A stretch of DNA of 64,000 bases, from sequence record NZ_CP043850.1. One strand, written 5' to 3'. This DNA is from a plasmid. Of the stretch, positions 1 to 64,000 are shown piece after piece (within the stretch, counting starts at the first letter, position 1; every line of letters starts with the position of its first letter). The translations under genes and the position numbers were made by a program. Under the pieces are notes generated by a model. The model was not told where the DNA came from and searched no databases. It was given only the letters and a program-made list of their open reading frames with translations.

Positions 1-684
1 GTCTCCTGACAGGCGCATCACACGGGCCGCTTCGGCGAGGTCTGGGACCTGGAGCTGCACGGAGAGCTCTTCGAGCGCGACCCAGGGCTGGACCTTGGAG
101 AAGCGGGCCCGGACGAGTTCCTGGCGGATGCGCTGGAAGGCCCAGGAGTCCCCGATGGCGGCCGCGTTCTCCAGCGCCACCGTGGGCTGGGCGTTGCGGC
201 TGCGCTCGGCCGCCATCAGCTCCACGTACACGGCGACCGCACGGGCGAACTCGCGCCGGGCCTTGGTTGCCTGCTTGCGGGCCTCTGCGTCCGGGGCGAG
301 CCACACGACGGCGACGAGCAGGCCCACCAGCACCAGCGACAGCCACAGGGGCATGGAGTAGAACACCTGCGCACCCACGCTCAGGGACAGGCCGACCACC
401 AGCATCAGGGCCGCGCCGTAGATCTTGGCCCAGGTGTGCCGTGACCGGGTGGTCCCCAGCACATCCAGGTCGGCGTCGCTGAGGCCGTGGATCATGCTGG
501 CGGGCAGATGCGCCATGGCCCACTGGGAAGCCCTCTCCTTCCACGAGAGCGCGGCGCTGGGGGTGATCTCCTGCCCGGGGGCCCCGGGCAGGGCGGCCAG
601 GGACAGGCGCGGGCGCTCCGGCAACAGAGGCCAGAGCAGGGCGGTCAGGGCCAGCCCGAAGAGCATGCCGGCGATGATCATCAT
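1..684 (-). CDS. TadC-like type II secretion system F-domain membrane protein (partial; 3' end beyond window start)
   Basis: Minus-strand translation from the ATG at 684-682 (ATGA overlap with the stop of the tadB-like gene at 681-683) reads MMIIAGMLFGLALTALLWPL... as a hydrophobic polytopic protein with no stop before position 1. Plus-strand ORFs here are short GC artefacts. Position downstream of CpaF/TadB fits a tad operon. Confidence 0.5.
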   Translation of the reverse strand, partial: MMIIAGMLFGLALTALLWPLLPERPRLSLAALPGAPGQEITPSAALSWKERASQWAMAHLPASMIHGLSDADLDVLGTTRSRHTWAKIYGAALMLVVGLSLSVGAQVFYSMPLWLSLVLVGLLVAVVWLAPDAEARKQATKARREFARAVAVYVELMAAERSRNAQPTVALENAAAIGDSWAFQRIRQELVRARFSKVQPWVALEELSVQLQVPDLAEAARVMRLSGD

Positions 685-1547
685 GCGGAGCTCCTTGCGG
701 TGAGCAGCCGGATTTGGGGCTGGGGGGCGACCACGCGGGTCATCCAGAAGATCAGCAGCGCGGTGATCGAGGCCAGGGCAATGAAGATGATCTGCCCGGC
801 CGGGCTCTGGTAGGCGGCCATCGGTCCTCCCATCATCGGTGTCACGCACAGGGCGCCGACCACGAACAGGATCACGATCCGCGCTTCGCGGCGTGCGCCG
901 GCGCGGTCCGAGACGATCGAGCGGCGCTTGGCCACCTCTTCCTCGACCGCGGCGGCCAGGTCCTCCAGGGCGTTGACCAGGCCGCGGCCGCGCTGCATGG
1001 CGGCCAGGTTCAGGTGCATGACGATCAGGTCTCCGGTCTGGTCGGCCAGGTCGTAGCCGAGGTGGCGCAGCGCGTCCGTGGTGCTCCAGCTGGCCCGGAT
1101 GCGCGCCACGAGGCGGCCGATGTCCTCCCGGATCAGGGGGCCGGCGTTGGGCAGGGAGGCGATCAGGGCGGTCTCCAGGCCGGCGCCGGAGGTGAGCAGG
1201 CCGGACAGGGAGCGGGTCCACATCTCCATCTGGGCGAGCTTGTCGATCTGGTTGGTGGTCGAGACGGCACTGAACCCCAAGCGGACCAGGATCACGCAGG
1301 CCGGGAGGATCAGCAGGTACACCAGCAGGTGCGTGAACAGCGCGAGGAAGAAGCCGGCGGCGGCAGCGATGCCGACCGCGATCCAGGTCTTGCGGTCGAA
1401 TCGGGCGGCCAAGCGCTTGGCCATGGCGGTCAGACGGGAGTCCGGGGCGGCCGCCTTCGGCTCCGCCGGCCACCGCCAGTTGACCACGGCCAGGCCGAGT
1501 CCGAGCACGGCCAGTGCAGTGCCCAGGGTGATGAGCAGGGTGTGCAT
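681..1547 (-). CDS. TadB-like Flp pilus assembly protein (T2SS F domain, polytopic membrane)
   Basis: 288-aa ORF with multiple TM segments and a central cytoplasmic domain typical of GspF/TadB. Start overlaps the CpaF stop as ATGA at 1545-1549. Confidence 0.7.
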   Translation of the reverse strand: MHTLLITLGTALAVLGLGLAVVNWRWPAEPKAAAPDSRLTAMAKRLAARFDRKTWIAVGIAAAAGFFLALFTHLLVYLLILPACVILVRLGFSAVSTTNQIDKLAQMEMWTRSLSGLLTSGAGLETALIASLPNAGPLIREDIGRLVARIRASWSTTDALRHLGYDLADQTGDLIVMHLNLAAMQRGRGLVNALEDLAAAVEEEVAKRRSIVSDRAGARREARIVILFVVGALCVTPMMGGPMAAYQSPAGQIIFIALASITALLIFWMTRVVAPQPQIRLLTARSSA

Positions 1548-3130
1548 CAGGCGCCTCCTGCCACTCGGGTCAGGTCGAAGCCCACACGCTCGAGGTCAGC
1601 GCGCAGCCGGGTGTCCCCGGGGGGCTGCACAGGCTGGGCGTGGTCGTCGCCCGGGCGCATCTCGAACAGCGGTGCGACGGAGATGCCATCGGCGCTGTCT
1701 CCAGGCATGACCTCAGCGATGGTCACGACCTTGCGGCGCCACAGCCCCTGGGCGTCCTGGATCTTGCGCATCTGCAGGACGATGTCAAGGTGGTGGCCCA
1801 GCTGCCGGGTCATGAAGGTCTCGGAGAACTCATTCATGCCCAGACCCACCAGACGGTGGACCGCTTCCTGGGCACTGTAGGAGTGGACGGTGCAGAACGT
1901 GCCGGCGCCGGTCTGCATGGCTTGGATCATCGCGGTGATCTCGGTGCCGCGGACCTCGCCGACGAGGATGCGACGGCTGTTCAGTCGCAGGGCCTTCTCC
2001 ATGGCCTGGGCCAGGGTGTACTCCCCGATCCGAGAGCCGTCCGCGGTGCGCTCCCCCACCCCCGGTCGGTACTGCAGCTCGATCGGGGGGACCATCAGCG
2101 AGTCCAGGCGGTCCAGGTGCAGCTCGCGCTCTTTCTCGATGGTCACGATCTGCTCCATGGGAGGGATGCGCCCGGCCAGGGAGCGCATCAGGGTCGTCTT
2201 GCCGTCACCGCCGAAGCCTGAGATCACGATGGTCTTCTGCGCCTTCACGCAGGCGGTGAGGAAGTCGCACGCCAACGGGGAGATCACGCCGGTCTCGACC
2301 ATCTGGTCCAGAGTCACGTTCACGAAGCGGTGGACGCGGAAGACCGCGGTCGGACGCTTGGAGATCGGGGGGGCGGTAGCGGCCAGACGAACCGCGCCGC
2401 GCAGGTCCATGTCCAGGTCCGGGGAGGCGGCGCTGAAGGATCGGGACTCCTCCCCCGCGTGGGATGCCAGGTACTGCAGATCGGCCATCAGCTGCTCGTC
2501 GCTGTCGGCCACCGGGGGGCGAGGTTCCATGCGTCCGCCGGCGAGCTCGACCCAGACGCGGTCGCAGCCGTTGATGTGCACGTTCTCGACCTCGGGCTCG
2601 TCCAGAAGGGCCTGGAACCGGCCCAGGCCGAACATGTCGTCTCGCAGGGCCTGGCGCAGCGCCTGGCGCTCCTGGGAGCTCCAGGCGGCGGCCTGACCGC
2701 CGGTCTGCATGTTCTCCCGGTCCATCTCGTCGATGACGGAGTCGATGTGCTTCCAGCCCATGGACTGCCGCTCGTCCTCGGAGATGCCCTCCCGGCCGGC
2801 CAGCTCATCGGCGTAGCGATCCGAGGCCCGGTCGCGCAGGGTCTTGACGATCGACCAGAACGCGCGCATCTCGGTGTCCGGGGAGGTCCGGGCGGCCTCT
2901 GGTGCCGGCGAGGCCTCCAGAGACGGCTCCTGCACGGCGGAGGGCGCCGGGATGGTGCGTTCCGTGACGGGCGTGACCGAGTTCAGCTGCGATCCGAGCG
3001 GGCGGCTCAGATGGGCCCCCGCCGCTGCCGGGATCAGCGAGACCCGATCGGTCTTCTGCGCCGGCGCCCCGGTCAGGTACGGGCTGTTGAGCAGGTCCAG
3101 GGAGGTGTCGTCGCGGCCGGTGTTGCTCAT
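1547..3130 (-). CDS. CpaF/TadA-type secretion ATPase (VirB11/GspE superfamily) with Pro-rich N-terminal extension
   Basis: 527-aa ORF with Walker A SGFGGDGKTT, VirB11-like core (KTIVISGFGGDGKTTLMRSL, RLNSRRILVGEVRG) and a His-box-like TVHSYSAQEA. Confidence 0.85.
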   Translation of the reverse strand: MSNTGRDDTSLDLLNSPYLTGAPAQKTDRVSLIPAAAGAHLSRPLGSQLNSVTPVTERTIPAPSAVQEPSLEASPAPEAARTSPDTEMRAFWSIVKTLRDRASDRYADELAGREGISEDERQSMGWKHIDSVIDEMDRENMQTGGQAAAWSSQERQALRQALRDDMFGLGRFQALLDEPEVENVHINGCDRVWVELAGGRMEPRPPVADSDEQLMADLQYLASHAGEESRSFSAASPDLDMDLRGAVRLAATAPPISKRPTAVFRVHRFVNVTLDQMVETGVISPLACDFLTACVKAQKTIVISGFGGDGKTTLMRSLAGRIPPMEQIVTIEKERELHLDRLDSLMVPPIELQYRPGVGERTADGSRIGEYTLAQAMEKALRLNSRRILVGEVRGTEITAMIQAMQTGAGTFCTVHSYSAQEAVHRLVGLGMNEFSETFMTRQLGHHLDIVLQMRKIQDAQGLWRRKVVTIAEVMPGDSADGISVAPLFEMRPGDDHAQPVQPPGDTRLRADLERVGFDLTRVAGGA

Positions 3131-3984
3131 CGTTCCCCCTGCATGGGCTCGGTCTTCTCGATGATCTCTCGCCGGCTCAGCAACGCGTCCCCGAGCGAGG
3201 CGTTCAGGGCCTGGACCGCGCGGGTGTAGGGGCGCAGGCGCAGGTGGGACACCCGGGCCCCCCCGCCGAAGTGTGCTGCGGCCTCAGCTGCATGGGGCAG
3301 TCGCCCACGCACCGGGGCGCCCAGGACGGTGGCAACGTCCTTGGAGGGCAGTCGCTGGGCTCGATCCTCCACGAGCGTCAGCGACAACGAGTCCCCGATC
3401 CCTCGCTCAGCGCGGGCAGTGACCAGCTCAGGCAGGTAGGAGCGTGTGGCGGCCACGGAGACCAGATCGCTGCGCAGCACCACGTTCAGGTGATCGGCTT
3501 CGGTCCACAGGCTCTCTCGCCCGTAGGGGGCCTCGGCGCGGCCGGCGTCGATGATCACGTCGACGTCCTGTTCGGAGATCCGGCGCAGCACGGCGAACAA
3601 GTCGGCCCAGAACGAGCGCATCCCGCGCGCGGCACGGGGCTCGGCGATCGCCGGCAGCAACCAGCGGGCGGTGGCCGCCTCGGACCCGGAGAGCTCCACC
3701 GCTTGGTCCCAGACGTCCTGCTCCGAGATCGTGCGGTGGAACGATGCCTGGGCCACACCGATCAGCCCACTGTCCGCGGGGATCGACCCCTGCAGCCAGC
3801 CGGCCAACACCGACGAGGGCTTGGAGGCGTCAGCCTCGACCAGCAACACCGGGCGTGGCCAGGACAGGGTCATGGCCACGGCAGCGGTCGTCACGCCGGG
3901 ACTGGTCCCGAAGGATGCCAGGGTCAACACGCTCACTTCTTCGCTCCCTGCATGACAACGCTCGCAGAGTCCGTGGCGGCCCAC
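3127..3984 (-). CDS. TadZ/CpaE-like (degenerate ParA/MinD-fold) pilus assembly protein
   Basis: 285-aa ORF placed between CpaB-like and CpaF genes as in actinobacterial tad loci. Weak MinD-like fold without a canonical Walker A. Start codon uncertain. Confidence 0.5.
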   Translation of the reverse strand: MGRHGLCERCHAGSEEVSVLTLASFGTSPGVTTAAVAMTLSWPRPVLLVEADASKPSSVLAGWLQGSIPADSGLIGVAQASFHRTISEQDVWDQAVELSGSEAATARWLLPAIAEPRAARGMRSFWADLFAVLRRISEQDVDVIIDAGRAEAPYGRESLWTEADHLNVVLRSDLVSVAATRSYLPELVTARAERGIGDSLSLTLVEDRAQRLPSKDVATVLGAPVRGRLPHAAEAAAHFGGGARVSHLRLRPYTRAVQALNASLGDALLSRREIIEKTEPMQGER

Positions 3985-4628
3985 GAGGCGACAGTGGGGG
4001 CGTCCTTGGTGCTGAGGCGCACATCCACGGTGATCTTGCCGCTGGCTTCATCGACGCCACTGGCCTCCACGACGGCGGCGACCGACTCCCCCCGCTTGTC
4101 CCTGTCGGCGTTGTCATTGCCCGGCGTGAACACGACCAGGACCGGATCGCCCGCATTCAAGTCGCGGGAGGGAGTGCGTCCGGCCTCGAGGGCCAGACCC
4201 ACCAGGGCCTGCCCGTCGTCGACACCGACACGGGCAGCCGTGGAGGTCCGGGTGATGGTGCTGCCCGGCTCCAGGTCAGTCACGGCCACCTGGCCGATCA
4301 CGGTTCCCGACTCGTCGGAGGGCACCAAGGACCCGGGGTCTCCGGCCACGTCCACCGTGGTCAACATCGAGGACTCAATGCGGTCGCCTCGTTCGATCGC
4401 CTGGTTGGCCACCAGGTAGGGGCGCGCGTCATTGGTCAAGGAGGCCGAGTACGCGACCACTCCGCCCACCACGGCCAGCGCAGCAGCGACAGCCACTCCC
4501 CCGACCCGGCGCTTGGCAACCGGTGTGGCCGCAGTCCGACCGCGGCGGGCAGTGCCACCTGCCTCCGGGCCCTCTTGGGGGGCGTCCTCAGCCGTTGCGA
4601 CCGAGGTAGCGCGCTTCTTCAATGCCAC
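3933..4628 (-). CDS. CpaB/RcpC-like Flp pilus assembly protein (N-terminal TM + SAF-like domain)
   Basis: 231-aa ORF with one N-terminal TM helix (VAVAAALAVVGGVVAY) followed by a beta-rich periplasmic domain. First gene of the tad operon. Confidence 0.65.
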   Translation of the reverse strand: MALKKRATSVATAEDAPQEGPEAGGTARRGRTAATPVAKRRVGGVAVAAALAVVGGVVAYSASLTNDARPYLVANQAIERGDRIESSMLTTVDVAGDPGSLVPSDESGTVIGQVAVTDLEPGSTITRTSTAARVGVDDGQALVGLALEAGRTPSRDLNAGDPVLVVFTPGNDNADRDKRGESVAAVVEASGVDEASGKITVDVRLSTKDAPTVASWAATDSASVVMQGAKK

Positions 4629-4768
4629 CGTGGGCGTCCTTTCCGAATGTGTTCCTACGCCGTGAAGGCTACCTCACCTACCATGATCCATGTCAGGTTG
4701 GCGCCTCTTCACTCTGGATAAGGCCGCTGCGGAAGGGTGGTGTCCCTTCCAGGGGGTAGAAAAGTTCC

Positions 4769-5071
4769 ATGACCAGCCCGCCTGCCCCCATGGACCCCCT
4801 GGATGTCGCCGCTACGGCGTTCAGCTCCCGCCTCCGACTCGACATCCTGTCCACCCTCGCCCGCTCGCCCGGCTCCACGGCCCAGCAGCTCGCGGCGGAG
4901 CTCGGGGTCATCCGCTCCACGCTCGGGGTGAACCTGCGCGCGCTGGAGGCGGCTGGAGTGGTCCTGGCTGATGATCCCTCAACTGACCGCAGTGGGCGTC
5001 GGCTCCGCTATCGCCTGAACCTGGCGGTCTACGAGGGCGCTGTGGCCGCCATTCGCCGTCTCATCGCCTGA
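4769..5071 (+). CDS. small winged-helix (ArsR-like) transcriptional regulator
   Basis: 100-aa ORF with an HTH pattern (RLDILSTLARSPGSTAQQLAAELGVIRSTLGVNLRALEAAGVV). Divergent from the tad operon. Confidence 0.5.
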   Translation: MTSPPAPMDPLDVAATAFSSRLRLDILSTLARSPGSTAQQLAAELGVIRSTLGVNLRALEAAGVVLADDPSTDRSGRRLRYRLNLAVYEGAVAAIRRLIA

Positions 5072-5250
5072 CTCGATGCCATAACGCATGCCAGTCTCCC
5101 CGCCATGCCAGCAGGAGCTCGTCCAGGCCTTGTCATGCCATAAATAAGGCCATACAGGGGCCACAACGCACTCGGTAAATCTCTCGTGTTTTCCCGATGG
5201 ATGCAGTAGGCTGATCACACTGTCAGATCACCGAGTGCAGGAGGTCCCTC

Positions 5251-6168
5251 GTGTCCACCCCTACCCCCACACCCCTTGGCCTTGAAGGCGTCATCGCCGT
5301 CGCCAACAACAAGGGCGGCTGCGGCAAGACATCCGTCTGCGCGAACCTCGCCGGGCTGACCGCCGCTGCCGGCATTCGCACCCTCGTCGTCGACTTCGAC
5401 CCCCAGGGCAACCTGGGGCGAGACCTTGGTCTCGAGTCGCAGGATGGCCTGCAGCTCCGCCGGGCACTCGAGGATGGGGCTCCGTTGCCTGTCACTCTGG
5501 ACCCGCGGAGAGAGAACCTGGGGGTCGTGCAGAGCGGACCCCGCCTGGAGGAGATCATCAGCCTCCAGGTCGCCCGCGGATACGGCGCCCCCAGCCTCGC
5601 TGAGCTGCTGCACCAGAGCCTGTCAGCCGTCCTGCCGGACTGGGACCTGATCATCTTCGACACTTCCCCGGGACACCGTCCCCTGGTGGAGGCCGTGTTC
5701 AGCAATGCCCAGGCCGTCGTGCTGGTATCCAAGGCCGATGAGCGCAACTACGACGGCGTCGCCCAGACGGGTCAGTGGTTCCACAACGTCCACGAGACGA
5801 CCAACCCTGGTGTGCAGCTGCTGGGCGTGGCCCTGTTCGACATCGACTCCCAGGCTGTGAAGATCGAGGCCGGCGCGCGGCAGGTCCTGAACGAGATGCT
5901 CGCCGGCCTGGCCTTCGACCCGGCCGTCTTCACGGCCCGCATCCGCCACTCCTCGGCGGCGGCCGTGGATACCCGCCAGCGCGGCAAGCTCATCCACGAG
6001 CTCGAAGGCGACGTCGCCCAGGCCTACCAGGAGCGGTTCGCCGCGATCCGCGACGGGCGCCGACCGGCGTTCCACTCCAGGAGCCTGGACGGTGTGGCCG
6101 GTGACTACGCGGCTCTGGCCGAGGAGATCCTTGGCCGGCTCCAGTCTCTGGAAGGAGGGCAGCGCTGA
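5251..6168 (+). CDS. parA: ParA-family partition ATPase
   Basis: Deviant Walker A box NNKGGCGKTS and motifs A' and B. 305 aa. Confidence 0.9.
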   Translation: MSTPTPTPLGLEGVIAVANNKGGCGKTSVCANLAGLTAAAGIRTLVVDFDPQGNLGRDLGLESQDGLQLRRALEDGAPLPVTLDPRRENLGVVQSGPRLEEIISLQVARGYGAPSLAELLHQSLSAVLPDWDLIIFDTSPGHRPLVEAVFSNAQAVVLVSKADERNYDGVAQTGQWFHNVHETTNPGVQLLGVALFDIDSQAVKIEAGARQVLNEMLAGLAFDPAVFTARIRHSSAAAVDTRQRGKLIHELEGDVAQAYQERFAAIRDGRRPAFHSRSLDGVAGDYAALAEEILGRLQSLEGGQR

Positions 6169-6749
6169 TGTCCACCCACCGCGCCAGCAACCTCGGCAAC
6201 CTCTTCAACGCCCGCCGCGCGGCAGACCGCCCTGCCCAGGCGCCAGAAGCAACGCCATACACTGTGCGTCACTCCATGCCAGAATCTGCACCATCAACCA
6301 CGCCAGAGTTCACGCGGGAAACTGCACGGGAACCTACGGTGGAACCCACGCAGGATCTCACGCACGTCACTGTCTTGGCTGCCACGACCGCCGACCCGCA
6401 GGAGGACGAGCTGGTCGTCTCCAACGTCGCTATCTACCTTCCCGCGCCCGTGCTGGACCGTCTCAAGCGCGAGCGTGGTCGTCGGAAGATGACCTACACC
6501 GACCTGCTGGTCATGGCGTTCGACGAGCTCTCCCAGGAGCAGCTGCTGGAGGCGCTGGGGTACAAGCCGCAGGGCTCTGGGATGCCGCGGCGTCGTGGCG
6601 CCGGCCGCGGGCAGGGGGGTATCCAGGTGCAGTTGCGCCTGGATCAGCTGCAGCGCTCATGGCTGGATCAGCAGGTCCAGGCCTTGGGGGCGCCCTCGCG
6701 CAGCGCCTTGGTGGCCGCGGTGTTCGACTTCTGGCTCCCCAAGCGCTGA
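6168..6749 (+). CDS. partition partner / centromere-binding protein (ParB/ParG-like, unclassified)
   Basis: 193-aa ORF translationally coupled to parA (TGATG overlap at 6165-6170). Basic, low-complexity N-terminus. No canonical ParB box seen. Confidence 0.4.
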   Translation: MSTHRASNLGNLFNARRAADRPAQAPEATPYTVRHSMPESAPSTTPEFTRETAREPTVEPTQDLTHVTVLAATTADPQEDELVVSNVAIYLPAPVLDRLKRERGRRKMTYTDLLVMAFDELSQEQLLEALGYKPQGSGMPRRRGAGRGQGGIQVQLRLDQLQRSWLDQQVQALGAPSRSALVAAVFDFWLPKR

Positions 6750-6761
6750 CGGACCACACCT

Positions 6762-6796
6762 GAGGGGCCCTCGAACCACTGGTTCGAGGGCCCCTC
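6762..6796. terminator. bidirectional GC-rich hairpin terminator between convergent par and rep genes
   Basis: Perfect 16-bp inverted repeat GAGGGGCCCTCGAACC-act-GGTTCGAGGGCCCCTC lying between the stop of the + gene (6749) and the stop of minus-strand repA (6805). No T-tract, as is common in high-GC actinobacteria. Confidence 0.5.
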
Positions 6797-6804
6797 GAGT
6801 GTGT

Positions 6805-7812
6805 TCAGCCGAGCGAGCGCAGAGGGACAGCCCGGTGTGCCGGCTTGGGGACGTGGGTGGGGGAGGGGTGCAGGCGTAGGCCCTTGTCGAGCACGGCCAC
6901 CCGCGCCTTCGGGTAGATCACCTTCACCTGCTCGAGATTCTTGAGGAAGGCGGCCTTGAACTGGCGTCGCTGGCGGTACTCGGCCCCGAACTGCGCCTCC
7001 AGCTGGGCCCAGGAGACGGTCGTGGCCCGATCGAGCGTGGCCATTCGGTAGCACAGCCACACATAGAGGTCCTGTCGCATGGGGCTGCCGCCGAGGGCGC
7101 CCAGCGCGGAAGTGAGCACGGGGACGGGAGAGTGGAGGATCTCGCGGAAGTAGTCCTCGCTGAGTTCGATCACCGCATGGTTATGGCCCGTTTTATGGCC
7201 TGGCTTCTGGTATGTGAGCTGGTAGCGGGAGGAGACCAGGAAGCTCTGCCCGTTGATCGTCTGCGCAGTGCCCTGGTCGCGGATGGTCTCGATCAGAATC
7301 GAGGTCGTGCTCAGGCGGTGCAGCTGGTCCATCACGCGGCGCTGGTTCGCTCCTGAGGGCGCGTAGGTGCCCAAGCTGGACATGAACGAGCGCAGGGAGG
7401 GGCCGGGGTCCAGATGGCGGGAGCGGGTGCGCACCGCCTGGGTCGACATCCAGGTCAGCAGACTCCGAGCCACCACTCCGTAGGGGTAGCCGGCCGGGCC
7501 GGGGGAGAGCGTGACCGTGGTGTTCCCGTTGCGACGTGTCCAGTGCCGGACCTGCTCGCCTGGGTCCTTGTAGGGCAAGGAGAGCTGAGCCCAGATCCGG
7601 GTGGAGAAGGCCAGCTGCCCCGGGGTCTGTTCGATCTCACTGCTGGCCTCGAGCAGACGCAGTCGCCTCTGGCTGACCTGGGGCAGGCCAGCGGTGCTGA
7701 ACTCGGTGAGGTCGGGGGTGTGAACCATGGGGGAGAGGTCTTTCGAGGTGACGGCCGCGGAGACGGCAGGGGTGGGGAAAACCGGCTGCGGGCCGGAGTT
7801 ATCCACGTGCAT
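6805..7812 (-). CDS. repA: plasmid replication initiator RepA-like protein
   Basis: 335-aa ORF with a C-terminal winged-helix-like region (QDLYVWLCYRMATLDR) typical of actinobacterial theta-plasmid Rep proteins. Start codon lies inside the iteron array. Convergent with the par genes. Confidence 0.65.
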   Translation of the reverse strand: MHVDNSGPQPVFPTPAVSAAVTSKDLSPMVHTPDLTEFSTAGLPQVSQRRLRLLEASSEIEQTPGQLAFSTRIWAQLSLPYKDPGEQVRHWTRRNGNTTVTLSPGPAGYPYGVVARSLLTWMSTQAVRTRSRHLDPGPSLRSFMSSLGTYAPSGANQRRVMDQLHRLSTTSILIETIRDQGTAQTINGQSFLVSSRYQLTYQKPGHKTGHNHAVIELSEDYFREILHSPVPVLTSALGALGGSPMRQDLYVWLCYRMATLDRATTVSWAQLEAQFGAEYRQRRQFKAAFLKNLEQVKVIYPKARVAVLDKGLRLHPSPTHVPKPAHRAVPLRSLG

Positions 7813-7975
7813 CTTGTGACACCCGGGGGTGAGAGCCGACGAGGGCGTCGGTGGGGGACGAAAAGGGCGTAATCATGCGGATCGAGCATGTGCATCTTGT
7901 GACGCCCACCCGGTGAGGGCCGGAGTTATCCACGTGCATCTTGTGACGGTGGGCGTGTGCATCTTGTGACGCCCA
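7792..7975. repeat. iteron-like direct repeats (putative oriV / RepA operator)
   Basis: Four copies of GTGCATCTTGTGAC(G)CCCACC-like units at about 7806-7820, 7889-7910, 7933-7947 and 7957-7978. The longer CCGGAGTTATCCACGTGCATCTTGTGAC occurs twice (7792-7820 and 7920-7947). The inner pair forms an inverted repeat (GTGACGGTGGGCG / CGCCCACC). The repA ATG (ATGCACGTGGATAAC) sits within a repeat. Confidence 0.7.
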
Positions 7976-8100
7976 CCCCCTCAGATTCCGCGCCAGCACT
8001 GGGATCGGAGAGGGCCCCCATATAGGAAAACCCATGTAGTTCTCTCCTGTAGTAGGCCCGCTTGTGGTTGGGGATTGGTGGAGAACTCGACGAATGGGGG

Positions 8101-8961
8101 TCATGCGGCGCCCTGCTGCATGAGCGACTCCCAGTCGACGGTGAGATCAGAGCGCTGCAGGGCGTAGTCCTTCAGGGCCTTGGTCAGCCGACTGCGCAGG
8201 ACCGAGACGCGCTTGCACAGGGCGCGACCGTTGTAGCCGCACTCCTGGCTCAGTGCAGCGCGCTCCTGGTCGTCGGCCAGCTGGTAGCGCAGGAACACCG
8301 ACGCGTCTCGACTGGAGAACACGGCCGTGTCGCGGGCCCAGGCGACCAGAGCACACAGCTCCAGCGTTGCCCGGTCGCCGTCCTGTTCGTCGCCGGAGGT
8401 GGTGGCGAGCTCGGGCAGCCAATCAGGCAGGGTGTCGTTGCCGTCGTGGATGTCGTAGATCCGGCGCTCCAGCAGGGAGTCCTTCATCACGTCCATGGCC
8501 AGGTTGCCGATGCACGAGCCGGGCCGGTGCAGGGAGGGCTTACGCACCCAGCGCCACGCGGCGGCGATCACCGCGGCCGCCACCTCCTCCTGAGCGCTTG
8601 AGTCTCCGTGGACGGTGGCCAAGCGCATGCGTGTGTGGCGGGCGGCGATCAGGGTGAACCGCGGGAGCATGAGCTGCAGTACCGCGCGCCCGCAGTGCTC
8701 ATCGCCCTGCGCTGCCTGTTCCAGCAGCCCGCGCATCAGCTGCTCGCGCTCCTCCCGAGGTGCTTCGCTCACGCTCTGGCGCAGCTGGTCGCCGGTCTGC
8801 TCCCCGTGCGGCCAAGCGTGCGGGACATCGGCGTAGCGCACAGCCCACTCGGCGTTGAGTCGGTCGATCACGGTGGGGGCATAGGCCTGGGTGATGGTCA
8901 TGGGGTTACCTCCTGAAGCGGTGGCCCCGGGCAGGGCCGGGCGGATCAGAATCCAGTCCAC
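8101..8961 (-). CDS. hypothetical regulator, possible sigma-70-family (region-4-like HTH) protein
   Basis: 286-aa ORF. C-terminal ...ALSQECGYNGRALCKRVSVLRSRLTKAL resembles a sigma region 4 HTH. True start possibly MTITQAYAP at 8901. Weak assignment. Confidence 0.3.
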   Translation of the reverse strand: MDWILIRPALPGATASGGNPMTITQAYAPTVIDRLNAEWAVRYADVPHAWPHGEQTGDQLRQSVSEAPREEREQLMRGLLEQAAQGDEHCGRAVLQLMLPRFTLIAARHTRMRLATVHGDSSAQEEVAAAVIAAAWRWVRKPSLHRPGSCIGNLAMDVMKDSLLERRIYDIHDGNDTLPDWLPELATTSGDEQDGDRATLELCALVAWARDTAVFSSRDASVFLRYQLADDQERAALSQECGYNGRALCKRVSVLRSRLTKALKDYALQRSDLTVDWESLMQQGAA

Positions 8962-9159
8962 TCAGGGGGTCGGGATACGAGTCTGGACATGAGCCAGCGC
9001 AGCGAAGATCAGCAGATTTCCAGAAGCGATGGGTCTGGAAATCCCCGGATTCATGCGGATCTGAGGGCGCATCCGAAAATCTTGGTCACGCGGGAGGGAC
9101 ACCTGTGCTGCAAGGGGGGCCTTTAGGGCAGTGAGAGACCCCCCGCTAGGAGAGCCGTC

Positions 9160-9411
9160 ATGCCCGAGCAGTGCCCCCACTCCGTGTCCGACCAGGACCA
9201 GATCCCGACGCTGACCGATCAGCAGTGGACGGAGTTCGTCAGCGACGCGCACGCGATGCGTCAGGCCGAGACCACCTTGGAGGCCGGCATGGCCGATCTG
9301 CTGGCGCGCCCGTTCGACGAGAGCGCTCAGCTCCAGCTGCGCCAGGTGCTCGACTCGGACCAGCTGCGCCGGGCCACCCAGATCGCGCGGAGCATGCAGG
9401 AGGGCCGATGA
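9160..9411 (+). CDS. hypothetical protein (first gene of transfer operon)
   Basis: 83-aa acidic ORF with an RBS-like GGAGAG upstream. Its stop overlaps the next start (ATGA at 9408-9411). Confidence 0.4.
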   Translation: MPEQCPHSVSDQDQIPTLTDQQWTEFVSDAHAMRQAETTLEAGMADLLARPFDESAQLQLRQVLDSDQLRRATQIARSMQEGR

Positions 9412-10454
9412 TGGCGTGGGCACGGAAGAAGCGGCCTCGGCAGGAACCGGGTGAGCTGGCGCAGGAGCAGATTCCGACGCCGGCCCGAACCAAGGTCAAC
9501 GACCTGGGGTCCAAGCTTCTGGTGGGGGGCGTCTATGGCGCCATCGCGCTGGGGCTGCTGTCCGGGTGCGGCGCCCTGGGGATGTCCGTGATGTCCTCCG
9601 GCGCTGAGAAGGCTCCGGTGGTGGAGACGATGAACACGGCCACCGCCGAGGGCACCGCGGTCTCCTACGTGACGGCGTGGCTCACGGCCTCCCGGCAGGA
9701 CCAGAGCCTGCTGAGCGCATACGTCAAGGAGGACTCCCGGAAGGTCCCCGAGACGCCGTTGGCCGTGCGCGACGTCGCCGTGGCCGGTGTGGAGAAGACC
9801 GAGGACCCGGACGTGATCTCTGTGCTCGTCGCCGCTCACGTCGAACAGCGCACCGAGCTCGAGCAGGACGGGCAGACGCCCAAGAACACGACGAGCTCGG
9901 CTCCAGCCTCCGCCAGCACGGAGGCCAAGACCAGCGCCAAACCGGCTCCCACCACGTACGCGCTGCGCTACTACCAGGTGGCGGTCAAGCAGACAGAGGG
10001 CACGGTCCAGGTAATCGGATACCCCACACCTGCGCCTGGGCCACGTCAGGGCGAGGCGGTCTCGTTGGGATACCCGCACCGGATCTCCACGACCACCGAT
10101 CTGGGGACCACGCTGGAGGGCTTCCTACAGTCCTACGGCGCCGGCAAGGGGGACGTCACCCGGTACCTGGCTGCCACCGACACGCTCCAGGCGATCACCC
10201 CGGCCCCCTACACCGAACTGGTGATCGAAGACCTGCGCACGAGCACGAAGCTCGAGGAACTTCCCGACGGCGAAGCCGTCCGGGTGCTCATCCAGGCCGA
10301 GGGGGTGCTGCCGGATGCGAACCAGTCACGCATGGGCGCCACCTTCCCGGTCACGGTCGCTCGGCGAGACGGCCGATGGGAGGTGATCTCTCTGGACCCT
10401 GCTCCTCTGCTGGCCCCTGAATCCGAGTCCCGCTCAGCTACCCCCACCTCTTGA
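9408..10454 (+). CDS. conjugation-associated membrane-anchored protein
   Basis: About 348 aa from ATG 9408. N-terminal TM (LLVGGVYGAIALGLLSGCGAL) then a Thr/Ser/Ala-rich extracellular region. Translationally coupled to the upstream gene. Confidence 0.5.
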   Translation: MMAWARKKRPRQEPGELAQEQIPTPARTKVNDLGSKLLVGGVYGAIALGLLSGCGALGMSVMSSGAEKAPVVETMNTATAEGTAVSYVTAWLTASRQDQSLLSAYVKEDSRKVPETPLAVRDVAVAGVEKTEDPDVISVLVAAHVEQRTELEQDGQTPKNTTSSAPASASTEAKTSAKPAPTTYALRYYQVAVKQTEGTVQVIGYPTPAPGPRQGEAVSLGYPHRISTTTDLGTTLEGFLQSYGAGKGDVTRYLAATDTLQAITPAPYTELVIEDLRTSTKLEELPDGEAVRVLIQAEGVLPDANQSRMGATFPVTVARRDGRWEVISLDPAPLLAPESESRSATPTS

Positions 10455-10479
10455 ACCCCCTGTCTGAAAGGAACACCCC

Positions 10480-10773
10480 ATGAACACCTCCCTCACCTCC
10501 ATCACCCAGACCGCCCTGGACGGCATGGTCGTCGGCAACATCTTCGACACCGTCAACGACCTCACCTCCGAGGCGATGATCGCGCTGAAGGCCGTCATCG
10601 TCCTGTTCGGCGTCGTGGTCTTCCTCATCGGTGCCGTCGCCGCCAAGGGCAAGACCGCCGGCACGATCATGGCCGGCATCGGCGGCGGCTTCTTCATCTG
10701 GCTGGGCCTGTTCGGTGTCCAGTGGCTGGCCGAAGAGTTCGGCTCCACCGTCGCCGGCGTGCTGCTGGTCTGA
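10480..10773 (+). CDS. small two-TM membrane protein (VirB2/pilin-like candidate)
   Basis: 97-aa ORF with two hydrophobic helices and a Gly-rich stretch (IMAGIGGGFFIWLGLFG). Good RBS-like AAAGGAACACCCC upstream. Confidence 0.5.
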   Translation: MNTSLTSITQTALDGMVVGNIFDTVNDLTSEAMIALKAVIVLFGVVVFLIGAVAAKGKTAGTIMAGIGGGFFIWLGLFGVQWLAEEFGSTVAGVLLV

Positions 10774-10792
10774 GCCAGGAAGGACACGACCG

Positions 10793-11320
10793 ATGGCCGA
10801 GACCGGACGGTTCTACAGCAGCATCCGCCGCATCCCCACCACCTTGCACCGACTGCCCGACGGCACTCGGATCTGGGGTGGGCCCTACACGCTCGTGCAG
10901 GGCGCCGGAGCGGCGGCGGTCCTTGCTCTGCTGTGGTCCTTCCGCGGTGTCTGGGGCACCCAGACACTGATCGTCGACGTCGTCATCTCGCTGGGCTGGG
11001 CCGCCGCCGCGGTCTGGGCCCTGCGGTACGCCCCGGACAACATCCACGAACTGATCATGCTCTTCACCGGCGCGATCAACGCCTGGTCCAAGCCCAAGAA
11101 CGGGCAGTACGAGGGCGTGAAGTTCGAGCTGACCCGACCGCCGAGGCACCCGCAGGACGACACCTCAGAGACCACGCCCACCGCGGCGGCGCCCCCCTCC
11201 CAGGGAGCCACTCCTGACGAGACACCCCAGCGCCCCACCTACCGGCCCCTGGGCACCTCCTCGGTAACCCGCCTCCTCCACCAGGCCACCGCCCCCACAG
11301 ACCGCAAGGACCACGCATGA
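10793..11320 (+). CDS. membrane protein preceding VirB4 (VirB3/PrgI/TcpD-like candidate)
   Basis: About 175 aa from ATG 10793. Two TM helices, then a Pro/Thr-rich tail. Stop overlaps the VirB4-like start (ATGA at 11317). Confidence 0.45.
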   Translation: MAETGRFYSSIRRIPTTLHRLPDGTRIWGGPYTLVQGAGAAAVLALLWSFRGVWGTQTLIVDVVISLGWAAAAVWALRYAPDNIHELIMLFTGAINAWSKPKNGQYEGVKFELTRPPRHPQDDTSETTPTAAAPPSQGATPDETPQRPTYRPLGTSSVTRLLHQATAPTDRKDHA

Positions 11321-13881
11321 AGAACCCGATCCTGTACATGACACAGAACCTGGTCTGGACCACCTCCGGCACGGTCTGGGCGATGTGGCGTCTGCGCGGT
11401 CTGCCCTACGGCTTCGGCAAGGGCGACCACAAGGAGCGGGCAATGCTCGCCCATCAGGCGCTGTTCCAGGGTCTGCGCGGGGAGGCACTGCTGATGGGCC
11501 TGTGCGCCGAGATCGAGCCGGCCTCCGTCGTCGAGCGCATGCTCGAGGGACTGGACCTGAGCGAGTGCGAGCACTACCTGCACGAGGCCGAGCTCGTCCT
11601 GGACGAACTGGAGCAGATCCCCGTCGGGGAACGCGCCTACTGGCTGGCCGTCCCGCTGCCGGCCCGCTCGGTCATGGACCGGGTTCGGACCCTCGCCAAG
11701 GCCGCGGACGGCAAGCTGCGCGAACAGCTGGCCCTGCCCTCCCGCCGCCCCGACGCCAACGAGATCGACGCGCTGCTCAAGGCCGCCCACCAGATCGCCC
11801 GCAACATCCCCGAGGCCTTCCACGCCAAACCCTCCAGCCCCGCGGAGGTCCTGTGGATCTACTCCCACTCCCACAACCGCGGGCTGGGCTCTGACCCCAC
11901 GGCACCGGCCGGGGAATCCTCAGCACAGCACCTCACCGGCCGCGGGGTGATCCCCGAACCCTGGATCGACGAGGGCGGCCAGTCCGAGGTCAGCGCCAAG
12001 GAGAGGCTCAACCCCTTCCGGCGCCGCTACCTCAAGGTCCGCTCCGATGCCACCGCCGGAGAGGCCAGCTACCAGGTGCTGTTGGCGCTGACCGGCGGAC
12101 CGGCTGAGGGCTTCAACTTCCCAGACGATGAGTTCATCAGCTACCTGGACAGCCTGAACGTCAACGCGGACTGGGTCATGCGGATGAACATCCTGCCGGC
12201 CAAGAAGGCCGCCTCCAGGAACAAGCGCGCTGAAGAGAAGCTCAACGACGAGTACAACCAGCAGTCCGGGGACTCCCACGCCATCACCGGCGGCTCCACC
12301 CGACTGGACCGGATCGCTGAGGACCTCACCGCCTACCACGCGGCCCTGAACAGCTCAGAGTCCGAGGTCTCCGTCGACGCCGCGGTGATCTTCGCTGTCG
12401 GCGCGCCCACGGCAGAGATCGCCCAGGACCATGCCAACGCCATCGTGCGCGCCTACGAGTCCCGCGAGTTCAAGGTCACCACCCCCCTTGGATACCAGGA
12501 GGAGCTGTGGTGGGCCGCTCTGCCTGGCACCCCGAGCTCGGCGACGGTGAAGAAGCTGGAGCTGCTGGCCACCGGGCGGCACCTGGCCTTCGGGGTCCCG
12601 CTGGTCACCGACGCGCTGGGCACCCGCAAGGGTTTCCGCCTGGGAGTGAACATCTCCAGCTCGCGCCGCTCACCGGTCTTCATGGACATCGGCGGCCTGA
12701 TGGAGGCCGACATGTCCGGCTCCTTCGCCGTCACCGGAGAGAACGGCTCCGGCAAGTCCACCCTGCTCAAGATCGTCGCCGGCAACGTCTTCGACCGTGG
12801 CGGTCAGGTGGTGGCCATCGACCGCTCGGACAACACGGAATGGGCAGAGCTAGGAACACTGCTCACCGAGGCCACCGGCATCGAACCGACCGTGGTAGAG
12901 CTGAGCAACACCCACTGGTCCCTGGACCCCCTGCGTCTGTTCCCACCGGCTAACGCCGCACGTGTGACCCGGTCCCTGTGCTCGGTCCTGCTGGGCTTCG
13001 AGGCCAACTCCCCCGAGGGCCGCCTTCTCGGCCAGGTGCTGCACCCCGACTACGCGGCCACCCATCAGATCACCTCCATGGGCGCCCTGGTGGCACACCT
13101 GCATTCCGGTCAGGGGCTGGCCGGCACCGACCCGCAGCAGGCCCGCGACATCGCCTTCGGCCTGCAGAACGTCGAATCCACAGAGTTCGGCCCCCTGCTG
13201 TTCGACGAGCAGCTTCCGACCCTGGATCTGGCCTCCCGCTTCCTGACCTTCTGCACCCGCGGGGTGGAGCTGCCCCGACGCGAGGAGCTCGAGTCCGCCG
13301 CCCTCAAAGCGGAGCTGCCGGTGGAGAAGGTCATCGGCCGCGCCCTGTACTCCCTGATCGTGGCCATCAGCCGTCTGGTGCTCTACGCCGACGACGCCAT
13401 CGAGTCCCTGATGATCGTGGACGAGGCCCACCACGCCACCGGCTCGCCCGAGACCGAGCTGGAGCTGTCGAACGTCGTGCGCTACGGCCGCAAGCACAAG
13501 GCCGCGGTCGCCCTGGGCTCGCATGACGCCTCCACCGACTTCGGTTCCGAGACCCTGCGCGGGCTGATCCCGGTGCGCATCGTCTGCCGGGCCCGGGACG
13601 CCGCCATGGCACGGCGGAACCTGGAGTGGCTGGGCGACATGGGCCAGGAGCAGTGGGTGGAGCTGGTCACCTCCGGGCTCTCGCCCATGGGCTCGGACGA
13701 CAAGGTCCCTGTGGAGCGCCGCGGTGAGGCCCTGATGCGAGACGCCCACGGCAACATCGCCAAGATCAAGGTGCTGCCCCCGCTGACCCCCGAGCGAGCC
13801 AAGGCCGTGATGACGACCCCGCCCAAGCGAGGGACCCCCGCAGCCTCCGCGGCACAGGATCGAGAGCTGGTGCAGGCATGA
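11317..13881 (+). CDS. VirB4/TrbE/TcpF-family conjugative T4SS ATPase
   Basis: 854-aa ORF with Walker A SFAVTGENGSGKSTLLK and Walker B SLMIVDEAHH. Size and architecture fit VirB4-like (DUF87/AAA-like) ATPases of Gram-positive and actinobacterial conjugation systems. Confidence 0.85.
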   Translation: MKNPILYMTQNLVWTTSGTVWAMWRLRGLPYGFGKGDHKERAMLAHQALFQGLRGEALLMGLCAEIEPASVVERMLEGLDLSECEHYLHEAELVLDELEQIPVGERAYWLAVPLPARSVMDRVRTLAKAADGKLREQLALPSRRPDANEIDALLKAAHQIARNIPEAFHAKPSSPAEVLWIYSHSHNRGLGSDPTAPAGESSAQHLTGRGVIPEPWIDEGGQSEVSAKERLNPFRRRYLKVRSDATAGEASYQVLLALTGGPAEGFNFPDDEFISYLDSLNVNADWVMRMNILPAKKAASRNKRAEEKLNDEYNQQSGDSHAITGGSTRLDRIAEDLTAYHAALNSSESEVSVDAAVIFAVGAPTAEIAQDHANAIVRAYESREFKVTTPLGYQEELWWAALPGTPSSATVKKLELLATGRHLAFGVPLVTDALGTRKGFRLGVNISSSRRSPVFMDIGGLMEADMSGSFAVTGENGSGKSTLLKIVAGNVFDRGGQVVAIDRSDNTEWAELGTLLTEATGIEPTVVELSNTHWSLDPLRLFPPANAARVTRSLCSVLLGFEANSPEGRLLGQVLHPDYAATHQITSMGALVAHLHSGQGLAGTDPQQARDIAFGLQNVESTEFGPLLFDEQLPTLDLASRFLTFCTRGVELPRREELESAALKAELPVEKVIGRALYSLIVAISRLVLYADDAIESLMIVDEAHHATGSPETELELSNVVRYGRKHKAAVALGSHDASTDFGSETLRGLIPVRIVCRARDAAMARRNLEWLGDMGQEQWVELVTSGLSPMGSDDKVPVERRGEALMRDAHGNIAKIKVLPPLTPERAKAVMTTPPKRGTPAASAAQDRELVQA

Positions 13882-15749
13882 TCCACGCCCGCACACTGAC
13901 GTTGGCCGCCGGGGTCACCGTCCTGGCCGCCCAGCTCTGGGCCGCTCCGGCCGCCCTCGCAGCCCCCAGGGACGGGGCGCCCGCGCAGGGCTCGGGGGTG
14001 ATGGGCCTGGACGAGTGGCGCGCGCAGGTCACGGACACCGCCGGCGTGCCCATCGAGAAGTACCGTGCTCTGCCTCTGGACCACGGAACCGCGATCGAGC
14101 TCGACATCGAGCACTCCATGAAGCGCTCGGCTCTGGTCTCCATCCTGGACCTGCTGTGGGGGATCCACTACGAGATCGTCACCACCGTGATGTGGCTGTT
14201 GCACACCCTGCTCTCCTTCGAGTGGGTCGGCTGGTTCGCCGCCCCCATGGAGTCCTTCGGGGCTGCGGTGGGCCAGATGGTCGCACAGATCCACTGGATT
14301 CCCCTGGCCTCGATGATCAGCGGTCTGGCGATTGCGTTGCTCTTCGCTGCCCGCAAGCGCGGAGCGGCATGGGGAGAGCTGGCTCTGAGCGTGACGATGG
14401 TCATCGTGGCCACCAACATGGCATTGAACCCGGTGGCCTACGTCACCGGCGACAACGGCGTGCTCACCAAGGCCGAGGAGGCCGCCGGCCAGATCAGCGT
14501 CGAGATCGCCGGCGGCGCCGACCAGCTGGATTCCGGGGCCAGCGCCTCGGAGGTCATGGGGCAGACGCTCACCGCGGATCTGACCGACATGCTCATGCGC
14601 GGACCCTCGCAAGCAGTGGCGTTCGGTGAGTCCCTCACCGGGGAATGTGACGCCGTCTTCACCCAGACCATGAGCGAGTCCGACCCGATGAAGGTCGAGG
14701 AGAAGACGGTGATGGACCCGATCAAGGACTGCAGCGAGTCCGCGGCCAGCTGGTCCGAGTCCATCTCCTTCACTCGCATCGCCCCGATGGTGATGATCAA
14801 CCTGGGGTCCCTGGCGTTCAGTGCCATGGCCTTCGTGCTCGGTCTCGTACTGATCGTGGCTGTGCTGATGGCCCTGTTCTACGCGCTCTACCAAGGGTTG
14901 GCGGTGCTGGTGGCAATCCTGCCCCTCCGCAGCCGACTGGGCTTCTTCAACGCCTTCATCGGCGTGCTGGCCTGCGCGGTGGGCATCGTGGCCGCGATCG
15001 TCACCGTGAGCCTGTGCCTGCAGCTGCTCAAGGAGCTCCTGGCGGTCACCGCGGGGCTGGGCGTGACGGTGCAGATGCTGCTGATGGTCATCGTGCTCGT
15101 CGTGCTGTGCTTCCTGATCTTCCGCGCCTATGGGGCATCCCGGGCCAAGGGGCGCGCTCTGGCCCGGTGGCTGTCGGGGCTGGGCCTGTCCAAGCAGGGC
15201 GGCAGCAACAAGGTCAAGGCACTGGCCGGCGCCGGCGGCGCCGCTGCGGCCGGATACAAGGCCCGCAAGTGGATCGAGCAGCGCAGAGGCAAGACCGAGA
15301 CCGAGGAGACCGGCCGACCTCGGGCGGGCCTGCGCACGGCCGGCGGAGGACCAGATGCCGCAGCCCAGCCTGGCGCCGGACCACGGCGTCCAGGGCCTGG
15401 GCCCACCCGTCCGGGGCTGCCGACAGCCCCGGTGCTGCGGGCCGTCGGCACGGGCGCGGCCGGCGTGGGCGGCCCCTGGGGAGCGGCCGCCGGCGCAGCC
15501 GCTCACCTTGCAGCGTCTCGCCTCGAGAGGGGGGCGCACCGTCGTGAGCTGGCGGCCCCGCGGCCGCGCAAGGTCGAGCGCTTCTCCCGCATCCAGATCG
15601 ACAAGAACGGGCAGGCGGTCGTGAACCCTCCTCGCCGCGAGGTCGTCGAAGGCACTGTCGTGCCCCCGCATCAGGGACCGCGGCCTCGGCAGCAGTCCTC
15701 CGAGGCGACTCGGCGCATGCGTGAGCGGCTGCACCAGGAGCATCCGTGA
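13878..15749 (+). CDS. polytopic membrane protein (VirB6/TrbL/TcpH-like) with Gly/Ala/Pro-rich C-terminus
   Basis: 623-aa ORF with at least 6 TM helices and a low-complexity basic tail. Start overlaps the VirB4 stop (ATGA). Confidence 0.6.
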   Translation: MIHARTLTLAAGVTVLAAQLWAAPAALAAPRDGAPAQGSGVMGLDEWRAQVTDTAGVPIEKYRALPLDHGTAIELDIEHSMKRSALVSILDLLWGIHYEIVTTVMWLLHTLLSFEWVGWFAAPMESFGAAVGQMVAQIHWIPLASMISGLAIALLFAARKRGAAWGELALSVTMVIVATNMALNPVAYVTGDNGVLTKAEEAAGQISVEIAGGADQLDSGASASEVMGQTLTADLTDMLMRGPSQAVAFGESLTGECDAVFTQTMSESDPMKVEEKTVMDPIKDCSESAASWSESISFTRIAPMVMINLGSLAFSAMAFVLGLVLIVAVLMALFYALYQGLAVLVAILPLRSRLGFFNAFIGVLACAVGIVAAIVTVSLCLQLLKELLAVTAGLGVTVQMLLMVIVLVVLCFLIFRAYGASRAKGRALARWLSGLGLSKQGGSNKVKALAGAGGAAAAGYKARKWIEQRRGKTETEETGRPRAGLRTAGGGPDAAAQPGAGPRRPGPGPTRPGLPTAPVLRAVGTGAAGVGGPWGAAAGAAAHLAASRLERGAHRRELAAPRPRKVERFSRIQIDKNGQAVVNPPRREVVEGTVVPPHQGPRPRQQSSEATRRMRERLHQEHP

Positions 15750-17512
15750 GCACGGGTAAGCAGGAAGAGCACCACGAGCCAACCGGTGCCGCAGGGGCAC
15801 GAGCGCGCCGGGCGGTGATCATGGTCGCCGCCTCGATCGTCCTCTGCATCGGACTGCTCATCGTGCTGGTGCTGGGCCTGGTCATGTTCACCGGCGCCGG
15901 CCTGGAGAAGAAGCGACAGCAGGATCTGGCCGCGAGCACCTGTCTGGCCCCGGAGGTGGCAGCAGGGGTCGCCGGCGACGGCTCGGTCGCGGTGCCCGTG
16001 GCGGGGATCGTCACCAGCATGTTCGGCCCCCGAGACAACCCGTTCGGCCCGGGCGGCGGTGGAGGCGGCTCCGGGCTGACCAACCACGTCGCCGTGGACA
16101 TCGGGGCGCCGGAAGGCACCCCGATCTACGCGGCCATGGACGGCACCGTGGACGTGGTCTCTCTCGGCGGGCAGGAGGACGGCAACGGCGTTCTCATCGA
16201 CAGCGGGGGAGGGGTGAAGATCCTGTACTGGCACGCAGCCAACAACACGATCCGGGTCAAGGAAGGCGACGTCGTCAAGGTCGGTCAGCACATCGCCGGA
16301 GTCGGAGACACCGGCGTCGCCACCGGCTACCACCTGCACATGGAGGTGCGAGTCAATGGGGAGAAGATCGACCCGGCGGCCTTCTTCCGGGAGCGCGGTC
16401 TGATCTTCGAGCTGCGCAAGCCTCCCCGGCTGGTGGAGACCGCACGCAAGACGGGCGCCAGCGCCTCATCCTCGGCCACGTCCGCCTCGGCTGAACCCTC
16501 TCAGGGGCAGAACGATCCCACCCAGCTGCAGACCGAGCAGGTGAAGGTGATGTTGCCCGAGGGCATCGAGTACGAGCTCAAGCCCGAGCAGATCCGCAAC
16601 GCCGCGGCCATCATCGGCGCCGGCCAGGCCGCGGAGGTCTCCGACCAGGCGATCATCGTGGCGCTGATGACGGCGCTGCAGGAGAGCATGCTCTACAACC
16701 TCGCCTCCCCTGCGGTCCCGGAGTCGCTGGCCTACCCTCACGACCGGCAAGCGGTGAACAAGGCCTCGGTCGGGTTGTTCCAGCAGCAGTACACGATGGG
16801 GTGGGGTCCGGTGGCGGACCTGATGCAGCCGTCGATCTCAGCGCGGACCTTCTACCTAGGGAGGGAGAACCCGAATGATGCGCCAGCGCTGGGGCTGCTG
16901 GACTACCCCGGATGGGAGAGCATGCACCCGGGAGTGGCCGCGCAGGTCGTGCAGAAGAGCGCCCACCCCGACGCCTACATCAAGTGGGAGCAGACCGCCA
17001 CGCAGATCCTCTCGCAGGTGACCGGAACCGCGCCGGTGCCCTCGGCCTGTTCAGGTCCGGCGGTGCCTGCAGGCGAACAGCCCGGCCCAGCCGATGGAGC
17101 TCGCGCCCGGGACGAGAGCACCCTGGACCTGCAGATCCCTGCTGGTCTCAGCCGTGAGGACATCGTCGCGGCCGCGGAGTCCGGTGTGGGCGGGGCCTTC
17201 ACGTACGGCGCCGCCGACTTCCAGTCCTGGGACTCCAGCGGGTTCGTCTACTGGGTCTACCGGGATCAGGGAATCGAGATGCCGCGCACCTCCCCGTGGG
17301 CGGCCGGTGAGCGCACGCAGACGCCCCAGCCCGGCGACCTGGTCGCTCAGCAGTGGAACGCCCAGCGCCAGCGGTGGGACCACGTCGGGATCTACGTGGG
17401 CGACGGGATGATGATCTCCGCCATCAACGAGGACGCCGGTACCCGCAAGCACCCGGTCACCCAGACCGGTGAGTCTCCCGTCTACTTCACCATCCTCAAG
17501 GAGCAGCAGTGA
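15746..17512 (+). CDS. secreted peptidoglycan hydrolase: M23 metallopeptidase + NlpC/P60-like domains (VirB1/TcpG-like)
   Basis: 588-aa ORF. M23 motifs HVAVDIGAPEGTPIYAAMDG and GYHLHMEV are present. The C-terminal domain has an NlpC/P60-like pattern (...GFVYWVY...HVGIYVGDGMMISA) but reads D-S-S-G where D-C-S-G is canonical. N-terminal TM/signal. Confidence 0.8.
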   Translation: MSTGKQEEHHEPTGAAGARARRAVIMVAASIVLCIGLLIVLVLGLVMFTGAGLEKKRQQDLAASTCLAPEVAAGVAGDGSVAVPVAGIVTSMFGPRDNPFGPGGGGGGSGLTNHVAVDIGAPEGTPIYAAMDGTVDVVSLGGQEDGNGVLIDSGGGVKILYWHAANNTIRVKEGDVVKVGQHIAGVGDTGVATGYHLHMEVRVNGEKIDPAAFFRERGLIFELRKPPRLVETARKTGASASSSATSASAEPSQGQNDPTQLQTEQVKVMLPEGIEYELKPEQIRNAAAIIGAGQAAEVSDQAIIVALMTALQESMLYNLASPAVPESLAYPHDRQAVNKASVGLFQQQYTMGWGPVADLMQPSISARTFYLGRENPNDAPALGLLDYPGWESMHPGVAAQVVQKSAHPDAYIKWEQTATQILSQVTGTAPVPSACSGPAVPAGEQPGPADGARARDESTLDLQIPAGLSREDIVAAAESGVGGAFTYGAADFQSWDSSGFVYWVYRDQGIEMPRTSPWAAGERTQTPQPGDLVAQQWNAQRQRWDHVGIYVGDGMMISAINEDAGTRKHPVTQTGESPVYFTILKEQQ

Positions 17513-18315
17513 CCACTCAGAGCCCCGCCCCCCAGGAGCCTGCTGGCCATGGCCGCGTGTGGCCCTACCTCGCCGGTGCCGCCGCCGCGGCAGCCCTCGG
17601 GGTCAGCCTGTTCGCCATGGGATCAGACCCGGAGCCCTCACCGACCCCAGCGGCCTCCGCGGGGTCAGCGCAGGCGCGCGTCAGCGAGGCGCCCACGGCG
17701 CCGGTCACCTCCCCGGCGACCTCGGCTGCCCCGTCCAGTTCCCCCTCCCCGGCCTCGAGCAGTCGGGACACGGGTCGGGAAAAAAGCTCGCAGACCCCGA
17801 TCGACCTGTCTGGAAAAGGCCAGGTCAGCGAGGAATCGGTCAGTCCTGAGCGGGAGGCGCAGATGCAGGTGGAACAGCAGGCTCAGGCCCGGGCCGTAGC
17901 GGGCGCAGACGCCTCGAGCCGGCAGCGGGCGGAGCAGGTGGCCGAGGCCTTCGTGCTCGCCTCGAATGAGCGCACCTGGCAGACCGGGCGGCAGCAGTGG
18001 GTGCAGCGACTGCAGCAGCTGGCGACCCCTGGGGTGGTGGAGAGCGTGAACGTGGACCAGGACTGGGAGTCGGACAGCCAGCGCCGCTACGTCGAAGCCA
18101 AGGCCGAGACCACCACGCAGATCCAGCAAGTCCAGGCGCAGACGCTCACCAACGATGGGCAGATCGAGGTGGAGGTCGAGTTCGTCACCGAGACCGACAG
18201 CGAGGACCCCTGGGTGAGCAACCCTCCGGTGCGCAAGTCCTTGGTTCTGGTGGTCGATCCAGCCCAGGGCATGGTCGTCGACCAGCTGGACATGACCCCC
18301 AGAGGCGGTTTGTGA
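17509..18315 (+). CDS. membrane-anchored Ser/Pro-rich protein, last gene of transfer operon
   Basis: 268-aa ORF. N-terminal TM, a PS-rich linker, then a C-terminal globular region. GTGA-type overlap with the upstream gene. Confidence 0.45.
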   Translation: MTTQSPAPQEPAGHGRVWPYLAGAAAAAALGVSLFAMGSDPEPSPTPAASAGSAQARVSEAPTAPVTSPATSAAPSSSPSPASSSRDTGREKSSQTPIDLSGKGQVSEESVSPEREAQMQVEQQAQARAVAGADASSRQRAEQVAEAFVLASNERTWQTGRQQWVQRLQQLATPGVVESVNVDQDWESDSQRRYVEAKAETTTQIQQVQAQTLTNDGQIEVEVEFVTETDSEDPWVSNPPVRKSLVLVVDPAQGMVVDQLDMTPRGGL

Positions 18316-18491
18316 GCGCCGACTGAGGCCCCTCGTCTAGGGCGTCCACTCGCACAGGGTGGGCGCCCTTGATGCTGTCCGGGCTGTGGCGATGGGGGAC
18401 GGCGTGGTCAAGCCCCTCGTGATGGCGTAGACGGCCAGGAGCGCCAGGGGTCCTGGGGCCGGGCGAAGCGGGGCACGGGGGAAGGCGCGCC

Positions 18492-18560
18492 GGTTGTCGA
18501 GATGCAGCGAAGAGTTCACACGACGCGCGGTGAACTCTTCGCATATCAGGCGGGATCCGG
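18492..18560. repeat. left-type terminal-inverted-repeat copy (GGTTGTCGAGATGCAGCGAAGAGTTCAC...GCGGGATCCGG) with internal 11-bp stem hairpin
   Basis: About 70% identical over about 70 bp to 57502-57570, and over 25-50 bp to 40752-40800 and 38243-38285. Contains the perfect palindrome GAAGAGTTCAC-N10-GTGAACTCTTC (18509-18540). Confidence 0.6.
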
Positions 18561-18782
18561 TCGGCGTGAAATCTGGGTGTCCCGGTGGGCGCTCCCGCGC
18601 GCCCCAGGGCCCGCCAGAAACGTACGGGCGGCTGCCGCTCTGGCGGGTCGGTTGTGGCGAGTCATGTGGCGGGCGGACAGGGTCGGATGTGGCGCGCACG
18701 GCGCATGGCGGGGTTGTCAACGTCGGCCGAATATTGACCCCTTATCGTCGTTGAATTTTGACCCCCTCGAATTGATGTGTTG

Positions 18783-19562
18783 TTACTTGCCCGCGGGTTG
18801 TGCGGGGGTCTTGAGGAGCTCGCGGCGTGCCCTGGTGCGGTAGGAGTCCCCGCCGAGGGTGAGGACTTCCGCGTGGTGAACGAGTCGGTCGATCATCGCG
18901 GCCGCGACGATGTCGTCGGAGAAGATCTCACCCCATCTGCCGAAGGGCATGTTGCTGGTGAGCACGATCGAGCCTTGCTCGTAGCGGGACGCGATGAGTT
19001 GGAAGAACAGGTTCGCGGCGTCCGCGTCGAATGGCAGGTAGCCGACCTCGTCGATGATCAGCATCCGGTAGCGGCGGAGTCGTTTCAGCTCATGCTCGAG
19101 CCGGCCGGCTGCGTGCGCGGCCTGGAGTCGGCCAGCCCAGCCGGTCGCGGTATCGAACAACACCGGGTATCCAGCGTGCGCGGCTTTGATGCCGAGGCCG
19201 ATCGCGAGGTGTGTTTTGCCGACACCGGGTGGGCCGAGCAGGATCACGTTCTCCGCTTTCGGGATGAACGTTGTCGTCGCGAGGTGAGCGAGGACATCGC
19301 GACGCAGCGAGGGCTGATGGTCGGCGTTGAAGTCGTCCAGGGTCTTCACCGCGGGGAAGTGAGCGCCCGCGATTCGCAGTGTCGTTCCGTTCGCTTCCCG
19401 GTCCGCGACCTGGCGTTACAGGACCGCGGTGAGGTATTCCTCGTGGGACCAGCCCTCGGTGCGGGCTTGATCGCCGAGGGTCTCCCAGACCCGGCCGATC
19501 GTGGGGGTCTTCAACGCCCGGGTCAGGTATCCCATCGTCGCCGCGATCTCCGTTTCGGGCAT
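18783..19562 (-). pseudogene. istB: IstB helper ATPase gene inactivated by nonsense mutation (copy 1)
   Basis: Copy 2 encodes the full 259-aa IstB (GPPGVGKTHLA Walker A). In copy 1 codon CAA is TAA (plus-strand TTACAG at 19417-19422 versus TTGCAG at 24531-24536). This leaves a 71-aa N-terminal ORF and a 188-aa internal-Met ORF (18783-19349). Confidence 0.8.
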
Positions 19563-20821
19563 CAGAGGACCTCACCGGTTCGAGGATCGACAGGGAAATC
19601 GACGCCGAACAACTCGTCGTAGTCGGGCAGTTCCCGAAACACCACGCTGGCCGCTGGCTGCCCGCGATGGTGCAGTCGTTCTCGGTCGCGTTTCGCGGCG
19701 CTGAACGTGGAGCGCAGCCCCCTCGCGATCTCGACGTGGACAGGGTCGATGACGGTCGCGTGTTTCGCCCAACAGCGTTCGTGGTCAGCGACGGTGCGGC
19801 CATCGCAGATCACGATCACTCGTGTCAGCGTGGCCGTCACATCCACCAGCCGCCCAATCACGCGAGGGTCAACGGAGTAGTCGTTGGCATCGATGCGGAC
19901 GTAGTAGTCCCGCGCCAATCGGACCCGGTTTCGCAGCCCCGTCACCGGCGGCAGCGGCGGCAACACGGTCATCGCCTGCAGATCCCGCTCCACCACGTCG
20001 ATAGGTCGCCCGCCCAGCGAGCGGATCGTGCGGGAGTTCGCCCGCGGGAGCCACTCCGCGAGTTGGCTGTTGAAACTGTCCGGTGACGCGAACGACCGCC
20101 CGGGCAGGAACGATGTCTCCATGTACTGGTTGTTGCGTTCGGTCATGCCCTTGAACTCCGGATCCCGCGGAGGGGCGAGCACGATCCTCGTCGCCAACGT
20201 TCCCGCGAACGCGGCCGCGGCCTGCGTGACAGTCCCCTTCCCCCCGATCGCGGCCTCACGATCCCAGACGAGCGTCTTCGAGACCCGCCCGACACGAGAG
20301 ATCAGCTGCCACATCCCCGCGACCAGATCGCCCGCCTGCCGGGACGGGAGCATCACCGCGGACAGGAACCGGGAGAACGTCAACGTCATCACGAGCACCG
20401 GCAGCATCAACGCTTGCCCATGCCCGACAGGGATCCGCGGCTCCGGGAACCACAGATCCATCTGCGCGCTCTCGCCAGGAAGATGAATCAGACGATCCGC
20501 GGGATCGACCCCGGCATACTCCGGACGAATCGTCCGGATCCGATCCTTCAGAATCGTGATCGAGTGTTCCCACCCGATCCGCTCCGCGATCACCGTCGCC
20601 GGCATCCTCGCATCCACCACCAAGAGCTTGCGGATCTCGGGCTCCGCAGCGTCAACGAGTGACCCTTTCCCTGCCCGCTGATACGACGGCGGCGTCTCTG
20701 ACGCCAACGCCGACCGCACCGTATTTCGCGCCACACCGAGCCGACGCACGATCTCCTTGATCGACACGCCCTCCGCCCGATGCAACCGCCTGATCTCTGC
20801 CCACTGTTCCAAATTGATCAC
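19562..20821 (-). CDS. istA: IS21-family transposase IstA
   Basis: 419-aa ORF with N-terminal HTH (MINLEQWAEIRRLHRAEGVSIKEIVRRLGVARNTV) and a DDE catalytic core. Overlaps the istB start. Confidence 0.9.
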   Translation of the reverse strand: MINLEQWAEIRRLHRAEGVSIKEIVRRLGVARNTVRSALASETPPSYQRAGKGSLVDAAEPEIRKLLVVDARMPATVIAERIGWEHSITILKDRIRTIRPEYAGVDPADRLIHLPGESAQMDLWFPEPRIPVGHGQALMLPVLVMTLTFSRFLSAVMLPSRQAGDLVAGMWQLISRVGRVSKTLVWDREAAIGGKGTVTQAAAAFAGTLATRIVLAPPRDPEFKGMTERNNQYMETSFLPGRSFASPDSFNSQLAEWLPRANSRTIRSLGGRPIDVVERDLQAMTVLPPLPPVTGLRNRVRLARDYYVRIDANDYSVDPRVIGRLVDVTATLTRVIVICDGRTVADHERCWAKHATVIDPVHVEIARGLRSTFSAAKRDRERLHHRGQPAASVVFRELPDYDELFGVDFPVDPRTGEVL

Positions 20822-20893
20822 CCTCCAAAGGATGCCCGGAAGGGGTCAAAATTCCCCGACGCTCAGGGGTCAGTATTCACGCGTCGTCGACAG

Positions 20894-21664
20894 CACCCGC
20901 TCGGAAAGCCACCCGTCGCTCCGCTTCTGTCGGCCGTCGCCGCGGAGGCTGCGGGCACGTTCGTCCTCGTGTTCGGAGTCATCGGAGCGGCGACCTTCTC
21001 CGCATCCTTTTCGAAGTCGGATGTCGCGGTGAACATCGGATTCCTCGGCGTCGCCTTCGCGCTCGGGCTCAGCGTGCTCGTCGGCGCCATCGCCTGGGGC
21101 CCCGTGTCGGGCGGCCACTTCAACCCTGCCGTCACGCTCGGATTGGCGACCGCCGGATTCTTCTCGTGGCGCCGCGTCCCGGCCTACATCGCGTCGCAGT
21201 TCGTGGGTGGGCTACTCGCGTCCACCGCACTTGTTCTCGTTGCGGCGGGCACCAGCACGGAATTCCTGTCAGACGCTCGAAAGAGCGGATTCGCGTCCAC
21301 CGGCTGGGGACCGCTCTCACCAAGCGGGGCCTCCTGGGAGGCGGCGTTCCTCATCGAGGCGGTCACCACGGCCGTGCTCATGGCGGTCGTCCTCGCCGTC
21401 TCCACTCGTCGCACGGACGCGACGCTCGCGCCGCTGGCCATCGGGTTCACGCTGACGGTGGCGGCGCTCGTCGCGATCCCGATCTCGAACGGCTCTTTCA
21501 ACCCGGCCCGCTCGATAGCGACCGCCGTCTACGGGGGCCCTGTCGCGCTCGAGCAGTTGTGGCTCTCGCTCGTCGCGCCAACCCTCGGCGCGGCGCTGGT
21601 CGGCCTCGTCGTGACAGCGGTCCGCCACCTCGCGCCGCGAGCGAGGAGAAGCTCCTACATCTGA
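20894..21664 (+). CDS. aquaporin/MIP-family channel (AqpZ/GlpF-like), 5' end replaced by IS21 sequence
   Basis: Two NPA boxes (GHFNPAVT, GSFNPARS) and six TM helices. The in-frame ORF continues 38 codons into IS21 copy 1. No ATG/GTG/TTG start lies between the IS border (20892) and TM1 (AAGTFVLVFG). Confidence 0.65.
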   Translation, partial: HPLGKPPVAPLLSAVAAEAAGTFVLVFGVIGAATFSASFSKSDVAVNIGFLGVAFALGLSVLVGAIAWGPVSGGHFNPAVTLGLATAGFFSWRRVPAYIASQFVGGLLASTALVLVAAGTSTEFLSDARKSGFASTGWGPLSPSGASWEAAFLIEAVTTAVLMAVVLAVSTRRTDATLAPLAIGFTLTVAALVAIPISNGSFNPARSIATAVYGGPVALEQLWLSLVAPTLGAALVGLVVTAVRHLAPRARRSSYI

Positions 21665-22299
21665 GTGCGGTGCGTGTTCCATCCCGGAGATCCGGGACGG
21701 CGTGACGCTTATGCGGCCGCGTCGACGACCTTCGTCGCGCGGTATGTACTCACGGCGCGGAGGACGGCAGGTGTTGCATGCTGGACGACCCTCAAAGCGC
21801 CGGTCGCGATCTGGAGCCGGCGCTGCACGGCCGCGTCGGCAGCCATCTTCAGGCCGATCTCTATGCCACGTTCGATCCCAACGGCAACGCCGCGGTTGAA
21901 GCCGAGACCGTAAACAGGACTTCCCATGAGTGCTCCCCAGATTGAGTGGTGCTGTCGAGCGTAGTGAGATCCGGGAGCGCCAGACCGTGAGGTGGCTGGG
22001 ACTTCAGGCGGAATCGTCAGGCTGTCGGCGCATCCTCGTTCACCGACGGAGGCACCGGCCCACGAGCGGCACGTACGCCAGCCCTGTACGCGCGCATCTC
22101 CCGTCGCGCGAATCGCTGATGGACGAACCATTCCCGAATGGTTCGTCCCAGACGGCGGCGGCGGACGTCGTCGACAAACATCAGCCATCCCACCCGAACC
22201 GACCGTGCCCGCTGCGTGACCTTGTTGTCGGACGGGTCCGAGACGAGCAACCATCGTTGCACCTGCACGTCCGGGCTGGAGCGCGGCTCCGCGAGCTCG

Positions 22300-22785
22300 T
22301 CAACATGGTCTTCCAAAACCCCGACGATGACGTTGCGGCGTTGCTCCGGGTATGCCCATTCCCTCGTGACGCGTTGCGCGCGAGCGAGGGTGAATTCGTA
22401 CTCCGTGCGCGCAATCGGTTCCATGCCCGGTCGGCAGTGCGGGTAGCAACTGCTCCGCGGTGTGACCCAGCTTCCGGAGGAACGCCTCGACCTCGCCCCG
22501 CTGACGTTGCGCGCGAGGAGACGTCACGCGGTCACTCCACAATCGCACCGCGTCACCGTACTGACGGGCGAAGTCCGACCGCGCCAGCCCGTCTTCGCGG
22601 CCGGCGAGCGACAACGCCGACACGGCGATGGCGAACTCGTCTCCGACAGACCGGTCGAGCTGGAAGTCACGATTGGAGCGAGCCTCGCGGCTGGCGTCGC
22701 GTGCGATGACCAATCCGACCAGAGCAAGGATCACCGACAGCAGAGACGCGATGACCTGGATCCAGGTCGCGAAGGCGTTGTCCAC
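22300..22785 (-). CDS. hypothetical membrane-anchored protein (possibly frameshifted with 22017-22424)
   Basis: 161-aa ORF with an N-terminal TM (IQVIASLLSVILALVGLVIA). It overlaps a second same-strand ORF (22017-22424) in another frame. Coding status uncertain. Confidence 0.25.
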   Translation of the reverse strand: MDNAFATWIQVIASLLSVILALVGLVIARDASREARSNRDFQLDRSVGDEFAIAVSALSLAGREDGLARSDFARQYGDAVRLWSDRVTSPRAQRQRGEVEAFLRKLGHTAEQLLPALPTGHGTDCAHGVRIHPRSRATRHEGMGIPGATPQRHRRGFGRPC

Positions 22786-22882
22786 AGACGAACAGTATCG
22801 TCAGGACGCCGCATTCTTCCTTCCAAGAATGCAGAAGAGGTGCACCCGGATCCCGGGTGCACCTCTTCTACTGCGCCGCTTC

Positions 22883-23719
22883 TTACTTCTGGATGAAGGC
22901 GAGGAGGTCAGGGTTGATGACCTCGGCGTGCGTGGTCAGCATGCCGTGCGGGTAGCCGGCGTACAGCTTCAGCTCAGAGTTCTGGAGGAGCTCGTGCTGC
23001 AGGAGCGCGGCGGCCTTGTAGGGAACGACCTGGTCGTCGTCGCCCTGCATGACGAGAACGGGGACCGTGATGGCCTTGAGGTCTTCGGTCTGGTCGGTCT
23101 CGGAGAAGGCCTTGATGCCCTCGTAGTGAGCGAGCGCGCTGCCCGTCATGCCCTGACGCCACCAGTTCGCGACGACCGGCTCGGACACCTCGACACCGTC
23201 GCGGTTGAAGCCGTAGAACGGACCCGACGCCACGGCCTGGAAGAACTCGGCACGGTTGGCGGCGAGAGCGGAACGGAAACCGTCGAGGACCTCGATGGGC
23301 GTGCCCTCGGGGTTGCTGTCGGACTTCAGCATGATGGGAGGAACCGAGGAGACGAGCACGGCCTTGGCGACACGACCCTGGGGCTGACCGTACTTGGCGA
23401 CGTAGCGAGCGACCTGGCCGCCGCCGGTGGAGTGGCCGATGTGGATGGCGTTCTGCAGGTCGAGGTGCTCGACGACGGCGTTCACGTCGCTGGCGTAGTG
23501 GTCCATGTCGTGGCCGGTGCTGATCTGCGACGAACGTCCGTGGCCGCGGCGGTCGCTGGCGACGACGCGGTAGCCCTTCGAGAGGAAGTAGAGCATCTGT
23601 GCGTCCCAGTCGTCGGACGACAGCGGCCAGCCGTGGTGGAACACGATGGGCTGGGCGTTCTTGTCGCCCCAGTCCTTGAAGTAGATCTCTGCGCCGTCTT
23701 CGGTGGTGATGTATCCCAT
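22883..23719 (-). CDS. alpha/beta-hydrolase, non-haem haloperoxidase/esterase-like
   Basis: 278 aa from MGYITTEDGAEIYF. Nucleophile elbow IGHSTGG plus HGWPLSSDDW and C-terminal Asp/His. Typical bromoperoxidase A2 / chloroperoxidase fold. Confidence 0.8.
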   Translation of the reverse strand: MGYITTEDGAEIYFKDWGDKNAQPIVFHHGWPLSSDDWDAQMLYFLSKGYRVVASDRRGHGRSSQISTGHDMDHYASDVNAVVEHLDLQNAIHIGHSTGGGQVARYVAKYGQPQGRVAKAVLVSSVPPIMLKSDSNPEGTPIEVLDGFRSALAANRAEFFQAVASGPFYGFNRDGVEVSEPVVANWWRQGMTGSALAHYEGIKAFSETDQTEDLKAITVPVLVMQGDDDQVVPYKAAALLQHELLQNSELKLYAGYPHGMLTTHAEVINPDLLAFIQK

Positions 23720-23896
23720 GATGAGTCCTTTGTCATGTCGTCGAACGAGCAAGCCCGCGCGACTGGTGGGTAGTTTGCGCCTCGACGATGTGGCGACTGC
23801 ATTCACGGTAACTTTCGGGCGCCCGCGATGTCAACGTCGGCCGAATATTGACCCCTTATCGTCGTTGAATTTTGACCCCCTCGAATTGATGTGTTG

Positions 23897-24676
23897 TTAC
23901 TTGCCCGCGGGTTGTGCGGGGGTCTTGAGGAGCTCGCGGCGTGCCCTGGTGCGGTAGGAGTCCCCGCCGAGGGTGAGGACTTCCGCGTGGTGAACGAGTC
24001 GGTCGATCATCGCGGCCGCGACGATGTCGTCGGAGAAGATCTCACCCCATCTGCCGAAGGGCATGTTGCTGGTGAGCACGATCGAGCCTTGCTCGTAGCG
24101 GGACGCGATGAGTTGGAAGAACAGGTTCGCGGCGTCCGCGTCGAATGGCAGGTAGCCGACCTCGTCGATGATCAGCATCCGGTAGCGGCGGAGTCGTTTC
24201 AGCTCATGCTCGAGCCGGCCGGCTGCGTGCGCGGCCTGGAGTCGGCCAGCCCAGCCGGTCGCGGTATCGAACAACACCGGGTATCCAGCGTGCGCGGCTT
24301 TGATGCCGAGGCCGATCGCGAGGTGTGTTTTGCCGACACCGGGTGGGCCGAGCAGGATCACGTTCTCCGCTTTCGGGATGAACGTTGTCGTCGCGAGGTG
24401 AGCGAGGACATCGCGACGCAGCGAGGGCTGATGGTCGGCGTTGAAGTCGTCCAGGGTCTTCACCGCGGGGAAGTGAGCGCCCGCGATTCGCAGTGTCGTT
24501 CCGTTCGCTTCCCGGTCCGCGACCTGGCGTTGCAGGACCGCGGTGAGGTATTCCTCGTGGGACCAGCCCTCGGTGCGGGCTTGATCGCCGAGGGTCTCCC
24601 AGACCCGGCCGATCGTGGGGGTCTTCAACGCCCGGGTCAGGTATCCCATCGTCGCCGCGATCTCCGTTTCGGGCAT
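23897..24676 (-). CDS. istB: IS21-family helper ATPase IstB (intact)
   Basis: 259 aa with Walker A GPPGVGKTHLA and Walker B LLIIDEVGY. Confidence 0.9.
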   Translation of the reverse strand: MPETEIAATMGYLTRALKTPTIGRVWETLGDQARTEGWSHEEYLTAVLQRQVADREANGTTLRIAGAHFPAVKTLDDFNADHQPSLRRDVLAHLATTTFIPKAENVILLGPPGVGKTHLAIGLGIKAAHAGYPVLFDTATGWAGRLQAAHAAGRLEHELKRLRRYRMLIIDEVGYLPFDADAANLFFQLIASRYEQGSIVLTSNMPFGRWGEIFSDDIVAAAMIDRLVHHAEVLTLGGDSYRTRARRELLKTPAQPAGK

Positions 24677-25935
24677 CAGAGGACCTCACCGGTTCGAGGA
24701 TCGACAGGGAAATCGACGCCGAACAACTCGTCGTAGTCGGGCAGTTCCCGAAACACCACGCTGGCCGCTGGCTGCCCGCGATGGTGCAGTCGTTCTCGGT
24801 CGCGTTTCGCGGCGCTGAACGTGGAGCGCAGCCCCCTCGCGATCTCGACGTGGACAGGGTCGATGACGGTCGCGTGTTTCGCCCAACAGCGTTCGTGGTC
24901 AGCGACGGTGCGGCCATCGCAGATCACGATCACTCGTGTCAGCGTGGCCGTCACATCCACCAGCCGCCCAATCACGCGAGGGTCAACGGAGTAGTCGTTG
25001 GCATCGATGCGGACGTAGTAGTCCCGCGCCAATCGGACCCGGTTTCGCAGCCCCGTCACCGGCGGCAGCGGCGGCAACACGGTCATCGCCTGCAGATCCC
25101 GCTCCACCACGTCGATAGGTCGCCCGCCCAGCGAGCGGATCGTGCGGGAGTTCGCCCGCGGGAGCCACTCCGCGAGTTGGCTGTTGAAACTGTCCGGTGA
25201 CGCGAACGACCGCCCGGGCAGGAACGATGTCTCCATGTACTGGTTGTTGCGTTCGGTCATGCCCTTGAACTCCGGATCCCGCGGAGGGGCGAGCACGATC
25301 CTCGTCGCCAACGTTCCCGCGAACGCGGCCGCGGCCTGCGTGACAGTCCCCTTCCCCCCGATCGCGGCCTCACGATCCCAGACGAGCGTCTTCGAGACCC
25401 GCCCGACACGAGAGATCAGCTGCCACATCCCCGCGACCAGATCGCCCGCCTGCCGGGACGGGAGCATCACCGCGGACAGGAACCGGGAGAACGTCAACGT
25501 CATCACGAGCACCGGCAGCATCAACGCTTGCCCATGCCCGACAGGGATCCGCGGCTCCGGGAACCACAGATCCATCTGCGCGCTCTCGCCAGGAAGATGA
25601 ATCAGACGATCCGCGGGATCGACCCCGGCATACTCCGGACGAATCGTCCGGATCCGATCCTTCAGAATCGTGATCGAGTGTTCCCACCCGATCCGCTCCG
25701 CGATCACCGTCGCCGGCATCCTCGCATCCACCACCAAGAGCTTGCGGATCTCGGGCTCCGCAGCGTCAACGAGTGACCCTTTCCCTGCCCGCTGATACGA
25801 CGGCGGCGTCTCTGACGCCAACGCCGACCGCACCGTATTTCGCGCCACACCGAGCCGACGCACGATCTCCTTGATCGACACGCCCTCCGCCCGATGCAAC
25901 CGCCTGATCTCTGCCCACTGTTCCAAATTGATCAC
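24676..25935 (-). CDS. istA: IS21-family transposase IstA
   Basis: Identical to 19562-20821. Confidence 0.9.
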   Translation of the reverse strand: MINLEQWAEIRRLHRAEGVSIKEIVRRLGVARNTVRSALASETPPSYQRAGKGSLVDAAEPEIRKLLVVDARMPATVIAERIGWEHSITILKDRIRTIRPEYAGVDPADRLIHLPGESAQMDLWFPEPRIPVGHGQALMLPVLVMTLTFSRFLSAVMLPSRQAGDLVAGMWQLISRVGRVSKTLVWDREAAIGGKGTVTQAAAAFAGTLATRIVLAPPRDPEFKGMTERNNQYMETSFLPGRSFASPDSFNSQLAEWLPRANSRTIRSLGGRPIDVVERDLQAMTVLPPLPPVTGLRNRVRLARDYYVRIDANDYSVDPRVIGRLVDVTATLTRVIVICDGRTVADHERCWAKHATVIDPVHVEIARGLRSTFSAAKRDRERLHHRGQPAASVVFRELPDYDELFGVDFPVDPRTGEVL

Positions 25936-26080
25936 CCTCCAAAGGATGCCCGGAAGGGGTCAAAATTCCCCGACGCTCAGGGGTCAGTATTCACGCGTCG
26001 TCGACAGGGGTCCCTCGCCACAAACGACCGAATCTGTCGAGTCAGTTGCAGAGCGCCGGGGTCAAGGGAACGACTCCGCC

Positions 26081-26647
26081 TTAGCGGGGATGGCGGAGGC
26101 CGCGTGACCGTGCGATGAGGCAGACCAGCAGCCCGAGGGCTGCTGCCGTACTGGCAAGGTGGATCGGCCACGCCCACGGGCTGTGGTCGCCCCCGGAGAT
26201 CATGTAGGTGTCGGCCAGGCCCAATCCCATACCGAAGGAGGCCACCCAGTAGGCAGGGGCCGCGGCGGTAAGCAATCCCAGGCCCATGGTCAGGAGCATC
26301 AGAGGGTCGATCCGTGGCCGGCGCCGGGCCAGGCGACCCAGCACGAGGGCGCCGCCGATTCCTGCGAAGAAAGCGAGCGCGGGGAAGGCCGCCAGCTCGA
26401 ACACGCTGACCTGCGGGGCCAAGTCAGCATAGATCTGGGTGAGGCTACGGTCTGCGGGTGCTGCGGCCAGCGGGTTGAGGACGAGGGTCTGCAATGCCCC
26501 GAGGAGGGCCAACATCGCCAGGAGGGAGGGGATCGCAGTGCGTGTCGCCGGACCCATCCACGCAGGCCTAGCGGAGGCGGGTGAGCCGCCAGCGGTGCGG
26601 GGCTCGACCGGGCCCGGGCGGGCAGAAGGCGGGAAAGGGCGCGACAT
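26081..26647 (-). CDS. hypothetical polytopic membrane protein
   Basis: 188-aa ORF with 4-5 predicted TM helices. Start uncertain (Pro/Arg-rich N-terminus may be an over-extension). Confidence 0.4.
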   Translation of the reverse strand: MSRPFPPSARPGPVEPRTAGGSPASARPAWMGPATRTAIPSLLAMLALLGALQTLVLNPLAAAPADRSLTQIYADLAPQVSVFELAAFPALAFFAGIGGALVLGRLARRRPRIDPLMLLTMGLGLLTAAAPAYWVASFGMGLGLADTYMISGGDHSPWAWPIHLASTAAALGLLVCLIARSRGLRHPR

Positions 26648-26799
26648 GGGCTCACTCTAGGGCCATCCCCGCGCCTGGCCCTCGGTGACCAAGCAGGGTG
26701 CAGGCGCATTGGCTGGGCATCTGGCTGAGTTGCAGCGGATGGCCCAACTGGCTTCGCCCACTGGCGCGTCTTCGGGACGACGCAAACGACCGAATCTGC

Positions 26800-27297
26800 C
26801 TAATCGACGGGCTGGAATCCAAGTTTCTGGTAGATCCCCATGGCCGCCTCGGAGGTGCCCTCGCCGAAGCGCAGACTCAGGGCGGGGTCGCCGGCGGCGG
26901 AGCAGACGTCGACGGCGTGCTGCACCAGGGCGCGCCCGACCCCCTTCCCGCGCGCGGCGGGATCGGTGAAGAGGTCAATGATGAACGGCCCCGCGAGGTC
27001 CGCGTCCCAGATCGAGTGGGTGACCACCATGATCGCCCCGGCCAGGCGGCCGTCCACCCACGCCGAGGCGCTCGCGTCGGCGCGCAGCTCCCCGTAGTCG
27101 CCGCGGAAGGTCGCCTCCATCTCCTCCCGCGCTTCGGCCAGGTCGGAGGCGGCGACGCCCGGTGGGTAGGCGGCGAGGTAGCACCGGGCCAGGTCATCGG
27201 CCGTCCCCGCGTCCAGTCCTCGGAGCTCGAGGCTTCCAGGGGCGTGGTCAGCGGAGTGGGTCGGCGGCAGGTGAAGGGTCAGCAGGTCAGTAGACAC
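26800..27297 (-). CDS. GNAT-family N-acetyltransferase
   Basis: 165 aa with acetyl-CoA-binding motif A (RGKGVGRALVQHAVDV) and a C-terminal YQKLGF. Confidence 0.65.
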   Translation of the reverse strand: MSTDLLTLHLPPTHSADHAPGSLELRGLDAGTADDLARCYLAAYPPGVAASDLAEAREEMEATFRGDYGELRADASASAWVDGRLAGAIMVVTHSIWDADLAGPFIIDLFTDPAARGKGVGRALVQHAVDVCSAAGDPALSLRFGEGTSEAAMGIYQKLGFQPVD

Positions 27298-27708
27298 AGG
27301 GGTTCCTCTCGTGATGGTTGGCTACTCACAGTGATGCCGTCACAGAGTGAACATGGTCAGAACGATAACAGCGCACACCTGCTCTCGGAATGAGTCGAGT
27401 CGGTCGGAACATGAGTGACCTATGCATGTCCAAGCAATGCACGCGCTGGCAGTTCGTTTCGGTGGCGGGGATTGGGCCAGCCACAAACAACCGATATGGG
27501 CGTTCAGCGAGGGGGTGAGTCGGTCTCTGCGGATCGGGGGGTCACCGCGGGGAGGTCACAGGGGAGCTTCACGACTGTCCGACTCGCGGCGACGCTTGGT
27601 GATCGCAGTCCGAAAGATGAGCGGCACGATCCCGAGGACGAAAAGACCCCAGCCCACCAGGGCGCGCCATTCCATCTGCGAGTTGGAGAGAACAAGGCTC
27701 CCGGCGAG

Positions 27709-29129
27709 AGTTGAGTCCCGCATAGTGGTGTAGCGCCCGGTGGTCGGGCGTGTCGTCTCAGACGTGGACGCGGCCACCGTGTGATCCGTCGAGTCAACCT
27801 TCCACAGAATCCTCGAATGGAGTCATCACGATGACCGCTCCTCATATTCTCGACCCTGCCGGCCTGCTCGGAGAAGCCCTGTCTGAAGCGTCCCCGGACA
27901 TGATGCGCCATCTGCTGCAGACCATGATCAACACCTTGCTGTCCGCGGATGCCGACGCGGTGGTCGGTGCCGAATGGGGCAAGCCCAGCTCCTCGCGCAC
28001 TGCTCAGCGGAACGGGTACCGCCACCGGGACCTGGACACCCGGGTCGGCACCCTGGACGTGGCCATCCCCAAGCTCAGATCGGGCACGTACTTCCCGGAC
28101 TGGCTACTTGAACGCAGGAAGAGAGCGGAGTCGGCGCTGATCACCGTGGTCGCTGACTGCTACCTCGCCGGGGTCTCGACCCGACGGATGGACAAGCTGG
28201 TCAAGACTCTGGGCGTCAACGCCCTGTCCAAGTCCCAAGTCTCCCGGATGGCCACCGAGCTCGACGAGCAGGTGGAGGCCTTCCGCCACCGGCCGCTCGG
28301 GGAGGCGGGACCGTTCACGTTCGTTGCCGCGGACGCGTTGACGATGAAGGTGCGTGAGGGCGGGCGTGTGGTCAACGCGGTGGTGCTCATCGCCACCGGG
28401 GTCAACGGCGACGGCCACCGCGAAGTGTTGGGCCTGCGGGTGGCCACCAGCGAGACCGGGGCGGCGTGGAACGAGTTCTTCGCCGACCTGGTCGCCCGGG
28501 GCCTGGCCGGGGTCCGGCTGGTCACCTCTGATGCCCACCCCGGGCTCAAGGACGCCATCGCCGCGAACCTGCCCGGTGCGGTGTGGCAACGCTGCCGCAC
28601 CCACTACGCGGCGAACCTGATGGGCATCACCCCGAAGAGCATGTGGCCGGCGGTGAAGGCCATGCTCCACTCGGTCTACGACCAGCCCGATGCCGCCAGC
28701 GTCAACGCCCAGTTCGACCGGCTGCTGGACTACGTGAGCGAGAAACTGCCGGTGGTGGCCGAGCACCTCGATGCTGCCCGGGCCGACATCCTGGCGTTCA
28801 CCACATTCCCCAAGGACGTCTGGACCCAGATCTGGTCGAACAACCCGGCCGAGCGGCTCAACCGCGAGATCCGCCGCCGCACCGACGCGGTGGGCATCTT
28901 CCCCAACCGGGCGGCCATCGTCAGGCTAGTGGGTGCGGTGCTGGCCGAGCAGACCGATGAATGGGCCGAGGGTCGACGCTACCTCGGTCTCGAAGTCCTG
29001 GCCCGCTGCCGACTCACCACCGTGACCAACACCGGAGACGAGGTGGACCCCGACACCGAACTCAACCTCGGCCTCAGCGCCTGACCCCCATGAAGGATCA
29101 GACCGCTACACCATCACGAGGGGCTTGAC
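27709..29129 (+). mobile_element. IS256-family insertion sequence (about 1.42 kb) with 8-bp target-site duplication
   Basis: Imperfect about 27-bp terminal IRs (AGTTGAGTCCCGCATAGTGGTGTAGCG / rc GGTCAAGCCCCTCGTGATGGTGTAGCG). Flanked by the direct repeat CCGGCGAG (27701-27708 and 29131-29138). Encodes a mutator-type transposase. Confidence 0.8.
27831..29084 (+). CDS. IS256-family (mutator-type) transposase
   Basis: 417 aa from MTAPHILDPAGLL, RBS GGAG upstream. Conserved IS256 transposase blocks (DxxVxTxxGxREVLG, ...WQRCxxH, NxxERxNReIRRRT). Confidence 0.85.
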   Translation: MTAPHILDPAGLLGEALSEASPDMMRHLLQTMINTLLSADADAVVGAEWGKPSSSRTAQRNGYRHRDLDTRVGTLDVAIPKLRSGTYFPDWLLERRKRAESALITVVADCYLAGVSTRRMDKLVKTLGVNALSKSQVSRMATELDEQVEAFRHRPLGEAGPFTFVAADALTMKVREGGRVVNAVVLIATGVNGDGHREVLGLRVATSETGAAWNEFFADLVARGLAGVRLVTSDAHPGLKDAIAANLPGAVWQRCRTHYAANLMGITPKSMWPAVKAMLHSVYDQPDAASVNAQFDRLLDYVSEKLPVVAEHLDAARADILAFTTFPKDVWTQIWSNNPAERLNREIRRRTDAVGIFPNRAAIVRLVGAVLAEQTDEWAEGRRYLGLEVLARCRLTTVTNTGDEVDPDTELNLGLSA

Positions 29130-29182
29130 CCCGGCGAGCCATAGCGCCATGGTCAGCAAGGTGAGGCCCCAGTAGGTTCGCT

Positions 29183-30505
29183 GTGATTTTCTCATGTCTC
29201 CACAGCAGAAGAGTGGGAGAGGCCATGGGGAAAGGGCCCGGTGGGAGCATGCAGCAGCGACCGATCCGGGCAGAGACGTGGAGACTCCGTTTCGGGGCCA
29301 GCATGGTGGGGGATGGGCCTGGCACCGCGGATCTGGCCCTCGACGAAGCCTGCGGGCCGGGGGAGGATGGGCCGATGAAGGCGAGCGTGCAGGACCTGCT
29401 GGCCGGCCCGCGTGGGCGGCGTCTGTGTCTGGAGGCGACGAGGATGCTCAGCCTCCGGGTTGCCGAGCTGGTGTTCTGGCTGGGCTATGAGCTGGATCCG
29501 GGCCGGGGCACCTCCCTGGTCGTGTGGTCCCCGGGCGGCGGTGCCCTGGAGGCGGGCGCGCGTCCTGCCGTGTCCATCGAGCAGGCGGCGCAAGCGATGG
29601 CCGACCTCGACCTCTCGGGCCTGACGGATGAGGTGGTCCAGGCGGCCCTGGTCGGTACGGTCATGTCGGCCCGGTACTGGCAGGAGCCCGACGGCGAGGA
29701 TGTGCTCGCCGGGCATCCGGCCGTCCAGGCCGCCCTGGAACCGGTGGCCGAGGGCGTGCTGGGCTCGGCAGTGGCCCGGCACTGGGGGAGTCCGCGCGCA
29801 GCGGCGCAGTGGGTGATCGACTGGCGGGCGTTCGAGGATCCGGCCCCGGTGTCCCGGGATGCTCAAGGGGTCCTGGCGGCCTGGGCTCGGGAAGAACGGC
29901 GGCAGGAAGTCCGGGCTGCCACTGAGCATCCTGCTGATCCGACGGCGAACTTCTCCGGGACCTGGTGGTCCATCCCGCAGGGGGCCGTCGTCAGCGTCGG
30001 GCAGATCCCGGCTGGGTTGGACCTCGTCGAGGACGACATCGGCGCGGAGGCGGCCACGGTGATCCCGGTGCGGGGAGCGGGTCGGACGTATGAGGTCCGT
30101 GGCCCCGGTGACTGGGTCCGGCTGTGTCGGTGGTTCCCGCTGGAGGTCAGTGCCTCGCGTCGGCACGACTGGTACCGGGTGACCGGCCGGTCCGGGCGGT
30201 GGGTCATCCCGGACTGGGAGCAGGTCGCTTCCGAGTGGGACGCGGTGCACCTGACCACCTTGGGCTATCTCGGCGCGGCCACGCGCGCTCTGCCCGTGGA
30301 CGCGGACATGGCCACGGTGCTCGCCGGGTGGAACCCGGACACCACCGTGTGGCTCACCGACACGGTCCGTGAGTCGGAGGAGCCCCGCCAATGTTGGCAG
30401 CGCGTATCCGGCGACGACGGATGGGCCCGTTGCTTGCCCGTCCGTGATGTCGGCTCGGAGGGCCCCGCGCGGGGACGCGGGGCCAGCCCGCCGGTGGAGG
30501 GGTGA
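29183..30505 (+). CDS. hypothetical protein (no recognisable domain)
   Basis: 440-aa ORF, Trp-rich C-terminal half. Start uncertain (candidate Met codons within the first ~65 residues of the 440-aa ORF). Coupled to the next ORF by a GTGA overlap at 30502-30505. Confidence 0.35.
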   Translation: MIFSCLHSRRVGEAMGKGPGGSMQQRPIRAETWRLRFGASMVGDGPGTADLALDEACGPGEDGPMKASVQDLLAGPRGRRLCLEATRMLSLRVAELVFWLGYELDPGRGTSLVVWSPGGGALEAGARPAVSIEQAAQAMADLDLSGLTDEVVQAALVGTVMSARYWQEPDGEDVLAGHPAVQAALEPVAEGVLGSAVARHWGSPRAAAQWVIDWRAFEDPAPVSRDAQGVLAAWAREERRQEVRAATEHPADPTANFSGTWWSIPQGAVVSVGQIPAGLDLVEDDIGAEAATVIPVRGAGRTYEVRGPGDWVRLCRWFPLEVSASRRHDWYRVTGRSGRWVIPDWEQVASEWDAVHLTTLGYLGAATRALPVDADMATVLAGWNPDTTVWLTDTVRESEEPRQCWQRVSGDDGWARCLPVRDVGSEGPARGRGASPPVEG

Positions 30506-30876
30506 GCAAGCGCGGGCCTTCTGCGTCGGGCCAGATGCCTTCCACGGAGGCTGTGCTCAGCATCCTTCGGCGTCTGGAGCGGCGTCACTTCAGCCGTGAT
30601 GTCTATGCGCGGTTGCTTGACGCCGACGTGACCGGGGAGGTGCTCACGGTGGTGGCCTGGCAGGGGGGTCCTTCCCCGGCGGACCCGGAGCGGGTGATCG
30701 CTCACCGCACGGACCTGCGCCAGCGTCTGACCGAATGCCGTGGCGATCTCGAGGCGGTGCTGATGGATGCGTTGCAGTTCGGTGTGTACGAACCAAGCTC
30801 GCCGGGCAGGCCGCCGGCGGGGGATGAGCCTGCCCGGCTGCTGGAGAAGTATCCCGAGGCCACCTGGTACGAGTGA
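30502..30876 (+). CDS. hypothetical protein (no recognisable domain)
   Basis: 124-aa ORF starting with GTG that overlaps the upstream stop. Same strand as the downstream resolvase. Confidence 0.3.
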   Translation: MSKRGPSASGQMPSTEAVLSILRRLERRHFSRDVYARLLDADVTGEVLTVVAWQGGPSPADPERVIAHRTDLRQRLTECRGDLEAVLMDALQFGVYEPSSPGRPPAGDEPARLLEKYPEATWYE

Positions 30877-31019
30877 GGAAGCTGGAGCGACGCGCGGCAA
30901 CATCTGGTCAGCGTCCAGTCGGGTATACCCCTTTACACACCCCCCGCCGCCACGAGAGGATCACGTCAGAGTGGGTTCATTTTGGACCCGTTGGACATAC
31001 CTGACGGAGGGTCTTAGAC

Positions 31020-31598
31020 GTGGTTGGACAGACTGTGGGGTACGTGCGGGTGAGCTCGGCGGAGCAGAACCTGGACCGCCAGCTCGAGGCGGTGGGGGAG
31101 TGCGACCGTGTCTTCCAGGACAAGATCTCCGGCAGCTCCCGCGCCAAGCGCGCCGGGCTGGCGGAGCTGATGCGGTACGTCCGCGAGGGGGATCTGGTGA
31201 AGGTCGCCTCCATGGACCGGCTGGGCCGGGACACCCGGGACCTGTACGCCATCGTGGACGAACTGACCGACAAGGGGTGCGCGGTGCAGTTCGTGTCCGA
31301 GCGGATCACCGTGGACAAGTCCGGCACCTCCCCGGTGGACGGGCTCATGCTGGGCATCCTGGCCGCGTTCGCTGAGTTCGAGCGTCGACGGATCAAGGAG
31401 CGCCAGGCAGAAGGCATCGCCCTGGCCAAGACGAGAGGCAAGTACGTGCAGGCCCCGAAGCTCTCGGACACCGACGTGGAGCAGGCCCGGGTGATGATCG
31501 AGATGGGGATCCCGAAGGCTGAGGTCGCTCGCACCTTCGGGGTCAGCCGGCAAACCCTGTACACCTCCCTCGCTCGCGGAGCAACGATGTTGCCTTGA
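31020..31598 (+). CDS. serine recombinase (resolvase/invertase family)
   Basis: 192 aa with catalytic-Ser motif GYVRVSSAEQNLDRQ, the resolvase core (DRLGRD) and a C-terminal HTH (VARTFGVSRQTLYTSL). Confidence 0.9.
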   Translation: MVGQTVGYVRVSSAEQNLDRQLEAVGECDRVFQDKISGSSRAKRAGLAELMRYVREGDLVKVASMDRLGRDTRDLYAIVDELTDKGCAVQFVSERITVDKSGTSPVDGLMLGILAAFAEFERRRIKERQAEGIALAKTRGKYVQAPKLSDTDVEQARVMIEMGIPKAEVARTFGVSRQTLYTSLARGATMLP

Positions 31599-31866
31599 GT
31601 GCCCCAAGGGGAGAGTCAGACCCCTGCTAGTAAGCTTCACGGGTAGGGGTAATGGTGAACCACCAACGGCTCGACTGTAGGGCATTTTTGTGCAGTCCGT
31701 GCATTTACCAAATTGGTTTAGAAAATCCTACGGACCCGCCCGACGCAGATATCTTTATATCGGTCCTCTCCTCCTTTAATCTCCATGCCCCTTGGGTCAC
31801 GGCAGTCGGCGTGGCGGCTATGAAATACCCCAGCGCTTTAGCGACACGCTGACGAACATCGAAAGA

Positions 31867-33693
31867 TCAATCAGTCGCCATCTCATTGAGCTTCTGCAGC
31901 CAACTCTTCACGTCCCCCGCAGGGTCTGCTTCTTTTAATCTATCCAATGTCATTTTTTCAAATGCTTCGTCCGCGAGGCGCCTCTTTACGATTTCCTCCT
32001 TTATGGGTCTGTGATCAGGCGCGTTTTTGGTAGCGTCGCTTACGAGCTTAGGGACGTTGCAGTCGTCTGTAACTTCAACCCGCACCCCCAGCGCTTCGAA
32101 AATGGCCTCCGGGTGTAGATAGTTCTCCATCATCTTCTTTGAAGTGAGTGTTGCAAACGATCCGTCACCGCGATTGTTTACCGCGTCGACGGATTGTTGG
32201 TATTTACTAACGTCATTGTCATAAAGATGAAACTCGCGGCGTCGTAAATCTTTTAGGTACCGCTTGCTTACCCACTGGCCCAGAGTGCCCCCTCCCTGGG
32301 GAACAAATGCAAAACGATGGTCTGCCATGAGATCTGGGTACGCTCCGGGATCTTCCTCATGCAACTTTCTAGAGATCTTCTGGAGCGACGTAACGTCATG
32401 TGGGCCCTCAACGCATATGAGAACTTTAACTCGATTGTCCGGCTGCACACCGAGTTCATCAGCGAGCTCTGCCCACATATCGTCATTTCCTTGTAAGATT
32501 GAGGGCTCTTCTGAGTAAATGTCCTTACGTATATACCGAATACTCTTTGCTGGCAAATGGGAAACGAATCCGGGACTATGGGAAGTGAGGATGACCTGAG
32601 TTCCGGGAACTTCGGCCATGAGCTGGAATGAGTCGAGCAGGATTTTCTGATTACGGGGGTGCTGTGATGTCTCTGGCTCTTCGAGTGCGTAGATTACAGA
32701 TGATTTATCACTGGACTCAAGCATGCGCTGGGCCTCAGCTTTGAAGAAGCTCACCAGGATTAGCCGACGAACTCCAGAGCCACGCTTGTTTATGGCCACC
32801 CCATTGGAGCCATGCAATGCGACAGAGAAGAGACTATGCCAGCGAGGGTCACTCTTAAACTCGGGGACTAACCCTTCGGCGATAGCGGGGTCGATCTCTG
32901 AGAGGGCCTCGTGAGTTCGAGACGCCAAATCCGTCGCCTTGCCTCGAACTGCTTCTACGACCTCCTCCAGGAGCTTCTGGACAGAGTCTTCAGCTAGCGC
33001 GGCTGTGATCGCCATTTTCATGGGTTCCTGGACTTCGTCATCTGCATCAGTACTTTTGCGATCTGACTGGAACAGGGCAAAGTAAGGCAGATAACCGGTC
33101 AATTTGGTGAATATTTTACCGCCATCTTCTTTACCTAGAGAGATTTCGGATTCTGACAAATTTAGATCTTCGCATCCCCATAGGGCGGCTCTTAGGTCAG
33201 GGTTAGAAGCCTTGTTGACATGGTTGTATTCTGACGGGTCAAGACGAGTTCTGGCCAGTGACTTAAGTGCCGTATTTGTTAGAGAGAGTAGGTTATCTAG
33301 CTCCTTATTTATAGGATGTTGGCATACTACATACGTCTCTTCTTTCGGCTTGGAGCTGGTGCATACCCACCGCTTTCTGAGCTGAAGGCATCCGTCCTTG
33401 TCCAACAGGTGTTCCTGGGCGAGGCTCGTTTCTGCCTGCGCATCGAGGACTAGGGAAGGGGGAAGCTCGGAAAACTTACATGTAATTTGGAAAAAATTTT
33501 CCGATGTGGAGACATTTTTATCGGTGATATCCGGTTTTACGACATTTCCTCCAAAGAATATATCTAGAGCCTCTAGTATCGTTGACTTGCCAACGTCGTT
33601 ACGGCCAACGATTGTGGTCAGGTCTTCGAAGCTAACCCATTTCTCTTCTCGGTAGCCACGGAAATTTTTTAATGAGACGGCAATGAGCTTCAT
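31867..33693 (-). CDS. OLD-family ATP-dependent nuclease (N-terminal ABC/AAA_21 ATPase + C-terminal Toprim), class 1 (no helicase partner)
   Basis: Walker A GRNDVGKSTILEAL near the N-terminus (start probably MKLIAVSLKNF at 33693; the ORF extends to 33783). Signature/Walker B region ...VIYALEEPETSQHP. C-terminal Toprim-like block VLICVEGPHD...FHLYDNDVS. This gene and its flanks are about 45% GC versus about 68-70% elsewhere. Confidence 0.75.
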   Translation of the reverse strand: MKLIAVSLKNFRGYREEKWVSFEDLTTIVGRNDVGKSTILEALDIFFGGNVVKPDITDKNVSTSENFFQITCKFSELPPSLVLDAQAETSLAQEHLLDKDGCLQLRKRWVCTSSKPKEETYVVCQHPINKELDNLLSLTNTALKSLARTRLDPSEYNHVNKASNPDLRAALWGCEDLNLSESEISLGKEDGGKIFTKLTGYLPYFALFQSDRKSTDADDEVQEPMKMAITAALAEDSVQKLLEEVVEAVRGKATDLASRTHEALSEIDPAIAEGLVPEFKSDPRWHSLFSVALHGSNGVAINKRGSGVRRLILVSFFKAEAQRMLESSDKSSVIYALEEPETSQHPRNQKILLDSFQLMAEVPGTQVILTSHSPGFVSHLPAKSIRYIRKDIYSEEPSILQGNDDMWAELADELGVQPDNRVKVLICVEGPHDVTSLQKISRKLHEEDPGAYPDLMADHRFAFVPQGGGTLGQWVSKRYLKDLRRREFHLYDNDVSKYQQSVDAVNNRGDGSFATLTSKKMMENYLHPEAIFEALGVRVEVTDDCNVPKLVSDATKNAPDHRPIKEEIVKRRLADEAFEKMTLDRLKEADPAGDVKSWLQKLNEMATD

Positions 33694-34135
33694 CGAGGGC
33701 CTGAATTCTTTGAAGGTGGCGGTACTTTGCGTGGGTTGTGTGAGTATAAAAGAACGATGACGGAAGGCCTGTTGAAAAATCACGACACTACATGCGCGAC
33801 GATCAAGACCATCTGGTATGGGCCATCGTGCCAGGCGCCCTGAGTAGAGGCAAGACTTTGGTGAGGGGAGTTCTGAGAGCGGGTGCTGTTCCTTCAGATC
33901 GAGTGGCGACAGCGGCGACGCTCGTGTAGGTCGAGGCCCACCTGAAGGGCCTGCATAACTGGCCGGGGCGAGTATCTGAGGATGCCGTCGCCTGCTTGCC
34001 CCGGGTAAGAGCGTCAGAGGGCAGCGGCAACTCGAAGAGGGGACGCTGTAAAAAAATGCACTTCAGAAGAGGAGCGCATTTGACCCGTGCGGGCACAACT
34101 CGAGCACCAACCTGCTCCTGCTACTCCCATGGGTG

Positions 34136-36976
34136 TCAGGCCGTTAACTCGGCGTAGCGGGTGAAGAGCAGTTCCTGACGCTCCAGCTCGGTGCGGCAAC
34201 GCCGTGCGGCGCCGAAGGCCTTGTCCACCTCCGTGTCCAGCGCGTCGTGGGCCTTCACCAAAGCCGGGTCCATGCCTAGTGCCGTGTAGTGCTGAGCTAG
34301 GGAGCGTCCGGGGTGCAGAGCGCGTGCGGCCAGCACCTTCTGGCCGGCGGCAATGATCTTCTCCCGTTGTCCCTCGGCCAGAGGCGGTAGGGGCAGGGTG
34401 GTCCACGTCAACGTGGAACCGAACCGCAAGTCCGACTTGAGGCGGCCGCCGACGGTCTTCTGCCAGGTCAGGAACATGCTCGAGGAGAGCATGGCGAACT
34501 GGAACCCGTCTGGGTCCGGGCACTGGAAGGTCGCATCGCTGGCGATCACCGTCTGCGGCAGTAACTGAACGGGGAAGTAGGGACGTTCCTCGGAGACATG
34601 GCGTGGGATGCACACGTAATCCGTGGCCAACGCCTGCACCTGACGGAACAGGTGGTGATGACGGTAATCGCGGGTAGACGCTGCGGCAGAGCGGCCCCGG
34701 AACTGTCGGACCGCCTCCACGCGCTCGTGCAACACCGGGGAGGCGTGGATCTCCGCCCCGGTCGCCTGGACCAGCCACAGGCACCATCGCTCTTCAGAAT
34801 GCAACAGCTCACGGGCACCGACGTAGGGCCGCAGGTACTTCGCGGCGATCGGATCTGCTCGTACCTGCTCCACCTCCGTAGCACCGACCAGCAGATGCCC
34901 ATCGTCCGTGGGCTTGGATCCGTACATCGGCATGTTTAGCTCCGCCGAGATCGGCCGGCTGCGCTTGGTCACCAACACGTTGGGCCCGTCCACCAGGTAG
35001 GCGTTGATCGTCTTCACCCCGGGCACTTCGCGGGCCTCACTGCGCGCGTGCTCGTATTTGAACAGGCGCGCCTTGGCATCGGGGTCGCGGGTGAAGCCGA
35101 TGATCACGCAGTGCACCGCGGCCTTGCCGGGGGCCTGGGAGTCCCACGCGAAAGTGCGGTGGGCGAACTTGATCCGCCAGCCGGCGGCGAAGATCGGGGC
35201 GAACAATCGAGCCGGCTGGTCCCCCTGCACGATCGAGTTCGTGGTCACGAACGCCCACTCCCCATCCCGATCGGTGAACAAGCGCAAGGTGAGCGCGTGC
35301 CAGGCGGTGACGTAGTCCAGGCGAGAGAGATCCTTGTTGCCACCCCAGGCGGCGTGCATCAAGGCGAGCTGCGCCCTGGTTCGGGTGGTGTCACCCAGGA
35401 ACGGGGGGTTGCCGAACACGAACGTGCGCCCGGCCGGGGCGGGGAGGGCCTGAGACCAGTCGAGGGTGAGCGCGTCGTGCTGGTAGATCGTGGCGGTGAT
35501 CTTGATCGGCAGACGCACCGGGGCCTGGCCGAGCGCGGCGGCCAGCTGCCGATTGGCCTGATGGTCCACGAGGAACATGGCGGTCTCGGCGATCTTGGCC
35601 GGCCACCAGTTGATCTCGACCCCGTAGAACCGGTCGATGTGGATCCGCTGGTCCAAGCTCACGTCCAGGGACAGGTCCAGGGACCCGGTGCGGCGGCGCT
35701 GGTCGGCCAGCAGGTCCGTCTCGATCTCGCGCAGCTTGGCGTAGGCCAGGTTCAAGAAGTTGCCGGCCCCGCAGGCCGGGTCGACGTAGATGTTGGCGGC
35801 CATCTCCTCGATCAGCCCGATCACCTCACGCCGGGTGGTGGTCTTGTTCTGGATGAGCCGGTCCGCGCGGGCGCGGTACTCGTCCAGGAAGAGCGGGCCG
35901 ATGGTCTTGAGGATGTTCTCCTCGGAGGTGTAGTGCTCCCCGTCCCCGCGGCGGGCCTGCTTGGACTTGACCAGTTGGAACATGGAGCCGAATACGGCCG
36001 GGGAGATCTGGGTCCACCGGAACCGGCAGGCTGCCACGAGCGCGTCCCGGAAGTCGTTGGTGAGGAAGCCGGCCGTGGAGGTGCCGTCGAAGATGCCGCC
36101 GTTGACGTAGGGGAAGCGGGCCAGAGAGTCCGGCACACCGCGGCGCCGGTTCTCGGGGGTGTTGAGCACGCGGAAGAGCGCGTCGAGCTGGGGGCCGAGG
36201 TTGTCGGCGGTGGTGTCCCACTCCACCCAACGCTGGAACAGGTCGGCCTCCCACAGGCCGGCGTCGTCTCCGTAGAGCAGGAACAGCAGCCGGGTGAGCA
36301 GGATCGAGGCCTGCTGGGTGGCGAACTCCTCCTCTTCGGCGTCCTCGGGGGCCTCCTCGCCCACGGGTACGTCCACCTCGTCCCCGACGAGGGCGGTGAA
36401 CATGGAGGCCATCAGCTGCGCGGCCGCGATGGAGGCCTCTTGTTCCTCGGTCTTGGTCACGGTGTCCCGGCCGGCCAGGAACATCAGCTGGTCCACGTGA
36501 TCGGTGGCCTCTTGCACGGTGAACTCGGACACCCAGCCGGCCTCGCCCAGACGTTCGACGCGGATGCGGGCGAAGTCTGTGACGAGCACGTACTTGGGCC
36601 ACTCGTGCTGACCGATGGATCCGCCGGCCAGGTAGTCCAGGGCCTGGGCGTGGGCGACGTCGAGGTCGGCACCCAGGGACTTGGCCTCGCCCAGGGCGAC
36701 GCCGGACCAGAAGAAGTCGATGTAGCCGGCCCCGCCGGTGGAGGCGCGCGCGGCCCCGCGCTCGAACAGGTCGATGCGCTCGGGGATCACCCCGAAGGTT
36801 CGCAGCAGGTCGGACCAGAACTGCTGGGCGAAGGACTTCTCCGTGTGGGTCTGTCCATCGGCGCGCCAGCGGTCGATGCGCTGACCCCAGGCATGTCCGA
36901 AGTCGTCCAGGGCTGTGCGGATGACGCCGCGATCTGCAAGTTGCTCCACAGGCACAACGTACAGCGACCTGAGCAA
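34136..36976 (-). CDS. MmeI-family Type IIL restriction-modification enzyme (fused endonuclease + N6-adenine methyltransferase + TRD)
   Basis: 946 aa. N-terminal PD-ExK block with MmeI-like spacing, D-X9-E-X-K (IDFFWSGVALGEAKS). SAM-binding motif I (DPACGAGNFL) and motif IV (NPPFLGD) in the central MTase. Long C-terminal target-recognition region. Confidence 0.75.
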   Translation of the reverse strand: MLRSLYVVPVEQLADRGVIRTALDDFGHAWGQRIDRWRADGQTHTEKSFAQQFWSDLLRTFGVIPERIDLFERGAARASTGGAGYIDFFWSGVALGEAKSLGADLDVAHAQALDYLAGGSIGQHEWPKYVLVTDFARIRVERLGEAGWVSEFTVQEATDHVDQLMFLAGRDTVTKTEEQEASIAAAQLMASMFTALVGDEVDVPVGEEAPEDAEEEEFATQQASILLTRLLFLLYGDDAGLWEADLFQRWVEWDTTADNLGPQLDALFRVLNTPENRRRGVPDSLARFPYVNGGIFDGTSTAGFLTNDFRDALVAACRFRWTQISPAVFGSMFQLVKSKQARRGDGEHYTSEENILKTIGPLFLDEYRARADRLIQNKTTTRREVIGLIEEMAANIYVDPACGAGNFLNLAYAKLREIETDLLADQRRRTGSLDLSLDVSLDQRIHIDRFYGVEINWWPAKIAETAMFLVDHQANRQLAAALGQAPVRLPIKITATIYQHDALTLDWSQALPAPAGRTFVFGNPPFLGDTTRTRAQLALMHAAWGGNKDLSRLDYVTAWHALTLRLFTDRDGEWAFVTTNSIVQGDQPARLFAPIFAAGWRIKFAHRTFAWDSQAPGKAAVHCVIIGFTRDPDAKARLFKYEHARSEAREVPGVKTINAYLVDGPNVLVTKRSRPISAELNMPMYGSKPTDDGHLLVGATEVEQVRADPIAAKYLRPYVGARELLHSEERWCLWLVQATGAEIHASPVLHERVEAVRQFRGRSAAASTRDYRHHHLFRQVQALATDYVCIPRHVSEERPYFPVQLLPQTVIASDATFQCPDPDGFQFAMLSSSMFLTWQKTVGGRLKSDLRFGSTLTWTTLPLPPLAEGQREKIIAAGQKVLAARALHPGRSLAQHYTALGMDPALVKAHDALDTEVDKAFGAARRCRTELERQELLFTRYAELTA

Positions 36977-37112
36977 GCCCCCTCATCTGAGATAACCGGT
37001 TCGGGAGCCACGCCGCCGGCGTAGAGGGGGCAGGGGGGTGGTGTAGCTCTGCCTAGGATCGGTGGCGATGCACCCTCGCATCGCGTCATCTGCTCGAGCA
37101 AGGAACTCGCCC

Positions 37113-37778
37113 ATGTCACGACGCTCTCTGGCTTCTCTGGCCACTGCTGCTGCTTTAGTCGCCACCGCTGTCCTCGGGGGTGCGGGATCGGCGGCAGCCG
37201 GCACCACGTACTCGGCCCCGTTGCGCACGGCTGTGGCGTCGTTGCCGGTCGCGGCGGAGAACAATGCCGGCTATGACCGGGCCGCCCAGTTCGGGGACTG
37301 GAAGGATGCGAACAGGGACTGCCAGAACACTCGGGCAGAGGTGTTGATCGCAGAGTCCAAGACCACCCCGAAGTTCACGACGGCCCGTAAGTGCACGGTG
37401 GCCACGGGCAAGTGGGTGAGCAGCTGGGATCTGCGCACGCACACGTCTGCATCGACGGTGCAGATCGATCACATGGTGCCCGTGCATGAGGCGTGGGGCT
37501 CGGGAGCCCGGTACTGGACCAAGGCCAAGCGGGTGGCGTTCTACAACGACTTGGGGGATGCCCGGTCGCTGAACGCGCAGACCTCGGCGTTGAACTCGGC
37601 CAAGCAGGCCCGCGGTCCGGAGCAGTGGCTGCCGCCGAAGAACCAGTGCAAGTACATCGCTGACTGGACCGCGGTGAAGATCCGCTGGGGGTTGAAGGCT
37701 GACGCCACGGAGAAGGCGTTCTTGGTGAAGAAGGCCGCCTCCTGCGCAAACACCACCCTGAAGGTGACCCGGTACTGA
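37113..37778 (+). CDS. secreted DUF1524/HNH-type nuclease
   Basis: Signal peptide MSRRSLASLATAAALVATAVLGGAGSAAA, RBS AAGGAA. DUF1524 His-Me-finger pattern (QIDHMVPVHEAW...NDLGDARSLNAQTSALNSAKQ). The ORF track extends 17 codons upstream. Confidence 0.6.
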   Translation: MSRRSLASLATAAALVATAVLGGAGSAAAGTTYSAPLRTAVASLPVAAENNAGYDRAAQFGDWKDANRDCQNTRAEVLIAESKTTPKFTTARKCTVATGKWVSSWDLRTHTSASTVQIDHMVPVHEAWGSGARYWTKAKRVAFYNDLGDARSLNAQTSALNSAKQARGPEQWLPPKNQCKYIADWTAVKIRWGLKADATEKAFLVKKAASCANTTLKVTRY

Positions 37779-38242
37779 GGCTGCACGGCCGCAATGGTGC
37801 CCATTCCCTAGACGTTGACGGCTGCGCGTGTGGGCATTGGTCTGTACGGGGGCTGGCTCGAGGACTTGTGTTCGTACGCATGTCTGTCAGCGCCGCCCCT
37901 CTCCTGGAGCTTGCCGAGAGTCGAGGCGTCTGCTTCCTGCTGCGAGCCCGTCGGCTACCCCCGCCACCCTGTCCAGAGGTCTCGAGGCACCCGCCGTATG
38001 GGGCTTCTGCCGTCTTGAGCAGGCGTGGTCCTGGAGCTCCGGTCGTCCGGAGAGCGCGAACCTGCTACGGGGGTCTTACCTCGCGGCAGGGGACCGCTTC
38101 ACCGTGCGGGTCGGGGTGTCGTTGTCGGCATTGGGAAGGTGGCGGTGCAGGACGCGTGGAGTCGGGGCGGCCCGCGGCAGGAGGCCCGGAACGCCGGCCA
38201 CAAACGACCGTTTGCGGCGCTCGAGGGGGAGTGGTGGCTGAC

Positions 38243-38285
38243 TGTCAAGACGCGGCGAAGATCGCACGCGACTCGTGAAGGGCAG
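38243..38285. repeat. degenerate left-type TIR copy (TGTCAAGACGCGGCGAAGATCGCACGCGACTCGTGAAGGG)
   Basis: Matches the consensus TGTCGAGATGCAGCGAAGAT with 3 mismatches, and the subterminal GCACGCGACTCG of the 57505 copy. Preceded at 38200 by CCACAAACGACCG, a motif also found at 26024, 26766 and 27478. Confidence 0.4.
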
Positions 38286-38323
38286 TTCCTTGGAGGGCTC
38301 TGGGGCGGAGAGTGTCAGACGAC

Positions 38324-38941
38324 TCAGCTCCGGTTGGACTCGATCCATCCGTGGCGGCGTACGCCGGCGTCCTGCCGTGTGCCACAGTCGAGCACGGTGA
38401 ATCCCGCCGTGATCAACAGGCGGGAGAGCCCATCGACCGGCCAGTGCCACGCCGTGGTGACGGCGTGGTCGAAGGCCTCCACCTGGTTTGACGCGAAGAA
38501 GCCCAGCAGCAGTGACCCGCCAGGGCGCAGTGCCTGGTGCGCGCGCTCCAGGAGGGTAGGCATCTCCACCGGCGGCGTGTGGATGATTGAGTACCAGCCC
38601 AGGATCCCGTTGAAGGCGGCTACGGGCAGGGTCTGGAACGAGCCCGGCTCCACGCGTACCTCCGGGTGGGTTCGGTGTGCGTGGGTCACGAACTCTTCGA
38701 CCGGCTCGATGCCCGTCACCTCATGGCCCCGCGAGGCCAGGTGCGCGGTCCAGTGGGCCGGCCCGCAGCCGACGTCGGCCAGAACCCCATCCACCCGGTC
38801 GGCCCAGGCTTCGACCAGGAGCCTGTCGTCCTCGGCGACGGCGGCCATGGTCCCCAGCAGCTCCGTGTACTCGGCCGCGCGGGCGTCATAGGCGGCCGAG
38901 CTGGTGGAAAGTCCTTCCCGGGCGGCGTCGTCAGGGGTCAC
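38324..38941 (-). CDS. class I SAM-dependent methyltransferase
   Basis: 205 aa with motif I VLADVGCGPAHWTAHL and a Rossmann-fold pattern. Confidence 0.65.
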   Translation of the reverse strand: MTPDDAAREGLSTSSAAYDARAAEYTELLGTMAAVAEDDRLLVEAWADRVDGVLADVGCGPAHWTAHLASRGHEVTGIEPVEEFVTHAHRTHPEVRVEPGSFQTLPVAAFNGILGWYSIIHTPPVEMPTLLERAHQALRPGGSLLLGFFASNQVEAFDHAVTTAWHWPVDGLSRLLITAGFTVLDCGTRQDAGVRRHGWIESNRS

Positions 38942-39472
38942 CGCTGCCCCCCCCCGCCGGCGCGAGGACCTGCCAGAGCTCGTGGTCCTGCCAGCGACCG
39001 GCGATCTTCAGGTACTGCGGGGCCAGGCCGTAACGCTCGAACCCGTGGCGCTGCAGCACCCGACGCGACGCATGGTTGTGGTGCAGGATCTCAGCCTGCA
39101 CCCGGTGCAGTCCGAGCTCGCCGAAGGCGACCTCCAGGGCCTGCCCGACGGCGGCGGTCGCCACGCCGCGGCCCGTCGCCTCGCGGGCGACCCAGTAGCC
39201 GATCGAGCAGAACTGGCCGGCCCCGCGGACCACGCTGGCCAGGGTGAGACGACCGAAGATCGAGCCCACCTCGTCGGTGATGAGGTACGCGTAGGAGCGG
39301 TCCGCGGCGCGGTCACGGTCTGCCTGCTCGAGGGTCTCGCGTTGGCCGGCCTCGGTGAACCATCGGGCGGGGCGCTTCGGCTCCCACGGGGCCAGATGCT
39401 CGCGCTGCGACACGGCCAGCGCCGCGAGAGTCGGGGCGTCTGCGGGAACGGCGGGACGCAGATGGATGGTCA
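38931..39472 (-). CDS. GNAT-family acetyltransferase (RimJ/RimL-like)
   Basis: About 180 aa from MTIHLRPAVPADAPTLA (the ORF track over-extends to 39764). Motif A RGVATAAVGQALEVAF. Confidence 0.6.
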
Positions 39473-40024
39473 TGGTCGGAGTGTAAGGACCCGCCGCGGT
39501 TGGGCAGAGACGCCCGTGGGCCGCGTCAGGAGGATTCCGACGCCGCCGTCGAACTCGATGCCGGCGAAGCGCGGACCGGTCTCCAGGGTCGTGAAGCCGA
39601 GCGAGTGGTGCAACGCGAGCGATGGTGCATTGCGGGCATTCACAACGCTGTGGAGGGTGTCTCCGTGGAGCGCTCCGACGGCCTCGATCACAGCCTGCAG
39701 CAGACGGTGACCGATGCCTCGGTGGCGAAAGGCGGGATCCACGGTGAGCCCGGCAGTGAGCCACTGCGCTGGGCCTCCAGGATGCAGAGGGGTCCGGGTG
39801 GCACCAGACCAGCCCACGACCTCGGTCCCCTCGGGCAGGGCGGCCTCGGCCACGACCAGGACGGGGGCCCGGTCGAGCAACCAGTGAGCGGCCGGAGCGT
39901 GGTCCGACGGTGTGCCGCCACGGGCCGCCATGACGACCGCCAGGGCCGGGCCGTCGTCAGGACGTGCCGGACGGATCGCCACGTTCGGTTGCGGGGCGAT
40001 GTGATTCTGCGGCTGCGTGGTCAT
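39470..40024 (-). CDS. GNAT-family acetyltransferase
   Basis: 184 aa with motif A FRHRGIGHRLLQAVIEAV. Start overlaps the stop of the downstream GNAT gene. Confidence 0.65.
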   Translation of the reverse strand: MTTQPQNHIAPQPNVAIRPARPDDGPALAVVMAARGGTPSDHAPAAHWLLDRAPVLVVAEAALPEGTEVVGWSGATRTPLHPGGPAQWLTAGLTVDPAFRHRGIGHRLLQAVIEAVGALHGDTLHSVVNARNAPSLALHHSLGFTTLETGPRFAGIEFDGGVGILLTRPTGVSAQPRRVLTLRP

Positions 40025-40035
40025 GCCGAGGGAAT

Positions 40036-40515
40036 CTACGCGTGGAGCAGGATGCGCTCCACGACCTCCTCCGGGGTCTCTGCAGCCGTGATGCGGTGCT
40101 CGGCCACGAAGTCGAGGGGCTGCCAGCCGTGGTGCCAGCTGGCCATCTCCTCGGCGCTGAAGTCGCCGGCCTTGGGGCGTGTTGCGTGGCGGCGGACGGT
40201 CTCCGCGAAGGTGAGGTCGAAGGCGTAGAAGCGGGCGTCGTCGCTGGCGGCGGCGATCCGTTGGAGCATTGGCCCGTAGCGGCCGGCGTGGAAGATTCCG
40301 TCCAGGATCACGTGATGGCCCCGGGCCAGGCAGTGGCGCGCGGCCGCCTCGAGCAGGTCCGCATGGGCGAGGCTCTCCTGCTCCCGCTCGGCGTACACAT
40401 CCCGTCGGAAGTGGTCCTGGCTGAGCACGGCGACCGGACCGTCCAACTGGGATTGGAGCAGACGGGCGACGGTGGTCTTGCCGGAGGCCGCGTTGCCGCG
40501 GAGCACGACGAGCAT
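40036..40515 (-). CDS. P-loop kinase (AAA_33 / gluconokinase-chloramphenicol-phosphotransferase-like)
   Basis: 159 aa with Walker A VVLRGNAASGKTTVA at the N-terminus. Confidence 0.6.
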   Translation of the reverse strand: MLVVLRGNAASGKTTVARLLQSQLDGPVAVLSQDHFRRDVYAEREQESLAHADLLEAAARHCLARGHHVILDGIFHAGRYGPMLQRIAAASDDARFYAFDLTFAETVRRHATRPKAGDFSAEEMASWHHGWQPLDFVAEHRITAAETPEEVVERILLHA

Positions 40516-40590
40516 TCAGTGAATCTCCAGTTCTATGTGCGGTTCCGGGAGTTCGTCAATGACACCCGGGTCTACAGAGCGTCAAGCGTT

Positions 40591-40714
40591 CAGGCGCTTC
40601 CTGGCGTATGAAACATATTTGCGCGTTTCTGAAATCTTCACTGCATCTCGACAGGCGCTTCCTGGCGTATGAAACATATTTGCGCGTTTCTGAAATCTTC
40701 ACTGCATCTCGACA
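40591..40714. repeat. tandem duplication (2 x about 61 bp) of right-type TIR end (rc TGTCGAGATGCAGTGAAGATTTCAGAAACGCGCAAATATGTTTCATACGCCAGGAAGCGCCTG)
   Basis: The unit CAGGCGCTTCCTGGCGTATGAAACATATTTGCGCGTTTCTGAAATCTTCACTGCATCTCGACA occurs at 40591-40653 and again at 40652-40714. Its outer about 50 bp also occur at 58839-58897. The first ~25 nt of its reverse complement match the left-type copies. Confidence 0.7.
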
Positions 40715-40751
40715 TGGGCGATGGCGCAGGGCACAAGGGAAGGCGAGGTGG

Positions 40752-40800
40752 TGTTGTAGAGATGCAGCGAAGATTTCACACGACACGCGGTGAACCCTTC
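40752..40800. repeat. left-type TIR copy in inverted orientation relative to 40591-40714 (TTGTAGAGATGCAGCGAAGATTTCACACGACACGCGGTGAACCCTTC)
   Basis: One mismatch to the TGTCGAG terminus. Hairpin-capable GAAGATTTCAC...GTGAACCCTTC. Together with the tandem right-type copies it gives an end-to-end junction of element termini. Confidence 0.55.
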
Positions 40801-41166
40801 TCGGAGCAAAACCTTCAGCGGGGTCTGTGAAATGTACCCCTCGGCCGCCGAGAGAGTCATCAACGCCCAGGGTCAGTACATCTAGCCGACCACCCTGACC
40901 GCTGCGTCGCGGACATGTCCCAGGCGCGCGCCTGACAGTGCGCTCATGCCGGGAAGGCGATTCTGAGGCCGTGCCACCTGCCGCTCGACTTCCGCCTCAG
41001 GCACCGGGTGCAGAGGAGTCACCTCTCGTGGTCGACGGCGGGCTATCAGTCGGGGATGCTCTCGCGTGCAGCCTTGCGAATCTGTGCTGAAGCGTGCTGC
41101 GAGGCAAAGGTCAGCAGTTGAGAAACAGCTGGCGGGCGTGAAGCAGGAACTGGTGACAGCTGATCG

Positions 41167-41295
41167 TTAGTGCCGGGAGGCTGAGGATGAGTCGTTGGCG
41201 GCCGTGCATCCGGTGAGCAGGAAAGCACCGACCACGACGGTGATTGCAGCGGTTTTCGTTCCGCCGTACTTCGGGAATGGCCTGAAGTTTTTCAT
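41167..41295 (-). CDS. unannotated 42-aa lipoprotein ORF downstream of a CsoR-type operator
   Basis: Minus-strand ATG at 41295 with RBS AAGGAATCCC gives MKNFRPFPKYGGTKTAAITVVVGAFLLTGCTAANDSSSASRH* (signal peptide with lipobox LTGC). Too short for the supplied ORF track. The perfect palindrome TACCCCATAGGGGTA lies 42 bp upstream. Confidence 0.4.
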   Translation of the reverse strand: MKNFRPFPKYGGTKTAAITVVVGAFLLTGCTAANDSSSASRH

Positions 41296-41335
41296 GGGAT
41301 TCCTTCCCGTGTCTGCCCGTGGTGCCAATTGGCCT

Positions 41336-41352
41336 TACTACCCCATAGGGGT
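41336..41352. promoter_or_regulatory. CsoR-type operator (perfect palindrome TACCCCATAGGGGTA)
   Basis: Same TACCCC-N3-GGGGTA architecture as the sites at 45979, 49974 and 57070, and as the known B. subtilis CsoR operator TACCCTACGGGGGTA. Confidence 0.55.
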
Positions 41353-41415
41353 AGTGCCTACCTGCGTGACGCGGAAGCGCCCCCGCCCGGAACGAGCCCG
41401 GGAGGGGCACTGCGT

Positions 41416-42357
41416 TCAGTCGTGCTTGCTGATTTCCGGTTCATGTTCGGCAATGTGCTCGGTCTCGATCTGGAAGGTCGAGTGATGGATGGAGACCTCG
41501 AAGTGTCCTGCGACGCAATCTTTGATCTCGTGGAGCGTCTGCGCGGCACGACCGTCGGTGAAACACTCGTCCTCGACGACGACGTGGGCGGTCAGGATCG
41601 GCAGGCCGGTCGCCACAGTGGAGGCGTGCAGGTCATGGACATCTTTGACATGGTCAAGTTCGAGGATGTGCGAACGCACCTTGTCGAGGTCGAGGCCCTT
41701 GGGAGTGAACTCCATAAGGACGCCAGTGGTCTCGCGCATGAGCTTGAACGCGCGAGGCACGATCAATGCGGCGATAAGCAGTCCGGCGATGGCATCGGCC
41801 TGCATGAACCCGGTCGTGGCGATGACGATCGCCGCGATGATCACTCCGAGCGACCCGAGGGCATCATTGAGAACTTCGAGGAACGCGGCACGCATGTTGA
41901 AGTTCGAGCCGCGGCTGGAGGCGAGGATGGTGATGGCGATGATGTTCGCGACCAGGCCGATGATGCCGAATATCAGCAGTTCGCTTGCGGGCACCTCCGG
42001 CGGCTCGAACAGTCGCCGGATGCCTTCGATGGCGGCGTAGGTGCCCACCGCCAGCAGCAGTGCCGACTGTCCGAGGGCTGCGATCACTTCAATACGCCGG
42101 AACCCCCAGGTGCGCTTGGAGTTGGCGGGCTTGAGCATCAGCGTCGCGGCGATCAGTGCGACCAGCAGGCCGGACGCATCGGTAATGGCATGGGCGGTGT
42201 CGGTCAGCAATGCGAGGCTGCCGGTGATGACCGAGCCCATGGCCTGGGCAACGACGATCGTCGCGGTGATCGAGAATGCGATCCAGAGTTTCTTGCGGAA
42301 ATCTCCGGGGTGACCGGTCTCGCTGGCGGCGGGGCCGTGATTGTGTCCTGCGCCCAT
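41416..42357 (-). CDS. cation diffusion facilitator (CzcD/ZitB-like) metal efflux transporter
   Basis: About 313 aa from MGAGHNHGPAAS (His-rich N-terminus). Six TM helices with a CDF signature region and a C-terminal cytoplasmic domain. The ORF track over-extends upstream into the arsR gene. Confidence 0.8.
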   Translation of the reverse strand: MGAGHNHGPAASETGHPGDFRKKLWIAFSITATIVVAQAMGSVITGSLALLTDTAHAITDASGLLVALIAATLMLKPANSKRTWGFRRIEVIAALGQSALLLAVGTYAAIEGIRRLFEPPEVPASELLIFGIIGLVANIIAITILASSRGSNFNMRAAFLEVLNDALGSLGVIIAAIVIATTGFMQADAIAGLLIAALIVPRAFKLMRETTGVLMEFTPKGLDLDKVRSHILELDHVKDVHDLHASTVATGLPILTAHVVVEDECFTDGRAAQTLHEIKDCVAGHFEVSIHHSTFQIETEHIAEHEPEISKHD

Positions 42358-42359
42358 GT

Positions 42360-42749
42360 CTACTTCTTGTCCGTATCTGACGCGTGGTGGGTATGTGGGA
42401 GTCGCAGGTGCGTGCAGAGCAGGGCCTGCGTGCCGGTGGCATCGAGGAGGCGTTCGGCAGCGGCGATGAGGGTACGCAGGAGCTCGGACTGTGCCAGCGA
42501 GTACCAGGTGGAGCGCCCTTCCGGGCGCATCGTCGCCAGGCCGCACTCGACGAGGAAGCCGACATGCTTGCTCACCGTGGACTGGGCCAGGCCCATGTGC
42601 TCGACCAGGTCCCGGACCCGGTGCTCCCCGGAGGCGAGGTGCTGCACGATCGCTAACCTCGTCGGCTCCGCAAATGCCTGGAACAGGTGGGCGTACGCTA
42701 CCGTCGCCACTTCGTCGAGGGTTGCCCCCTTCTCTTGAATCATCGCCAT
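42360..42749 (-). CDS. ArsR/SmtB-family metal-sensing transcriptional repressor
   Basis: 129 aa with HTH LFQAFAEPTRLAIVQHLASGEHRVRDLVEHMGLAQSTVSKHVGFLVECGL. C-terminal His/Cys-containing tail (CTHLRLPHTHH). Immediately upstream of the CDF gene. Confidence 0.8.
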   Translation of the reverse strand: MAMIQEKGATLDEVATVAYAHLFQAFAEPTRLAIVQHLASGEHRVRDLVEHMGLAQSTVSKHVGFLVECGLATMRPEGRSTWYSLAQSELLRTLIAAAERLLDATGTQALLCTHLRLPHTHHASDTDKK

Positions 42750-42885
42750 AAGCCGATCATATCGCTCTAGAGCGATATTGTCGAGTGTGATATGTCGCTC
42801 CGACGCGGAATGAAGCTCAGGGGTCCCGTCGCACCCGAGGATGGGCTACCTGGGGGATGGTCGGTCGCATAGCTGCAGTGGGAAG

Positions 42886-43383
42886 CTACGCCAGCTGACC
42901 ATCGGCCCCGGTGGAGAGCAGGCGGGGTGGGGAGCCGATGTCGATGAGTCGGGTGAAGTAGTCCTGTGCGCAGGTGGCGACGACCCCCACCTGCGGGTGG
43001 CTCCTCCTCTGCCCTGGCCAGGTCAGCGCCACGGTCACCGGTGGGGCATCCTCGATGGGCAGATAGACCACCTCCGGCGCGCGGTGATTGTGCGTTGTCG
43101 CCTCTGCAGTGATGCCGATGGCGTCGCCGACAGCGATGCGGGTTAACCACTCGCCCGTGTTCGCCACCGAGATCGTGCGCGGCATGTGAGCAGTCGTACT
43201 CCACAGCTCCCCGGTGGCCGTCGGAGCGGTCGCGCAGACCGCCACCGGCCCGTCAGCGAGATCGGCTAGGGTCACCGACTCCTGCCGGGCACGGGAGTCG
43301 CTGCTCGTCACCGATACAACCAGGCGTTCGGTGAACAGCGGTAACCGCTCCAAACCCGGACCAATGGCACGTTTGGGTGGAGA
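42886..43383 (-). pseudogene. LysR-family regulator fragment (substrate-binding domain only), truncated by the IS3-family insertion
   Basis: C-terminal LysR pattern LERLPLFTERLVVSVTSSDS...VTLADLADGPVAV.... The upstream part of the ORF is encoded by the IS terminal repeat (TYGCISP from TGGGTGCATCAGTCCC). No LysR HTH on the far side of the IS. Confidence 0.55.
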
Positions 43384-43415
43384 GGGACTGATGCACCCAT
43401 AGGTGACAGCCGTCT

Positions 43416-44477
43416 TCACGCCGCGTCTGCGGGCGTGTGGTCCATGATCAACTCGTACTCGACCGGCGTCAATCGGCCCAGGCGCACCTGCCGGCGGCGG
43501 CGGTGGTAGGTCCGCTCGATCCAGGTGATGATCCCGGCCCGCAGCTCGTCCCGGGTGTCCCAGTCGCGTCGGTCCAGCACGTTCTTCTGCAGCAACGCGA
43601 AGAAGGACTCCATAGCCGCGTTGTCCCCTGCAGCACCGACCTGTCCCATGGACCCGATCAGCCCGTGGGCGGTCAGGGCGTCCTGGAATAGGGCCGAGCG
43701 GAATTGCGAGCCGCGGTCCGAGTGCACGATGCACCCGGCCACCACGTCGGTGCCTCCGCGGCGGGCCACGGCCTGCTCGAGCGCGTTCACGGCCAACGAG
43801 GCCTGCATCCGGTCGGCCATGGAGTACCCCACGATCCGTCCGGCGTAGAGATCCTTGATCGCGCAGAGGTAGAGCTTGCCCTCACCGGTGGGGTGTTCGG
43901 TGATGTCGGTCAACCACAGCCGGTTGGGCTCCTCGGCAGAGAAGTCCCGGCGGACGTGGTCATCGTGCACGGGCGGGCCTGGGCGGGTCCCGTTCTTGCC
44001 GCGCTTGGCCCCGAACGCGCAGTGCCACTGGTTCTCGTGGCAGAGCCGCCAGGCGGTACGGGCCGCCATCGGAGCGCCAGCATTCTCGGCCTCGTCGCGC
44101 AGCAGCCGGTACCCGAACTCGGGATCGTTCTGGTGGGCGTCGTGGAGGGCGTTGGCCCGGTGAGCGGCCTCCACCTCCGCGGTGGTGACAGGGTTCTGGA
44201 GCCAGCGGTAGTAGGGCTGGCGGGCGAGCTTGAGGACCCGCAAGGACACCACGACCGGGATCTGGTCGGCGGCGAGCTCGGACACGAGCGGGTACATCAT
44301 TTTTTCGGCAGGTTCGCCTGGGAGAGGTAGGCCGCGGCGCGGCGTAGGACTTCGTTCTCCTGCTCGAGCAGCCGGATCCTGCGGCGGGCTGCGCGGAGTT
44401 CTTCGGCCTCGGCCTTGGTGGGGCCGGGCTTGTTCCCAGCTTCGATCTCGGCCTGGCGCATCCAGTTCGTCAGACAA
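43416..44477 (-). CDS. IS3-family transposase OrfB (DDE integrase core), expressed as an OrfAB fusion by -1 frameshift
   Basis: DDE motifs (WLTDITEH..., HSDRGSQFRS, ...ESFFALLQKNV). Frame -1 relative to orfA through the AAAAAAT run near 44300-44312. Confidence 0.85.
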   Translation of the reverse strand: MSDELDAPGRDRSWEQARPHQGRGRRTPRSPPQDPAARAGERSPTPRRGLPLPGEPAEKMMYPLVSELAADQIPVVVSLRVLKLARQPYYRWLQNPVTTAEVEAAHRANALHDAHQNDPEFGYRLLRDEAENAGAPMAARTAWRLCHENQWHCAFGAKRGKNGTRPGPPVHDDHVRRDFSAEEPNRLWLTDITEHPTGEGKLYLCAIKDLYAGRIVGYSMADRMQASLAVNALEQAVARRGGTDVVAGCIVHSDRGSQFRSALFQDALTAHGLIGSMGQVGAAGDNAAMESFFALLQKNVLDRRDWDTRDELRAGIITWIERTYHRRRRQVRLGRLTPVEYELIMDHTPADAA

Positions 44478-44599
44478 GAGAAGCTGATCCCGAAGTCCTT
44501 CGCGATCTGCTTCAAGTGGGTGCCGGGCTCACGGTTCTGGGCGACGCGGACGACGTCATCGCGGAACTCTTGGGGGTAGGGGGCGGGCATGGTGCACAT
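44297..44599 (-). CDS. IS3-family transposase OrfA (HTH/leucine-zipper)
   Basis: 100 aa ending ...AAYLSQANLPKK* at the A-run CTGCCGAAAAAATGATG (minus strand), the typical -1 frameshift window. Confidence 0.85.
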   Translation of the reverse strand: MCTMPAPYPQEFRDDVVRVAQNREPGTHLKQIAKDFGISFSCLTNWMRQAEIEAGNKPGPTKAEAEELRAARRRIRLLEQENEVLRRAAAYLSQANLPKK

Positions 44600-44650
44600 C
44601 CTTCCCTGCGGTGTGGGAACACCACAGATCGTATGTCACCTATACGTGCA

Positions 44651-44932
44651 TCAGTCCCGTTCAAGTGAGTAGATCCTGGAACGGCCGAACTTCAGACGGA
44701 TGCCGTAGCCGCCGTTGGGTCCGTCAGGCAGAAACTCTGCCCCCAATTCTTCGAGGGCGGCCCGCACACGCTCCTGCTTCTTCTCCGACAAGTCGTGTCG
44801 CCCCTTCTCGAAGTCGCGCAACTCTTCCTTGGTCACGTTGGCTTCGCGGGCGATATATTGGGCGCTCACCTTCACGAGGATGCGCGCGGCGCGTGTCATG
44901 TCCCCGTTGGAGATGTGCTGGCTCTCCATCAC
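44651..44932 (-). CDS. XRE-like HTH protein; C-terminus and stop codon supplied by the IS3 terminal repeat
   Basis: 93-aa ORF with an HTH-like MTRAARILVKVSAQYIAREANVTKEELRDFEKG. Its last codons (...LERD*) are GAACGGGACTGA, which is the IS end GGGACTGA. Possibly 3'-truncated by the insertion. Confidence 0.35.
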   Translation of the reverse strand: MMESQHISNGDMTRAARILVKVSAQYIAREANVTKEELRDFEKGRHDLSEKKQERVRAALEELGAEFLPDGPNGGYGIRLKFGRSRIYSLERD

Positions 44933-44973
44933 TCGCCTCCTGCGACGTGTGTCCTATTGGGCTCAGCGGGAAG

Positions 44974-45047
44974 TGGAGGTGCCTACGGGATTCGAACCCG
45001 TGTAAACGGTTTTGCAGGCCGCTGCCTATCCTCTCGGCCAAGGCACC
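44974..45047 (-). tRNA. tRNA-Cys (anticodon GCA)
   Basis: Minus-strand sequence GGTGCCTTGGCCGAGAGGATAGGCAGCGGCCTGCAAAACCGTTTACACGGGTTCGAATCCCGTAGGCACCTCCA. 7-bp acceptor stem GGTGCCT/AGGCACC, T-arm ACGGG-TTCGAAT-CCCGT, anticodon loop CUGCAAA with U33-GCA, encoded CCA. Confidence 0.85.
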
Positions 45048-45062
45048 AAGTCGCCGGCGAAG

Positions 45063-45581
45063 TCAGTCGCCCGGCGTGAGGCCAGCAACCAGGTTGAAGG
45101 CGCCGGTGAGAATGTTCAGCGACACGACCCCGACGACATCAGAGATCTCACGGTCGCTGTACCCGTATCCCCGAAGCTCGTCAATCTGCTCGTCGGTGAT
45201 CGACGTAGGCTCACGGTAGACCTGGAGGCCGAGCGCGATCATCGCCGCGACCGGGCTGGTCATCGCCGTACCCTGCTGGGCGAGTGCGATCTCGTCATCG
45301 CTGACCCCGAGCGATCGTGCCGCGCTGATGTGCGAGGCCAGGCACATTCCGCATCCCTGCTTCGACTGCACGGCGATCGAAACGAGCTCGCTGACTTTAC
45401 GGTCGAGCTTGGCGCGACGCATGGCTTTGCTCAGGTCGAGATAACCGCCGAGCACCGCCGGGGAGTGCGCCATCGTCGAGACCATGTCTCCGACCTGGCC
45501 GTGCCGCTCGACGAGATCGCCGAGCAAGTCTCGTGAGGCCCCCACTGCGGTCTCAGGGGTTAATCGGGAAAAACGGGGCAT
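45063..45581 (-). CDS. carboxymuconolactone decarboxylase / AhpD-like (CMD family) protein
   Basis: About 172 aa from MPRFSRLTPE with the AhpD-like CxxxH motif (QGCGMCLASH). The ORF track over-extends 40 codons. Confidence 0.7.
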   Translation of the reverse strand: MPRFSRLTPETAVGASRDLLGDLVERHGQVGDMVSTMAHSPAVLGGYLDLSKAMRRAKLDRKVSELVSIAVQSKQGCGMCLASHISAARSLGVSDDEIALAQQGTAMTSPVAAMIALGLQVYREPTSITDEQIDELRGYGYSDREISDVVGVVSLNILTGAFNLVAGLTPGD

Positions 45582-45594
45582 GATGCCTCCTCTG

Positions 45595-45966
45595 TCAGTT
45601 CGGTCGCAAGTTCGAGGTGGGAGAACCTGCACGAGTGCGTTCCTGCTGCTGATGTTCGGCATGGAAGATCGCAGCCTCAGCCAGCGCCCCGGCATGCACA
45701 CCGTTCAATAGGTAGAAGTCGCGGGACTCGCGTCGCTGCCGACTCACGATCCCGGCCGACTCCAGGCGGTGAAGCTCGTGGGAGGTCTGGTCGACGGGAA
45801 GGTCGACGATGTCCGCCAGATGATTGGCAGAGACCTCGATGTCGCGAATGGCGAGGATCATCTTCACACTCACCAGATTCGCCAGCAACGCGAAGACTCC
45901 GACCGCCGCATTCAGATGCGGTGTGTCATACGTGGCGTGCGCGTGCTCAACCTCTTTCATAGTCAT
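45595..45966 (-). CDS. ArsR-family HTH regulator
   Basis: 123 aa with a winged HTH pattern (LHRLESAGIVSRQRRESRDFYLLN). Preceded by a CsoR-type palindrome at 45979-45995. Confidence 0.6.
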   Translation of the reverse strand: MTMKEVEHAHATYDTPHLNAAVGVFALLANLVSVKMILAIRDIEVSANHLADIVDLPVDQTSHELHRLESAGIVSRQRRESRDFYLLNGVHAGALAEAAIFHAEHQQQERTRAGSPTSNLRPN

Positions 45967-45978
45967 TAATACTACCCT

Positions 45979-45995
45979 ATACCCCTATAGGGTAT
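45979..45995. promoter_or_regulatory. CsoR-type operator-like palindrome (TACCCCTATAGGGTA) with upstream ACCCTATA half-site
   Basis: ATACCCTATACCCCTATAGGGTAT lies directly upstream of the arsR-like/CMD operon start (45966). Confidence 0.45.
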
Positions 45996-46001
45996 CAAGG
46001 G

Positions 46002-46667
46002 TTATTCAATCGATGTGACGGACTTGGAGACGCGTGGCCGGGTGCGGCGGATCGGGGTGAGGCCAGAGGCGACGGGTCCGCGCAGGAGCACGTGTCCAGT
46101 CGGGAGGGTCAACCGCGTCCAACGGCCGGCGGTTGAGATCGTGGCCCCGTTTCCTCGGCTGAGGAACCCGAAGACGTAGGCGGCGAACGCAACGCCTTGT
46201 GGCAGCGATGCGAGTGCCGTGTCCGGGGTGCCCCAGACCGTGCCCCGGATCTTGCGGACGACATCGTCGCCGGGTTTGTCGGGAAGTGCTTGGGCGACGG
46301 CCTCGATGCCGGCACGGGCGCTGCGCATCAGCGTCAGGCTGGTCACATCGGCAATAAGTCTCCACCCGTGTTGCGGGGGTTCGACGCTGGTCCAGGCGGG
46401 TGCCAGCGCGGTCTCCGGCAGCGCCAGGGTCAGGGGGTCGGCGGTCGCGGTCAGGGTGTCGACGGTGACGTCGCACTGCAGCTCGGGGTCGGAGCGGAGC
46501 GTGCGAAGGACGAGGATCGTAGGAGTGCGGTCGAGCGGGCCACGGGGCGTTAGCGCGGCTGCGGCCTGCAAGCGCACGCCATGGGCACCGGCCTGCGCGG
46601 CCCGCTGAGCGAAGGTGAGCGCGTCGCGGGCGGGCGGCGCGTCGGCGAGGATCAAGCGCGCTGGCAT
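46002..46667 (-). CDS. hypothetical protein
   Basis: 221-aa ORF with consistent minus-strand coding orientation. No recognisable motif. Confidence 0.35.
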   Translation of the reverse strand: MPARLILADAPPARDALTFAQRAAQAGAHGVRLQAAAALTPRGPLDRTPTILVLRTLRSDPELQCDVTVDTLTATADPLTLALPETALAPAWTSVEPPQHGWRLIADVTSLTLMRSARAGIEAVAQALPDKPGDDVVRKIRGTVWGTPDTALASLPQGVAFAAYVFGFLSRGNGATISTAGRWTRLTLPTGHVLLRGPVASGLTPIRRTRPRVSKSVTSIE

Positions 46668-46719
46668 CCTGAGGGTTTGTGCCCGCCGTGTCCTGGAACG
46701 CGGTGGTCAGGGGCCGGGT

Positions 46720-47031
46720 TCAGGAGCGAACGAGCCGGTTGATGGCGTCGGTGGCTTCCTGGATCTTCTCGACGGCCGCCTCGTCGCTGAGCTTGGCGGC
46801 ATCAAGCACGCAGTGCTTGAGATGGTCGTCGAGCAGACCAGTCGCGACCCCCTGGAGGGCACGGGTCAGGGCGGAGACCTGGGTGAGGATGTCGATGCAG
46901 TACTTCTCCTCATCGATCATCTTCGCGATCCCACGCGCCTGTCCTTCGATGCGCTTCATGCGGCCGAGATAGCGCTCCTTGTCGCTGATGTAGCCGTGCT
47001 GGTGGGAATCGTTATCGACAGACATGGGCAT
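46720..47031 (-). CDS. csoR: CsoR/RcnR-family copper-sensing repressor
   Basis: About 103 aa from MPMSVDNDSHQHGYI. Signature HGYISDKERYLGRMKRIEGQARGIAKMIDEEKYCIDILTQ...H..C (Cys-His-Cys ligand pattern). Directly downstream of the CopB-like ATPase. Confidence 0.8.
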   Translation of the reverse strand: MPMSVDNDSHQHGYISDKERYLGRMKRIEGQARGIAKMIDEEKYCIDILTQVSALTRALQGVATGLLDDHLKHCVLDAAKLSDEAAVEKIQEATDAINRLVRS

Positions 47032-47035
47032 GTCC

Positions 47036-49273
47036 TTACTTCTGGCGCTCCAGGACGGAACGCGTGCTAGCTTCGGGTGTAAGGTCGATGCGCCGCAGCA
47101 GCTGGGCGTTGAGCGCGACAACCACGGTGGAGGCTGACATCAGGATCGCGCCGATCGACATTGGCAGGACGAGTCCCACCGGTGCGAGGATACCGGCCGC
47201 CAACGGCACCGAAAGAAGGTTGTAGCCGGCGGCCCACCACAGGTTCTGCTTCATCTTGCCGTATGCGCGTCGCGACAGCTGGATGATCGAGAGCACGCTG
47301 CGTGGGTCGGAACTGGCCAGGATCACCCCGGCCGAGGCGATGGCGACATCGGTGCCAGCGCCGATCGCGATGCCGACATCGGCCTGCGCCAGAGCCGGGG
47401 CGTCGTTGACGCCGTCGCCGACCATCGCGACCCTCTTGCCCTCTTCCTGCAGCTGGGAGACCTTCGCGGACTTGTCCTCCGGGCGCACGCCGGCGAAGAC
47501 GCGGTCGATGCCGAGCTCCTTGCCGACCTCGTTCGCGACCGCCTCGGCATCGCCGGTGATCATGACGACCTCGACGCCGAGGGCGTGGAGGGCGTCGACG
47601 GCGTAGCGGGATTCTGGCCGGACCTCGTCGGCGAGCCTCAGCCCGCCGACCACCTGGCCGCCGCGGAGAACGTGCAGAATGATCGCGCCCTCGGAGCGCC
47701 ATGCCTCGGCCGTGCCGACCTCGTGCTGACCGGTCTCCTCGAGCAGCCGGGGCCCGCCGACGCGGACCTCCTGGCCGGAGACGGTCGCAGTGACGCCGAC
47801 GGCGGGCGAGGATGAGAAGCCGCTGGCCTGCTGGAGGGCAAAACCCTTGTCCTTGGCGGCGGTGACGATGGCCTTGGCGAGCGGGTGCTCGCTGTCGGCC
47901 TCGGCCGAGGCAGCGAGGGCGAGGACCTGGTCGGCGTCGAGTTCGCCGGTCGGCTCGACGCCGGTGACGGTGGGCTCGCCCTTGGTCAGCGTGCCGGTCT
48001 TGTCGAACAGGACCGCGTCGACCTGCCGCATGGACTCCAGCGCCAGGCGGTCCTTCACTAGGACGCCGCCGCGGGCGGCTCGCTCGGTGGCGATGGAGAC
48101 GACCAGCGGGATCGCCAGGCCGAGGGCGTGGGGGCAGGCGATGACGAGCACGGTGATGGTGCGCACGACGGCCTCGTCGGGCATGCCGATGAGCGTCCAG
48201 ACGACCGCAGTGACCAGCGCCGCGCCAAGAGCGAACCAGAACAGCCAGGCCGCGGCCTTGTCGGCGATCCGCTGGGCGCGGGAGGATGAGTTCTGCGCCT
48301 CGGCGACGAGCCGGTTGATGCCGGCCAGGGCGGTGTCGTCACCGGTGGCGGTGATCTCCACCCGCAGGCCGGAGTCGGTGGCGACGGTGCCGGCGGTGAC
48401 GGTCTGGCCCTCGCCGCGAGAGACCGGGCGGGACTCGCCGGTGATCATGGACTCGTCCATCTCGGCGCGGCCGTCGACGATGGTTCCGTCAGCCGGGACG
48501 CTGCCGCCGGGGCGCACGAGGACCACGTCGCCCACGTCGAGGTCGGCTGGGGCCACCTTGACGACGTTCTCGCCCTCGACGCGCTCGGCCTCGTCTGGCA
48601 GCAGTGCCGCCAACGAGTCGAGCGCCGAGGTGGTCTGGGCCAGGGAGCGCATCTCGATCCAATGGCCCAGCAGCATGATTACGATCAGCAGCGCCAGTTC
48701 CCACCAGAATTCGAGCTCATGATGGACGAGCCCGAGCGTGGCGGCCCAGGAAGCGAAGAAGGCCACCGTGATCGCCAGAGCGATGAGCAGCATCATCCCG
48801 GGCTTGCGGGACTTCAACTCGCTGACGGCACCGGTGAGGAAGGGCCTGCCGCCCCAGACGTACATGACGGTGCCCAGTGCCGCGGCGACCCAGCCCGCCC
48901 AGCCGGGGACCTCGTAGCCCAGCAGCATGGCGAACATCGGTGAGAGGGCGACCGCGGGGATGGCGATGACGAGGTTGATCCAAAACAGTCGGCGGAACTG
49001 GCCAACGTGGTCCCCGTGCCCGCCATGGCCGCTGTGATCTCCGTACCCACCGTGCTGGGCATGCTCATCGTGGCCGCCGTGCTCGTCGAGGCCCGTGTGG
49101 CCTGAGTGCTGCCCGTGGTCCATGGCGTGGCCCTGATGCCCGGTGTGCTGACCCTCGCGCGTGCCGTGCGCATCCGCCGAGGCGTGCGCGGACACAGACC
49201 CGTGGTGATGCTCGCCGTGGGCGGGTGTATCGGTTTCGTGACCGTGATGCTGTTGTGAGTTCGGGTCCGTCAT
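47036..49273 (-). CDS. P1B-type heavy-metal ATPase, CopB-like (His-rich N-terminus, CPH motif)
   Basis: 745 aa with His-rich N-terminal MBD (HGHETDTPAHGEHHHGS...), TM6 CPH (IACPHALGLAIP), DKTGTLT, the HP motif and [10 protein letters not shown]. Confidence 0.9.
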   Translation of the reverse strand: MTDPNSQQHHGHETDTPAHGEHHHGSVSAHASADAHGTREGQHTGHQGHAMDHGQHSGHTGLDEHGGHDEHAQHGGYGDHSGHGGHGDHVGQFRRLFWINLVIAIPAVALSPMFAMLLGYEVPGWAGWVAAALGTVMYVWGGRPFLTGAVSELKSRKPGMMLLIALAITVAFFASWAATLGLVHHELEFWWELALLIVIMLLGHWIEMRSLAQTTSALDSLAALLPDEAERVEGENVVKVAPADLDVGDVVLVRPGGSVPADGTIVDGRAEMDESMITGESRPVSRGEGQTVTAGTVATDSGLRVEITATGDDTALAGINRLVAEAQNSSSRAQRIADKAAAWLFWFALGAALVTAVVWTLIGMPDEAVVRTITVLVIACPHALGLAIPLVVSIATERAARGGVLVKDRLALESMRQVDAVLFDKTGTLTKGEPTVTGVEPTGELDADQVLALAASAEADSEHPLAKAIVTAAKDKGFALQQASGFSSSPAVGVTATVSGQEVRVGGPRLLEETGQHEVGTAEAWRSEGAIILHVLRGGQVVGGLRLADEVRPESRYAVDALHALGVEVVMITGDAEAVANEVGKELGIDRVFAGVRPEDKSAKVSQLQEEGKRVAMVGDGVNDAPALAQADVGIAIGAGTDVAIASAGVILASSDPRSVLSIIQLSRRAYGKMKQNLWWAAGYNLLSVPLAAGILAPVGLVLPMSIGAILMSASTVVVALNAQLLRRIDLTPEASTRSVLERQK

Positions 49274-49343
49274 GATTCCTCTCCTCCGTCATCGAGCCAG
49301 GCCGATTGCCGCTCACCCGGTGGCCGGGCAAGCGAACGTCGGC

Positions 49344-49961
49344 TCAGGACGCTGGTTGGATCTCGCTCTCGACGACCCACTTGTGGTTCGTCATCTTCAT
49401 GCCGTCCGTCTCGTAGTCGACCATGTAGACCGTCTCATCGGTGGACGAAGCAATGATGGCCTTTACGCCTTCCATGCCTTCCATGTGCTCGGCGAGCAGA
49501 GTCACCTCTGTGCCGTCGGCCAGGCGCGCGTCGCCGGCATCCTCAATTTCTTCCTGCACGACCCACTTGTGATCAGTGACGGGGTCGCCGCCACCTGCGG
49601 GCGTGTAGTTCACGGAGTACGTGTACGTGTCGAATGCGCCGGAAATCGTTGCTGTAGCCCCTTCCATGCCTTCCATGTGGTCGGCCGTGAGCTGCACCTC
49701 GGTACCGACAGGGTAGGTGGGCTCACTGGCTTCGGCGATACCCTCGGGTGCCGGTCCGCCGTCCATCGGGTGCTCCATCTCTTCATCACCGCTTTCTGCG
49801 TTGTTGCCGCCGTGGCCCTGATGCTCCTCAGTAGCCGAGGGGTCGGTCTGCTGGTTGTCGTCTGCTCCGCTGGCGCAACCGGCGAGCACGAGCGCCACTC
49901 CGAGGGCTCCCGCTGCCAGTCCTGTTCGCAGTCTCCTCTGCATGTCATTTCCTTTCATCAA
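49344..49961 (-). CDS. DUF1541/YdhK-like copper-associated lipoprotein (duplicated domain)
   Basis: Lipobox LAGC. Two repeats carrying HMEGMEG...Y.V.Y and a Met/His-rich linker. This family typically sits next to copper ATPases. Confidence 0.6.
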   Translation of the reverse strand: MMKGNDMQRRLRTGLAAGALGVALVLAGCASGADDNQQTDPSATEEHQGHGGNNAESGDEEMEHPMDGGPAPEGIAEASEPTYPVGTEVQLTADHMEGMEGATATISGAFDTYTYSVNYTPAGGGDPVTDHKWVVQEEIEDAGDARLADGTEVTLLAEHMEGMEGVKAIIASSTDETVYMVDYETDGMKMTNHKWVVESEIQPAS

Positions 49962-49973
49962 TATGCCTACCCT

Positions 49974-49990
49974 ATACCCCTAGGGGGTAC
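49974..49990. promoter_or_regulatory. CsoR-type operator (TACCCCTAGGGGGTA) followed by shared TACTAGTCAA box
   Basis: Lies between the ydhK-like start (49961) and the ferredoxin stop. The same GGGTAC...TACTAGTCAA arrangement recurs upstream of copZ (57070-57100). Confidence 0.55.
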
Positions 49991-50040
49991 TAGTCAAGAC
50001 TTGTGTGTTGTGTCGGTATGGATCAATCGGAAACCCCTTC

Positions 50041-50370
50041 TCAGAGGGTCTGCTCGTGTTGGATGGGCAATGCGGCGATGAGGGGATGGTCGAAGCCCGT
50101 CGGTCCGGTCTTCGCGGCTCCTCCGGGAGAACCCAACTCGTCGAAGAACTCGACGTTGGCCTTGGAGTAGTCAGACCATTCGTCGGGCAGGTCGTCTTCG
50201 TAGTAGATGGCCTCGACGGGGCAGACCGGTTCGCAGGCTCCGCAGTCGACGCATTCGTCGGGGTGGATGTAGAGCGAGCGTTCGCCCTCGTAGATGCAGT
50301 CGACAGGACATTCGTCGATGCAGGCGCGGTCCTTGACGTCCACGCAGGGAAGCGCGATCACGTAGGTCAT
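50041..50370 (-). CDS. 7Fe ferredoxin (FdxA-type, 3Fe-4S + 4Fe-4S)
   Basis: 109 aa with CxxDxxCxxxCP and CxxCxxCxxxCP cluster motifs ([21 protein letters not shown]). Confidence 0.85.
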
Positions 50371-51644
50371 GGCTGCTCCTCTCGGTCGGGTGCGGATCGG
50401 CGGTGAGAGCCGGTGGGAGGCTCGGGGAAGTCGTCAGCCTCTGCCGGGCCTGCGGCCGGGTGCGGGATGCGCAGGCGCAGGACGGTGGCGACGAGGCTGA
50501 GGGCGATGATGATCGCACCGAGGATCGTCATCGTCCCCGACAGGGTGAGCACCGGCACGAGCAATCCGGCGACGATGGTGGGCACGCCGAATGCCAGGTA
50601 GGCAACTGTGTAGATCACAGCCATCACGGCGGCGCGTTCCGACGATGCCGTGTGGGGCATGAGTGTGCGCAGTACCCCGAGGAACGCTGTGCCGAACCCG
50701 GAACCGACGATCGCGACCGAGGCGACATAGGCTGGGTAGGAACCGAGTGCGAGGGCGCCGATGCTCACTGCGGTGCCGAACGCCAGGGCACTGGTCGCAT
50801 ACAGGCTGATGGTGCGGGCGGAACGCCGCTGTAGGACGGAGGAGGCGGTGACTCCGGAGATCGCCAGTGCGAAGAGGACGATCCCAGCTTGGGTGTGCGT
50901 GGAGCCCCCAAGCTCACTGCCGACGAGGTCGGCTCCGAGCGCAAGGAAGAGTCCGTTGGTCGCCCACCCGGCGATGATCACGGGCACTCCGACGGTGAAC
51001 ATGCGGCGTAGGTGCGGTGGCACGGTGAACCGCGGACGGAGGTCGCCACGTCGTATCTGGGTCTTCGGGACCAGTTCCGGTGTGCTCCACACGACCGTTG
51101 CCACGATGAGGAAGGCAAGCACGAGCGACCCGAAGACGGCAGTTGTCGGTTCGGAGGTGAGATCGAGGAGAAGTGCAGCACCGAGAGCCCCGGCCCCAAG
51201 GCCAATCATCGGGCCGATCGTGTTCCACAGGGCTGCGATGTTCCGATGTGACGGGGACTCGAAGTCGATCATCATCGCCGACAGCGCCGGGATCAGCAGA
51301 CCCGCTGCGAGCCCTTGCAAGGCTCGGGCGACCAGGAGCGCCGCGAGGCTACCGGCGAACCAGAACATGGCCACGCTCAGCGCCAGCGCCAAAGAACCGG
51401 CGGCCACGACCGGACGTCGGCCGACGTGGTCGGAGAGTGGTCCGAGGTAGAGCAGCGCGGCCAGGAGGGTGAAGGTGTAGACCGCGAACACGAGTGTGGT
51501 GGCGACGGGGATGAGTCCGAGCCGTTCGGCGATCTGGGGATAGAACAAGGACGGCGCGCTGGCAGCGGCCATCATGAGAATGGTCGCTGCCAGCGAGAGC
51601 ACGAAGCCCCACCGTGGGATCTGCCTAATACAGTCTCCCGCCAT
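50367..51644 (-). CDS. MFS transporter
   Basis: 425 aa with 12 predicted TM helices and an MFS-like GRR/PxxP motif pattern. Confidence 0.75.
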
Positions 51645-51647
51645 TGC

Positions 51648-52793
51648 CTATGCCCGCACGCCGTGGAGCTGCTGCCCCCACTGGTAGACGGTGCCGACTG
51701 CGTCGATGCCAGTGACGCCGACGACGATGCCGTCGATCTCGTGGCGGACGATGAACTCCTCACCCGCTTCCAGGTGGGCGTCTGCGCCGGCTGTGTACCC
51801 GACTCCGGAGATCATCTGACCGTAGACCATTGCCATGTAAGGGCTGCGTGGCAGGTAGGCGCCCGGATCGTCGCTAACGCCGAGGTCGTGCAATGCGGCC
51901 CGCGCGGCATGCGCACCCTGTGCGGCGGCGTCTTCCCAATGGTCGATGCGCCAGGCGTCCAGTGCTTCGTCGTGGTGCGTGGCCACGCCTCCGGCTGCGT
52001 AGACGTGGTCTGCCGCGGCGCGGAGGTGATCGTCGACGTCGATACCGTTCGTCCACGGTGACGGGGCTGCGGGCGTCGTGCCGAGCGCGAGGAGAAGGAA
52101 GTCAGCCACGACGGGATTTCCGTCGTTGAGGGTGATGGTGACACCGGATTCTGTTTCGTCGACATGCTGGAGAGTGCGACCGAATCGGGCCTGCACCTTG
52201 GCGGCATGGTCGGCGGCGAGGCGCTCAGCCACGGGCGCCCCAAACGCTCCGACGCCGGGAACTGAACTGCGGGAGACCAGCGTGACCATGTGTCCGTCGG
52301 CTTGCAGAGACGAGGCCGTCTCGGCTGCGATGATTCCACCGCCGTAGATCGCTACCCGCGCGGGTCGCCCCAGTCCGGTCAGCAGCTTTCGGATGCCCAG
52401 GGCATCCCCCACGGAGTGAAGAGCGGTGACCCGCCCTTGTCCGGCGTCGTCGCCGCCGAACACGTCAGCGGGCAGGGAGCGGGGCATGCTCCCGGTCGCG
52501 ACGATGAGCGCGTCGTAGGAGACTTGTGCGCCGGAGGTCAACTGGGCCTGCTTCGCCGAGGTATCGACTTTAAGCACGGTGTCGGCGATGACCTCGATCT
52601 GAGGCAGCGGGAGCTTGATCATCTCCGGCGGTGTCTGACCGAACGCGATTCCCTTGATGAGCATCCGCGTATAGGGCGTCTCCCCGGTGCGGGTCACCAG
52701 CGTCACCCGGACATCGTCGCGTGAGGCGAGAGTGCGGGCGGCTGCGGCCCCGGCTGCTCCCGATCCGAGGATGAGGACGTGCTGTGGGGTCAT
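51648..52793 (-). CDS. FAD-dependent pyridine nucleotide-disulfide oxidoreductase (ferredoxin reductase-like)
   Basis: 381 aa with an N-terminal FAD GxGxxG (ILGSGAAGAAAAR), a second NAD(P) GxGxxA (AIYGGGIIAAE) and a C-terminal dimerisation region. Confidence 0.8.
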   Translation of the reverse strand: MTPQHVLILGSGAAGAAAARTLASRDDVRVTLVTRTGETPYTRMLIKGIAFGQTPPEMIKLPLPQIEVIADTVLKVDTSAKQAQLTSGAQVSYDALIVATGSMPRSLPADVFGGDDAGQGRVTALHSVGDALGIRKLLTGLGRPARVAIYGGGIIAAETASSLQADGHMVTLVSRSSVPGVGAFGAPVAERLAADHAAKVQARFGRTLQHVDETESGVTITLNDGNPVVADFLLLALGTTPAAPSPWTNGIDVDDHLRAAADHVYAAGGVATHHDEALDAWRIDHWEDAAAQGAHAARAALHDLGVSDDPGAYLPRSPYMAMVYGQMISGVGYTAGADAHLEAGEEFIVRHEIDGIVVGVTGIDAVGTVYQWGQQLHGVRA

Positions 52794-52839
52794 AGAAGAA
52801 CTCCTGGATGCTGGTCGTGATCGAACTGATGCGCCGGCG

Positions 52840-53193
52840 TCAGGAGCGCACGAGGCGGGCGATGGCCTCGGACGCCTCGCCGAGCCTCTGCTCGCTGACT
52901 GGTCCGCCGGCGAGTGCGGCGTCGAGGACGCAATGCTTGAGGTGATCGTCGAGCAGGCCGAGGGCGACGTTTTCGAGTGCCCTGGTGACTGCGGAGATCT
53001 GGGTGAGGATGTCGATGCAGTAGCGGTCCTCGTCGACCATCCGATCGATGCCGCGGATTTGGCCTTCCAGGCGGCGCAGGCGATTGCGGTACTTCGTCTT
53101 ATCGCTGATGTATCCGTGGACGGACGCGTCGCCGTCGCCTCCTGCGGGGCAGGTGTCGAGATGGGTTTCGGTGGTGGGAGTCGTAGTGGTCAT
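52840..53193 (-). CDS. csoR: CsoR/RcnR-family copper-sensing repressor (second paralogue)
   Basis: 117 aa with HGYISDKTKYRNRLRRLEGQIRGIDRMVDEDRYCIDILTQ...H..C. Confidence 0.8.
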   Translation of the reverse strand: MTTTTPTTETHLDTCPAGGDGDASVHGYISDKTKYRNRLRRLEGQIRGIDRMVDEDRYCIDILTQISAVTRALENVALGLLDDHLKHCVLDAALAGGPVSEQRLGEASEAIARLVRS

Positions 53194-53259
53194 GTCGGCT
53201 CGCTCCGATCAGGTGGCGGGGTGCCGCAGCGGTGCCGCGGCACCCCGCACGCTGGTGGA

Positions 53260-53568
53260 TTACGCCATGTTGGCGGCGTACTTGGCTGGGTCCGAATCGA
53301 ACGCGGGCCCACAGCCAGCGCAGCAGAAGTAGTAGCGCTCATCCTCGAAGTCGCGGTAGAGGCCGGCGGCCTCGGCGGTCTTCTTGCTGACCGGGGTGCC
53401 GACCATGACCGGGCAGGTAGTCATGTCATCGGCGCCCCCGCCAAGAAGGTTCTCGCGTCCACCGTTCTCCACGGCCGGGTTGGTCTCGTTCGTGCTGCAG
53501 CAGCTGCTCATTCTCTGGTGTTCCTTCGTTATTGGATTCGTGTGGATGGGTGGGTTCTCGTACGTCAC
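53260..53568 (-). CDS. YHS-domain (TRASH-like) copper-binding protein
   Basis: 102 aa with the C-terminal motif [10 protein letters not shown]...YYFCCAGC. Start overlaps the copA stop. Confidence 0.6.
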
Positions 53569-55835
53569 TTCGAGGCGACGCTCGTGAACCCGCGCAGGCG
53601 GAGGCTGTTGCCGACGACGAAGACGCTGGAGAACGCCATCGCCGCACCTGCGAGCATGGGGTTGAGCATGCCGAGCGCAGCGACCGGGATCGCGGCGGTG
53701 TTGTAAGCGAATGCCCAGAACAGGTTGGTCTTGATCGTCGACAGGGTCTTCCTGGACAGGCGGATCGCGTCGACGGCGGCCCGCAGGTCACCGCGCACGA
53801 GCGTGATGTCGGAGGCCTCGATCGCGACGTCCGTGCCGGTGCCCATCGCGAGGCCCAGGTCGGCCTGCGCGAGCGCGGGGGCGTCGTTGACGCCGTCGCC
53901 GACCATCGCGACGATCTTGCCCTCTTCCTGGAGGCGGGTGACGACGTCGACCTTGTCCTTGGGTAGCACTTCGGCGATGACCTCGTCGATGCCGACCTCG
54001 GACGCGATCTGGCGGGCCACGGCCTCGTTGTCACCGGTGAGCAGCACCGGGGTCAGGCCGATCTCCTTGAGCCCGCGGATCGCCTCGGCGCTCGTGGGCT
54101 TGACGGTGTCGGCGACGACCAGGATGCCACGCGCAGCACCGTCCCAGCCGATCGCGACGACCGTCTTGCCCTCGCCCTCGGCCTGGGCCTTCGCCTGTGC
54201 GACCTCCGGAGAGAGCTTCTGCGACCAGTCCGCCAGCAGAGACTCGCGGCCGACGACGACCGGGGTCCCCTCGACGATGCCCTGCACGCCCTTGCCCTCG
54301 ACATTGGCGAAGTCCTCTGGAGTAGGCAGCTGGCCGACTTCCTGGGTCGCGCCCTTGGCGATCGCCTGCGCAATCGGATGCTCGGAAGAGTCTTCCAGTG
54401 CACCGGCGAAACGCAGCAGCTCCGCACGATCCACACCGGGCTCAGTGATCACGTCGGTCAGAGTCATCTTGCCGCTGGTGACGGTGCCGGTCTTATCGAG
54501 CACGACGGTGTCGACCTTGCGAGTGGACTCCAGCACCTCCGGACCCTTGATGAGGACGCCCATCTGCGCACCGCGCCCGGTGCCGACGAGCAGCGCGGTC
54601 GGGGTTGCCAGACCCAGCGCGCAGGGGCAGGCGATGACGAGCACGGCGACCGCTGCGGTGAACGCGGCGGCGACGGGGAACCCGCCTCCCAGCCAGGCGC
54701 CGAGGGTGATGAACGCGACGACGATGACGATCGGCACGAAGATGCCGGAGATGCGATCGGCCAGACGCTGCACCTCGGCCTTGCCGGTCTGCGCGTCCTC
54801 GACGAGCTTCGCCATCTGTGCGAGCTGTGTGTCCGAACCCACACGAGTCGCCCGCACGACCAGGCGGCCGCCGGCGTTGACGGTGGCACCGGTGACCGAG
54901 TCGCCCTCGCGGACCTCGACCGGCACGGACTCGCCGGTGAGCATCGAGGCGTCCACCGCGGAGGAGCCGGAGGTCACGAGACCGTCGGTGGCGATCTTCT
55001 CGCCTGGACGGACGATGAACTCGTCGCCGACCGCCAGCTCAGAGGTGGGGATCTTCACCTCTACGCCGTCGCGGAGTACGGCGACTTCCTTCGCGCCCAG
55101 CTCCAGGAGGGCGCGCAGCGCGGCCCCGGCCTGGCGCTTGGATCGCTTCTCGAAGTAGCGGCCGGCGAGGATGAACATCGTCACGCCCGCGCCGACTTCG
55201 AGGTAGATGTTCGCCGCGCCATCCGACGGAGCGATCGTGAACTCGAAGGGGTGCGTCATGCCGGGAGTGCCGGCAGTGCCGAGGAAGAGCGCGTAGAGCG
55301 ACCAGAGCAGTGCGACGGAGGTGCCCATCGAGATGAGCGTGTCCATCGTCGCCGCACCGTGCTTGAGGTTTGTCCACGCCGCCTTGTGGAACGGCCAAGC
55401 TCCCCAGATGATCACCGGTGCGGCCAGGGCGAGTGAGGCCCACTGCCAATACGTGAACTGCAGCGCGGGGATCATCGCCATCGCGATTACGGGAACAGTG
55501 AGCACGATCGCGCCGATCAGCCGATGCCGCAGCGAGGTGAGCTCACTGTCTTCCTCCTCCCCGGCCTCGGTCTCCGACGTGTTCGCCGTAGTGTCCTTGG
55601 GCTTGGGCAGTGCGGCCGTGTACCCGGTCTTCTCGACCTCGGCGACCAGCAGTGACGGATCGTAGCCGGCAGGCACGGTGACCTTAGCCTTCTCAGTGGC
55701 GTAGTTGACGGTGGCCGCGACGCCATCGAGCTTGTTCAGCTTCTTCTCGATCCGGTTCGCGCAGGAGGCGCAGGTCATCCCGCCGATCTCCAACTCGATG
55801 TCCGGCCCACCCGTTGGGGGCGCTGATGTGCTCAT
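53565..55835 (-). CDS. copA: copper-translocating P1B-1 ATPase CopA
   Basis: 756 aa with N-terminal HMA domain ([15 protein letters not shown]), CPC ([12 protein letters not shown]), DKTGTVT, HP and [10 protein letters not shown]. Confidence 0.9.
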
Positions 55836-55881
55836 CCTCTTCCTTCTTTCTCAGCTCTCGTGCGACGCCGGGCCCTGCGGG

Positions 55882-56823
55882 TCAGTGGCCGTCGGAATGC
55901 GAATCGTCTGTCTTCGTGCCGTCACCATGCTCGGCGTCGATCACGAACTCGGCGGTGTGCACCTGCCCGTCGACCTGGAAGTCCAGGTAGAGCAGGTAAC
56001 GGTCGGCGGTCGGGGCCTCCGCTGCGAATCCGATGTCGGGTCCGGCCGTGTCCCCGGCCTGGGGCTGGTCGCCCTCGGCGTGGACGTGCAGGTAGGCGAG
56101 GTCACCCTCGCGCAGCGCCACTAAGTGGCCGAACGCGCCCAGGTAAGGCTCCAGCGTGGTCACCGGCTGACCGTCACGCTCGACCGAGATGGTGAGCTCG
56201 CTTGAGGTGCCCGCAGTGAGGTCGCCGTTGAGGGAGACGGTGTATCCGTCGACCTCGTCGGTGGGCTGCGCCTCGGTCTCGACAGGGGTGAAGTCGCCCG
56301 CGACCTCGATTGCGCGGGTGAGAGTGATGCCTTCGGCTTCCTCGCCCGCGGGTGTGAAGTCGGCGTACACGCGGTAGGTGCCCGCCTCGTCCCAGGTCCA
56401 CGGCACCGACCAGGTGCCTGTGCTCGTGTCGAGTTCGGGGTGCACGTGCTGGAAGCCGGCGCCGTCGGTGCGCACGGCGATCAGGTGCAGGTCCTTCTCG
56501 TGCGCGGTGGTGTATTCGGTCACCGGTTCGCCGGACTCGTCGAGGATCTGGAAGCTCAGGTCTCCATCCTCGCCTGCGGCCGTGGGGGCCTGGACCGGAG
56601 AGAGCACGAAGCCGTCCGCGCTTGCGGAGACCCCGTTCAGAGCGGGCTCCGCGGTTTCCTGCGCAGCGTCGCCGTGCCCTTCACCGTGTGCGTTCACGCC
56701 GCTTCCTTCTGCCCATGCTGCTGCGAAGCTATCGGGAATGACGGCGCCGGCGAGGCCGAAGGCCCCGCCGAACGCCACCACCAACCCGGCCCCGTAGAGC
56801 GCGAGCCGTCCTCCGGCCTTCAT
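55882..56823 (-). CDS. secreted His/Asp-rich protein of the cop operon (possible periplasmic copper-binding protein)
   Basis: 313 aa with N-terminal TM/signal, His-rich segments (HGEGHGDAAQE, HVHPE, HVHAEGD) and a C-terminal ...HGDGTKTDDSHSDGH. Confidence 0.45.
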   Translation of the reverse strand: MKAGGRLALYGAGLVVAFGGAFGLAGAVIPDSFAAAWAEGSGVNAHGEGHGDAAQETAEPALNGVSASADGFVLSPVQAPTAAGEDGDLSFQILDESGEPVTEYTTAHEKDLHLIAVRTDGAGFQHVHPELDTSTGTWSVPWTWDEAGTYRVYADFTPAGEEAEGITLTRAIEVAGDFTPVETEAQPTDEVDGYTVSLNGDLTAGTSSELTISVERDGQPVTTLEPYLGAFGHLVALREGDLAYLHVHAEGDQPQAGDTAGPDIGFAAEAPTADRYLLYLDFQVDGQVHTAEFVIDAEHGDGTKTDDSHSDGH

Positions 56824-57032
56824 CAGACGCGCACCGCCGAGTAGCCGGCCTCCTCGACCGCCGCGAGGACCTTGGCGTCGTCGATCTCGCCCTCGGCGGT
56901 GACGTTGAGCTTGCCGGTCTGCGCGCTGACTTGGATGTCCTGGACGCCGGGGATCTCGCTGACCTCCTCGCGGATCGACATCTCGCAGTGGCCGCAGGTC
57001 ATGCCCGTCACCTGGTAATCGTTCGAAGCCAT
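56823..57032 (-). CDS. copZ: CopZ-type heavy-metal-associated copper chaperone
   Basis: 69 aa with MTCGHC metal-binding motif and ferredoxin-like HMA fold. Confidence 0.85.
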   Translation of the reverse strand: MASNDYQVTGMTCGHCEMSIREEVSEIPGVQDIQVSAQTGKLNVTAEGEIDDAKVLAAVEEAGYSAVRV

Positions 57033-57069
57033 CAGGTGTCCTCCTTGTATGTCGGGTTGTACGTCGGGA

Positions 57070-57086
57070 GTACCCCTACCGGGTAC
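57070..57086. promoter_or_regulatory. CsoR-type operator (GTACCCCTACCGGGTAC) upstream of copZ-copA
   Basis: Palindrome GTACCC-N5-GGGTAC about 38 bp upstream of the copZ ATG, followed by a TACTAGTCAA box. Confidence 0.55.
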
Positions 57087-57657
57087 GTGTACTAGTCAAA
57101 CGTATACCCATGTCAGGTATTCCGCAAGGAGGGAGGCGATCGTGTGAGCTGCATTGCGCAAGTGCTGCAAACAATGGTTGGAGCGTCCGAGGTGTGCCTT
57201 GTGGTGCACCGATGCTGCGGGGCGATCCGCTGGGTTCTGGCGCTGCGCGTCGGAGAGTAGTGACCCCTCGGCTCATCAGAACCGTGGACTGCCTTGCCGC
57301 ATCGACGAAGGCAGCGAAGACTGGTACGAAACCGACTCGCGCCCAGACCCGTCAGTGAGTGGGGTCAACGCTCGGGAAGCGCGGTGCCGGAGACCCCAGG
57401 CAGGGGTCTCTGACGGTGACCCTGGTGAAGGCGCGCGGGCGCAGCAGCACGGGGACAGTCAGTGGCCGGGCCGATCCCGTGGAGGACGTCGTCACCCTCG
57501 GGGTTGTCGAGATGCAGCAAAGACTGCACGCGACTCGCCGTGAACCGTTCGGAGAGGGGGCGGGATCCGGTGTGTGAGGGAGCCTGGCCGGACGCCCCTG
57601 CCGTGCTGGGGCGGGGAGCAGGCTGGGGTATCGAGTCGACAACTCTAGGCTGTCACC

Positions 57658-58014
57658 GTGACCACTGTTTTAGATCACCTCCGCGCTGATGACCGCGAGC
57701 ACGTCGGGTACATCGAGATGACCGACGAAGGCCTCTTCATCCCCTACGACCTCCTGCGTCGGCGATGCGGTGAACCCATGGAGTCGACCGAGGCCGAAGA
57801 ACTGCTTGACACCGTCGGTTTGCAGGCGTTGGGCGAACAGTGGCTGCTTCGCACCGAGGGTGACGCATGGGTGCCCGTGGGCATCCAGGAGTTCTCACGA
57901 GAGGCCGTCACAGTGGCGCCGCGGCTCGATGACAGGGCGGTGGCCAAGGCGCCGGATCTCACCGCGACGGTGATGTTGTCGTTGCCGACGGATCGGCTCC
58001 GTTCCGCCGAATGA
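57658..58014 (+). CDS. hypothetical protein (cargo of TIR-flanked module)
   Basis: 118-aa acidic ORF. No recognisable motif. Confidence 0.3.
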   Translation: MTTVLDHLRADDREHVGYIEMTDEGLFIPYDLLRRRCGEPMESTEAEELLDTVGLQALGEQWLLRTEGDAWVPVGIQEFSREAVTVAPRLDDRAVAKAPDLTATVMLSLPTDRLRSAE

Positions 58015-58032
58015 GGCTGGGCGGTTCCCTTC

Positions 58033-58779
58033 TCAGGCGAAGATCTCCCGCAAGGGTGTCCACCCCACGGGAAGCGGCCCGCAGATGGCGGCTCGTTGCC
58101 TGTCTGCCTCATGGGACCAGCCCTGAGCTTGTCCCGGGCTGCCGACCAGACCCCGGGCCAGGCGGAGTCCCACGTCCTCCAGGACGGCGTCCGGGGCGCT
58201 GCCCCGGCGCACTGAGGCGCGCACGCTCCAGGGTTCATCCGCCCAGCCACCCCCGCGCAGACTGCGGTAGTCGCCGTAGCGGGCGGGATCGGCGTAGTCC
58301 CAGCACCATTCCCAGATGTTGCCGAGCATGTCGTGCAGACCGTGCGGGTTGGCTTTCTTCATGCCGACGGGCTGGGGGCCCTCAAGGTGGTCGAGGCTGG
58401 TCCAGGCGATGTCTTCAAGCGGCCCGTAGGTGGGCGAGGTCGTTCCGGCGCGGCAGGCGTACTCCCACTCGGCCTCGGTGGGCAATCGGTACCCGTCAGC
58501 GCTCGTGTTCCAGGTGACGGAGCGTCCGTCCCCAGCATGCGTGTAGGCCGGCTGCAGCTCTTCAGCATTGGATAGCTCGTTGCAGAGGTTGATGGTCTCG
58601 AACCATGTCAGAGGCGTGAGCGGGCGTCCGGTGCTCCGGTCACGGAGGGGGTGCACGGCCATCTCGAAGGGCTCCAGTTCCACATCCCGTGTGGTCCCGC
58701 GACGGGCGTCACGCAGGGTGATTTTTCCCGAAGACAGGGTGGCCATGGAGGGCTGGTTCATGGCGTCAGCGTCGCACAC
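58033..58779 (-). CDS. formylglycine-generating-enzyme (FGE-sulfatase / SUMF1) domain protein
   Basis: 248 aa with conserved FGE-sulfatase domain blocks (YRLPTEAEWEYACRAGT, HDMLGNIWEWCWD, SLRGGGWADEP). Confidence 0.75.
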   Translation of the reverse strand: MCDADAMNQPSMATLSSGKITLRDARRGTTRDVELEPFEMAVHPLRDRSTGRPLTPLTWFETINLCNELSNAEELQPAYTHAGDGRSVTWNTSADGYRLPTEAEWEYACRAGTTSPTYGPLEDIAWTSLDHLEGPQPVGMKKANPHGLHDMLGNIWEWCWDYADPARYGDYRSLRGGGWADEPWSVRASVRRGSAPDAVLEDVGLRLARGLVGSPGQAQGWSHEADRQRAAICGPLPVGWTPLREIFA

Positions 58780-59192
58780 GGGCTGACTGGAGAACCACGA
58801 GCTGCACCCGGACAGGGTTCAACTGTCAATACCTAAGTGGCTCGTGGTCGTATGAAACATATTTGCGCGTTTGTGAAATCTTCGCTGCATCTCGACAGGT
58901 GTCCATGCCAGAACCGGCGCCAGTCTGAGGCGTGATCTCCCGCCCCATCCCTGAGGGAAATGAGGCAGGAAGTCGCGGGATATTTCCCTCTGGAACGGGC
59001 TGGCCTGGAGGTGGTCGCTTGCGTCCGTTCGACTGCGTCGCTCAGCCGCAAGCGTACCCCCCATGTCAAGCGCGTGGAAGGGGGTGGGACCGGATCTGCC
59101 CTGGACGAGGGACATCACGGCGAGGATCGGGCCTTCTGGCTGGTGAGGGGCCCGTGCCCCGCGGTCATCGTCAAGAAGTGGAAGGGCAGAAG

Positions 59193-61355
59193 ATGAGCAC
59201 CTCCGTGCAAGCCCCTGTGGGGCACGTGGAAGTTGACGCCGGCATTCGCCGCCTTGTCCCGCAGCCCCAGCCGATGCGGTACGTGGGGGTGGCCACTGGG
59301 CTGGGAGCGTGCGCGTGCGTGGGGATGGGCATCCTCTCGATGGGCGACCCGTCGGCGGCGTATGGGATCGGTGGAGCTTCGGCCGTGGTCTCGGCCGGAG
59401 CTCTCGTGGCGGGGGAGCGCTCGCGGCAGCGCGCGGAGATCGCGGATCACCTCACCGAACAGGTCTGCCCGGCGATGGCGCTGGGGCGTCCGGCGCGGGC
59501 CGCGGTTCGGCTCTCGAAGTGGTCGGGTGGGTTCGTGGGGCAGCCGGCGAGGGTGCAGCTGATCTATCACGCCTCGGTGGTGCCGGACCTGGAGTGGCTG
59601 GGGAAGGTGGTCCACATCGTGCAGACCAGCCTGGGCGGCCGGTACACCGTGGCCAAGCACCACGAGCGCAAGCACAGGTTGTGGTTGGAGATGGTGCCCG
59701 AGGAGGCCGGTCAGGGGCCCGAGCAGGCGCCGGTGGTGGAGCGGACCACCACGGTGGTTCAGGAGCTGCTGGGGGAGTCCGCGCGGGTGCAGGTCGATCT
59801 GGACGAGGACGGGCAGGCCCAGCGGATCACGGTGCGCCACAACCAGGGCACCAACATGGCCTTCGGGAACAAGCGCCAGAGGGTGGAACGGGTGATGGCC
59901 ACGCGCATCCCGGGGGACTGGGTGCCGAAGTGGGATCTGCAGAACGATGTGGTCGAGTTCGTCACCCGGGTGCCGATGCCTACCCTGGTGCTGCCGCCTA
60001 CGGCGCACTCCCCGCTGGCCACCACCCATGAGGACTACTCGGATTTCCAGATCCCGCTGGGCATCGACGAAGACAACGAGCAGCTGTCCTGGACCCCGCG
60101 GAAACAGCCCCACGCCGTGGTGGTAGGCACGACGGGCTCTGGAAAAACCGTGGTGCAGCACAACGTGGTGCAGCGGGTGACCCAGGCCGGCTGGCGGGTC
60201 TGGATTCTCGACGGCAAGCGCATCGAGTTCATCGGATTCCGGCACTGGCCGAACGTGGAGCGGATCGCCTCCCGCATCGAGCACCAGGTGAAGATGATCT
60301 ACGACGCCCACCAGCTGATGGAGGAGCGGTACGGGCTGATCGAACAGGGCGAAGCCACTGTCGCTGACTTCGAGCCCCTGGTGCTCGTGATCGACGAGGC
60401 CACCACGTTCCTCGAAGGCGCGGACCGCTGGTGGAAGGAGGTCAAGCCCAAGGGCGGCACGGCCAAGGCCCCCTGCCTCGGGTTGATCGCCGACATCGCC
60501 CGCCTGGGCCGCTCAGCGAAGATCCACATGCTCATCGGACTGCAGCGCCCGGACACCGCGTTCATCTCCGGTGAGATGCGCGACAACCTGTCCATGCGCG
60601 TGGCCATGAGCAGGCTCAGCCCCGACGGGGCCAAGATGATGTGGGAGTCCTACGCCATCGGCACCGCCATCCCCCGGCACATCAAGGGCCGGGGTATGGC
60701 GATGAACGCCGCCGGCGTTCCGGTGCAGATCCAGACCATCTACGCCCCCAACCCCGACCCGGGCTCTCCCGACTTCGACCCGGCCAAGACCGCCGCGGTG
60801 CGCCCGCGCACCCTGCTGCACAAGAAGATGCTCGTGGAGATCCTCGAACCGGCCCCGGATCTCGACGATGAGGTCCAGCCGCTGGGGTACTGGGACTACA
60901 TGCAGGCCCGGGTGTACGAGGACCCTGACCAGCCCGAGGTGCAGGGCCCTGCGATTGCTGGGGCTCAGCCGCCGGCCGCCGCCCTGGCGGCGCTGCGCTC
61001 TTTGAACACCGGCCCGGCGGCAGTGTCCGAGCAGCAGGAGGGGGGGTCGAGCTCGCCGGTGATCGCCGAGCGAGCTGCTGCTGCGGTTGATCCCGGGACG
61101 TACCAGGGCGCCGAGGACGACGACTTCGAGGGCTATGGGGAGGAGTCGGTCTGCGCAGCTGGCGAGCTCGAGCCGGGGGACCTGGCCCAGGTCGATCCCG
61201 ACGGCGGGTGGGTGGTGATCACCGAGTACCCCGAGGCCGACGGGGACGACGTCTATCTGGAGTACACCGACCGGTTCACCGGCGAACCGGCGACCTGCAC
61301 CATCTCCGCCCAGGAGATGGTGCCGACCATGCATGTGATGCAGGAGGAGAACTGA
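59193..61355 (+). CDS. FtsK/SpoIIIE-family DNA-translocase-like conjugative transfer ATPase (TraB/TcpA-type coupling protein)
   Basis: About 720 aa from MSTSVQAPVG (RBS GGAAGG). The ORF track extends to 58932, across the TIR. Two N-terminal TM helices. Walker A VVVGTTGSGKTV, Walker B LVLVIDEATTF and an FtsK gamma-less motor core. Confidence 0.8.
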   Translation: MSTSVQAPVGHVEVDAGIRRLVPQPQPMRYVGVATGLGACACVGMGILSMGDPSAAYGIGGASAVVSAGALVAGERSRQRAEIADHLTEQVCPAMALGRPARAAVRLSKWSGGFVGQPARVQLIYHASVVPDLEWLGKVVHIVQTSLGGRYTVAKHHERKHRLWLEMVPEEAGQGPEQAPVVERTTTVVQELLGESARVQVDLDEDGQAQRITVRHNQGTNMAFGNKRQRVERVMATRIPGDWVPKWDLQNDVVEFVTRVPMPTLVLPPTAHSPLATTHEDYSDFQIPLGIDEDNEQLSWTPRKQPHAVVVGTTGSGKTVVQHNVVQRVTQAGWRVWILDGKRIEFIGFRHWPNVERIASRIEHQVKMIYDAHQLMEERYGLIEQGEATVADFEPLVLVIDEATTFLEGADRWWKEVKPKGGTAKAPCLGLIADIARLGRSAKIHMLIGLQRPDTAFISGEMRDNLSMRVAMSRLSPDGAKMMWESYAIGTAIPRHIKGRGMAMNAAGVPVQIQTIYAPNPDPGSPDFDPAKTAAVRPRTLLHKKMLVEILEPAPDLDDEVQPLGYWDYMQARVYEDPDQPEVQGPAIAGAQPPAAALAALRSLNTGPAAVSEQQEGGSSSPVIAERAAAAVDPGTYQGAEDDDFEGYGEESVCAAGELEPGDLAQVDPDGGWVVITEYPEADGDDVYLEYTDRFTGEPATCTISAQEMVPTMHVMQEEN

Positions 61356-61657
61356 TGGCACAGGACAACGGACAGCTGGACCCCGCGGAGACCATGGCGA
61401 TGGTCTTCATGGGCATGCTCATCCTGGGCTCAGGGGCCGGGGCCGCGCTGGCCGCGCGGTTCCTGACCCCCGTGCAGCAGGCACTGCTCGAGTACGGCGT
61501 GCTCGTGCCAGCCGGAGAGGCAGCGTTCCCCCTGGGAGAGACCGGCCTGGGCGTGCCGTTGTGGGTGGCCCTGACCCTGGTGCTGGTGCTGGTGGCAGGC
61601 ATGGGCCTGATGTTCTACGTGTTCGCGCGCAAGCGGGCTGCGCAGGCCCAGCGCTGA
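61355..61657 (+). CDS. small two-TM membrane protein coupled to the FtsK-like gene
   Basis: 100 aa from an ATG overlapping the upstream TGA (CTGATGG at 61352-61358). Two hydrophobic helices. Confidence 0.45.
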   Translation: MAQDNGQLDPAETMAMVFMGMLILGSGAGAALAARFLTPVQQALLEYGVLVPAGEAAFPLGETGLGVPLWVALTLVLVLVAGMGLMFYVFARKRAAQAQR

Positions 61658-61760
61658 GGGCGTCTGCCCCACCTGATGATTCTGATGGCCGCTCGGGACA
61701 TCCCGGGCGGCCATCGGGCTTTCTGCCAGAGGAAGCAGGTCGAGCAGAAGAGGTGGGCAG

Positions 61761-62993
61761 ATGTGCAGGGCGGCGGGATCACCGGGGGCACCGCATGGCA
61801 GGCGGTGCAACCTCTCCCAGCACAAGCGGGACGCTGCGCAGCAGCGGCGTCGGGAGAACCGGGCCATCGCCCAGCAGATCAACCGCTGGGCCAAGGACGC
61901 CGGCCGGGGAGACGAGCTCGCAGCGCTGCAGGCCGCGCGCAAGCCGGTGAACGAGATCAAGGAGTGGGCGGAGGCTGCAGGGGCGCCGACGGCGGTGTAC
62001 GCCCGGGCTGCGGCGCCGGCGAAGAAGGGCTGGGCTGCCCGGGCCGAGAAGGTGGACGCCGCGGCGCAGGCGGTCCCCTCGGCACAACGGCCGCAGCCGC
62101 AGCGACCGGCGCCCATCGCCCGCAAGAAGGACCCGGCCGTCCAGACGCTCTCGCCTGAAGAGCGCGCCGAGGCGGCACGCCGGAGTCTGGAGGCGCAGGA
62201 GCGAGAGGAGCTGACGGGCCAGTTCGGTGCGGAAGAGGCTGAGCGCATCCAGCGGTTGCGTGCTCGGCAGGGCGCAGACGCCCAGGAGCAGCAGCTGCTG
62301 GCCACACACGAGGCGCACGAGAACACCTCCAGCTACCTCGGAGGCGTCAACGACGTGAAGCAGCTGCGGTACAACGACGGCACGATCGGCTACTTCAAGG
62401 GCTACGACGACATCGACTCCAGCACCGCCCTCGCCTACGGGCACAACAGCTCCTACCTGCAGCCCACCCATGAGGTGGCCGCCTCCCAGTTCGCACAAGC
62501 CCTGGGGCCGCGGTACGGGGCGCTGGTGCCGCCGGCCGTGATCGCCGAGTACGACGGGCAGTGGGGGTCGATCTCCTACGGGGTGCCCGGCCAGCCGGTG
62601 CGCACCATGCCCCAGCTGAGCAAGCTCAACGAGCACTCCTCCCAGGCCAGCGACCTCGCCTTCTTCGACTGCCTGATCGGACAAGTCGACCGCCACGGCG
62701 GCAACGTGCTGATGGACCGCCGCGGGATCAGCGCCATCGACCACGGCTTCGCCTTCACCGACGGCGTCGGCGGGGTCAACGCCTCCCTGTTCGTCATGGC
62801 CCGATCAAAGAACAGCGCCGACGCCCGTCTCACCCCGGAGGAGCGCCAGGTCCTGCAGCGGTTCCTGGACTCCGGCGACGGCCTGGGCCTACGCGGAACG
62901 ATCCAGGATGACCGCTTTTTCGAGGTCCGCCGGCGGGCCAAGCTCATGCTGACCAAGGGGAGGGTCTTCGCGCTCGAAGAGCTCTACAGATAA
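61761..62993 (+). CDS. atypical protein-kinase-like protein with a PI3/PI4-kinase-type catalytic loop
   Basis: C-terminal half carries GQVDRHGGNVLMD (compare the PI3K/PI4K GDRHxDN catalytic loop) and SAIDHGFAF (compare the DFG-equivalent HIDFG). N-terminal coiled-coil/low-complexity region. Start uncertain. Confidence 0.4.
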   Translation: MCRAAGSPGAPHGRRCNLSQHKRDAAQQRRRENRAIAQQINRWAKDAGRGDELAALQAARKPVNEIKEWAEAAGAPTAVYARAAAPAKKGWAARAEKVDAAAQAVPSAQRPQPQRPAPIARKKDPAVQTLSPEERAEAARRSLEAQEREELTGQFGAEEAERIQRLRARQGADAQEQQLLATHEAHENTSSYLGGVNDVKQLRYNDGTIGYFKGYDDIDSSTALAYGHNSSYLQPTHEVAASQFAQALGPRYGALVPPAVIAEYDGQWGSISYGVPGQPVRTMPQLSKLNEHSSQASDLAFFDCLIGQVDRHGGNVLMDRRGISAIDHGFAFTDGVGGVNASLFVMARSKNSADARLTPEERQVLQRFLDSGDGLGLRGTIQDDRFFEVRRRAKLMLTKGRVFALEELYR

Positions 62994-63023
62994 GATTAGG
63001 CAAGATCAACATAAGGAGGGGCC

Positions 63024-63278
63024 ATGCCCACCATCACCATCCGCGAGCTAGACGCCCACGGCGACGCGCAAGAGGTCGCCTGGGTTCACATCGACGGCGA
63101 CCAGGTCACCATCAAGGACCCCGAGGGCCACCTTGACACCTCTGTGCCCACCCCCGTCATCGACGACCTCGGCCGCGGCGACCGTCGCCGCGTTCGTTTC
63201 GAGGAGGACCAGAAGCTGTGGGCCTGGAACCTGCCCTACCTGCTGCGCGGGCCCTACCTGCTGGCCACTCGCGCCTGA
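63024..63278 (+). CDS. hypothetical small protein
   Basis: 84 aa with strong RBS AAGGAGGGG 6 bp upstream of the ATG. Confidence 0.45.
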   Translation: MPTITIRELDAHGDAQEVAWVHIDGDQVTIKDPEGHLDTSVPTPVIDDLGRGDRRRVRFEEDQKLWAWNLPYLLRGPYLLATRA

Positions 63279-63336
63279 GCCCTCGGCAAGGAGGGGACGT
63301 GTCGCCAAGATGCGACGCTTGCACCGCTCGCGCCAG

Positions 63337-63358
63337 ACATGTATAGTTGGACATGTCA
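63337..63358. promoter_or_regulatory. promoter/operator motif GACATGTATAGTTGGACATGTC (copy 1)
   Basis: Direct GACATG repeats around an extended -10-like TATAGT, 46 bp upstream of the 63404 gene. A related TGTATGGTTAGACATG box lies upstream of the next gene. Confidence 0.35.
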
Positions 63359-63403
63359 GCGGGGCCCAGCAGGGGCCCTGCACCCCAGTGAAGGGAGCCG
63401 GCC

Positions 63404-63646
63404 ATGCCGCGCAACATCGAAGACCGGATCTACAACCTCACCGCCCCGGATGCCGCCGACATCGAGTGCACCTGCCCGACCTGCGGCGCCGTGGACTACG
63501 TGACCGTCACCGAGGAGGAGGGTGACCGCCTGATCGACGGCGAGCTGATCCAGGATGTCCTGCCCCATCGCTCCATCGTGGAGCGCGAGCGCATCATCTC
63601 CGGCATGTGCCCGACCTGCCAGGACGTGCTGACCCCGGCCGCATGA
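63404..63646 (+). CDS. small zinc-ribbon protein (two CxxC pairs)
   Basis: 80 aa with CTCPTC...CPTC. RBS GAAGGGAG upstream. Confidence 0.45.
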   Translation: MPRNIEDRIYNLTAPDAADIECTCPTCGAVDYVTVTEEEGDRLIDGELIQDVLPHRSIVERERIISGMCPTCQDVLTPAA

Positions 63647-63747
63647 GCCTCACGGGAGGGGGCCGCCGCCCAGCGGCCCTCTCCGCCCGGTTAGACGGAA
63701 CCGAAAAGAGCACCCGTCGAAGACTTGCGCACCCGCATAACAGGTGT

Positions 63748-63765
63748 GTATGGTTAGACATGCCA
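63748..63765. promoter_or_regulatory. promoter/operator motif TGTATGGTTAGACATGCC (copy 2)
   Basis: Shares TGTATRGTTRGACATG with 63341-63356. 56 bp upstream of the HicA-like gene. Confidence 0.3.
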
Positions 63766-63820
63766 AAGGAACCCGGGCGGGAACCGGCGGCACCGACAAC
63801 CGAACAGAGAACGGAGCCGC

Positions 63821-64000
63821 ATGGCGAACAAGGAACTCAAGAAGCTCCTGAAGTCACTCGAAGCCCAAGGCTGGCGAGTGGAACGCCGGAAGAAGGGCTG
63901 GATGGCCTACCCGCCAGACACCGATCAGACGATGGTGACCATCCACGAAACGCTCTCCGACCACCGCTCCTGGAAGAACCAAATGGCCCAGCTGAAACGG
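63821..64000 (+). CDS. YcfA/HicA-like small protein (partial, runs off window end)
   Basis: MANKELKKLLKSLEAQGWRVERRKKGWMAYPPDTDQTMVTIHE... resembles the HicA-family N-terminus (xELIKLLEKxGWxxVRxKGSHHxF). No stop within the window. Confidence 0.4.
   Translation, partial: MANKELKKLLKSLEAQGWRVERRKKGWMAYPPDTDQTMVTIHETLSDHRSWKNQMAQLKR

Follow-up and report, generated by a model that had tools for sequence, protein, structure and literature searches.

Tn7 and Tn7-like transposons in general share terminal TGT...ACA, multi-site left (L) and right (R) ends that differ from one another, and a 5 bp target duplication. The same features characterise a family of repeats in a 64,000 bp stretch of plasmid DNA (NZ_CP043850.1; the whole stretch is called the window here), which we interpret, with a probability of roughly 0.88, as the two ends, L and R, of Tn7-like transposons belonging to an Actinomycetota lineage. 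Also common to Tn7 and this lineage are tnsA, tnsB, tnsC (tniB) and tniQ/tnsD near the right end, right-end-proximal insertion in a fixed orientation only a few bp past an essential conserved gene, and attachment sites at which elements stack up. The site is glmS for Tn7 and dnaB in the actinobacterial lineage, which, unlike Tn7, has two TniQ and no TnsE, and whose copies in the window are without any tns genes. Tn7 end sequences are unrelated to those in the window, and inverted subterminal sites inside one end, present here, are unusual for Tn7 itself, which counts against the assignment.

This lineage is known only from surveys. Its autonomous members belong to the same protein family (NCBIfam NF033179, TnsA_like_Actin) and host phylum as the Actinobacteria-dominated clade of Benler et al. 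2021 (PMC8649781), which probably includes the lineage of the window ends. That study describes a Micrococcales-dominated subcommunity and plasmid carriage, states that none of these elements has been characterised experimentally, and does not mention dnaB in its main text. The sequence-only reading had suggested an undescribed kind of element, but these are Tn7-like (TnsA/TnsB/TniB/TniQ) ends, a known kind in a lineage already annotated by NCBI; what we did not find in print is any description of the end sequences, the dnaB site, the plasmid hotspot or the tns-less derivatives. Other actinobacterial Tn7-like elements, Tn7706 of Rhodococcus erythropolis (PMC12915292) and one on pYLL1 of Rhodococcus sp. 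YL-1 (L132) that may be Tn7706 itself, share tnsA, tnsB, tniB and tniQ, residence on linear plasmids and the presence of many copies. In TnsB the pYLL1 element shows no more than ~27-29% identity, and its end reads TGTAGGGTCTC... as opposed to TGTCGAG; it represents a sister family, the ends of which sit back-to-back with TGTCGAG ends in mycobacteria.

Class 1 integrons (defective Tn402/Tn5053) and AbaR/Tn6022 islands, members of the Tn7/Tn5053 superfamily, resemble the window units in being cargo-rich, in having kept both ends and lost the transposition genes, in depending on functions in trans, and in growing by nesting and by acquiring additional ends. TGTCG at the start and CAC at the end are likewise found in the inverted repeat of Tn402. 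Window units differ from class 1 integrons in having no integron integrase and no attC sites.

The terminus TGTCGAGATGCAGCGAAGA... occurs seven times in the window, as four left-type copies, all on the + strand, and three right-type copies, all on the - strand, which bears out the recurrent terminus with two subterminal types first noticed from the sequence. Six copies match the 25-mer with at most 3 mismatches (18495+, 40629-40653-, 40690-40714-, 40755+, 57505+ and 58873-58897-), against a chance expectation of none in the window, and a seventh, at 38243+, is decayed. By their subterminal sequences, 18492, 40752 and 57502 group with 38243 (all +), and 40591 and 40652 with 58835 (all -). L1 (18495-18576, +) begins TGTCGAG and contains three GAAGAKTTCAC-like sites, one direct (18509-18519) and two inverted (18530-18540, 18566-18576); L3 (40755-40837, +) has them at 40769-40779 (direct), 40790-40800 and 40827-40837 (both inverted), an equal spacing despite sequence drift. 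A hairpin had been proposed for the left type in general: at 18495 there is a perfect 13 bp inverted repeat, made of two inverted copies of the GAAGAGTTCAC site, but at 40755 and 57505 its arms have drifted with no compensation. L3 differs from the 19 nt terminus at one position, giving a TGTAGAG variant that also terminates the intact-duplication elements of plasmids pLMV7, pLMA7 and pCW.Ay. L4 (57505-57571, +) lies inside a larger unit, and L2 (38243-38275, +) has 3 mismatches in the 19 nt terminus. Together with its outside flank (a GmrSD_C gene) and a methyltransferase gene, L2 is 92% identical to a segment of the Micrococcus antarcticus chromosome (L101), where its counterpart and a right end form a pair at a distance of 1.36 kb.

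On the right side, R1a (40578-40653, -) is a full end of the form TGTCGAG...TTTCAGAAACGCGCAAATATGTTTCATACG...CTTGACG, and R1b (40654-40714, -) is a 100% identical 61 bp copy of its outer part. Since 40652-40712 is an exact tandem copy of 40591-40651, R1b is the stub of a second right end and not the independent third locus it had been taken for; right ends are doubled in pLMA7, pCW.Ay and pSGAir0127 as well. R2 (58823-58897, -) matches the consensus terminus at 25/25 nt and adjoins an FtsK/SpoIIIE-type transfer gene (ORF from 58932), in a backbone region that holds homologous right ends in pLMV7, pLMA7, pJD12, pCW.Ay and pSGAir0127. The window thus has different left and right ends, each starting 5'-TGT and each with several subterminal repeats, in support of the earlier view of these repeats as transposon ends with distinct architectures.

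On a Micrococcus-type plasmid, these ends delimit a 40 kb island built of stacked, non-autonomous Tn7-like units whose cargo comprises insertion sequences and genes for copper resistance, restriction and defence. Two units, each with an inner extra end, are stacked and nested in a single orientation. Unit A (18495-40714, 22.2 kb), bounded by L1 and R1a/R1b, carries two copies of IS21, an alpha/beta hydrolase, a GNAT protein, IS256, a resolvase, a low-GC AAA_15 ATPase, an MmeI-like restriction-modification enzyme, a GmrSD_C-like protein, a methyltransferase and a kinase, the methyltransferase-to-kinase cassette being enclosed by L2 and R1a. Unit B (40755-58897, 18,143 bp) carries an ArsR gene, an IS481-like transposase, tRNA-Cys, a copper-resistance block (45906-57329) that is 90% identical to Rothia plasmids, and an inner unit of 1.39 kb, enclosed by L4 and R2, with a small ORF (57658-58014) and an FGE-sulfatase-domain gene (58033-58779). 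Unit B is flanked by a perfect GGTGT duplication (40750-40754 and 58898-58902). The sequence-only reading had instead paired 57505 with 58897 and proposed a 3 bp GGT duplication, but these flanks agree at only 4/5 positions (GGGGT/GGTGT); the duplication is 5 bp long and belongs to 40755/58897, none of the pairs put forward earlier having a perfect one. Flank comparison revealed no duplication for 18495 or 38243 paired with 40653 or 40714.

Perfect 5 bp target duplications bound seven elements (the window's unit B, GGTGT; pLMV7, GTGGT; pLMA7, GCTCC; pCW.Ay, GTGGC; pGKT2, CGATG; L070, GCTGC, 1.9 kb; L086, ACATC, 4.5 kb), where ~0.03 would be expected by chance for the 27 candidate pairs listed. 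An empty site is available for one of them: pJD12 has a single GCTCC exactly at the position of the 7,285 bp tns-less element of pLMA7. Likewise, pJD12 and pLMA7 have no insertion in GCCAC, the target used in pCW.Ay. Both flanking direct repeats and insertion polymorphism, by which the transposon interpretation was originally to be judged, therefore exist.

Neither unit A nor the inner pairs have an intact duplication, so recombination or deletion, and not transposition, may have put together parts of the island. Taken further, this would make the window ends dead relics, the island mainly a product of homologous recombination between plasmids and of IS activity, and no unit still mobilisable. 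We think this rather unlikely, although it would account for the missing duplications of unit A, L2/R1a and L4/R2, the decay of L2, the interruption of the L1 interior by IS21, the lack of tns genes on the plasmid, and a spacer (40715-40754) whose resemblance to the L1 flank hints at recombination. The perfect duplication of unit B and the 25/25 match of R2 speak against it, as does the sharing of the L3 variant with sister-plasmid elements that have perfect duplications and an empty site. Moreover, it concerns present activity and not identity, and for the older parts of the island is compatible with the Tn7-like assignment.

Insertion is orientation-specific and beside a conserved gene. Twenty loci cover the 3' end of dnaB, and in 18 of them the terminus lies 3-32 bp past the stop codon; the dnaB-adjacent end is the R, tns-proximal, end wherever end type or tns genes are readable. 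Five sister Micrococcus linear plasmids have independent insertions in one orientation, R end proximal, in a stretch of ~190 bp on the upstream side of the FtsK/SpoIIIE gene. A point against the Tn7-like assignment is that the plasmid insertions, spread over ~190 bp, have no target sequence in common, a looser distribution than classical TnsD-type targeting.

The duplications also bear on whether the termini instead serve site-specific recombination of the pdif/Xer or integron-cassette kind, with modules swapped conservatively and not transposed. Like the window units, the pdif modules of Acinetobacter plasmids are discrete accessory modules with short inverted sites and no transposase inside; back-to-back termini look like a palindromic site with a short spacer, a resolvase gene lies within unit A, and a tyrosine integrase adjoins the pGKT2 element. 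Conservative recombination, however, does not duplicate its target, whereas seven elements have perfect 5 bp duplications and pJD12 has a clean empty site with a single 5 bp copy. Back-to-back termini stand anywhere from 0 to 11 bp apart, no recombinase is conserved beside the ends across 120 loci, and autonomous copies have tnsA, tnsB, tniB and tniQ; pdif sites, by comparison, are 28 bp long and recombined by Xer, while the ends here exceed 70 bp. A recombination-site family, also raised by the sequence-only reading, is accordingly very improbable.

The window terminus was found in genomes of more than 120 species of Mycobacteriales, Micrococcales and Propionibacteriales, in a scan that is biased towards conserved termini because its query was an exact 19-mer. 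In autonomous copies (Gordonia pGKT2, G. defluvii, Dermatophilaceae contigs) the terminus is followed by tnsA, tnsB, tniB (tnsC) and two tniQ genes. The element of Gordonia sp. KTR9 pGKT2 spans 25,366 bp, from 93546 (+) to 118911 (-), with CGATG at both flanks, in the order R end, hypothetical gene, TnsA-like, TnsB (split by an IS3), TniB, TniQ, TniQ and defence cargo. In G. defluvii (L103) the dnaB stop is followed after 17 bp by an R end and then by TnsA-like and TnsB genes, and in L128-L131 the order is dnaB, R end, type I restriction-modification genes, tnsA, tnsB, tniB, tniQ, two small ORFs and tniQ. All of these loci, with L059 and L097, have tnsA beside tnsB under a window-type terminus. 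The TnsA of L103 scores 120.7 bits on NF033179 (cut-off 110), and the TnsB profile matches ShCAST TnsB (7svw, E=2.5e-22). The relatives also encode the AAA+ regulator and the TniQ selector, genes that are not in the window: their TniB matches VchTnsC (7rzy, E=7e-5) and Pfam TniB (E=1.2e-15), and their TniQ proteins score 31 and 70 bits (Pfam cut-off 27). By tblastn the window contains no homologue of tnsA, tnsB, tniB or tniQ, in agreement with the original description of cargo units without a transposase of their own, and tns homologues are likewise absent from pLMV7, pLMA7 and pJD12. The window copies are therefore non-autonomous, the heteromeric transposase genes being found in relatives only. 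It counts against the Tn7-like assignment that no autonomous copy with the exact Micrococcus end subtype was found in any Micrococcus genome; the nearest is in a Phycicoccus MAG (L097), whose R end shares the TTCACAAACG...TATGAATCATA subtype, with tnsA and tnsB ~4 kb further in.

These modules likewise leave little room for an ordinary IS family with TGT... ends (IS481-like, IS21 or IS3) of which the cargo units would be composite or MITE-like derivatives, a proposal to which we give scant credence. It draws on the two IS21 copies and the IS481-like rve transposase inside the island, the TGT that starts the ends of IS481 and IS21, and partial matches of TnsB to the NCBIfam IS481 and IS3 DDE cores. 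Yet the IS21 copies have their own distinct inverted repeats (TGTCAACGTCGGCC...), and the insertion sequences (IS21, IS256, IS481-like) interrupt or form part of the cargo: the 220 bp at L1 are also present, differently surrounded, in Micrococcus lacusdianchii (L096) and M. antarcticus (L006), with homology ending at the IS21 start, ~18714. No IS transposase is consistently beside the ends (120 loci); the ends flank tnsA/tnsB/tniB/tniQ modules, and the duplications abut the TGTCGAG termini directly. The same observations speak against IS256 and the Tn3 family. Tn3 inverted repeats begin GGGG. The Tn402/Tn5053 (TniA, TniB, TniQ, TniR) family, which lacks TnsA, transposes replicatively with resolution by TniR and inserts at res sites, is rejected as the autonomous relatives encode TnsA and insert beside dnaB.

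Autonomous members encode a heteromeric TnsA+TnsB transposase together with TniB (TnsC) as AAA+ adaptor and a pair of TniQ proteins as presumed target selectors. TnsB would bind the terminal site and the subterminal repeats, the predicted GAAGATTTCAC-like site having three copies in L (~+15, +36 and +72) and two, close together, in R. Excision at the TGT...ACA termini would then fall to TnsA and TnsB, and TniB with TniQ would steer insertion in one orientation, yielding the 5 bp duplication. Chromosomal copies lie just downstream of dnaB, R end proximal, and those on Micrococcus linear conjugative plasmids gather in the intergenic stretch ahead of the FtsK/SpoIIIE transfer gene, on its upstream side. 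As the window units have no transposase genes, TnsA, TnsB, TnsC and TniQ would have to come from elsewhere, in line with the movement in trans suggested by the sequence-only reading, and the units would be mobile only where these proteins are provided in trans by an autonomous element resident alongside them. Whichever L and R ends are paired in the correct orientation could then move as one unit, which would explain composite units with spare internal ends. The 8-mer beside the invariant terminus recurs within the subterminal 90 bp in 40 of 125 ends, compared with 7.5 +/- 2.5 for 8-mers taken from other subtypes, a co-variation of the kind expected of transposase-binding sites.

The sequence-only reading described a recurrent family of terminal repeats in the window with no transposase beside it, and this family is real. 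Six positions match the consensus 25-mer with at most three mismatches each, where the chance expectation is none, and 38243 is a seventh, decayed copy of the terminus. Repeat finding also recovers the two subterminal families claimed at that stage, with left-type ends at 18492, 40752 and 57502 plus 38243, and right-type ends at 40591, 40652 and 58835; every left copy is on the + strand and every right copy on the - strand. The 40.4 kb island between 18495 and 58897 is composed of two units, A (18495-40714) and B (40755-58897), at a plasmid hotspot. These units are best explained as non-autonomous representatives of an element type already known: their TGTCGAG terminus forms the outermost bases of the ends of an actinobacterial Tn7-like lineage whose autonomous copies carry tnsA, tnsB, tniB and two tniQ genes. 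New here are the sequences of the ends, the site at dnaB, the hotspot on plasmids and the fact that units stack.

The left ends of units A and B (L1, 18495; L3, 40755) each contain three GAAGATTTCAC-like sites at identical spacing (+15 direct, +36 inverted, +72 inverted), and the hairpin earlier assigned to left ends is just the first two of these sites (+15 direct, +36 inverted). In right ends, TTTCAC and TTTCAT sites lie 21 bp from each other, and there is a conserved TTGAC(A/G) near +70; this motif recurs ~65-75 nt into each Micrococcus-type right end (window 58823-58830 and 40578-40585; also pLMV7, pLMA7, pJD12 and the fetched loci L024, L057 and L101) and could be an inward-reading -35 box or an additional protein site. 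A scan of window 57400-59000, including the right end of unit B, gave no sigma-70-like promoter, and Rfam gave no RNA families at the ends. The right-type segment 40652-40712 is an exact 61 bp tandem repeat of 40591-40651. Across genomes, ends diverge past their first 14-19 bases into subtypes (TTGACA, TTTCAC, TTAGCA, TTGCAC and others), and the 8-mer adjoining the invariant terminus is repeated subterminally in 40 of 125 ends, as against 7.5 +/- 2.5 for the 8-mers of other subtypes. Such recurrence would be expected of repeats bound by a TnsB that co-evolves with them, with the outermost bases unchanged, and we infer TnsB binding to the repeats. One right end in the M. antarcticus chromosome (L101:1231-1263) has a tandem duplication covering bases 1-14 of the terminus (TGTCGAGATGCAGC TGTCGAGATGCAGCGAAGA).

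Flanking direct repeats and empty sites in related strains, the checks suggested for the family at the outset, were both found. Perfect 5 bp direct repeats immediately abut the termini of seven elements: window 40755/58897 (18.1 kb, GGTGT), pLMV7 48361/57978 (9.6 kb, GTGGT), and those of pLMA7 (7.3 kb, GCTCC), pCW.Ay (11.9 kb, GTGGC), pGKT2 (25.4 kb, CGATG), locus L070, where the element adjoins dnaB (1.9 kb, GCTGC), and locus L086 (4.5 kb, ACATC). In all of these except pGKT2 the tns module is missing or the element is too small to hold one. The alignment of pJD12 with pLMA7 runs uninterrupted across the position of the pLMA7 element, with a single GCTCC in pJD12, which identifies a true empty site; the pCW.Ay target is likewise uninterrupted in both pJD12 and pLMA7. 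An empty site reconstructed for the window from the joined flanks of 18495 and 58897 gave no uninterrupted match; the sister plasmids are only ~66% identical to this backbone. Separately, pJD12 contains a 1.9 kb insertion (5886-7767) with GCCGG on both sides, a normal right end and a left boundary (CGACATGACTCC...) that is not the TGTCGAG terminus; it could reflect a one-ended event or one that used a cryptic end.

The hotspot lies on Micrococcus linear plasmids with a common backbone. The window has 66.7% G+C, and its outer parts encode conjugation proteins (a VirB4-like ATPase, an M23/NlpC peptidase and an FtsK/SpoIIIE protein). The order VirB4-like ATPase, hypothetical, M23 peptidase, hypothetical, accessory region, FtsK/SpoIIIE is common to pJD12, pLMA7, pCW.Ay and pSGAir0127, with pLMV7 as the exception, its accessory region coming after the rep/par genes. 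Accessory regions differ in size: pJD12 has ~2.7 kb, pLMA7 8 kb and the window 40.4 kb. Upstream of the FtsK/SpoIIIE gene, in homologous sequence, the right ends found in the window, pLMV7, pLMA7 and pJD12 occupy different positions, pCW.Ay and pSGAir0127 add more positions inside the same ~190 bp stretch, and at the hotspot it is invariably the right end that is proximal to this gene. pLMA7, pCW.Ay and pSGAir0127 have doubled or spare ends too; in the first two it is the outer end that is paired by the duplication, which fits composites moving as one unit through their outermost left and right ends. An ABC-F and MFS gene pair is found inside tns-less units of pLMA7 (4894-12178), pCW.Ay (3856-15720) and pLMV7 (48361-54096). 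The 2025 comparison of Micrococcus linear plasmids tied erythromycin resistance to the sister plasmid pLMA1; it noted accessory regions, left their boundaries unexplained and did not mention Tn7.

The genes of autonomous relatives are a full Tn7-like transposon set. Inward from a terminus at 93546, pGKT2 of Gordonia sp. KTR9 encodes a hypothetical protein, a TnsA-like protein, a transposase split by an IS3, TniB, two TniQ-family proteins (521 and 552 aa; Pfam TniQ 31 and 70 bits, cut-off 27) and defence-type cargo. Its far end is at 118911 and CGATG sits beside both ends, delimiting a 25,366 bp element with a 5 bp duplication. Gordonia defluvii (L103) has the order dnaB, terminus, hypothetical gene, TnsA-like, TnsB, and its TnsA scores above the cut-off of NCBIfam NF033179 'TnsA_like_Actin' (120.7 vs 110 bits). 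Four contigs reached via Phycicoccus TnsA homologues share a single architecture: dnaB, two truncated right-end stubs, a right end, type I restriction-modification, tnsA, tnsB, tniB, tniQ, two small ORFs, tniQ and cargo. A profile built from four TnsB sequences matches the solved ShCAST TnsB (E=2.5e-22), and TniB matches V. cholerae TnsC (E=7e-5). Recognition of TnsA and TnsB needed the NCBIfam model and the four-sequence profile; Pfam searches with either protein gave no matches, and PDB searches with a single TnsB or TnsA sequence returned nothing. By tblastn with two protein sets, tns homologues are absent from the window, pLMV7, pLMA7 and pJD12. Besides pGKT2, TnsB homologues on plasmids were all below 60% identity (~26-30% for those listed), so that no autonomous copy turned up on a Micrococcus plasmid; nor was a cognate autonomous element found in Micrococcus.

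An exact scan for TGTCGAGATGCAGYRAAGA in one genome per species, biased by the exact pattern and by the use of 8 kb loci, returned at least 120 loci in Mycobacterium, Rhodococcus, Gordonia, Nocardioides, Micrococcus, Dermatophilaceae and Intrasporangiaceae, many of them with back-to-back pairs of termini only a few bases apart. Clustering of ORFs within 5 kb inward at 120 loci revealed no conserved gene inside the ends, where cargo is highly diverse (ABC transporters, P-type ATPases, regulators, insertion sequences). The sole conserved neighbour is the replicative helicase DnaB (intein-containing here), encoded outside the terminus with its stop codon a few bases from TGT, which led to the idea of an attachment site. 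Twenty of the fetched loci include the dnaB 3' end, and in 18 of them a TGTCGAG terminus begins 3-32 bp, mostly 3-8 bp, past the dnaB stop. Some loci (L128:2196-2300; also L130, L049, L035 and L085) have truncated right-end stubs, 18 and 40 bp long, between the dnaB stop and the full right end; these resemble scars left by repeated insertion at nearly one position. The product complementary to such stubs, a right end minus its last 18 bp fused to a left end, is seen at pLMV7 54097 and at position 6202 of locus L006. The Mycobacterium lepromatosis chromosome, despite its reduced genome, has a TGTCGAG terminus 11 bp past the dnaB stop (L091, 3,232,001-3,240,000).

At mycobacterial loci a further block lies outside the left ends. 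We considered it as an outer left end, given an apparent GGCGC duplication in locus L098, and rejected this because its other strand begins TGTAGGTTCTC; the GGCGC match is probably chance. Read on that strand, the block is an end belonging to a second Tn7-like family, opposed to the TGTCGAG terminus. This end type (L010:4626-4700, L068:2822-2900, L094:71-145, L116:4570-4650, L019, L028, L048) has the terminus TGTAGGTTCTCA... and repeats TTCTCA-N-TGTCCA / TTGTCTCACG, and in mycobacteria stands back to back with TGTCGAG left ends, 0-8 bp between them. The same architecture occurs ~240 bp upstream of tnsA in the pYLL1 element of Rhodococcus sp. YL-1 (L132:18831-18906), which suggests that two different Tn7-like families are stacked at the dnaB locus. 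The pYLL1 element is related to Tn7706 of Rhodococcus, a named actinobacterial Tn7-like element (2026; PMC12915292); a TnsB ~27-29% identical and TGTAGGGTCTC ends make it a sister family.

Taken jointly, we give slightly less than even odds (about 0.45) to the following: an experimentally untouched actinobacterial Tn7 lineage would use the dnaB 3' end as its chromosomal attachment site, and a second pathway, perhaps through the second TniQ, would home upstream of FtsK/SpoIIIE on linear conjugative plasmids, where stacked tns-less mini-elements would form an exchangeable array of resistance and defence cassettes. A second family, with TGTAGGTTCTC ends, sits back to back with the first at the same mycobacterial locus. 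From these comparisons we infer activity of the ends and a role for each of the two TniQ proteins. Benler et al. 2021 describe a Tn7-like clade dominated by Actinobacteria, which probably includes this lineage, and state that its elements lack experimental characterisation. A literature search found no paper pairing dnaB with Tn7-like targeting, Faure et al. 2023 mention neither dnaB nor actinobacteria, and the terminus searched as a text string retrieved only unrelated eukaryotic primers. The clade gains concrete ends, a 5 bp duplication as a signature and dnaB as a candidate attachment site, and could serve site-specific integration in mycobacteria and relatives; if dnaB targeting and mobilisation in trans are true, it would be a ready-made tool for such integration in Mycobacterium, Rhodococcus and Micrococcus. 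Hitherto unexplained 'variable regions' on the linear plasmids of Micrococcus become defined mobile units, spreading without a transposase of their own and carrying copper resistance, macrolide-type ABC-F/MFS and restriction or defence genes, and island borders become callable from the ends in many actinobacterial genomes.

Unit B, with its GGTGT duplication intact, follows unit A after a 40 bp spacer and contains an IS481-like transposase gene adjoined by a tRNA-Cys (GCA) gene (44974-45047, - strand), an 11.4 kb copper-resistance block (45906-57329; two P-type ATPases, CsoR-type regulators, YdhK, an MFS transporter and an oxidoreductase) and an inner 1.39 kb unit between the left end at 57505 and the unit's right end. 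The copper block is 90% identical to plasmids of Rothia amarae and R. terrae, and the 21 kb R. amarae plasmid stretch around it has no TGTCGAG end, indicating that the block was gained by another route. Unit A terminates in the doubled right end, and its left end is interrupted 220 bp inside by an IS21; its cargo includes a second IS21, an IS256, a resolvase, a low-GC AAA_15 ATPase gene and an MmeI-like restriction-modification enzyme, among others. Its decayed inner left end (38243) and methyltransferase cassette recur, together with the outside flank, in the M. antarcticus chromosome. The ATPase gene (638 aa, AAA_15/AAA_21), whose product we take to be OLD/Gabija-like, lies in a patch of 50-52% G+C (31600-34100) against 67% overall, and forms a small defence cluster with the MmeI-like gene (34136-36976) and a GmrSD_C-like ORF. 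The two IS21 copies (18710-20897 and 23829-26006), 100% identical over at least 300 nt compared, bracket an alpha/beta-hydrolase gene (22883-23806) in a composite-transposon-like arrangement, and istB of the first copy is apparently disrupted (188 vs 259 aa). Just left of unit A, a solitary 44 bp IS256 inverted repeat (18387-18430) is 82% complementary to the end (29106-29149) of the intact IS256 at ~27.7-29.15 kb.

What the first reader, a model, noticed from the sequence alone, without database searches (positions are those of the whole stretch)
18715..26006. Two identical IS21-family copies in direct orientation forming a composite-transposon-like unit; one copy carries a nonsense mutation and the cargo aquaporin has lost its 5' end
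2178-bp copies at 18715-20892 and 23829-26006 bracket an aquaporin gene, a hypothetical gene and a haloperoxidase-like hydrolase. The only difference noted between copies is CAA to TAA in istB of copy 1 (plus strand TTACAG at 19417-19422 versus TTGCAG in copy 2). This inactivates the helper ATPase and implies copy 1 depends on copy 2 in trans. The aquaporin ORF lacks its own start and reads 38 codons into the IS. So the IS either truncated it, or supplies a fusion start or outward promoter. No clean target-site duplications are visible. That would fit the structure arising by homologous recombination between IS copies rather than a single composite transposition.
Basis: seen in the sequence. 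Interest (0 to 1): 0.55.

Follow-up and report, generated by a model that had tools for sequence, protein, structure and literature searches.

The report
IS21-family composite transposon carrying aquaporin
Two near-identical IS21-family insertion sequences have captured a 2.9-kb piece of a Microbacterium chromosome (a beheaded aquaporin gene, an unknown gene and a hydrolase) and move it as one 7.3-kb composite transposon, which here landed in a Micrococcus conjugative plasmid; it is a clear but ordinary example of a known kind of mobile element.

Summary
The observation mostly holds. The 2178-bp copies at 18715-20892 and 23829-26006 differ at one base (19418 A vs 24532 G), which gives Gln49->TAA in istB of copy 1. 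The aquaporin has lost its first 41 coding bases to the IS.

The statement "no clean target-site duplications" is wrong. A perfect 5-bp repeat, GGGGT, flanks the whole unit (18710-18714 and 26007-26011). A Micrococcus plasmid contig that is 100% identical on both sides carries the empty site with a single GGGGT.

The same 7292-bp unit, with identical cargo, sits at five or more other sites in Micrococcus genomes and metagenomes. Each site has its own perfect 5-bp duplication.

The cargo is 2936/2936 identical to a contiguous locus on long metagenomic contigs (dcd, aquaporin, hypothetical, hydrolase). The intact 270-aa aquaporin there is 269/270 identical to that of Microbacterium oxydans.

So this is a class-I composite transposon that inserted as a unit. 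It did not arise here by homologous recombination. Recombination between the IS copies does appear at two other sites, where single-IS derivatives keep the same duplication.

IS21-family composite transposons are already known (Tnceh, TnC5ppsal). This is a new member of a known kind and of modest interest.

The parts
18710..18714 (.). Left copy of the 5-bp target-site duplication (GGGGT)
   Evidence: The pentamer occurs once at the empty site in L052-L058.
18715..20892 (-). IS copy 1 (2178 bp, IS21 family). Its istB-side end faces outward and its istA-side end abuts the aquaporin.
   Evidence: 2177/2178 identical to copy 2. Terminal inverted repeats lie at 18715-18768 and 20839-20892, start TGT...ACA, and each holds two GAATAYTGACCCC / GAATTTTGACCCC repeats.
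18783..19562 (-). istB of copy 1, inactivated by Gln49->TAA (codon at 19416-19418, SNP at 19418)
   Evidence: Gene callers split it into 48-aa and 188-aa pieces in other assemblies.
19562..20821 (-). istA of copy 1 (intact, 419 aa from GTG; a 416-aa form from TTG has better Shine-Dalgarno spacing)
   Evidence: scored on the identical copy 2 protein; for the start region.
20780..21664 (+). IS::aquaporin fusion ORF (294 aa). About 38 IS-encoded codons (the 38th straddles the IS boundary at 20892/20893) replace the native first 14 codons. The native aquaporin Z-like part is 20894-21664.
   Evidence: NCBI records it as aquaporin WP_135040286.1 of Micrococcus luteus.
20893..23828 (.). Cargo, 2936 bp: truncated aquaporin, ORF(s) of unknown function (21930-22709 + or 21709-21927 -) and an alpha/beta hydrolase
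   Evidence: 2936/2936 identical to contiguous DNA in metagenome contigs L036-L039, and to the cargo in L002, L003, L005 and L008.
21930..22709 (+). Hypothetical ORF (259 aa) with no family match
   Evidence: no hits. It is called as a gene in the ancestral locus.
22883..23719 (-). Alpha/beta-fold hydrolase (278 aa as called; the ORF is open to 23806)
   Evidence: Abhydrolase_1, 1e-34; no NCBIfam model reaches its cutoff, so the specific function is unknown. One search gives the gene call.
23829..26006 (-). IS copy 2 (2178 bp), with intact istB (23897-24676) and intact istA (24676-25935). The genes overlap in TGATG.
   Evidence: It is 100% identical to solitary copies in L004, L009 and L010.
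26007..26011 (.). Right copy of the 5-bp target-site duplication (GGGGT)

Best explanation
Window 18715-26006 is a 7292-bp class-I composite transposon. It consists of two directly oriented copies of one IS21-family insertion sequence around a 2936-bp cargo.

Origin of the cargo. It is a piece of a Microbacterium oxydans-group chromosome, trapped when two IS copies came to lie on either side of it. One copy landed 41 nt inside the aquaporin gene. The other landed 109 nt upstream of the hydrolase gene.

Movement. The unit then moved as a whole. IstA transposase acted on the two outermost IS ends, the istB-side end of copy 1 and the istA-side end of copy 2. It would have needed the IstB AAA+ helper, supplied by copy 2 or by another copy in the cell, because istB of copy 1 is a Gln49 stop. 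The unit pasted into an intergenic site of a Micrococcus conjugative plasmid and duplicated 5 bp (GGGGT).

Shown here: the structure, the duplication, the empty site, the donor locus, repeated insertion at other sites, and loss of the cargo by IS x IS recombination at two other sites.

Inferred: the catalytic roles of IstA and IstB, which follow from established IS21 biology, and the order of the capture events.

Unresolved: whether the beheaded aquaporin is expressed as the 294-aa IS fusion (ATG 20780) or is a silent passenger.
For: (1) The copies are 2177/2178 identical. IstA and IstB both pass the NCBIfam IS21 cutoffs.

(2) The 5-bp repeat GGGGT flanks the whole unit.

(3) Contig L052 is 100% identical to window 8000-18714 and 26007-27708, and the two matches overlap by exactly that pentamer. 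L053-L058 also carry the uninterrupted site.

(4) The same unit with 100% identical cargo occurs at five further sites where both flanks could be read. Each has a different perfect 5-bp duplication: TTGTC, AGGTC, GCCTC, CGGAA and GAGCA. Two more distinct left flanks were also seen. Solitary copies likewise show 5-bp duplications, CATGC and TGCCG.

(5) The istB nonsense allele is in the aquaporin-side copy in all five isolate assemblies. The hydrolase-side copy is wild type in the window, L002, and L005/L043. A pre-formed heteroallelic unit was therefore copied to new sites.

(6) The cargo is 2936/2936 identical to a contiguous locus on metagenomic contigs of up to 569 kb. The intact aquaporin there starts 41 nt upstream of the cargo boundary and is 269/270 identical to M. 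oxydans WP_058630801.1.

(7) The backbone proteins are Micrococcus proteins and the insertion is intergenic (gene calls).
Against: - No transposition assay or read-level data were available.
- Most comparison contigs are short-read drafts or metagenome assemblies. In these, SNPs within a 2.2-kb repeat can be mis-assigned. Some assemblies show both copies nonsense or both wild type (L003, L008, L042, L045, L046).
- The donor configuration, with IS copies sitting in the Microbacterium locus, was not found.
- The end product would look the same if a circular IS-plus-cargo molecule had entered by a cointegrate-type route.
Confidence: 0.85

Rival explanations
1. One reading: a solitary IS first inserted at this site. 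The second copy and the cargo were then added by RecA-type homologous recombination with a circular IS-plus-cargo molecule (or with another replicon), not by transposition of the composite.
For: Direct IS repeats do recombine in these genomes. L004 and L006 carry one IS at exactly the sites and duplications where L002 and L005 carry the composite. This is compatible with the reverse reaction too. A pre-existing solitary IS would also leave a 5-bp duplication around the final structure.
Against: Seven related plasmid contigs carry the empty GGGGT site and none carries a solitary IS there. This route would require a prior solitary insertion at each of six sites. With random crossover points, the nonsense SNP (offset 704 of 2178) would end up in the aquaporin-side copy in only about 10% of integrations into a wild-type resident copy. 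It is there in 5 of 5 isolate assemblies.
Confidence: 0.06
2. Cointegrate-type entry. A 5114-bp circle (one IS plus cargo), excised by IS x IS recombination, fused with the plasmid either by replicative transposition or through the IS21-style tandem (IS)2 junction pathway. This regenerates IS-cargo-IS with a 5-bp duplication.
For: By established knowledge, IS21 itself fuses replicons through tandem copies, and that leaves the donor flanked by direct IS copies plus a duplication. Some assemblies carry the same istB allele in both copies (L003, L008, L042, L045, L046). Contig L047 reads cargo-IS-cargo.
Against: Duplicating a single IS would make the two copies identical. In the window, L002, and L005/L043 they differ at the nonsense site, in the same arrangement each time. 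L047 and the homoallelic metagenome contigs are what repeat collapse in short-read assembly produces. No tandem IS-IS junction was seen in any locus.
Confidence: 0.07
3. Assembly artefact: the 5.1-kb direct duplication is an expansion or misjoin of a single IS next to the cargo.
For: Repeats of 2.2 kb are hard to resolve with short reads, and no reads are available here.
Against: The same IS-cargo-IS order, with unique flanks on both sides, is present in at least five independent isolate assemblies and several metagenome assemblies. The two copies differ by a SNP. Both outer junctions and both inner junctions are unique sequences. The duplication and the empty site fit exactly.
Confidence: 0.02

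Closest known systems
Tnceh (ISRsp3-cehA-ISRsp3, Rhizobium sp. AC100 plasmid pAC200) and related IS21-family catabolic composite transposons such as TnC5ppsal and the IS1600-flanked cbn cluster, as reviewed in PMC6723655
   Same: Two copies of an istA/istB (IS21-family) element bracket captured genes as a class-I composite transposon. In Tnceh, homologous recombination between the flanking copies deletes the cargo and leaves the IS behind. That is what L004 and L006 show here relative to L002 and L005.
   Different: The host phylum differs: Actinomycetota (Micrococcus, Microbacterium) rather than Proteobacteria. The cargo has no evident catabolic or resistance role, being a 5'-truncated aquaporin, an unknown ORF and an uncharacterised hydrolase. 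One flanking copy has a fixed istB nonsense mutation. The IS sequence is unrelated at the DNA level to anything in the plasmid collection.
IS21 of plasmid R68 / R68.45 (prototype of the family; comparison from established knowledge, not tested here)
   Same: An istA (HTH plus DDE/rve transposase) and an istB (AAA+ helper) with overlapping stop and start codons. The element is about 2.1-2.2 kb, has TG...CA termini and carries multiple short repeats within each end. It makes a short target duplication.
   Different: IS21 typically duplicates 4 bp and is best known for replicon fusion through tandem (IS21)2 junctions, where an outward promoter forms across the abutted ends. Here the duplication is 5 bp and no tandem junction is seen. 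The adjacent gene abuts the istA-side end, so the known junction-promoter arrangement does not apply.
ISMlu14, the IS21-family element of Micrococcus luteus NCTC 2665 listed in ISfinder (mentioned in PMC11707576)
   Same: The same family and the same host genus. An ISMlu14-like copy is reported on the Micrococcus linear plasmid pLMA1.
   Different: Identity to ISMlu14 could not be tested, because ISfinder is not available here. The IS found no Micrococcus plasmid match in the plasmid collection, only short 39-71-nt Streptomyces matches. It may therefore be a different element.
IS26 / IS257 pseudo-compound transposons and translocatable units (PMC7986276)
   Same: Direct IS copies flank the cargo. 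Single-IS and IS-cargo-IS states alternate at the same site.
   Different: It is a different family, IS6, with a single transposase and 8-bp duplications. That family moves by replicative or conservative cointegration, which yields identical flanking copies. Here the flanking copies are heteroallelic, and the whole unit carries its own new duplication at each site.

Membership tests
IS21 family insertion sequence | Two consecutive genes: istA (HTH plus DDE/rve transposase) followed by istB (AAA+ helper ATPase) | tested here: met
   IstA: NF033546, 185.3 bits (cutoff 160), plus rve, Mu-transpos_C_2 and HTH. IstB: NF038214, 280.4 bits (cutoff 200), and PF01695 at 4.7e-72. The stop and start overlap in TGATG at 24674-24678.
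IS21 family insertion sequence | Length about 2-2.7 kb, imperfect terminal inverted repeats ending 5'-TG...CA-3', and repeated sub-terminal motifs (multiple IstA binding sites) | tested here: met
   The element is 2178 bp. The arms are 54 nt and 80% complementary, running TGTCAAC... to ...GTCGACA. Each end holds two copies of GAATAYTGACCCC / GAATTTTGACCCC. Binding by IstA was not tested.
IS21 family insertion sequence | Short direct target duplication (4-8 bp in the family) on insertion | tested here: met
   Perfect 5-bp duplications flank solitary copies (L009 CATGC, L010 TGCCG, L004 TTGTC, L006 GCCTC) and the composite at six sites. The empty site was verified.
IS21 family insertion sequence | Transposition requires both IstA and IstB | not testable with these tools
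   This needs a genetic assay. The only relevant observation is that the composites in the window, L002, L005 and L043 keep one intact istB.
Class-I composite (compound) transposon | Two copies of the same IS flank unrelated cargo DNA | tested here: met
Class-I composite (compound) transposon | The target duplication brackets the whole unit and not each IS, with a matching empty site | tested here: met
   The outer flanks are GGGGT / GGGGT. The inner flanks, GCACC and CGCGA, are unrelated and are contiguous with the cargo in the ancestral locus. L052 carries the empty site with 100% identical flanks.
Class-I composite (compound) transposon | The unit is found at more than one genomic location, which is evidence of mobility as a unit | tested here: met
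   Six sites with both flanks and two more with the left flank only, all with identical cargo.
Aquaporin Z (MIP family) | A six-TM MIP fold with two NPA motifs and full-length coverage of the family model | tested here: inconclusive
   PF00230 at 3.3e-37, covering profile positions 8-221 of 222. Both NPA motifs are present (HFNPAV, SFNPAR). The intact homologue scores 200 bits against the AqpZ equivalog, below its cutoff of 256. In the window the native start, 14 codons and upstream region are missing, so expression and function are unknown.

The most novel reading that the evidence does not exclude
The IS-aquaporin junction may not be dead cargo. A promoter and the ATG at 20780, both inside the istA-side end of the IS, would drive a 294-aa chimeric aquaporin. 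Its 38 IS-encoded N-terminal residues would replace the native cytoplasmic tail. Expression of this channel, or of the hydrolase, would then give Micrococcus a selective benefit. That benefit would explain why the unit is so widespread: the fusion ORF is indexed in 121 blocks of the collection, many from apparent skin metagenomes.
Probability: 0.2. Interest if true: 0.45.

Novelty: new member of a known kind. Interest (0 to 1): 0.28.

Why it matters
This case is unusually complete. The donor locus, the empty target site and multiple independent insertions can all be read from sequence alone.

It documents very recent gene flow from a Microbacterium chromosome to Micrococcus replicons and plasmids, with zero substitutions in 2.9 kb. 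It shows that an IS21-family element is currently active as a compound transposon in Actinomycetota. It also shows that a unit with one dead istB still spreads.

On the practical side, it explains three conflicting RefSeq start calls for one "aquaporin" in Micrococcus (294, 245 and 231 aa). None of them is the native start.

It does not reveal a new mechanism.

Tried and rejected
- Plasmid collection, megablast with the IS. Only 39-71-nt hits in Streptomyces, so no named relative was found.
- Plasmid collection with the reconstructed empty site. Only about 80% matches to the peptidase gene of Micrococcus plasmids. The empty site came instead from an exact-protein look-up.
- Exact look-ups of the 307-aa hydrolase ORF and the 188-aa flanking ORF. 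Neither is on record, probably because the called starts differ.
- Two metagenome scans for the presumed donor junctions, with the IS end abutting the upstream half of the aquaporin or the DNA beyond the hydrolase. No match, so the original two-IS configuration in Microbacterium remains hypothetical.
- Sigma-70 promoter and terminator scan of 20500-21100. Nothing was found. This is uninformative for actinobacterial promoters, so IS-driven aquaporin expression is neither supported nor excluded.
- Literature searches for this element in Micrococcus. No description was found.
- The 44-nt inverted repeat 18387-18430 / 29106-29149 was considered as the ends of a larger transposon enclosing the composite. 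It was rejected. The right arm is the end of a separate IS256-family insertion with its own 9-bp duplication, and the left arm is backbone sequence also present in the empty-site plasmid.


Full report
**1. The observation**

An in-register comparison of 18655-20952 with 23769-26066 shows identity from 18715 to 20892 (equivalent to 23829-26006), apart from one position: 19418 is A and 24532 is G. The flanks on both sides are unrelated. The repeat finder gives the same 5114-bp spacing and 54-nt terminal inverted repeats, 80% complementary, at both ends of each copy.

Each copy encodes the following on the minus strand:
- A 419-aa IstA. It matches NCBIfam NF033546 "IS21 family transposase" at 185 bits (cutoff 160), and Pfam rve, Mu-transpos_C_2 and HTH.
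- A 259-aa IstB. It matches NF038214 at 280 bits (cutoff 200) and PF01695 at 4.7e-72.

The SNP turns istB codon 49 from CAA to TAA in copy 1.

Between the copies lie three features:
- a MIP/aquaporin ORF;
- a 259-aa ORF with no family match;
- an alpha/beta hydrolase. No specific NCBIfam model reaches its cutoff for it, so the "haloperoxidase-like" label is not supported beyond the fold.

The aquaporin frame has no ATG, GTG or TTG between the IS boundary (20892) and the first transmembrane helix. It stays open back to ATG 20780 inside the IS.

**2.

The five bases left of copy 1 (GGGGT, 18710-18714) recur immediately right of copy 2 (26007-26011). The inner junctions, GCACC and CGCGA, match neither each other nor the outer ones. 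So the duplication brackets the unit as a whole.

**3. The empty site**

An exact-protein look-up with the 268-aa ORF just left of the element returned related plasmid contigs. These carry RepA_C, TcpC, a VirB4-like ATPase and an M23/NlpC-P60 peptidase.
- Contig L052 is 100% identical to window 8000-18714 and to window 26007-27708. The two alignments overlap in L052 by exactly five bases, the single GGGGT.
- Six further contigs (L053-L058) also read ...GCATGGCGGGGTCCCTCGCC... without interruption.
- The insertion point lies between called genes.
- The backbone peptidase is catalogued as a Micrococcus / M. luteus protein. The conjugation module is about 80% identical to known Micrococcus plasmids.

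The window is therefore a Micrococcus conjugative plasmid that received a 7292-bp insertion with a 5-bp target duplication.

**4. The unit is mobile as a unit**

The exact IstA and the 294-aa fusion ORF occur on many contigs. BLAST of the IS and the cargo against these loci shows the same IS-cargo-IS arrangement with 100% identical cargo. After orienting the junctions, I read these duplications:

| Site | Loci | 5-bp duplication |
|---|---|---|
| Composite | window | GGGGT |
| Composite | L002 | TTGTC |
| Composite | L003 / L007 / L044 | AGGTC |
| Composite | L005 / L042 / L043 | GCCTC |
| Composite | L008 | CGGAA |
| Composite | L045 / L046 (L050 shares the left flank only) | GAGCA |
| Solitary IS | L009 | CATGC |
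| Solitary IS | L010 | TGCCG |

L048 and L049 add two further left flanks. That makes six different sites, each with a perfect 5-bp duplication. A chance match of five bases is of the order of 1 in 300-1000 per site, so this establishes transposition of the composite.

Names attached to these sequences place them in Micrococcus luteus, M. yunnanensis and Micrococcus sp. KRD070. A few "Shigella" and "Salmonella" records are presumably contamination (my inference).

**5. Recombination is secondary**

L004 carries one IS at exactly the L002 site and duplication (TTGTC). L006 carries one IS at the L005 site (GCCTC). L004 has the wild-type istB allele and L006 the nonsense allele. This is the expected outcome if the directly repeated copies recombined on either side of offset 704 and looped out the cargo. 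The same behaviour is reported for the IS21-family transposon Tnceh (PMC6723655).

The reverse route is homologous integration of an IS-cargo circle into a resident IS. It would place the nonsense SNP in the aquaporin-side copy in only about 10% of events if crossovers were random. The SNP is in that copy in all five isolate assemblies. The hydrolase-side copy is wild type in the window, L002, and L005/L043.

The conserved heteroallelic arrangement also argues against routes that duplicate a single IS. These are replicative cointegration and fusion through a tandem junction, and both would give identical copies.

Caveat: SNP phasing inside a 2.2-kb repeat is unreliable in short-read drafts. 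Some metagenome assemblies show both copies alike.

**6. Where the cargo came from and what happened to the aquaporin**

A homology search with the non-IS part of the aquaporin found P0001. It is 270 aa and 100% identical over all 256 residues. Its N-terminus reads MSSPKPALRRRLHP|HPLGKPPVAPLLSAV....

P0001 is encoded on metagenomic contigs of up to 569 kb. The local gene order is dcd, aquaporin, 72-aa / 259-aa ORFs, alpha/beta hydrolase, then an MLTR_LBD regulator. The window's cargo is 2936/2936 identical to that stretch.
- The left cargo boundary falls 41 nt after the native ATG.
- The right boundary falls 109 nt upstream of the hydrolase start as called.

The intact protein is 269/270 identical to Microbacterium oxydans WP_058630801.1. 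The identical IstA is also listed for Microbacterium profundi.

The simplest history is that two IS copies inserted around this segment in a Microbacterium oxydans-group chromosome, one of them beheading the aquaporin. The resulting compound element then reached Micrococcus very recently, since there are no substitutions. I could not find the donor configuration itself.

**7. State of the aquaporin**

The gene has lost its promoter, ribosome-binding site and 14 codons. Both NPA motifs and all six helices remain.

Three start sites have been annotated in public records: 294 aa from the IS-internal ATG, 245 aa from a CTG, and 231 aa from a GTG inside TM1. None is the native start.

A consensus promoter scan of the junction found nothing, which says little for actinobacteria. 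The well-known IS21 outward promoter forms across abutted right and left ends in tandem copies (established knowledge). It cannot act here, because the gene abuts the istA-side end.

Expression as a chimera is possible but untested. With zero divergence from the donor, selection cannot be assessed.

**8. Mechanism, with steps marked**

Shown:
- the composite structure;
- the outer 5-bp duplication;
- the empty site;
- six sites with both flanks read;
- the donor locus;
- single-IS derivatives at two of the composite sites (same duplication), read as cargo loss by recombination.

From family knowledge:
- IstA (DDE) cuts and joins the outermost ends;
- IstB (AAA+) is required for target capture;
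- a premature stop at codon 49 removes the ATPase domain, so copy 1 is not autonomous.

Inferred:
- IstB is supplied by copy 2 or another resident copy;
- the composite was assembled in Microbacterium.

Confidence that this is a unit-transposed composite transposon is about 0.85.

**9. Comparison and novelty**

IS21-family composite transposons are documented. Examples are Tnceh with ISRsp3, TnC5ppsal and the IS1600-flanked cbn genes (PMC6723655). I found no description of this element.

ISMlu14 is the listed IS21-family element of M. luteus (PMC11707576). Identity to it could not be tested.

This is a new member of a known kind. It is a good, complete example, but mechanistically ordinary.

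Noticed in passing
window 27709-29129 (transposase 27750-29084 +); duplication at 27700-27708 and 29130-29138: A second recent insertion relative to the empty-site plasmid L052. It is an IS256-family (Transposase_mut) element of 1421 bp, flanked by a 9-bp target duplication CCCGGCGAG that L052 carries once.
   Followed up: yes
window 26019, 26781, 27482 and 38199 (all + strand); also L052-L058: The motif C[AG]CAAAC[AG]ACCG occurs four times where 0.02 are expected, always in the same orientation. In related plasmids the sequence diverges immediately after CGCCACAAACGACCG. The motif therefore marks boundaries of variable accessory modules, perhaps as a site-specific recombination site. The composite inserted 7 bp to its left.
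   Followed up: partly
window 18407-18425 (and the longer imperfect match 18387-18430 versus 29106-29149): A 19-nt exact copy of the right-end sequence of the IS256-family element (GTCAAGCCCCTCGTGATGG) sits in the plasmid backbone, about 290 bp left of the composite. It is also present in the empty-site plasmid. It may be a solo IS end or a remnant.
   Followed up: partly
window 32000-34000; ORF 31867-33783 (-): A low-GC island (50-52% against about 68%) encodes an AAA_15 / AAA_21 (AbiEii-like) ATPase. A MmeI-like restriction-modification gene lies downstream of the corresponding ATPase in the related plasmid L052, so this is probably an acquired defence module.
   Followed up: no
L001 9930-12107 (3.5-Mb contig, GCA_977010785.1): A solitary copy of the same IS with five substitutions and no target duplication (flanks GTGCT / CGTTC). 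It lies next to fragments of another IS21-family element. This may reflect recombination between copies or an adjacent deletion.
   Followed up: no
L047 (5820-bp metagenome contig): The contig reads cargo(1184-2936)-IS-cargo(1-1054) and then unrelated sequence. It is either a collapsed repeat or circular-permutation assembly of the 5114-bp unit, or a further rearrangement inside the cargo.
   Followed up: no
public records for window 20780-21664: The same truncated aquaporin is annotated with three different starts in RefSeq and GenBank (294, 245 and 231 aa). Exact copies of the IS and aquaporin proteins also appear under Shigella and Salmonella names, which probably reflects Micrococcus contamination of those assemblies.
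   Followed up: partly

Follow-up and report, generated by a model that had tools for sequence, protein, structure and literature searches.

The question raised by this locus is which of four adjacent genes—encoding a serine recombinase, an OLD-family nuclease, a restriction-modification (RM) enzyme, and a putatively exported nuclease—would constitute a defence unit, and whether those that do would act together. The locus belongs to a stretch of 64,000 nt, which entire length we refer to as the window. The initial annotation had grouped the four genes as a mobile defence island, and all four open reading frames were found at the coordinates and on the strands assigned to them. We consider it likely that the segment constitutes a two-gene defence cargo within a variable slot of a conjugative-plasmid-like element of Micrococcus luteus, which cargo would presumably protect its host. 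Among mobile anti-phage defence islets, the locus would thereby make a good example, if an ordinary one, and all the findings obtained here leave the current understanding standing.

Plasmid setting and limits of the variable slot

The window has the appearance of a conjugative plasmid of Micrococcus, with genes of plasmid type (RepA_C, a VirB4-like AAA_10, M23/NlpC-P60, T2SSE, FtsK-like, and metal-efflux genes) and a conjugation module ca. 77% identical to that of Micrococcus plasmids. At the left of the slot is a small serine recombinase of the resolvase/invertase type (31020–31598, + strand; 192 aa), composed of a catalytic domain (Pfam Resolvase, E 1.3e-36, 126 bits), which is N-terminal and has its nucleophilic serine in the motif Y8-V-R-V-S12, and a C-terminal helix-turn-helix (HTH_7, E 4e-8, 33.6 bits), and matching a DNA invertase in PHROG (E 1.7e-54). 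As annotated, this gene converges on the OLD gene, from which it is separated by a gap of 268 bp. The resolvase module, at 30911–31567, has ca. 88% nucleotide identity to the resolvase genes of three Micrococcus plasmids; the homology to CP101529, pSGAir0127, and pSD10 begins at 30911–30913 and ends at 31567, still within the resolvase gene and 31 bp short of its stop. A metagenome contig of M. luteus (L002), for its part, is 99.6% identical rightwards from 30921 and unrelated leftwards, which point of divergence coincides with a 10-bp palindrome, GGGTATACCC, at 30921–30930, 90 bp ahead of the start of the resolvase gene. The palindrome marks the left breakpoint of the conserved res-resolvase module and is a candidate res crossover site, at which module the recombinase would presumably resolve plasmid multimers or cointegrates.

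At the right edge, homology to CP101529 and pSGAir0127 picks up again at 37051–37054, the fixed breakpoints around the slot being 30911–30921, 31567, and 37051. The variable interval (31567–37051; 5.5 kb) thus lies between the resolvase module and the DUF1524 gene, and holds here the OLD and MmeI-type genes; a search for terminal repeats bounding either this interval or the low-GC tract within it returned short chance matches only. Among the five to six Micrococcus plasmids that made up our comparison, the contents differed: in CP101529 the equivalent interval measures 350 bp and is empty of cargo; pSGAir0127 carries a hypothetical gene, YfbU, and a different MmeI-type enzyme; pSD10 has GajA and GajB (Gabija) plus a type II methyltransferase downstream of the homologous resolvase; and on pJD12 the HNH gene is adjoined by genes for a methyltransferase and a DEAD/DEAH helicase.

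That HNH-like gene, the right anchor of the slot, encodes a DUF1524/GmrSD_C-type His-Me nuclease (37113–37778, + strand; 221 aa), which open reading frame extends from an alternative start at 37062, though the gene calls elsewhere begin at M18, i.e., at 37113. Residues 114–223 matched GmrSD_C (E 5e-6; 26.9 bits, the cut-off being 23), the motif DHMVP is at residue 136 of the longer frame, and from M18 the N-terminus reads MSRRSLASLATAAALVATAVLGGAGSAAA followed by G, in the manner of a signal peptide: SRR, a hydrophobic core, and an AAA/G junction. The annotation of a secreted nuclease is consistent with these features, and the protein, if exported as its N-terminus suggests, would most likely target extracellular DNA and hence stand outside intracellular immunity. 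Five or more Micrococcus plasmids carry this gene at 95% identity, with the annotation of an HNH endonuclease family protein. We rejected an identity with the type IV enzyme GmrSD, since GmrSD_C was found without GmrSD_N/DUF262 and the N-terminus is signal-peptide-like, which leaves a stand-alone DUF1524 nuclease; a PDB sequence search with this protein gave no meaningful match.

In the island proposal, every gene assignment stood, as did the mobility, the region being located on a plasmid-like element with recombination breakpoints at its bounds; a refinement concerns the resolvase and the DUF1524 nuclease, which are conserved backbone genes flanking the slot and which nothing found here ties to the defence function. 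The arrangement resembles the defence hotspots of other mobile elements—P2/P4, hotspot 5 of the SXT ICE, Tn7-like elements, and integron cargo—in its conserved flanks, sharp breakpoints, and interchangeable defence cargo; but, in contrast to those, the anchors here are a plasmid resolvase, which provides a candidate exchange mechanism, and a gene for a putatively exported nuclease on Micrococcus plasmids. The interval is a possible hotspot, with defence systems that differ from plasmid to plasmid, and might repay mining for new cargo; if it were a genuine one, the resolvase would swap cargo such as class 1 OLD, Gabija, or MmeI-type genes at fixed breakpoints.

The MmeI-type restriction-modification enzyme

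The larger of the cargo genes (34136–36976, − strand) encodes a single-chain RM enzyme of the MmeI family (Type IIL/IIG) of 946 aa with all its motifs intact. The five Pfam domains MmeI_N, _hel, _Mtase, _TRD, and _C were all above threshold; the PADLOC model REase_MTase_IIG scored 1032.7 bits; and the match with MmeI itself (PDB 5hr4) covered the full length, residues 44–945, at E 9e-175. A PD-ExK nuclease, a helical spacer, a gamma-class m6A methyltransferase, a target-recognition domain, and a C-terminal domain follow one another in one chain, with the catalytic residues D87-X9-E97-A-K99, motif I (DPACGAGNFL) at 399, and motif IV (NPPF) at 523, so that the Type IIL assignment and the motifs on which the initial annotation had based it were borne out. 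The protein is collinear with MmeI over 900 residues, and differs from it in the residues determining specificity (R792/D814, A815/R851, and K847/D849): read with the published specificity code of the family (PMC2731914), which assigns G to position 3, R to position 4, and G to position 6, these predict the site NNGRAG, with GRAG at positions 3–6 as opposed to the CRAC of MmeI, positions 1 and 2 being beyond prediction. The polypeptide would methylate adenine on one strand of that short asymmetric site, and its N-terminal PD-ExK domain would cut incoming DNA that lacks the modification some two helical turns downstream, at a predicted distance of ca. 20/18 nt; an NNGRAG-type methylation motif constitutes a testable prediction. 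The gene is ca. 81% identical in nucleotide sequence to one on pLMV7, whose homologue has no OLD neighbour, and an exact-sequence look-up of the 946-aa protein returned no record.

The OLD-family protein, its class, and its composition

The second cargo gene lies on the − strand in an open reading frame of 638 aa (31867–33783), but because all the homologues (596–640 aa) start at M31 of that frame, we take the gene to be 31867–33693, encoding 608 aa. Its N-terminal part is an ABC-type ATPase (Pfam AAA_15, E 2.7e-73) whose Walker A (G30-x4-GKS37), Q-loop (Q209), signature-like motif (RGSG305), Walker B (EEPE338), and H-loop (H372) are invariant across 39 homologues. Fused to it is a divergent Toprim domain, whose metal-binding motifs comprise a conserved glutamate and DxD, and the conservation that the annotation had asked to see was found: the acidic residues are invariant, and in the neighbouring enzyme the PD-ExK motif is intact. 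The predicted active-site residues are K36, E429, D492, and D494, and the protein would be a metal-dependent nuclease as well as an ATPase. By fold, it matched TsOLD, GajA, the OLD of Eco8, and the heads of Rad50/SMC; the closest PDB match by both profile and fold was the class 1 OLD of Thermus scotoductus, 6p74 (profile E 3e-20; Foldseek 1e-16), in agreement with the class 1 OLD-family ATPase/Toprim originally annotated.

Standard annotation profiles gave a different picture. Whereas PDB profiles supported the OLD family, Pfam and NCBIfam made no Toprim call: the C-terminal domain went unrecognised by Pfam Toprim_Old, DUF4435, and NCBIfam, a Pfam scan of that domain at E ≤10 produced one chance match only, the NCBIfam matches of the whole protein were confined to the ATPase region, and the top PADLOC model was the ATPase-only AriA. 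The assignment to OLD thus relies on structure plus PDB profiles and not on the standard annotation HMMs, which circumstance explains why genes of this subfamily are labelled only as ATP-binding proteins. The C-terminal domain occurs almost exclusively in the fused 600-aa architecture (616 clusters at 50% identity), and 553 or more members of the subfamily were hit among species-representative genomes of many phyla; the locus thereby adds a well-delimited and widespread OLD subfamily. To our knowledge, class 1 is the least understood of the OLD classes, P2 Old, Vc OLD, and YbjD being the only members with phenotypes.

The protein fits class 1 because no helicase, retron, or split-Toprim partner is present either here or in 80 related loci. 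The gene has the resolvase and the MmeI-type gene as its neighbours in the window, and both the list of open reading frames and Pfam confirmed the annotated lack of an adjacent helicase; there is neither a UvrD/PcrA-like helicase nor a retron reverse transcriptase or noncoding RNA, and the ATPase and Toprim are unsplit. A search of 30000–38500 against Rfam for retron and other noncoding RNAs gave nothing significant (one sub-threshold match, E 0.51), and no helicase or reverse transcriptase recurred beside the OLD genes of the 80 loci (UvrD_C in 1 of 76 upstream genes). In common with P2 Old, TsOLD, Vc OLD, and YbjD of E. coli, the protein is a single chain in which an N-terminal ABC ATPase, interrupted by a helical insert, precedes a Toprim with E / DxD / E metal ligands at the C-terminus; unlike them, it forms a compact subfamily of its own, with only ca. 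17% identity to TsOLD, and has a Toprim not seen by Pfam or NCBIfam. In addition, a review defines class 1 genes as single genes at a distance from other candidate defence genes (PMC10568477), whereas the present one starts 442 bp downstream from an RM gene; that criterion is descriptive rather than mechanistic. Defence by a single class 1 OLD gene has a precedent in Vc OLD (PMC12392090), and ABC-ATPase/Toprim fusions within RM-like systems have been shown to defend, as in HEC-04 (bioRxiv 10.1101/2024.01.29.577857), a shorter protein with Toprim residues E319/D375/D377 in place of E429/D492/D494. The ABC ATPase, whose helical insert probably mediates dimerisation, would control a two-metal Toprim nuclease that would nick or degrade replicating phage or plasmid DNA, with no need for a dedicated partner protein.

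Gabija (class 2 OLD) shares the ATPase-Toprim architecture, the models and structures of GajA were strong secondary matches, and a true Gabija system fills the equivalent slot on pSD10; nevertheless, we ruled this identity out, since there is no UvrD-like GajB in the islet or beside the relatives, and the GajA HMMs gave at most 77 bits with our protein as against 609 bits with the GajA of pSD10. A fused PARIS-type system—AriA and AriB in one chain, OLD class 4—is a rival identity. The ATPase would then sense a phage anti-restriction protein, e.g., an Ocr- or Stp-like inhibitor, and the Toprim would cleave tRNA instead of DNA, leading to abortive infection as a back-up once the MmeI-type enzyme had been neutralised. 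We regard that identity as quite improbable. In contrast to AriB and to fused AriAB, the protein gave no DUF4435 signal, and the solved AriA structure matched it at the Walker B region only.

The composition of the gene, for its part, argues for a lower-GC donor. The GC content of the gene is 49.5% as against 0.66–0.68 on either side, the low GC that the annotation had noticed being limited to a tract at ca. 31600–33850, made up of the OLD gene and its own flanks, and GC3 is 0.53 versus 0.85–0.90 in host genes. The gene contains 8 AUA, 6 AGA, and 5 UUA codons, of which 30 others in the window make 10–60 times less use (per 1000 codons, AUA 13.2 vs. 0.2 and AGA 9.9 vs. 1.0 in host-like genes), so that its expression in M. 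luteus may be poor. In that species, AUA and AGA had historically been described as unassigned codons (PMC4695839), which claim whole-genome data do not support (PMC4937558); we therefore dropped the notion of untranslatable codons and retained only a possible translational handicap. The spacer between the MmeI-type stop and the OLD start (33694–34135, − strand; 442 bp) has no significant Rfam match, and a scan for consensus promoters and terminators, of little value in a high-GC actinobacterium, found nothing above shuffle expectation, the spacer included. A 97-aa open reading frame called in this region on some contigs (33803–34096) is probably not a gene, with a flat GC1-3 of 0.56/0.63/0.63 and no Pfam hit on record. 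The foreign composition, the rare codons together with the historical report on them, and the want of a recognisable promoter would all suit a recently acquired and effectively silent OLD passenger beside an MmeI-type enzyme that alone was active, chiefly in plasmid addiction or stabilisation and not in phage defence. To that interpretation we give hardly any credence, since the reading frame is intact, every residue invariant in the family is kept, an identical protein recurs between samples, on 21 contigs or more—which recurrence suggests maintenance—and whole-genome data do not support the unassigned-codon claim.

A possible linkage between the OLD and RM genes

Because both their compositions (GC 0.495 vs. 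0.67) and their relatives differ, the OLD and MmeI-type genes were acquired separately; the transferred unit of the former could not be delimited, the homology to its relatives ending at the limits of the coding sequence. A separate origin leaves the question of a joint function, for which we consulted the 80 species-level loci of OLD relatives. PrrC guards the type I enzyme EcoprrI, and PARIS responds to Ocr. By analogy with PrrC in type I loci, the OLD protein and the MmeI-type enzyme might form one functional unit, in which the former, as an accessory or guard, would depend on or monitor the neighbouring RM enzyme, and might fire when a phage anti-restriction protein blocked that enzyme. 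The two genes are co-oriented, and in 18 of the 80 loci (ca. 22%) an RM-type gene is found no more than 4 kb away, which frequency hints at a coupling. The OLD gene is placed inside type I operons, between hsdM and hsdS, in L018 (where there is a 4-nt overlap), L019, L022, and L025; in four loci it follows an HpaII endonuclease by 5–7 nt, and in another an Eco57I-type enzyme by 3 nt; relatives were also found beside Hma methylases; and Pollutimonas (L087) has an independent MmeI-resolvase-OLD cluster. Defence genes embedded in RM operons are, moreover, a documented pattern (bioRxiv 10.1101/2024.01.29.577857).

Against a single unit, no RM gene was detected in the vicinity in at least 62 of the 80 loci, the neighbours being heterogeneous and including housekeeping genes; no partner gene was universal across the sample; the RM types concerned (I, II, IIG/IIL, and Hma) are mutually unrelated; the OLD and MmeI-type genes contrast sharply in composition, and the closest relative of the latter, on pLMV7, lacks an OLD gene; and in defence islands adjacency is to be expected anyway. 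We accordingly hold one functional unit to be decidedly improbable, and consider it unlikely, if somewhat less so, that the ca. 600-aa OLD subfamily should be an RM-linked guard and the resolvase-DUF1524 interval a genuine plasmid defence hotspot. The preferred reading remains that of two separately acquired defence genes in one slot. An obligatory linkage to type I RM, suggested by two early contexts, was rejected in the wider sample, where hsdM occurred in 3 of the 80 loci.

The interval between the resolvase and DUF1524 genes

The window contains genes for a RepA_C protein, a VirB4-like AAA_10 ATPase, an M23/NlpC-P60 hydrolase, a T2SSE ATPase and an FtsK-like protein, together with heavy-metal ATPases, a cation-efflux gene and several IS elements. 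Because of these replication and transfer genes, and of a transfer module about 77% identical to that of Micrococcus plasmids, the window looks, from its sequence, like a conjugative plasmid. The four ORFs of the islet lay at the coordinates and on the strands that the initial annotation had assigned to them. The outer two are a resolvase (31020–31598, plus strand; Pfam Resolvase, E 1.3e-36, plus HTH_7), in which the catalytic motif Y-x-R-V-S is present, and a DUF1524 gene (37113–37778), whose ORF matched GmrSD_C barely above the threshold (26.9 bits vs 23) and contains a DHMVP motif. Other annotations start the latter gene at M18 (37113), from which residue the protein has a signal-like N-terminus consisting of SRR, a hydrophobic core and an AAA|G junction; the GmrSD_C match and that N-terminus agree with the secreted nuclease announced by the initial annotation, of which claim the export itself stays putative.

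The resolvase module is about 88% conserved in the plasmids pSD10, CP101529 and pSGAir0127 from 30911–30913 to exactly 31567, and the DUF1524 gene is 95% conserved from 37051–37054 onward in CP101529 and pSGAir0127, with further plasmids carrying that gene. What lies between the two modules differs: in CP101529 they are separated by 350 bp; pSGAir0127 has a hypothetical gene, YfbU and a different MmeI-type enzyme there (1072 bits, in the opposite orientation); pSD10 (NC_004954, 6110–11706 of the compared locus) carries, directly after the resolvase gene, a complete set of Gabija genes (GajA 609 bits, GajB 477 bits) together with a type II methyltransferase; and the DUF1524 gene of pJD12 has a methyltransferase and a DEAD/DEAH helicase next to it. 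Since the flanks are conserved and the contents differ among these sister plasmids, 31567–37051 is a variable cargo slot between two backbone genes, for which slot we found no bounding terminal repeats. Gabija, a class 2 OLD system, occupies in pSD10 the position that in the window is held by a class 1 OLD, and one useful outcome of the analysis is that the resolvase–DUF1524 interval is a candidate defence hotspot on Micrococcus plasmids. The mobile defence islet of the initial annotation is thus upheld as a variable plasmid cargo slot and narrowed in its membership, the resolvase and the putative exported DUF1524 nuclease being backbone genes that anchor the slot, for neither of which did this analysis yield evidence of a role as a defence component.

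From 30921 rightwards, a Micrococcus luteus metagenome contig (L002) shares 99.6% identity with the window; to the left the two are unrelated. That break coincides with the 10-bp palindrome GGGTATACCC (30921–30930), which precedes the resolvase start by 90 bp, in the expected place for a crossover site, and is a candidate for that site.

The two cargo genes

The OLD-family ORF (31867–33783, minus strand, 638 aa) matched AAA_15 of Pfam with an E of 2.7e-73. As all the homologues (596–640 aa) start at the equivalent of M31, we assigned the gene to 31867–33693; an identical 608-aa protein is already annotated in M. luteus. The last 190 residues had no Pfam match even at E ≤10, NCBIfam returned ATPase matches only, all sub-threshold, and the best PADLOC model was the ATPase-only AriA (373 positions), after which came numerous GajA and Old models with weak scores. 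The standard HMM libraries thus detect the ATPase part only and, because they are blind to the C-terminal part, we built an alignment of 39 sequences of the family. Invariant in that alignment were C427-V-E429-G-x-x-D433, G467-G468, H489-x-Y-D492-x-D494, E523-N-Y and K570, the pattern that would be expected for a Toprim active site. When compared with solved structures, the family profile matched 6p74, the class 1 OLD of Thermus scotoductus (TsOLD), best (E 3e-20, the alignment reaching into the Toprim VEG motif) and GajA second, while the AF2 full-length model (pLDDT 85.5) retrieved 6p74, GajA and the retron Eco8 OLD as the top Foldseek matches. On the strength of these motifs, profiles and folds the protein is therefore a member of the OLD family, as the initial annotation had proposed, in which an ABC ATPase is fused to a Toprim domain of divergent sequence. 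A phmmer search of 1.84 billion cluster representatives with the C-terminal domain retrieved 616 clusters, in which nearly all the full-length matches had 595–640 aa with that domain at about 400–610; the shorter matches look like fragments.

The second cargo gene (34136–36976, minus strand) encodes a 946-aa protein with all five MmeI Pfam domains, which scored 1032 bits with the PADLOC type IIG model and aligned over residues 44–945 with MmeI (5hr4, E 9e-175). The motifs D87-X9-E97-X-K99, DPACGAGNFL399 and NPPF523 were all present, so that its earlier description as an MmeI-type RM enzyme stands. Reading the 5hr4 alignment by the residue code of PMC2731914, we obtained a predicted G at position 3 of the site (R792/D814 here, E751/N773 in MmeI), R at position 4 (A815/R851 vs A774/R810) and G at position 6 (K847/D849 vs E806/R808). 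The predicted recognition site would be 5'-NNGRAG-3', with positions 1–2 outside the reach of the code and, by analogy with the family, the adenine at position 5 as the probable methylated base; this predicted methylation motif is a second useful outcome.

The two cargo genes differ in composition. The GC content of the OLD gene is 0.495 vs 0.66–0.68 in the flanks, in a dip confined to about 31600–33850, and its GC3 is 0.53 vs 0.85–0.90 in the neighbours, which figures bear out the low GC remarked upon initially and make this gene compositionally foreign; the MmeI-type gene is host-like (GC 0.67, GC3 0.89). The closest MmeI relative (about 81% nucleotide identity) is on plasmid pLMV7 with no OLD gene beside it, and the OLD gene has its closest relatives, at 75% amino-acid identity, in Glutamicibacter, Leucobacter and Arthrobacter, where the GC of the gene is likewise below that of its flanks and the DNA homology is confined to the coding sequence. 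By their composition and their different relatives, the two genes have separate origins.

Neighbourhoods of the OLD relatives

No helicase, reverse transcriptase or ncRNA was found near the OLD gene in the window. Eight contexts of its closer relatives had different neighbours each time, and a scan of species-representative genomes gave at least 553 relatives, from which 80 loci (40–69% identity, from many phyla and one archaeon) were kept. The genes directly upstream and downstream were heterogeneous, and no neighbour family was common to more than 8 of the 80 loci. Class 1 OLD genes are defined operationally as stand-alone, not split, without GajB and without a retron (PMC10568477), and by this definition the OLD gene belongs to class 1; the initial observation that it has no adjacent helicase holds in the window, and no helicase recurred as a neighbour in the 80 loci. 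The same paper describes class 1 genes as lying away from other defence genes, which does not apply to the OLD gene of the window, preceded as it is by the MmeI-type gene.

An RM-type gene was located within 4 kb of the OLD relative in 18 of the 80 loci. Relatives of about 50% identity lie between hsdM and hsdS in type I RM operons (L018, 4695–14977; L019, 4224–13282; L022; L025), in the first of which loci the relative overlaps hsdM by 4 nt; others follow HpaII- or Eco57I-type enzymes at a distance of a few nucleotides, or have Hma-type DUF1156 methylases as neighbours. As ABC-ATPase/Toprim defence genes embedded in RM-like operons have already been described, e.g., the validated HEC-04 (bioRxiv 10.1101/2024.01.29.577857), the RM linkage is a lead rather than a discovery, and the useful product here is that an OLD subfamily has been defined which is poorly annotated and shows a partial linkage of that kind.

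Certain loci deserve separate mention. The L018 operon also contains DarT and a macrodomain gene. In four Bacteroidaceae/Prevotella loci (L071, L073, L075, L077) the OLD relative begins 5–7 nt past an HpaII-family restriction-endonuclease gene, with a C5 cytosine methyltransferase within 4 kb in the first three. In the betaproteobacterium Pollutimonas bauzanensis (L087, 4103–9700) these three gene families cluster independently: an MmeI-type enzyme of 946 aa shares one strand with a resolvase, and the OLD relative adjoins them divergently. In Glutamicibacter (L009, 2041–5862; L010, 3897–7631) the closest OLD relatives are downstream of a 1244–1273-aa protein without a Pfam domain, itself preceded by a DUF5677 protein, which two proteins possibly form an uncharacterised defence pair.

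Proposed activities, rival readings and other features of the window

The locus consists of an MmeI-family RM enzyme and a class-1-type OLD nuclease, both of kinds already known, in a plasmid cargo slot. If the locus does protect, the MmeI-type enzyme would mark one strand of its own site, in plasmid and host DNA alike, and would cut unmarked incoming DNA. The OLD enzyme would work alone, with ATP binding or hydrolysis by the ABC head, probably dimeric, gating a two-metal Toprim nuclease that would nick or degrade replicating invader DNA, in the manner described for Vc OLD, TsOLD and P2 Old (PMC10568477, PMC12392090). The resolvase would resolve multimers or cointegrates, with contexts being reshuffled at its site, and the DUF1524 protein would be exported to act on extracellular DNA.

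Three rival readings, all of them less likely, bear upon the OLD gene. Its product might be a fused PARIS-like tRNase. Alternatively, the MmeI-type and OLD enzymes might form one functional unit, the OLD guarding the RM enzyme; their adjacency and the 18 loci with a nearby RM-type gene would suit such a unit, but the at least 62 of the 80 loci having no RM gene argue against an obligatory coupling. The OLD gene might, finally, be a silent passenger. Its 8 AUA, 6 AGA and 5 UUA codons (13.2, 9.9 and 8.2 per 1000) occur 10–60 times less often in 30 further genes of the window (0.2, 1.0 and 0.3 per 1000), and its mRNA may be translated inefficiently in M. luteus, where AUA and AGA had formerly been described as unassigned (PMC4695839), a status for which a later paper found no support in genome data (PMC4937558). 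Against silence speak the intact ORF and the recurrence of the identical protein on at least 21 contigs; an OLD nuclease acting alone is the reading that we favour.

Elsewhere in the window, a 7.3-kb segment (18714–26007), which is missing from contig JALXRQ020000006 although that contig is identical in other respects, resembles a composite insertion of the IS21 family: the segment is bracketed by ORFs of equal length (419 aa; 19562–20821 and 24676–25935), in the scanned one of which rve and Mu-transposase C domains were found, and contains an IstB gene (23897–24676) and an alpha/beta hydrolase (22883–23806). An IS256/Mutator-family transposase (27750–29084) is within a 1.4-kb insertion (27708–29130) missing from another compared contig, L001. 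Directly left of the resolvase module, two ORFs of 440 and 124 aa with a 4-nt overlap (29183–30876) had no match in Pfam, NCBIfam, PADLOC or PHROGs; L001 carries them, and L002 has other genes instead. A tRNA-Cys gene (44974–45047) adjoins an IS3-type (rve) transposase (43416–44477). An intergenic region of lower GC at 40591–40714 appears to contain a short repeat, either tandem or dispersed: two 63-bp stretches lie side by side and correspond to the same 63-bp units, which are repeated in L002, with short matches of a similar kind near 58849–58899.
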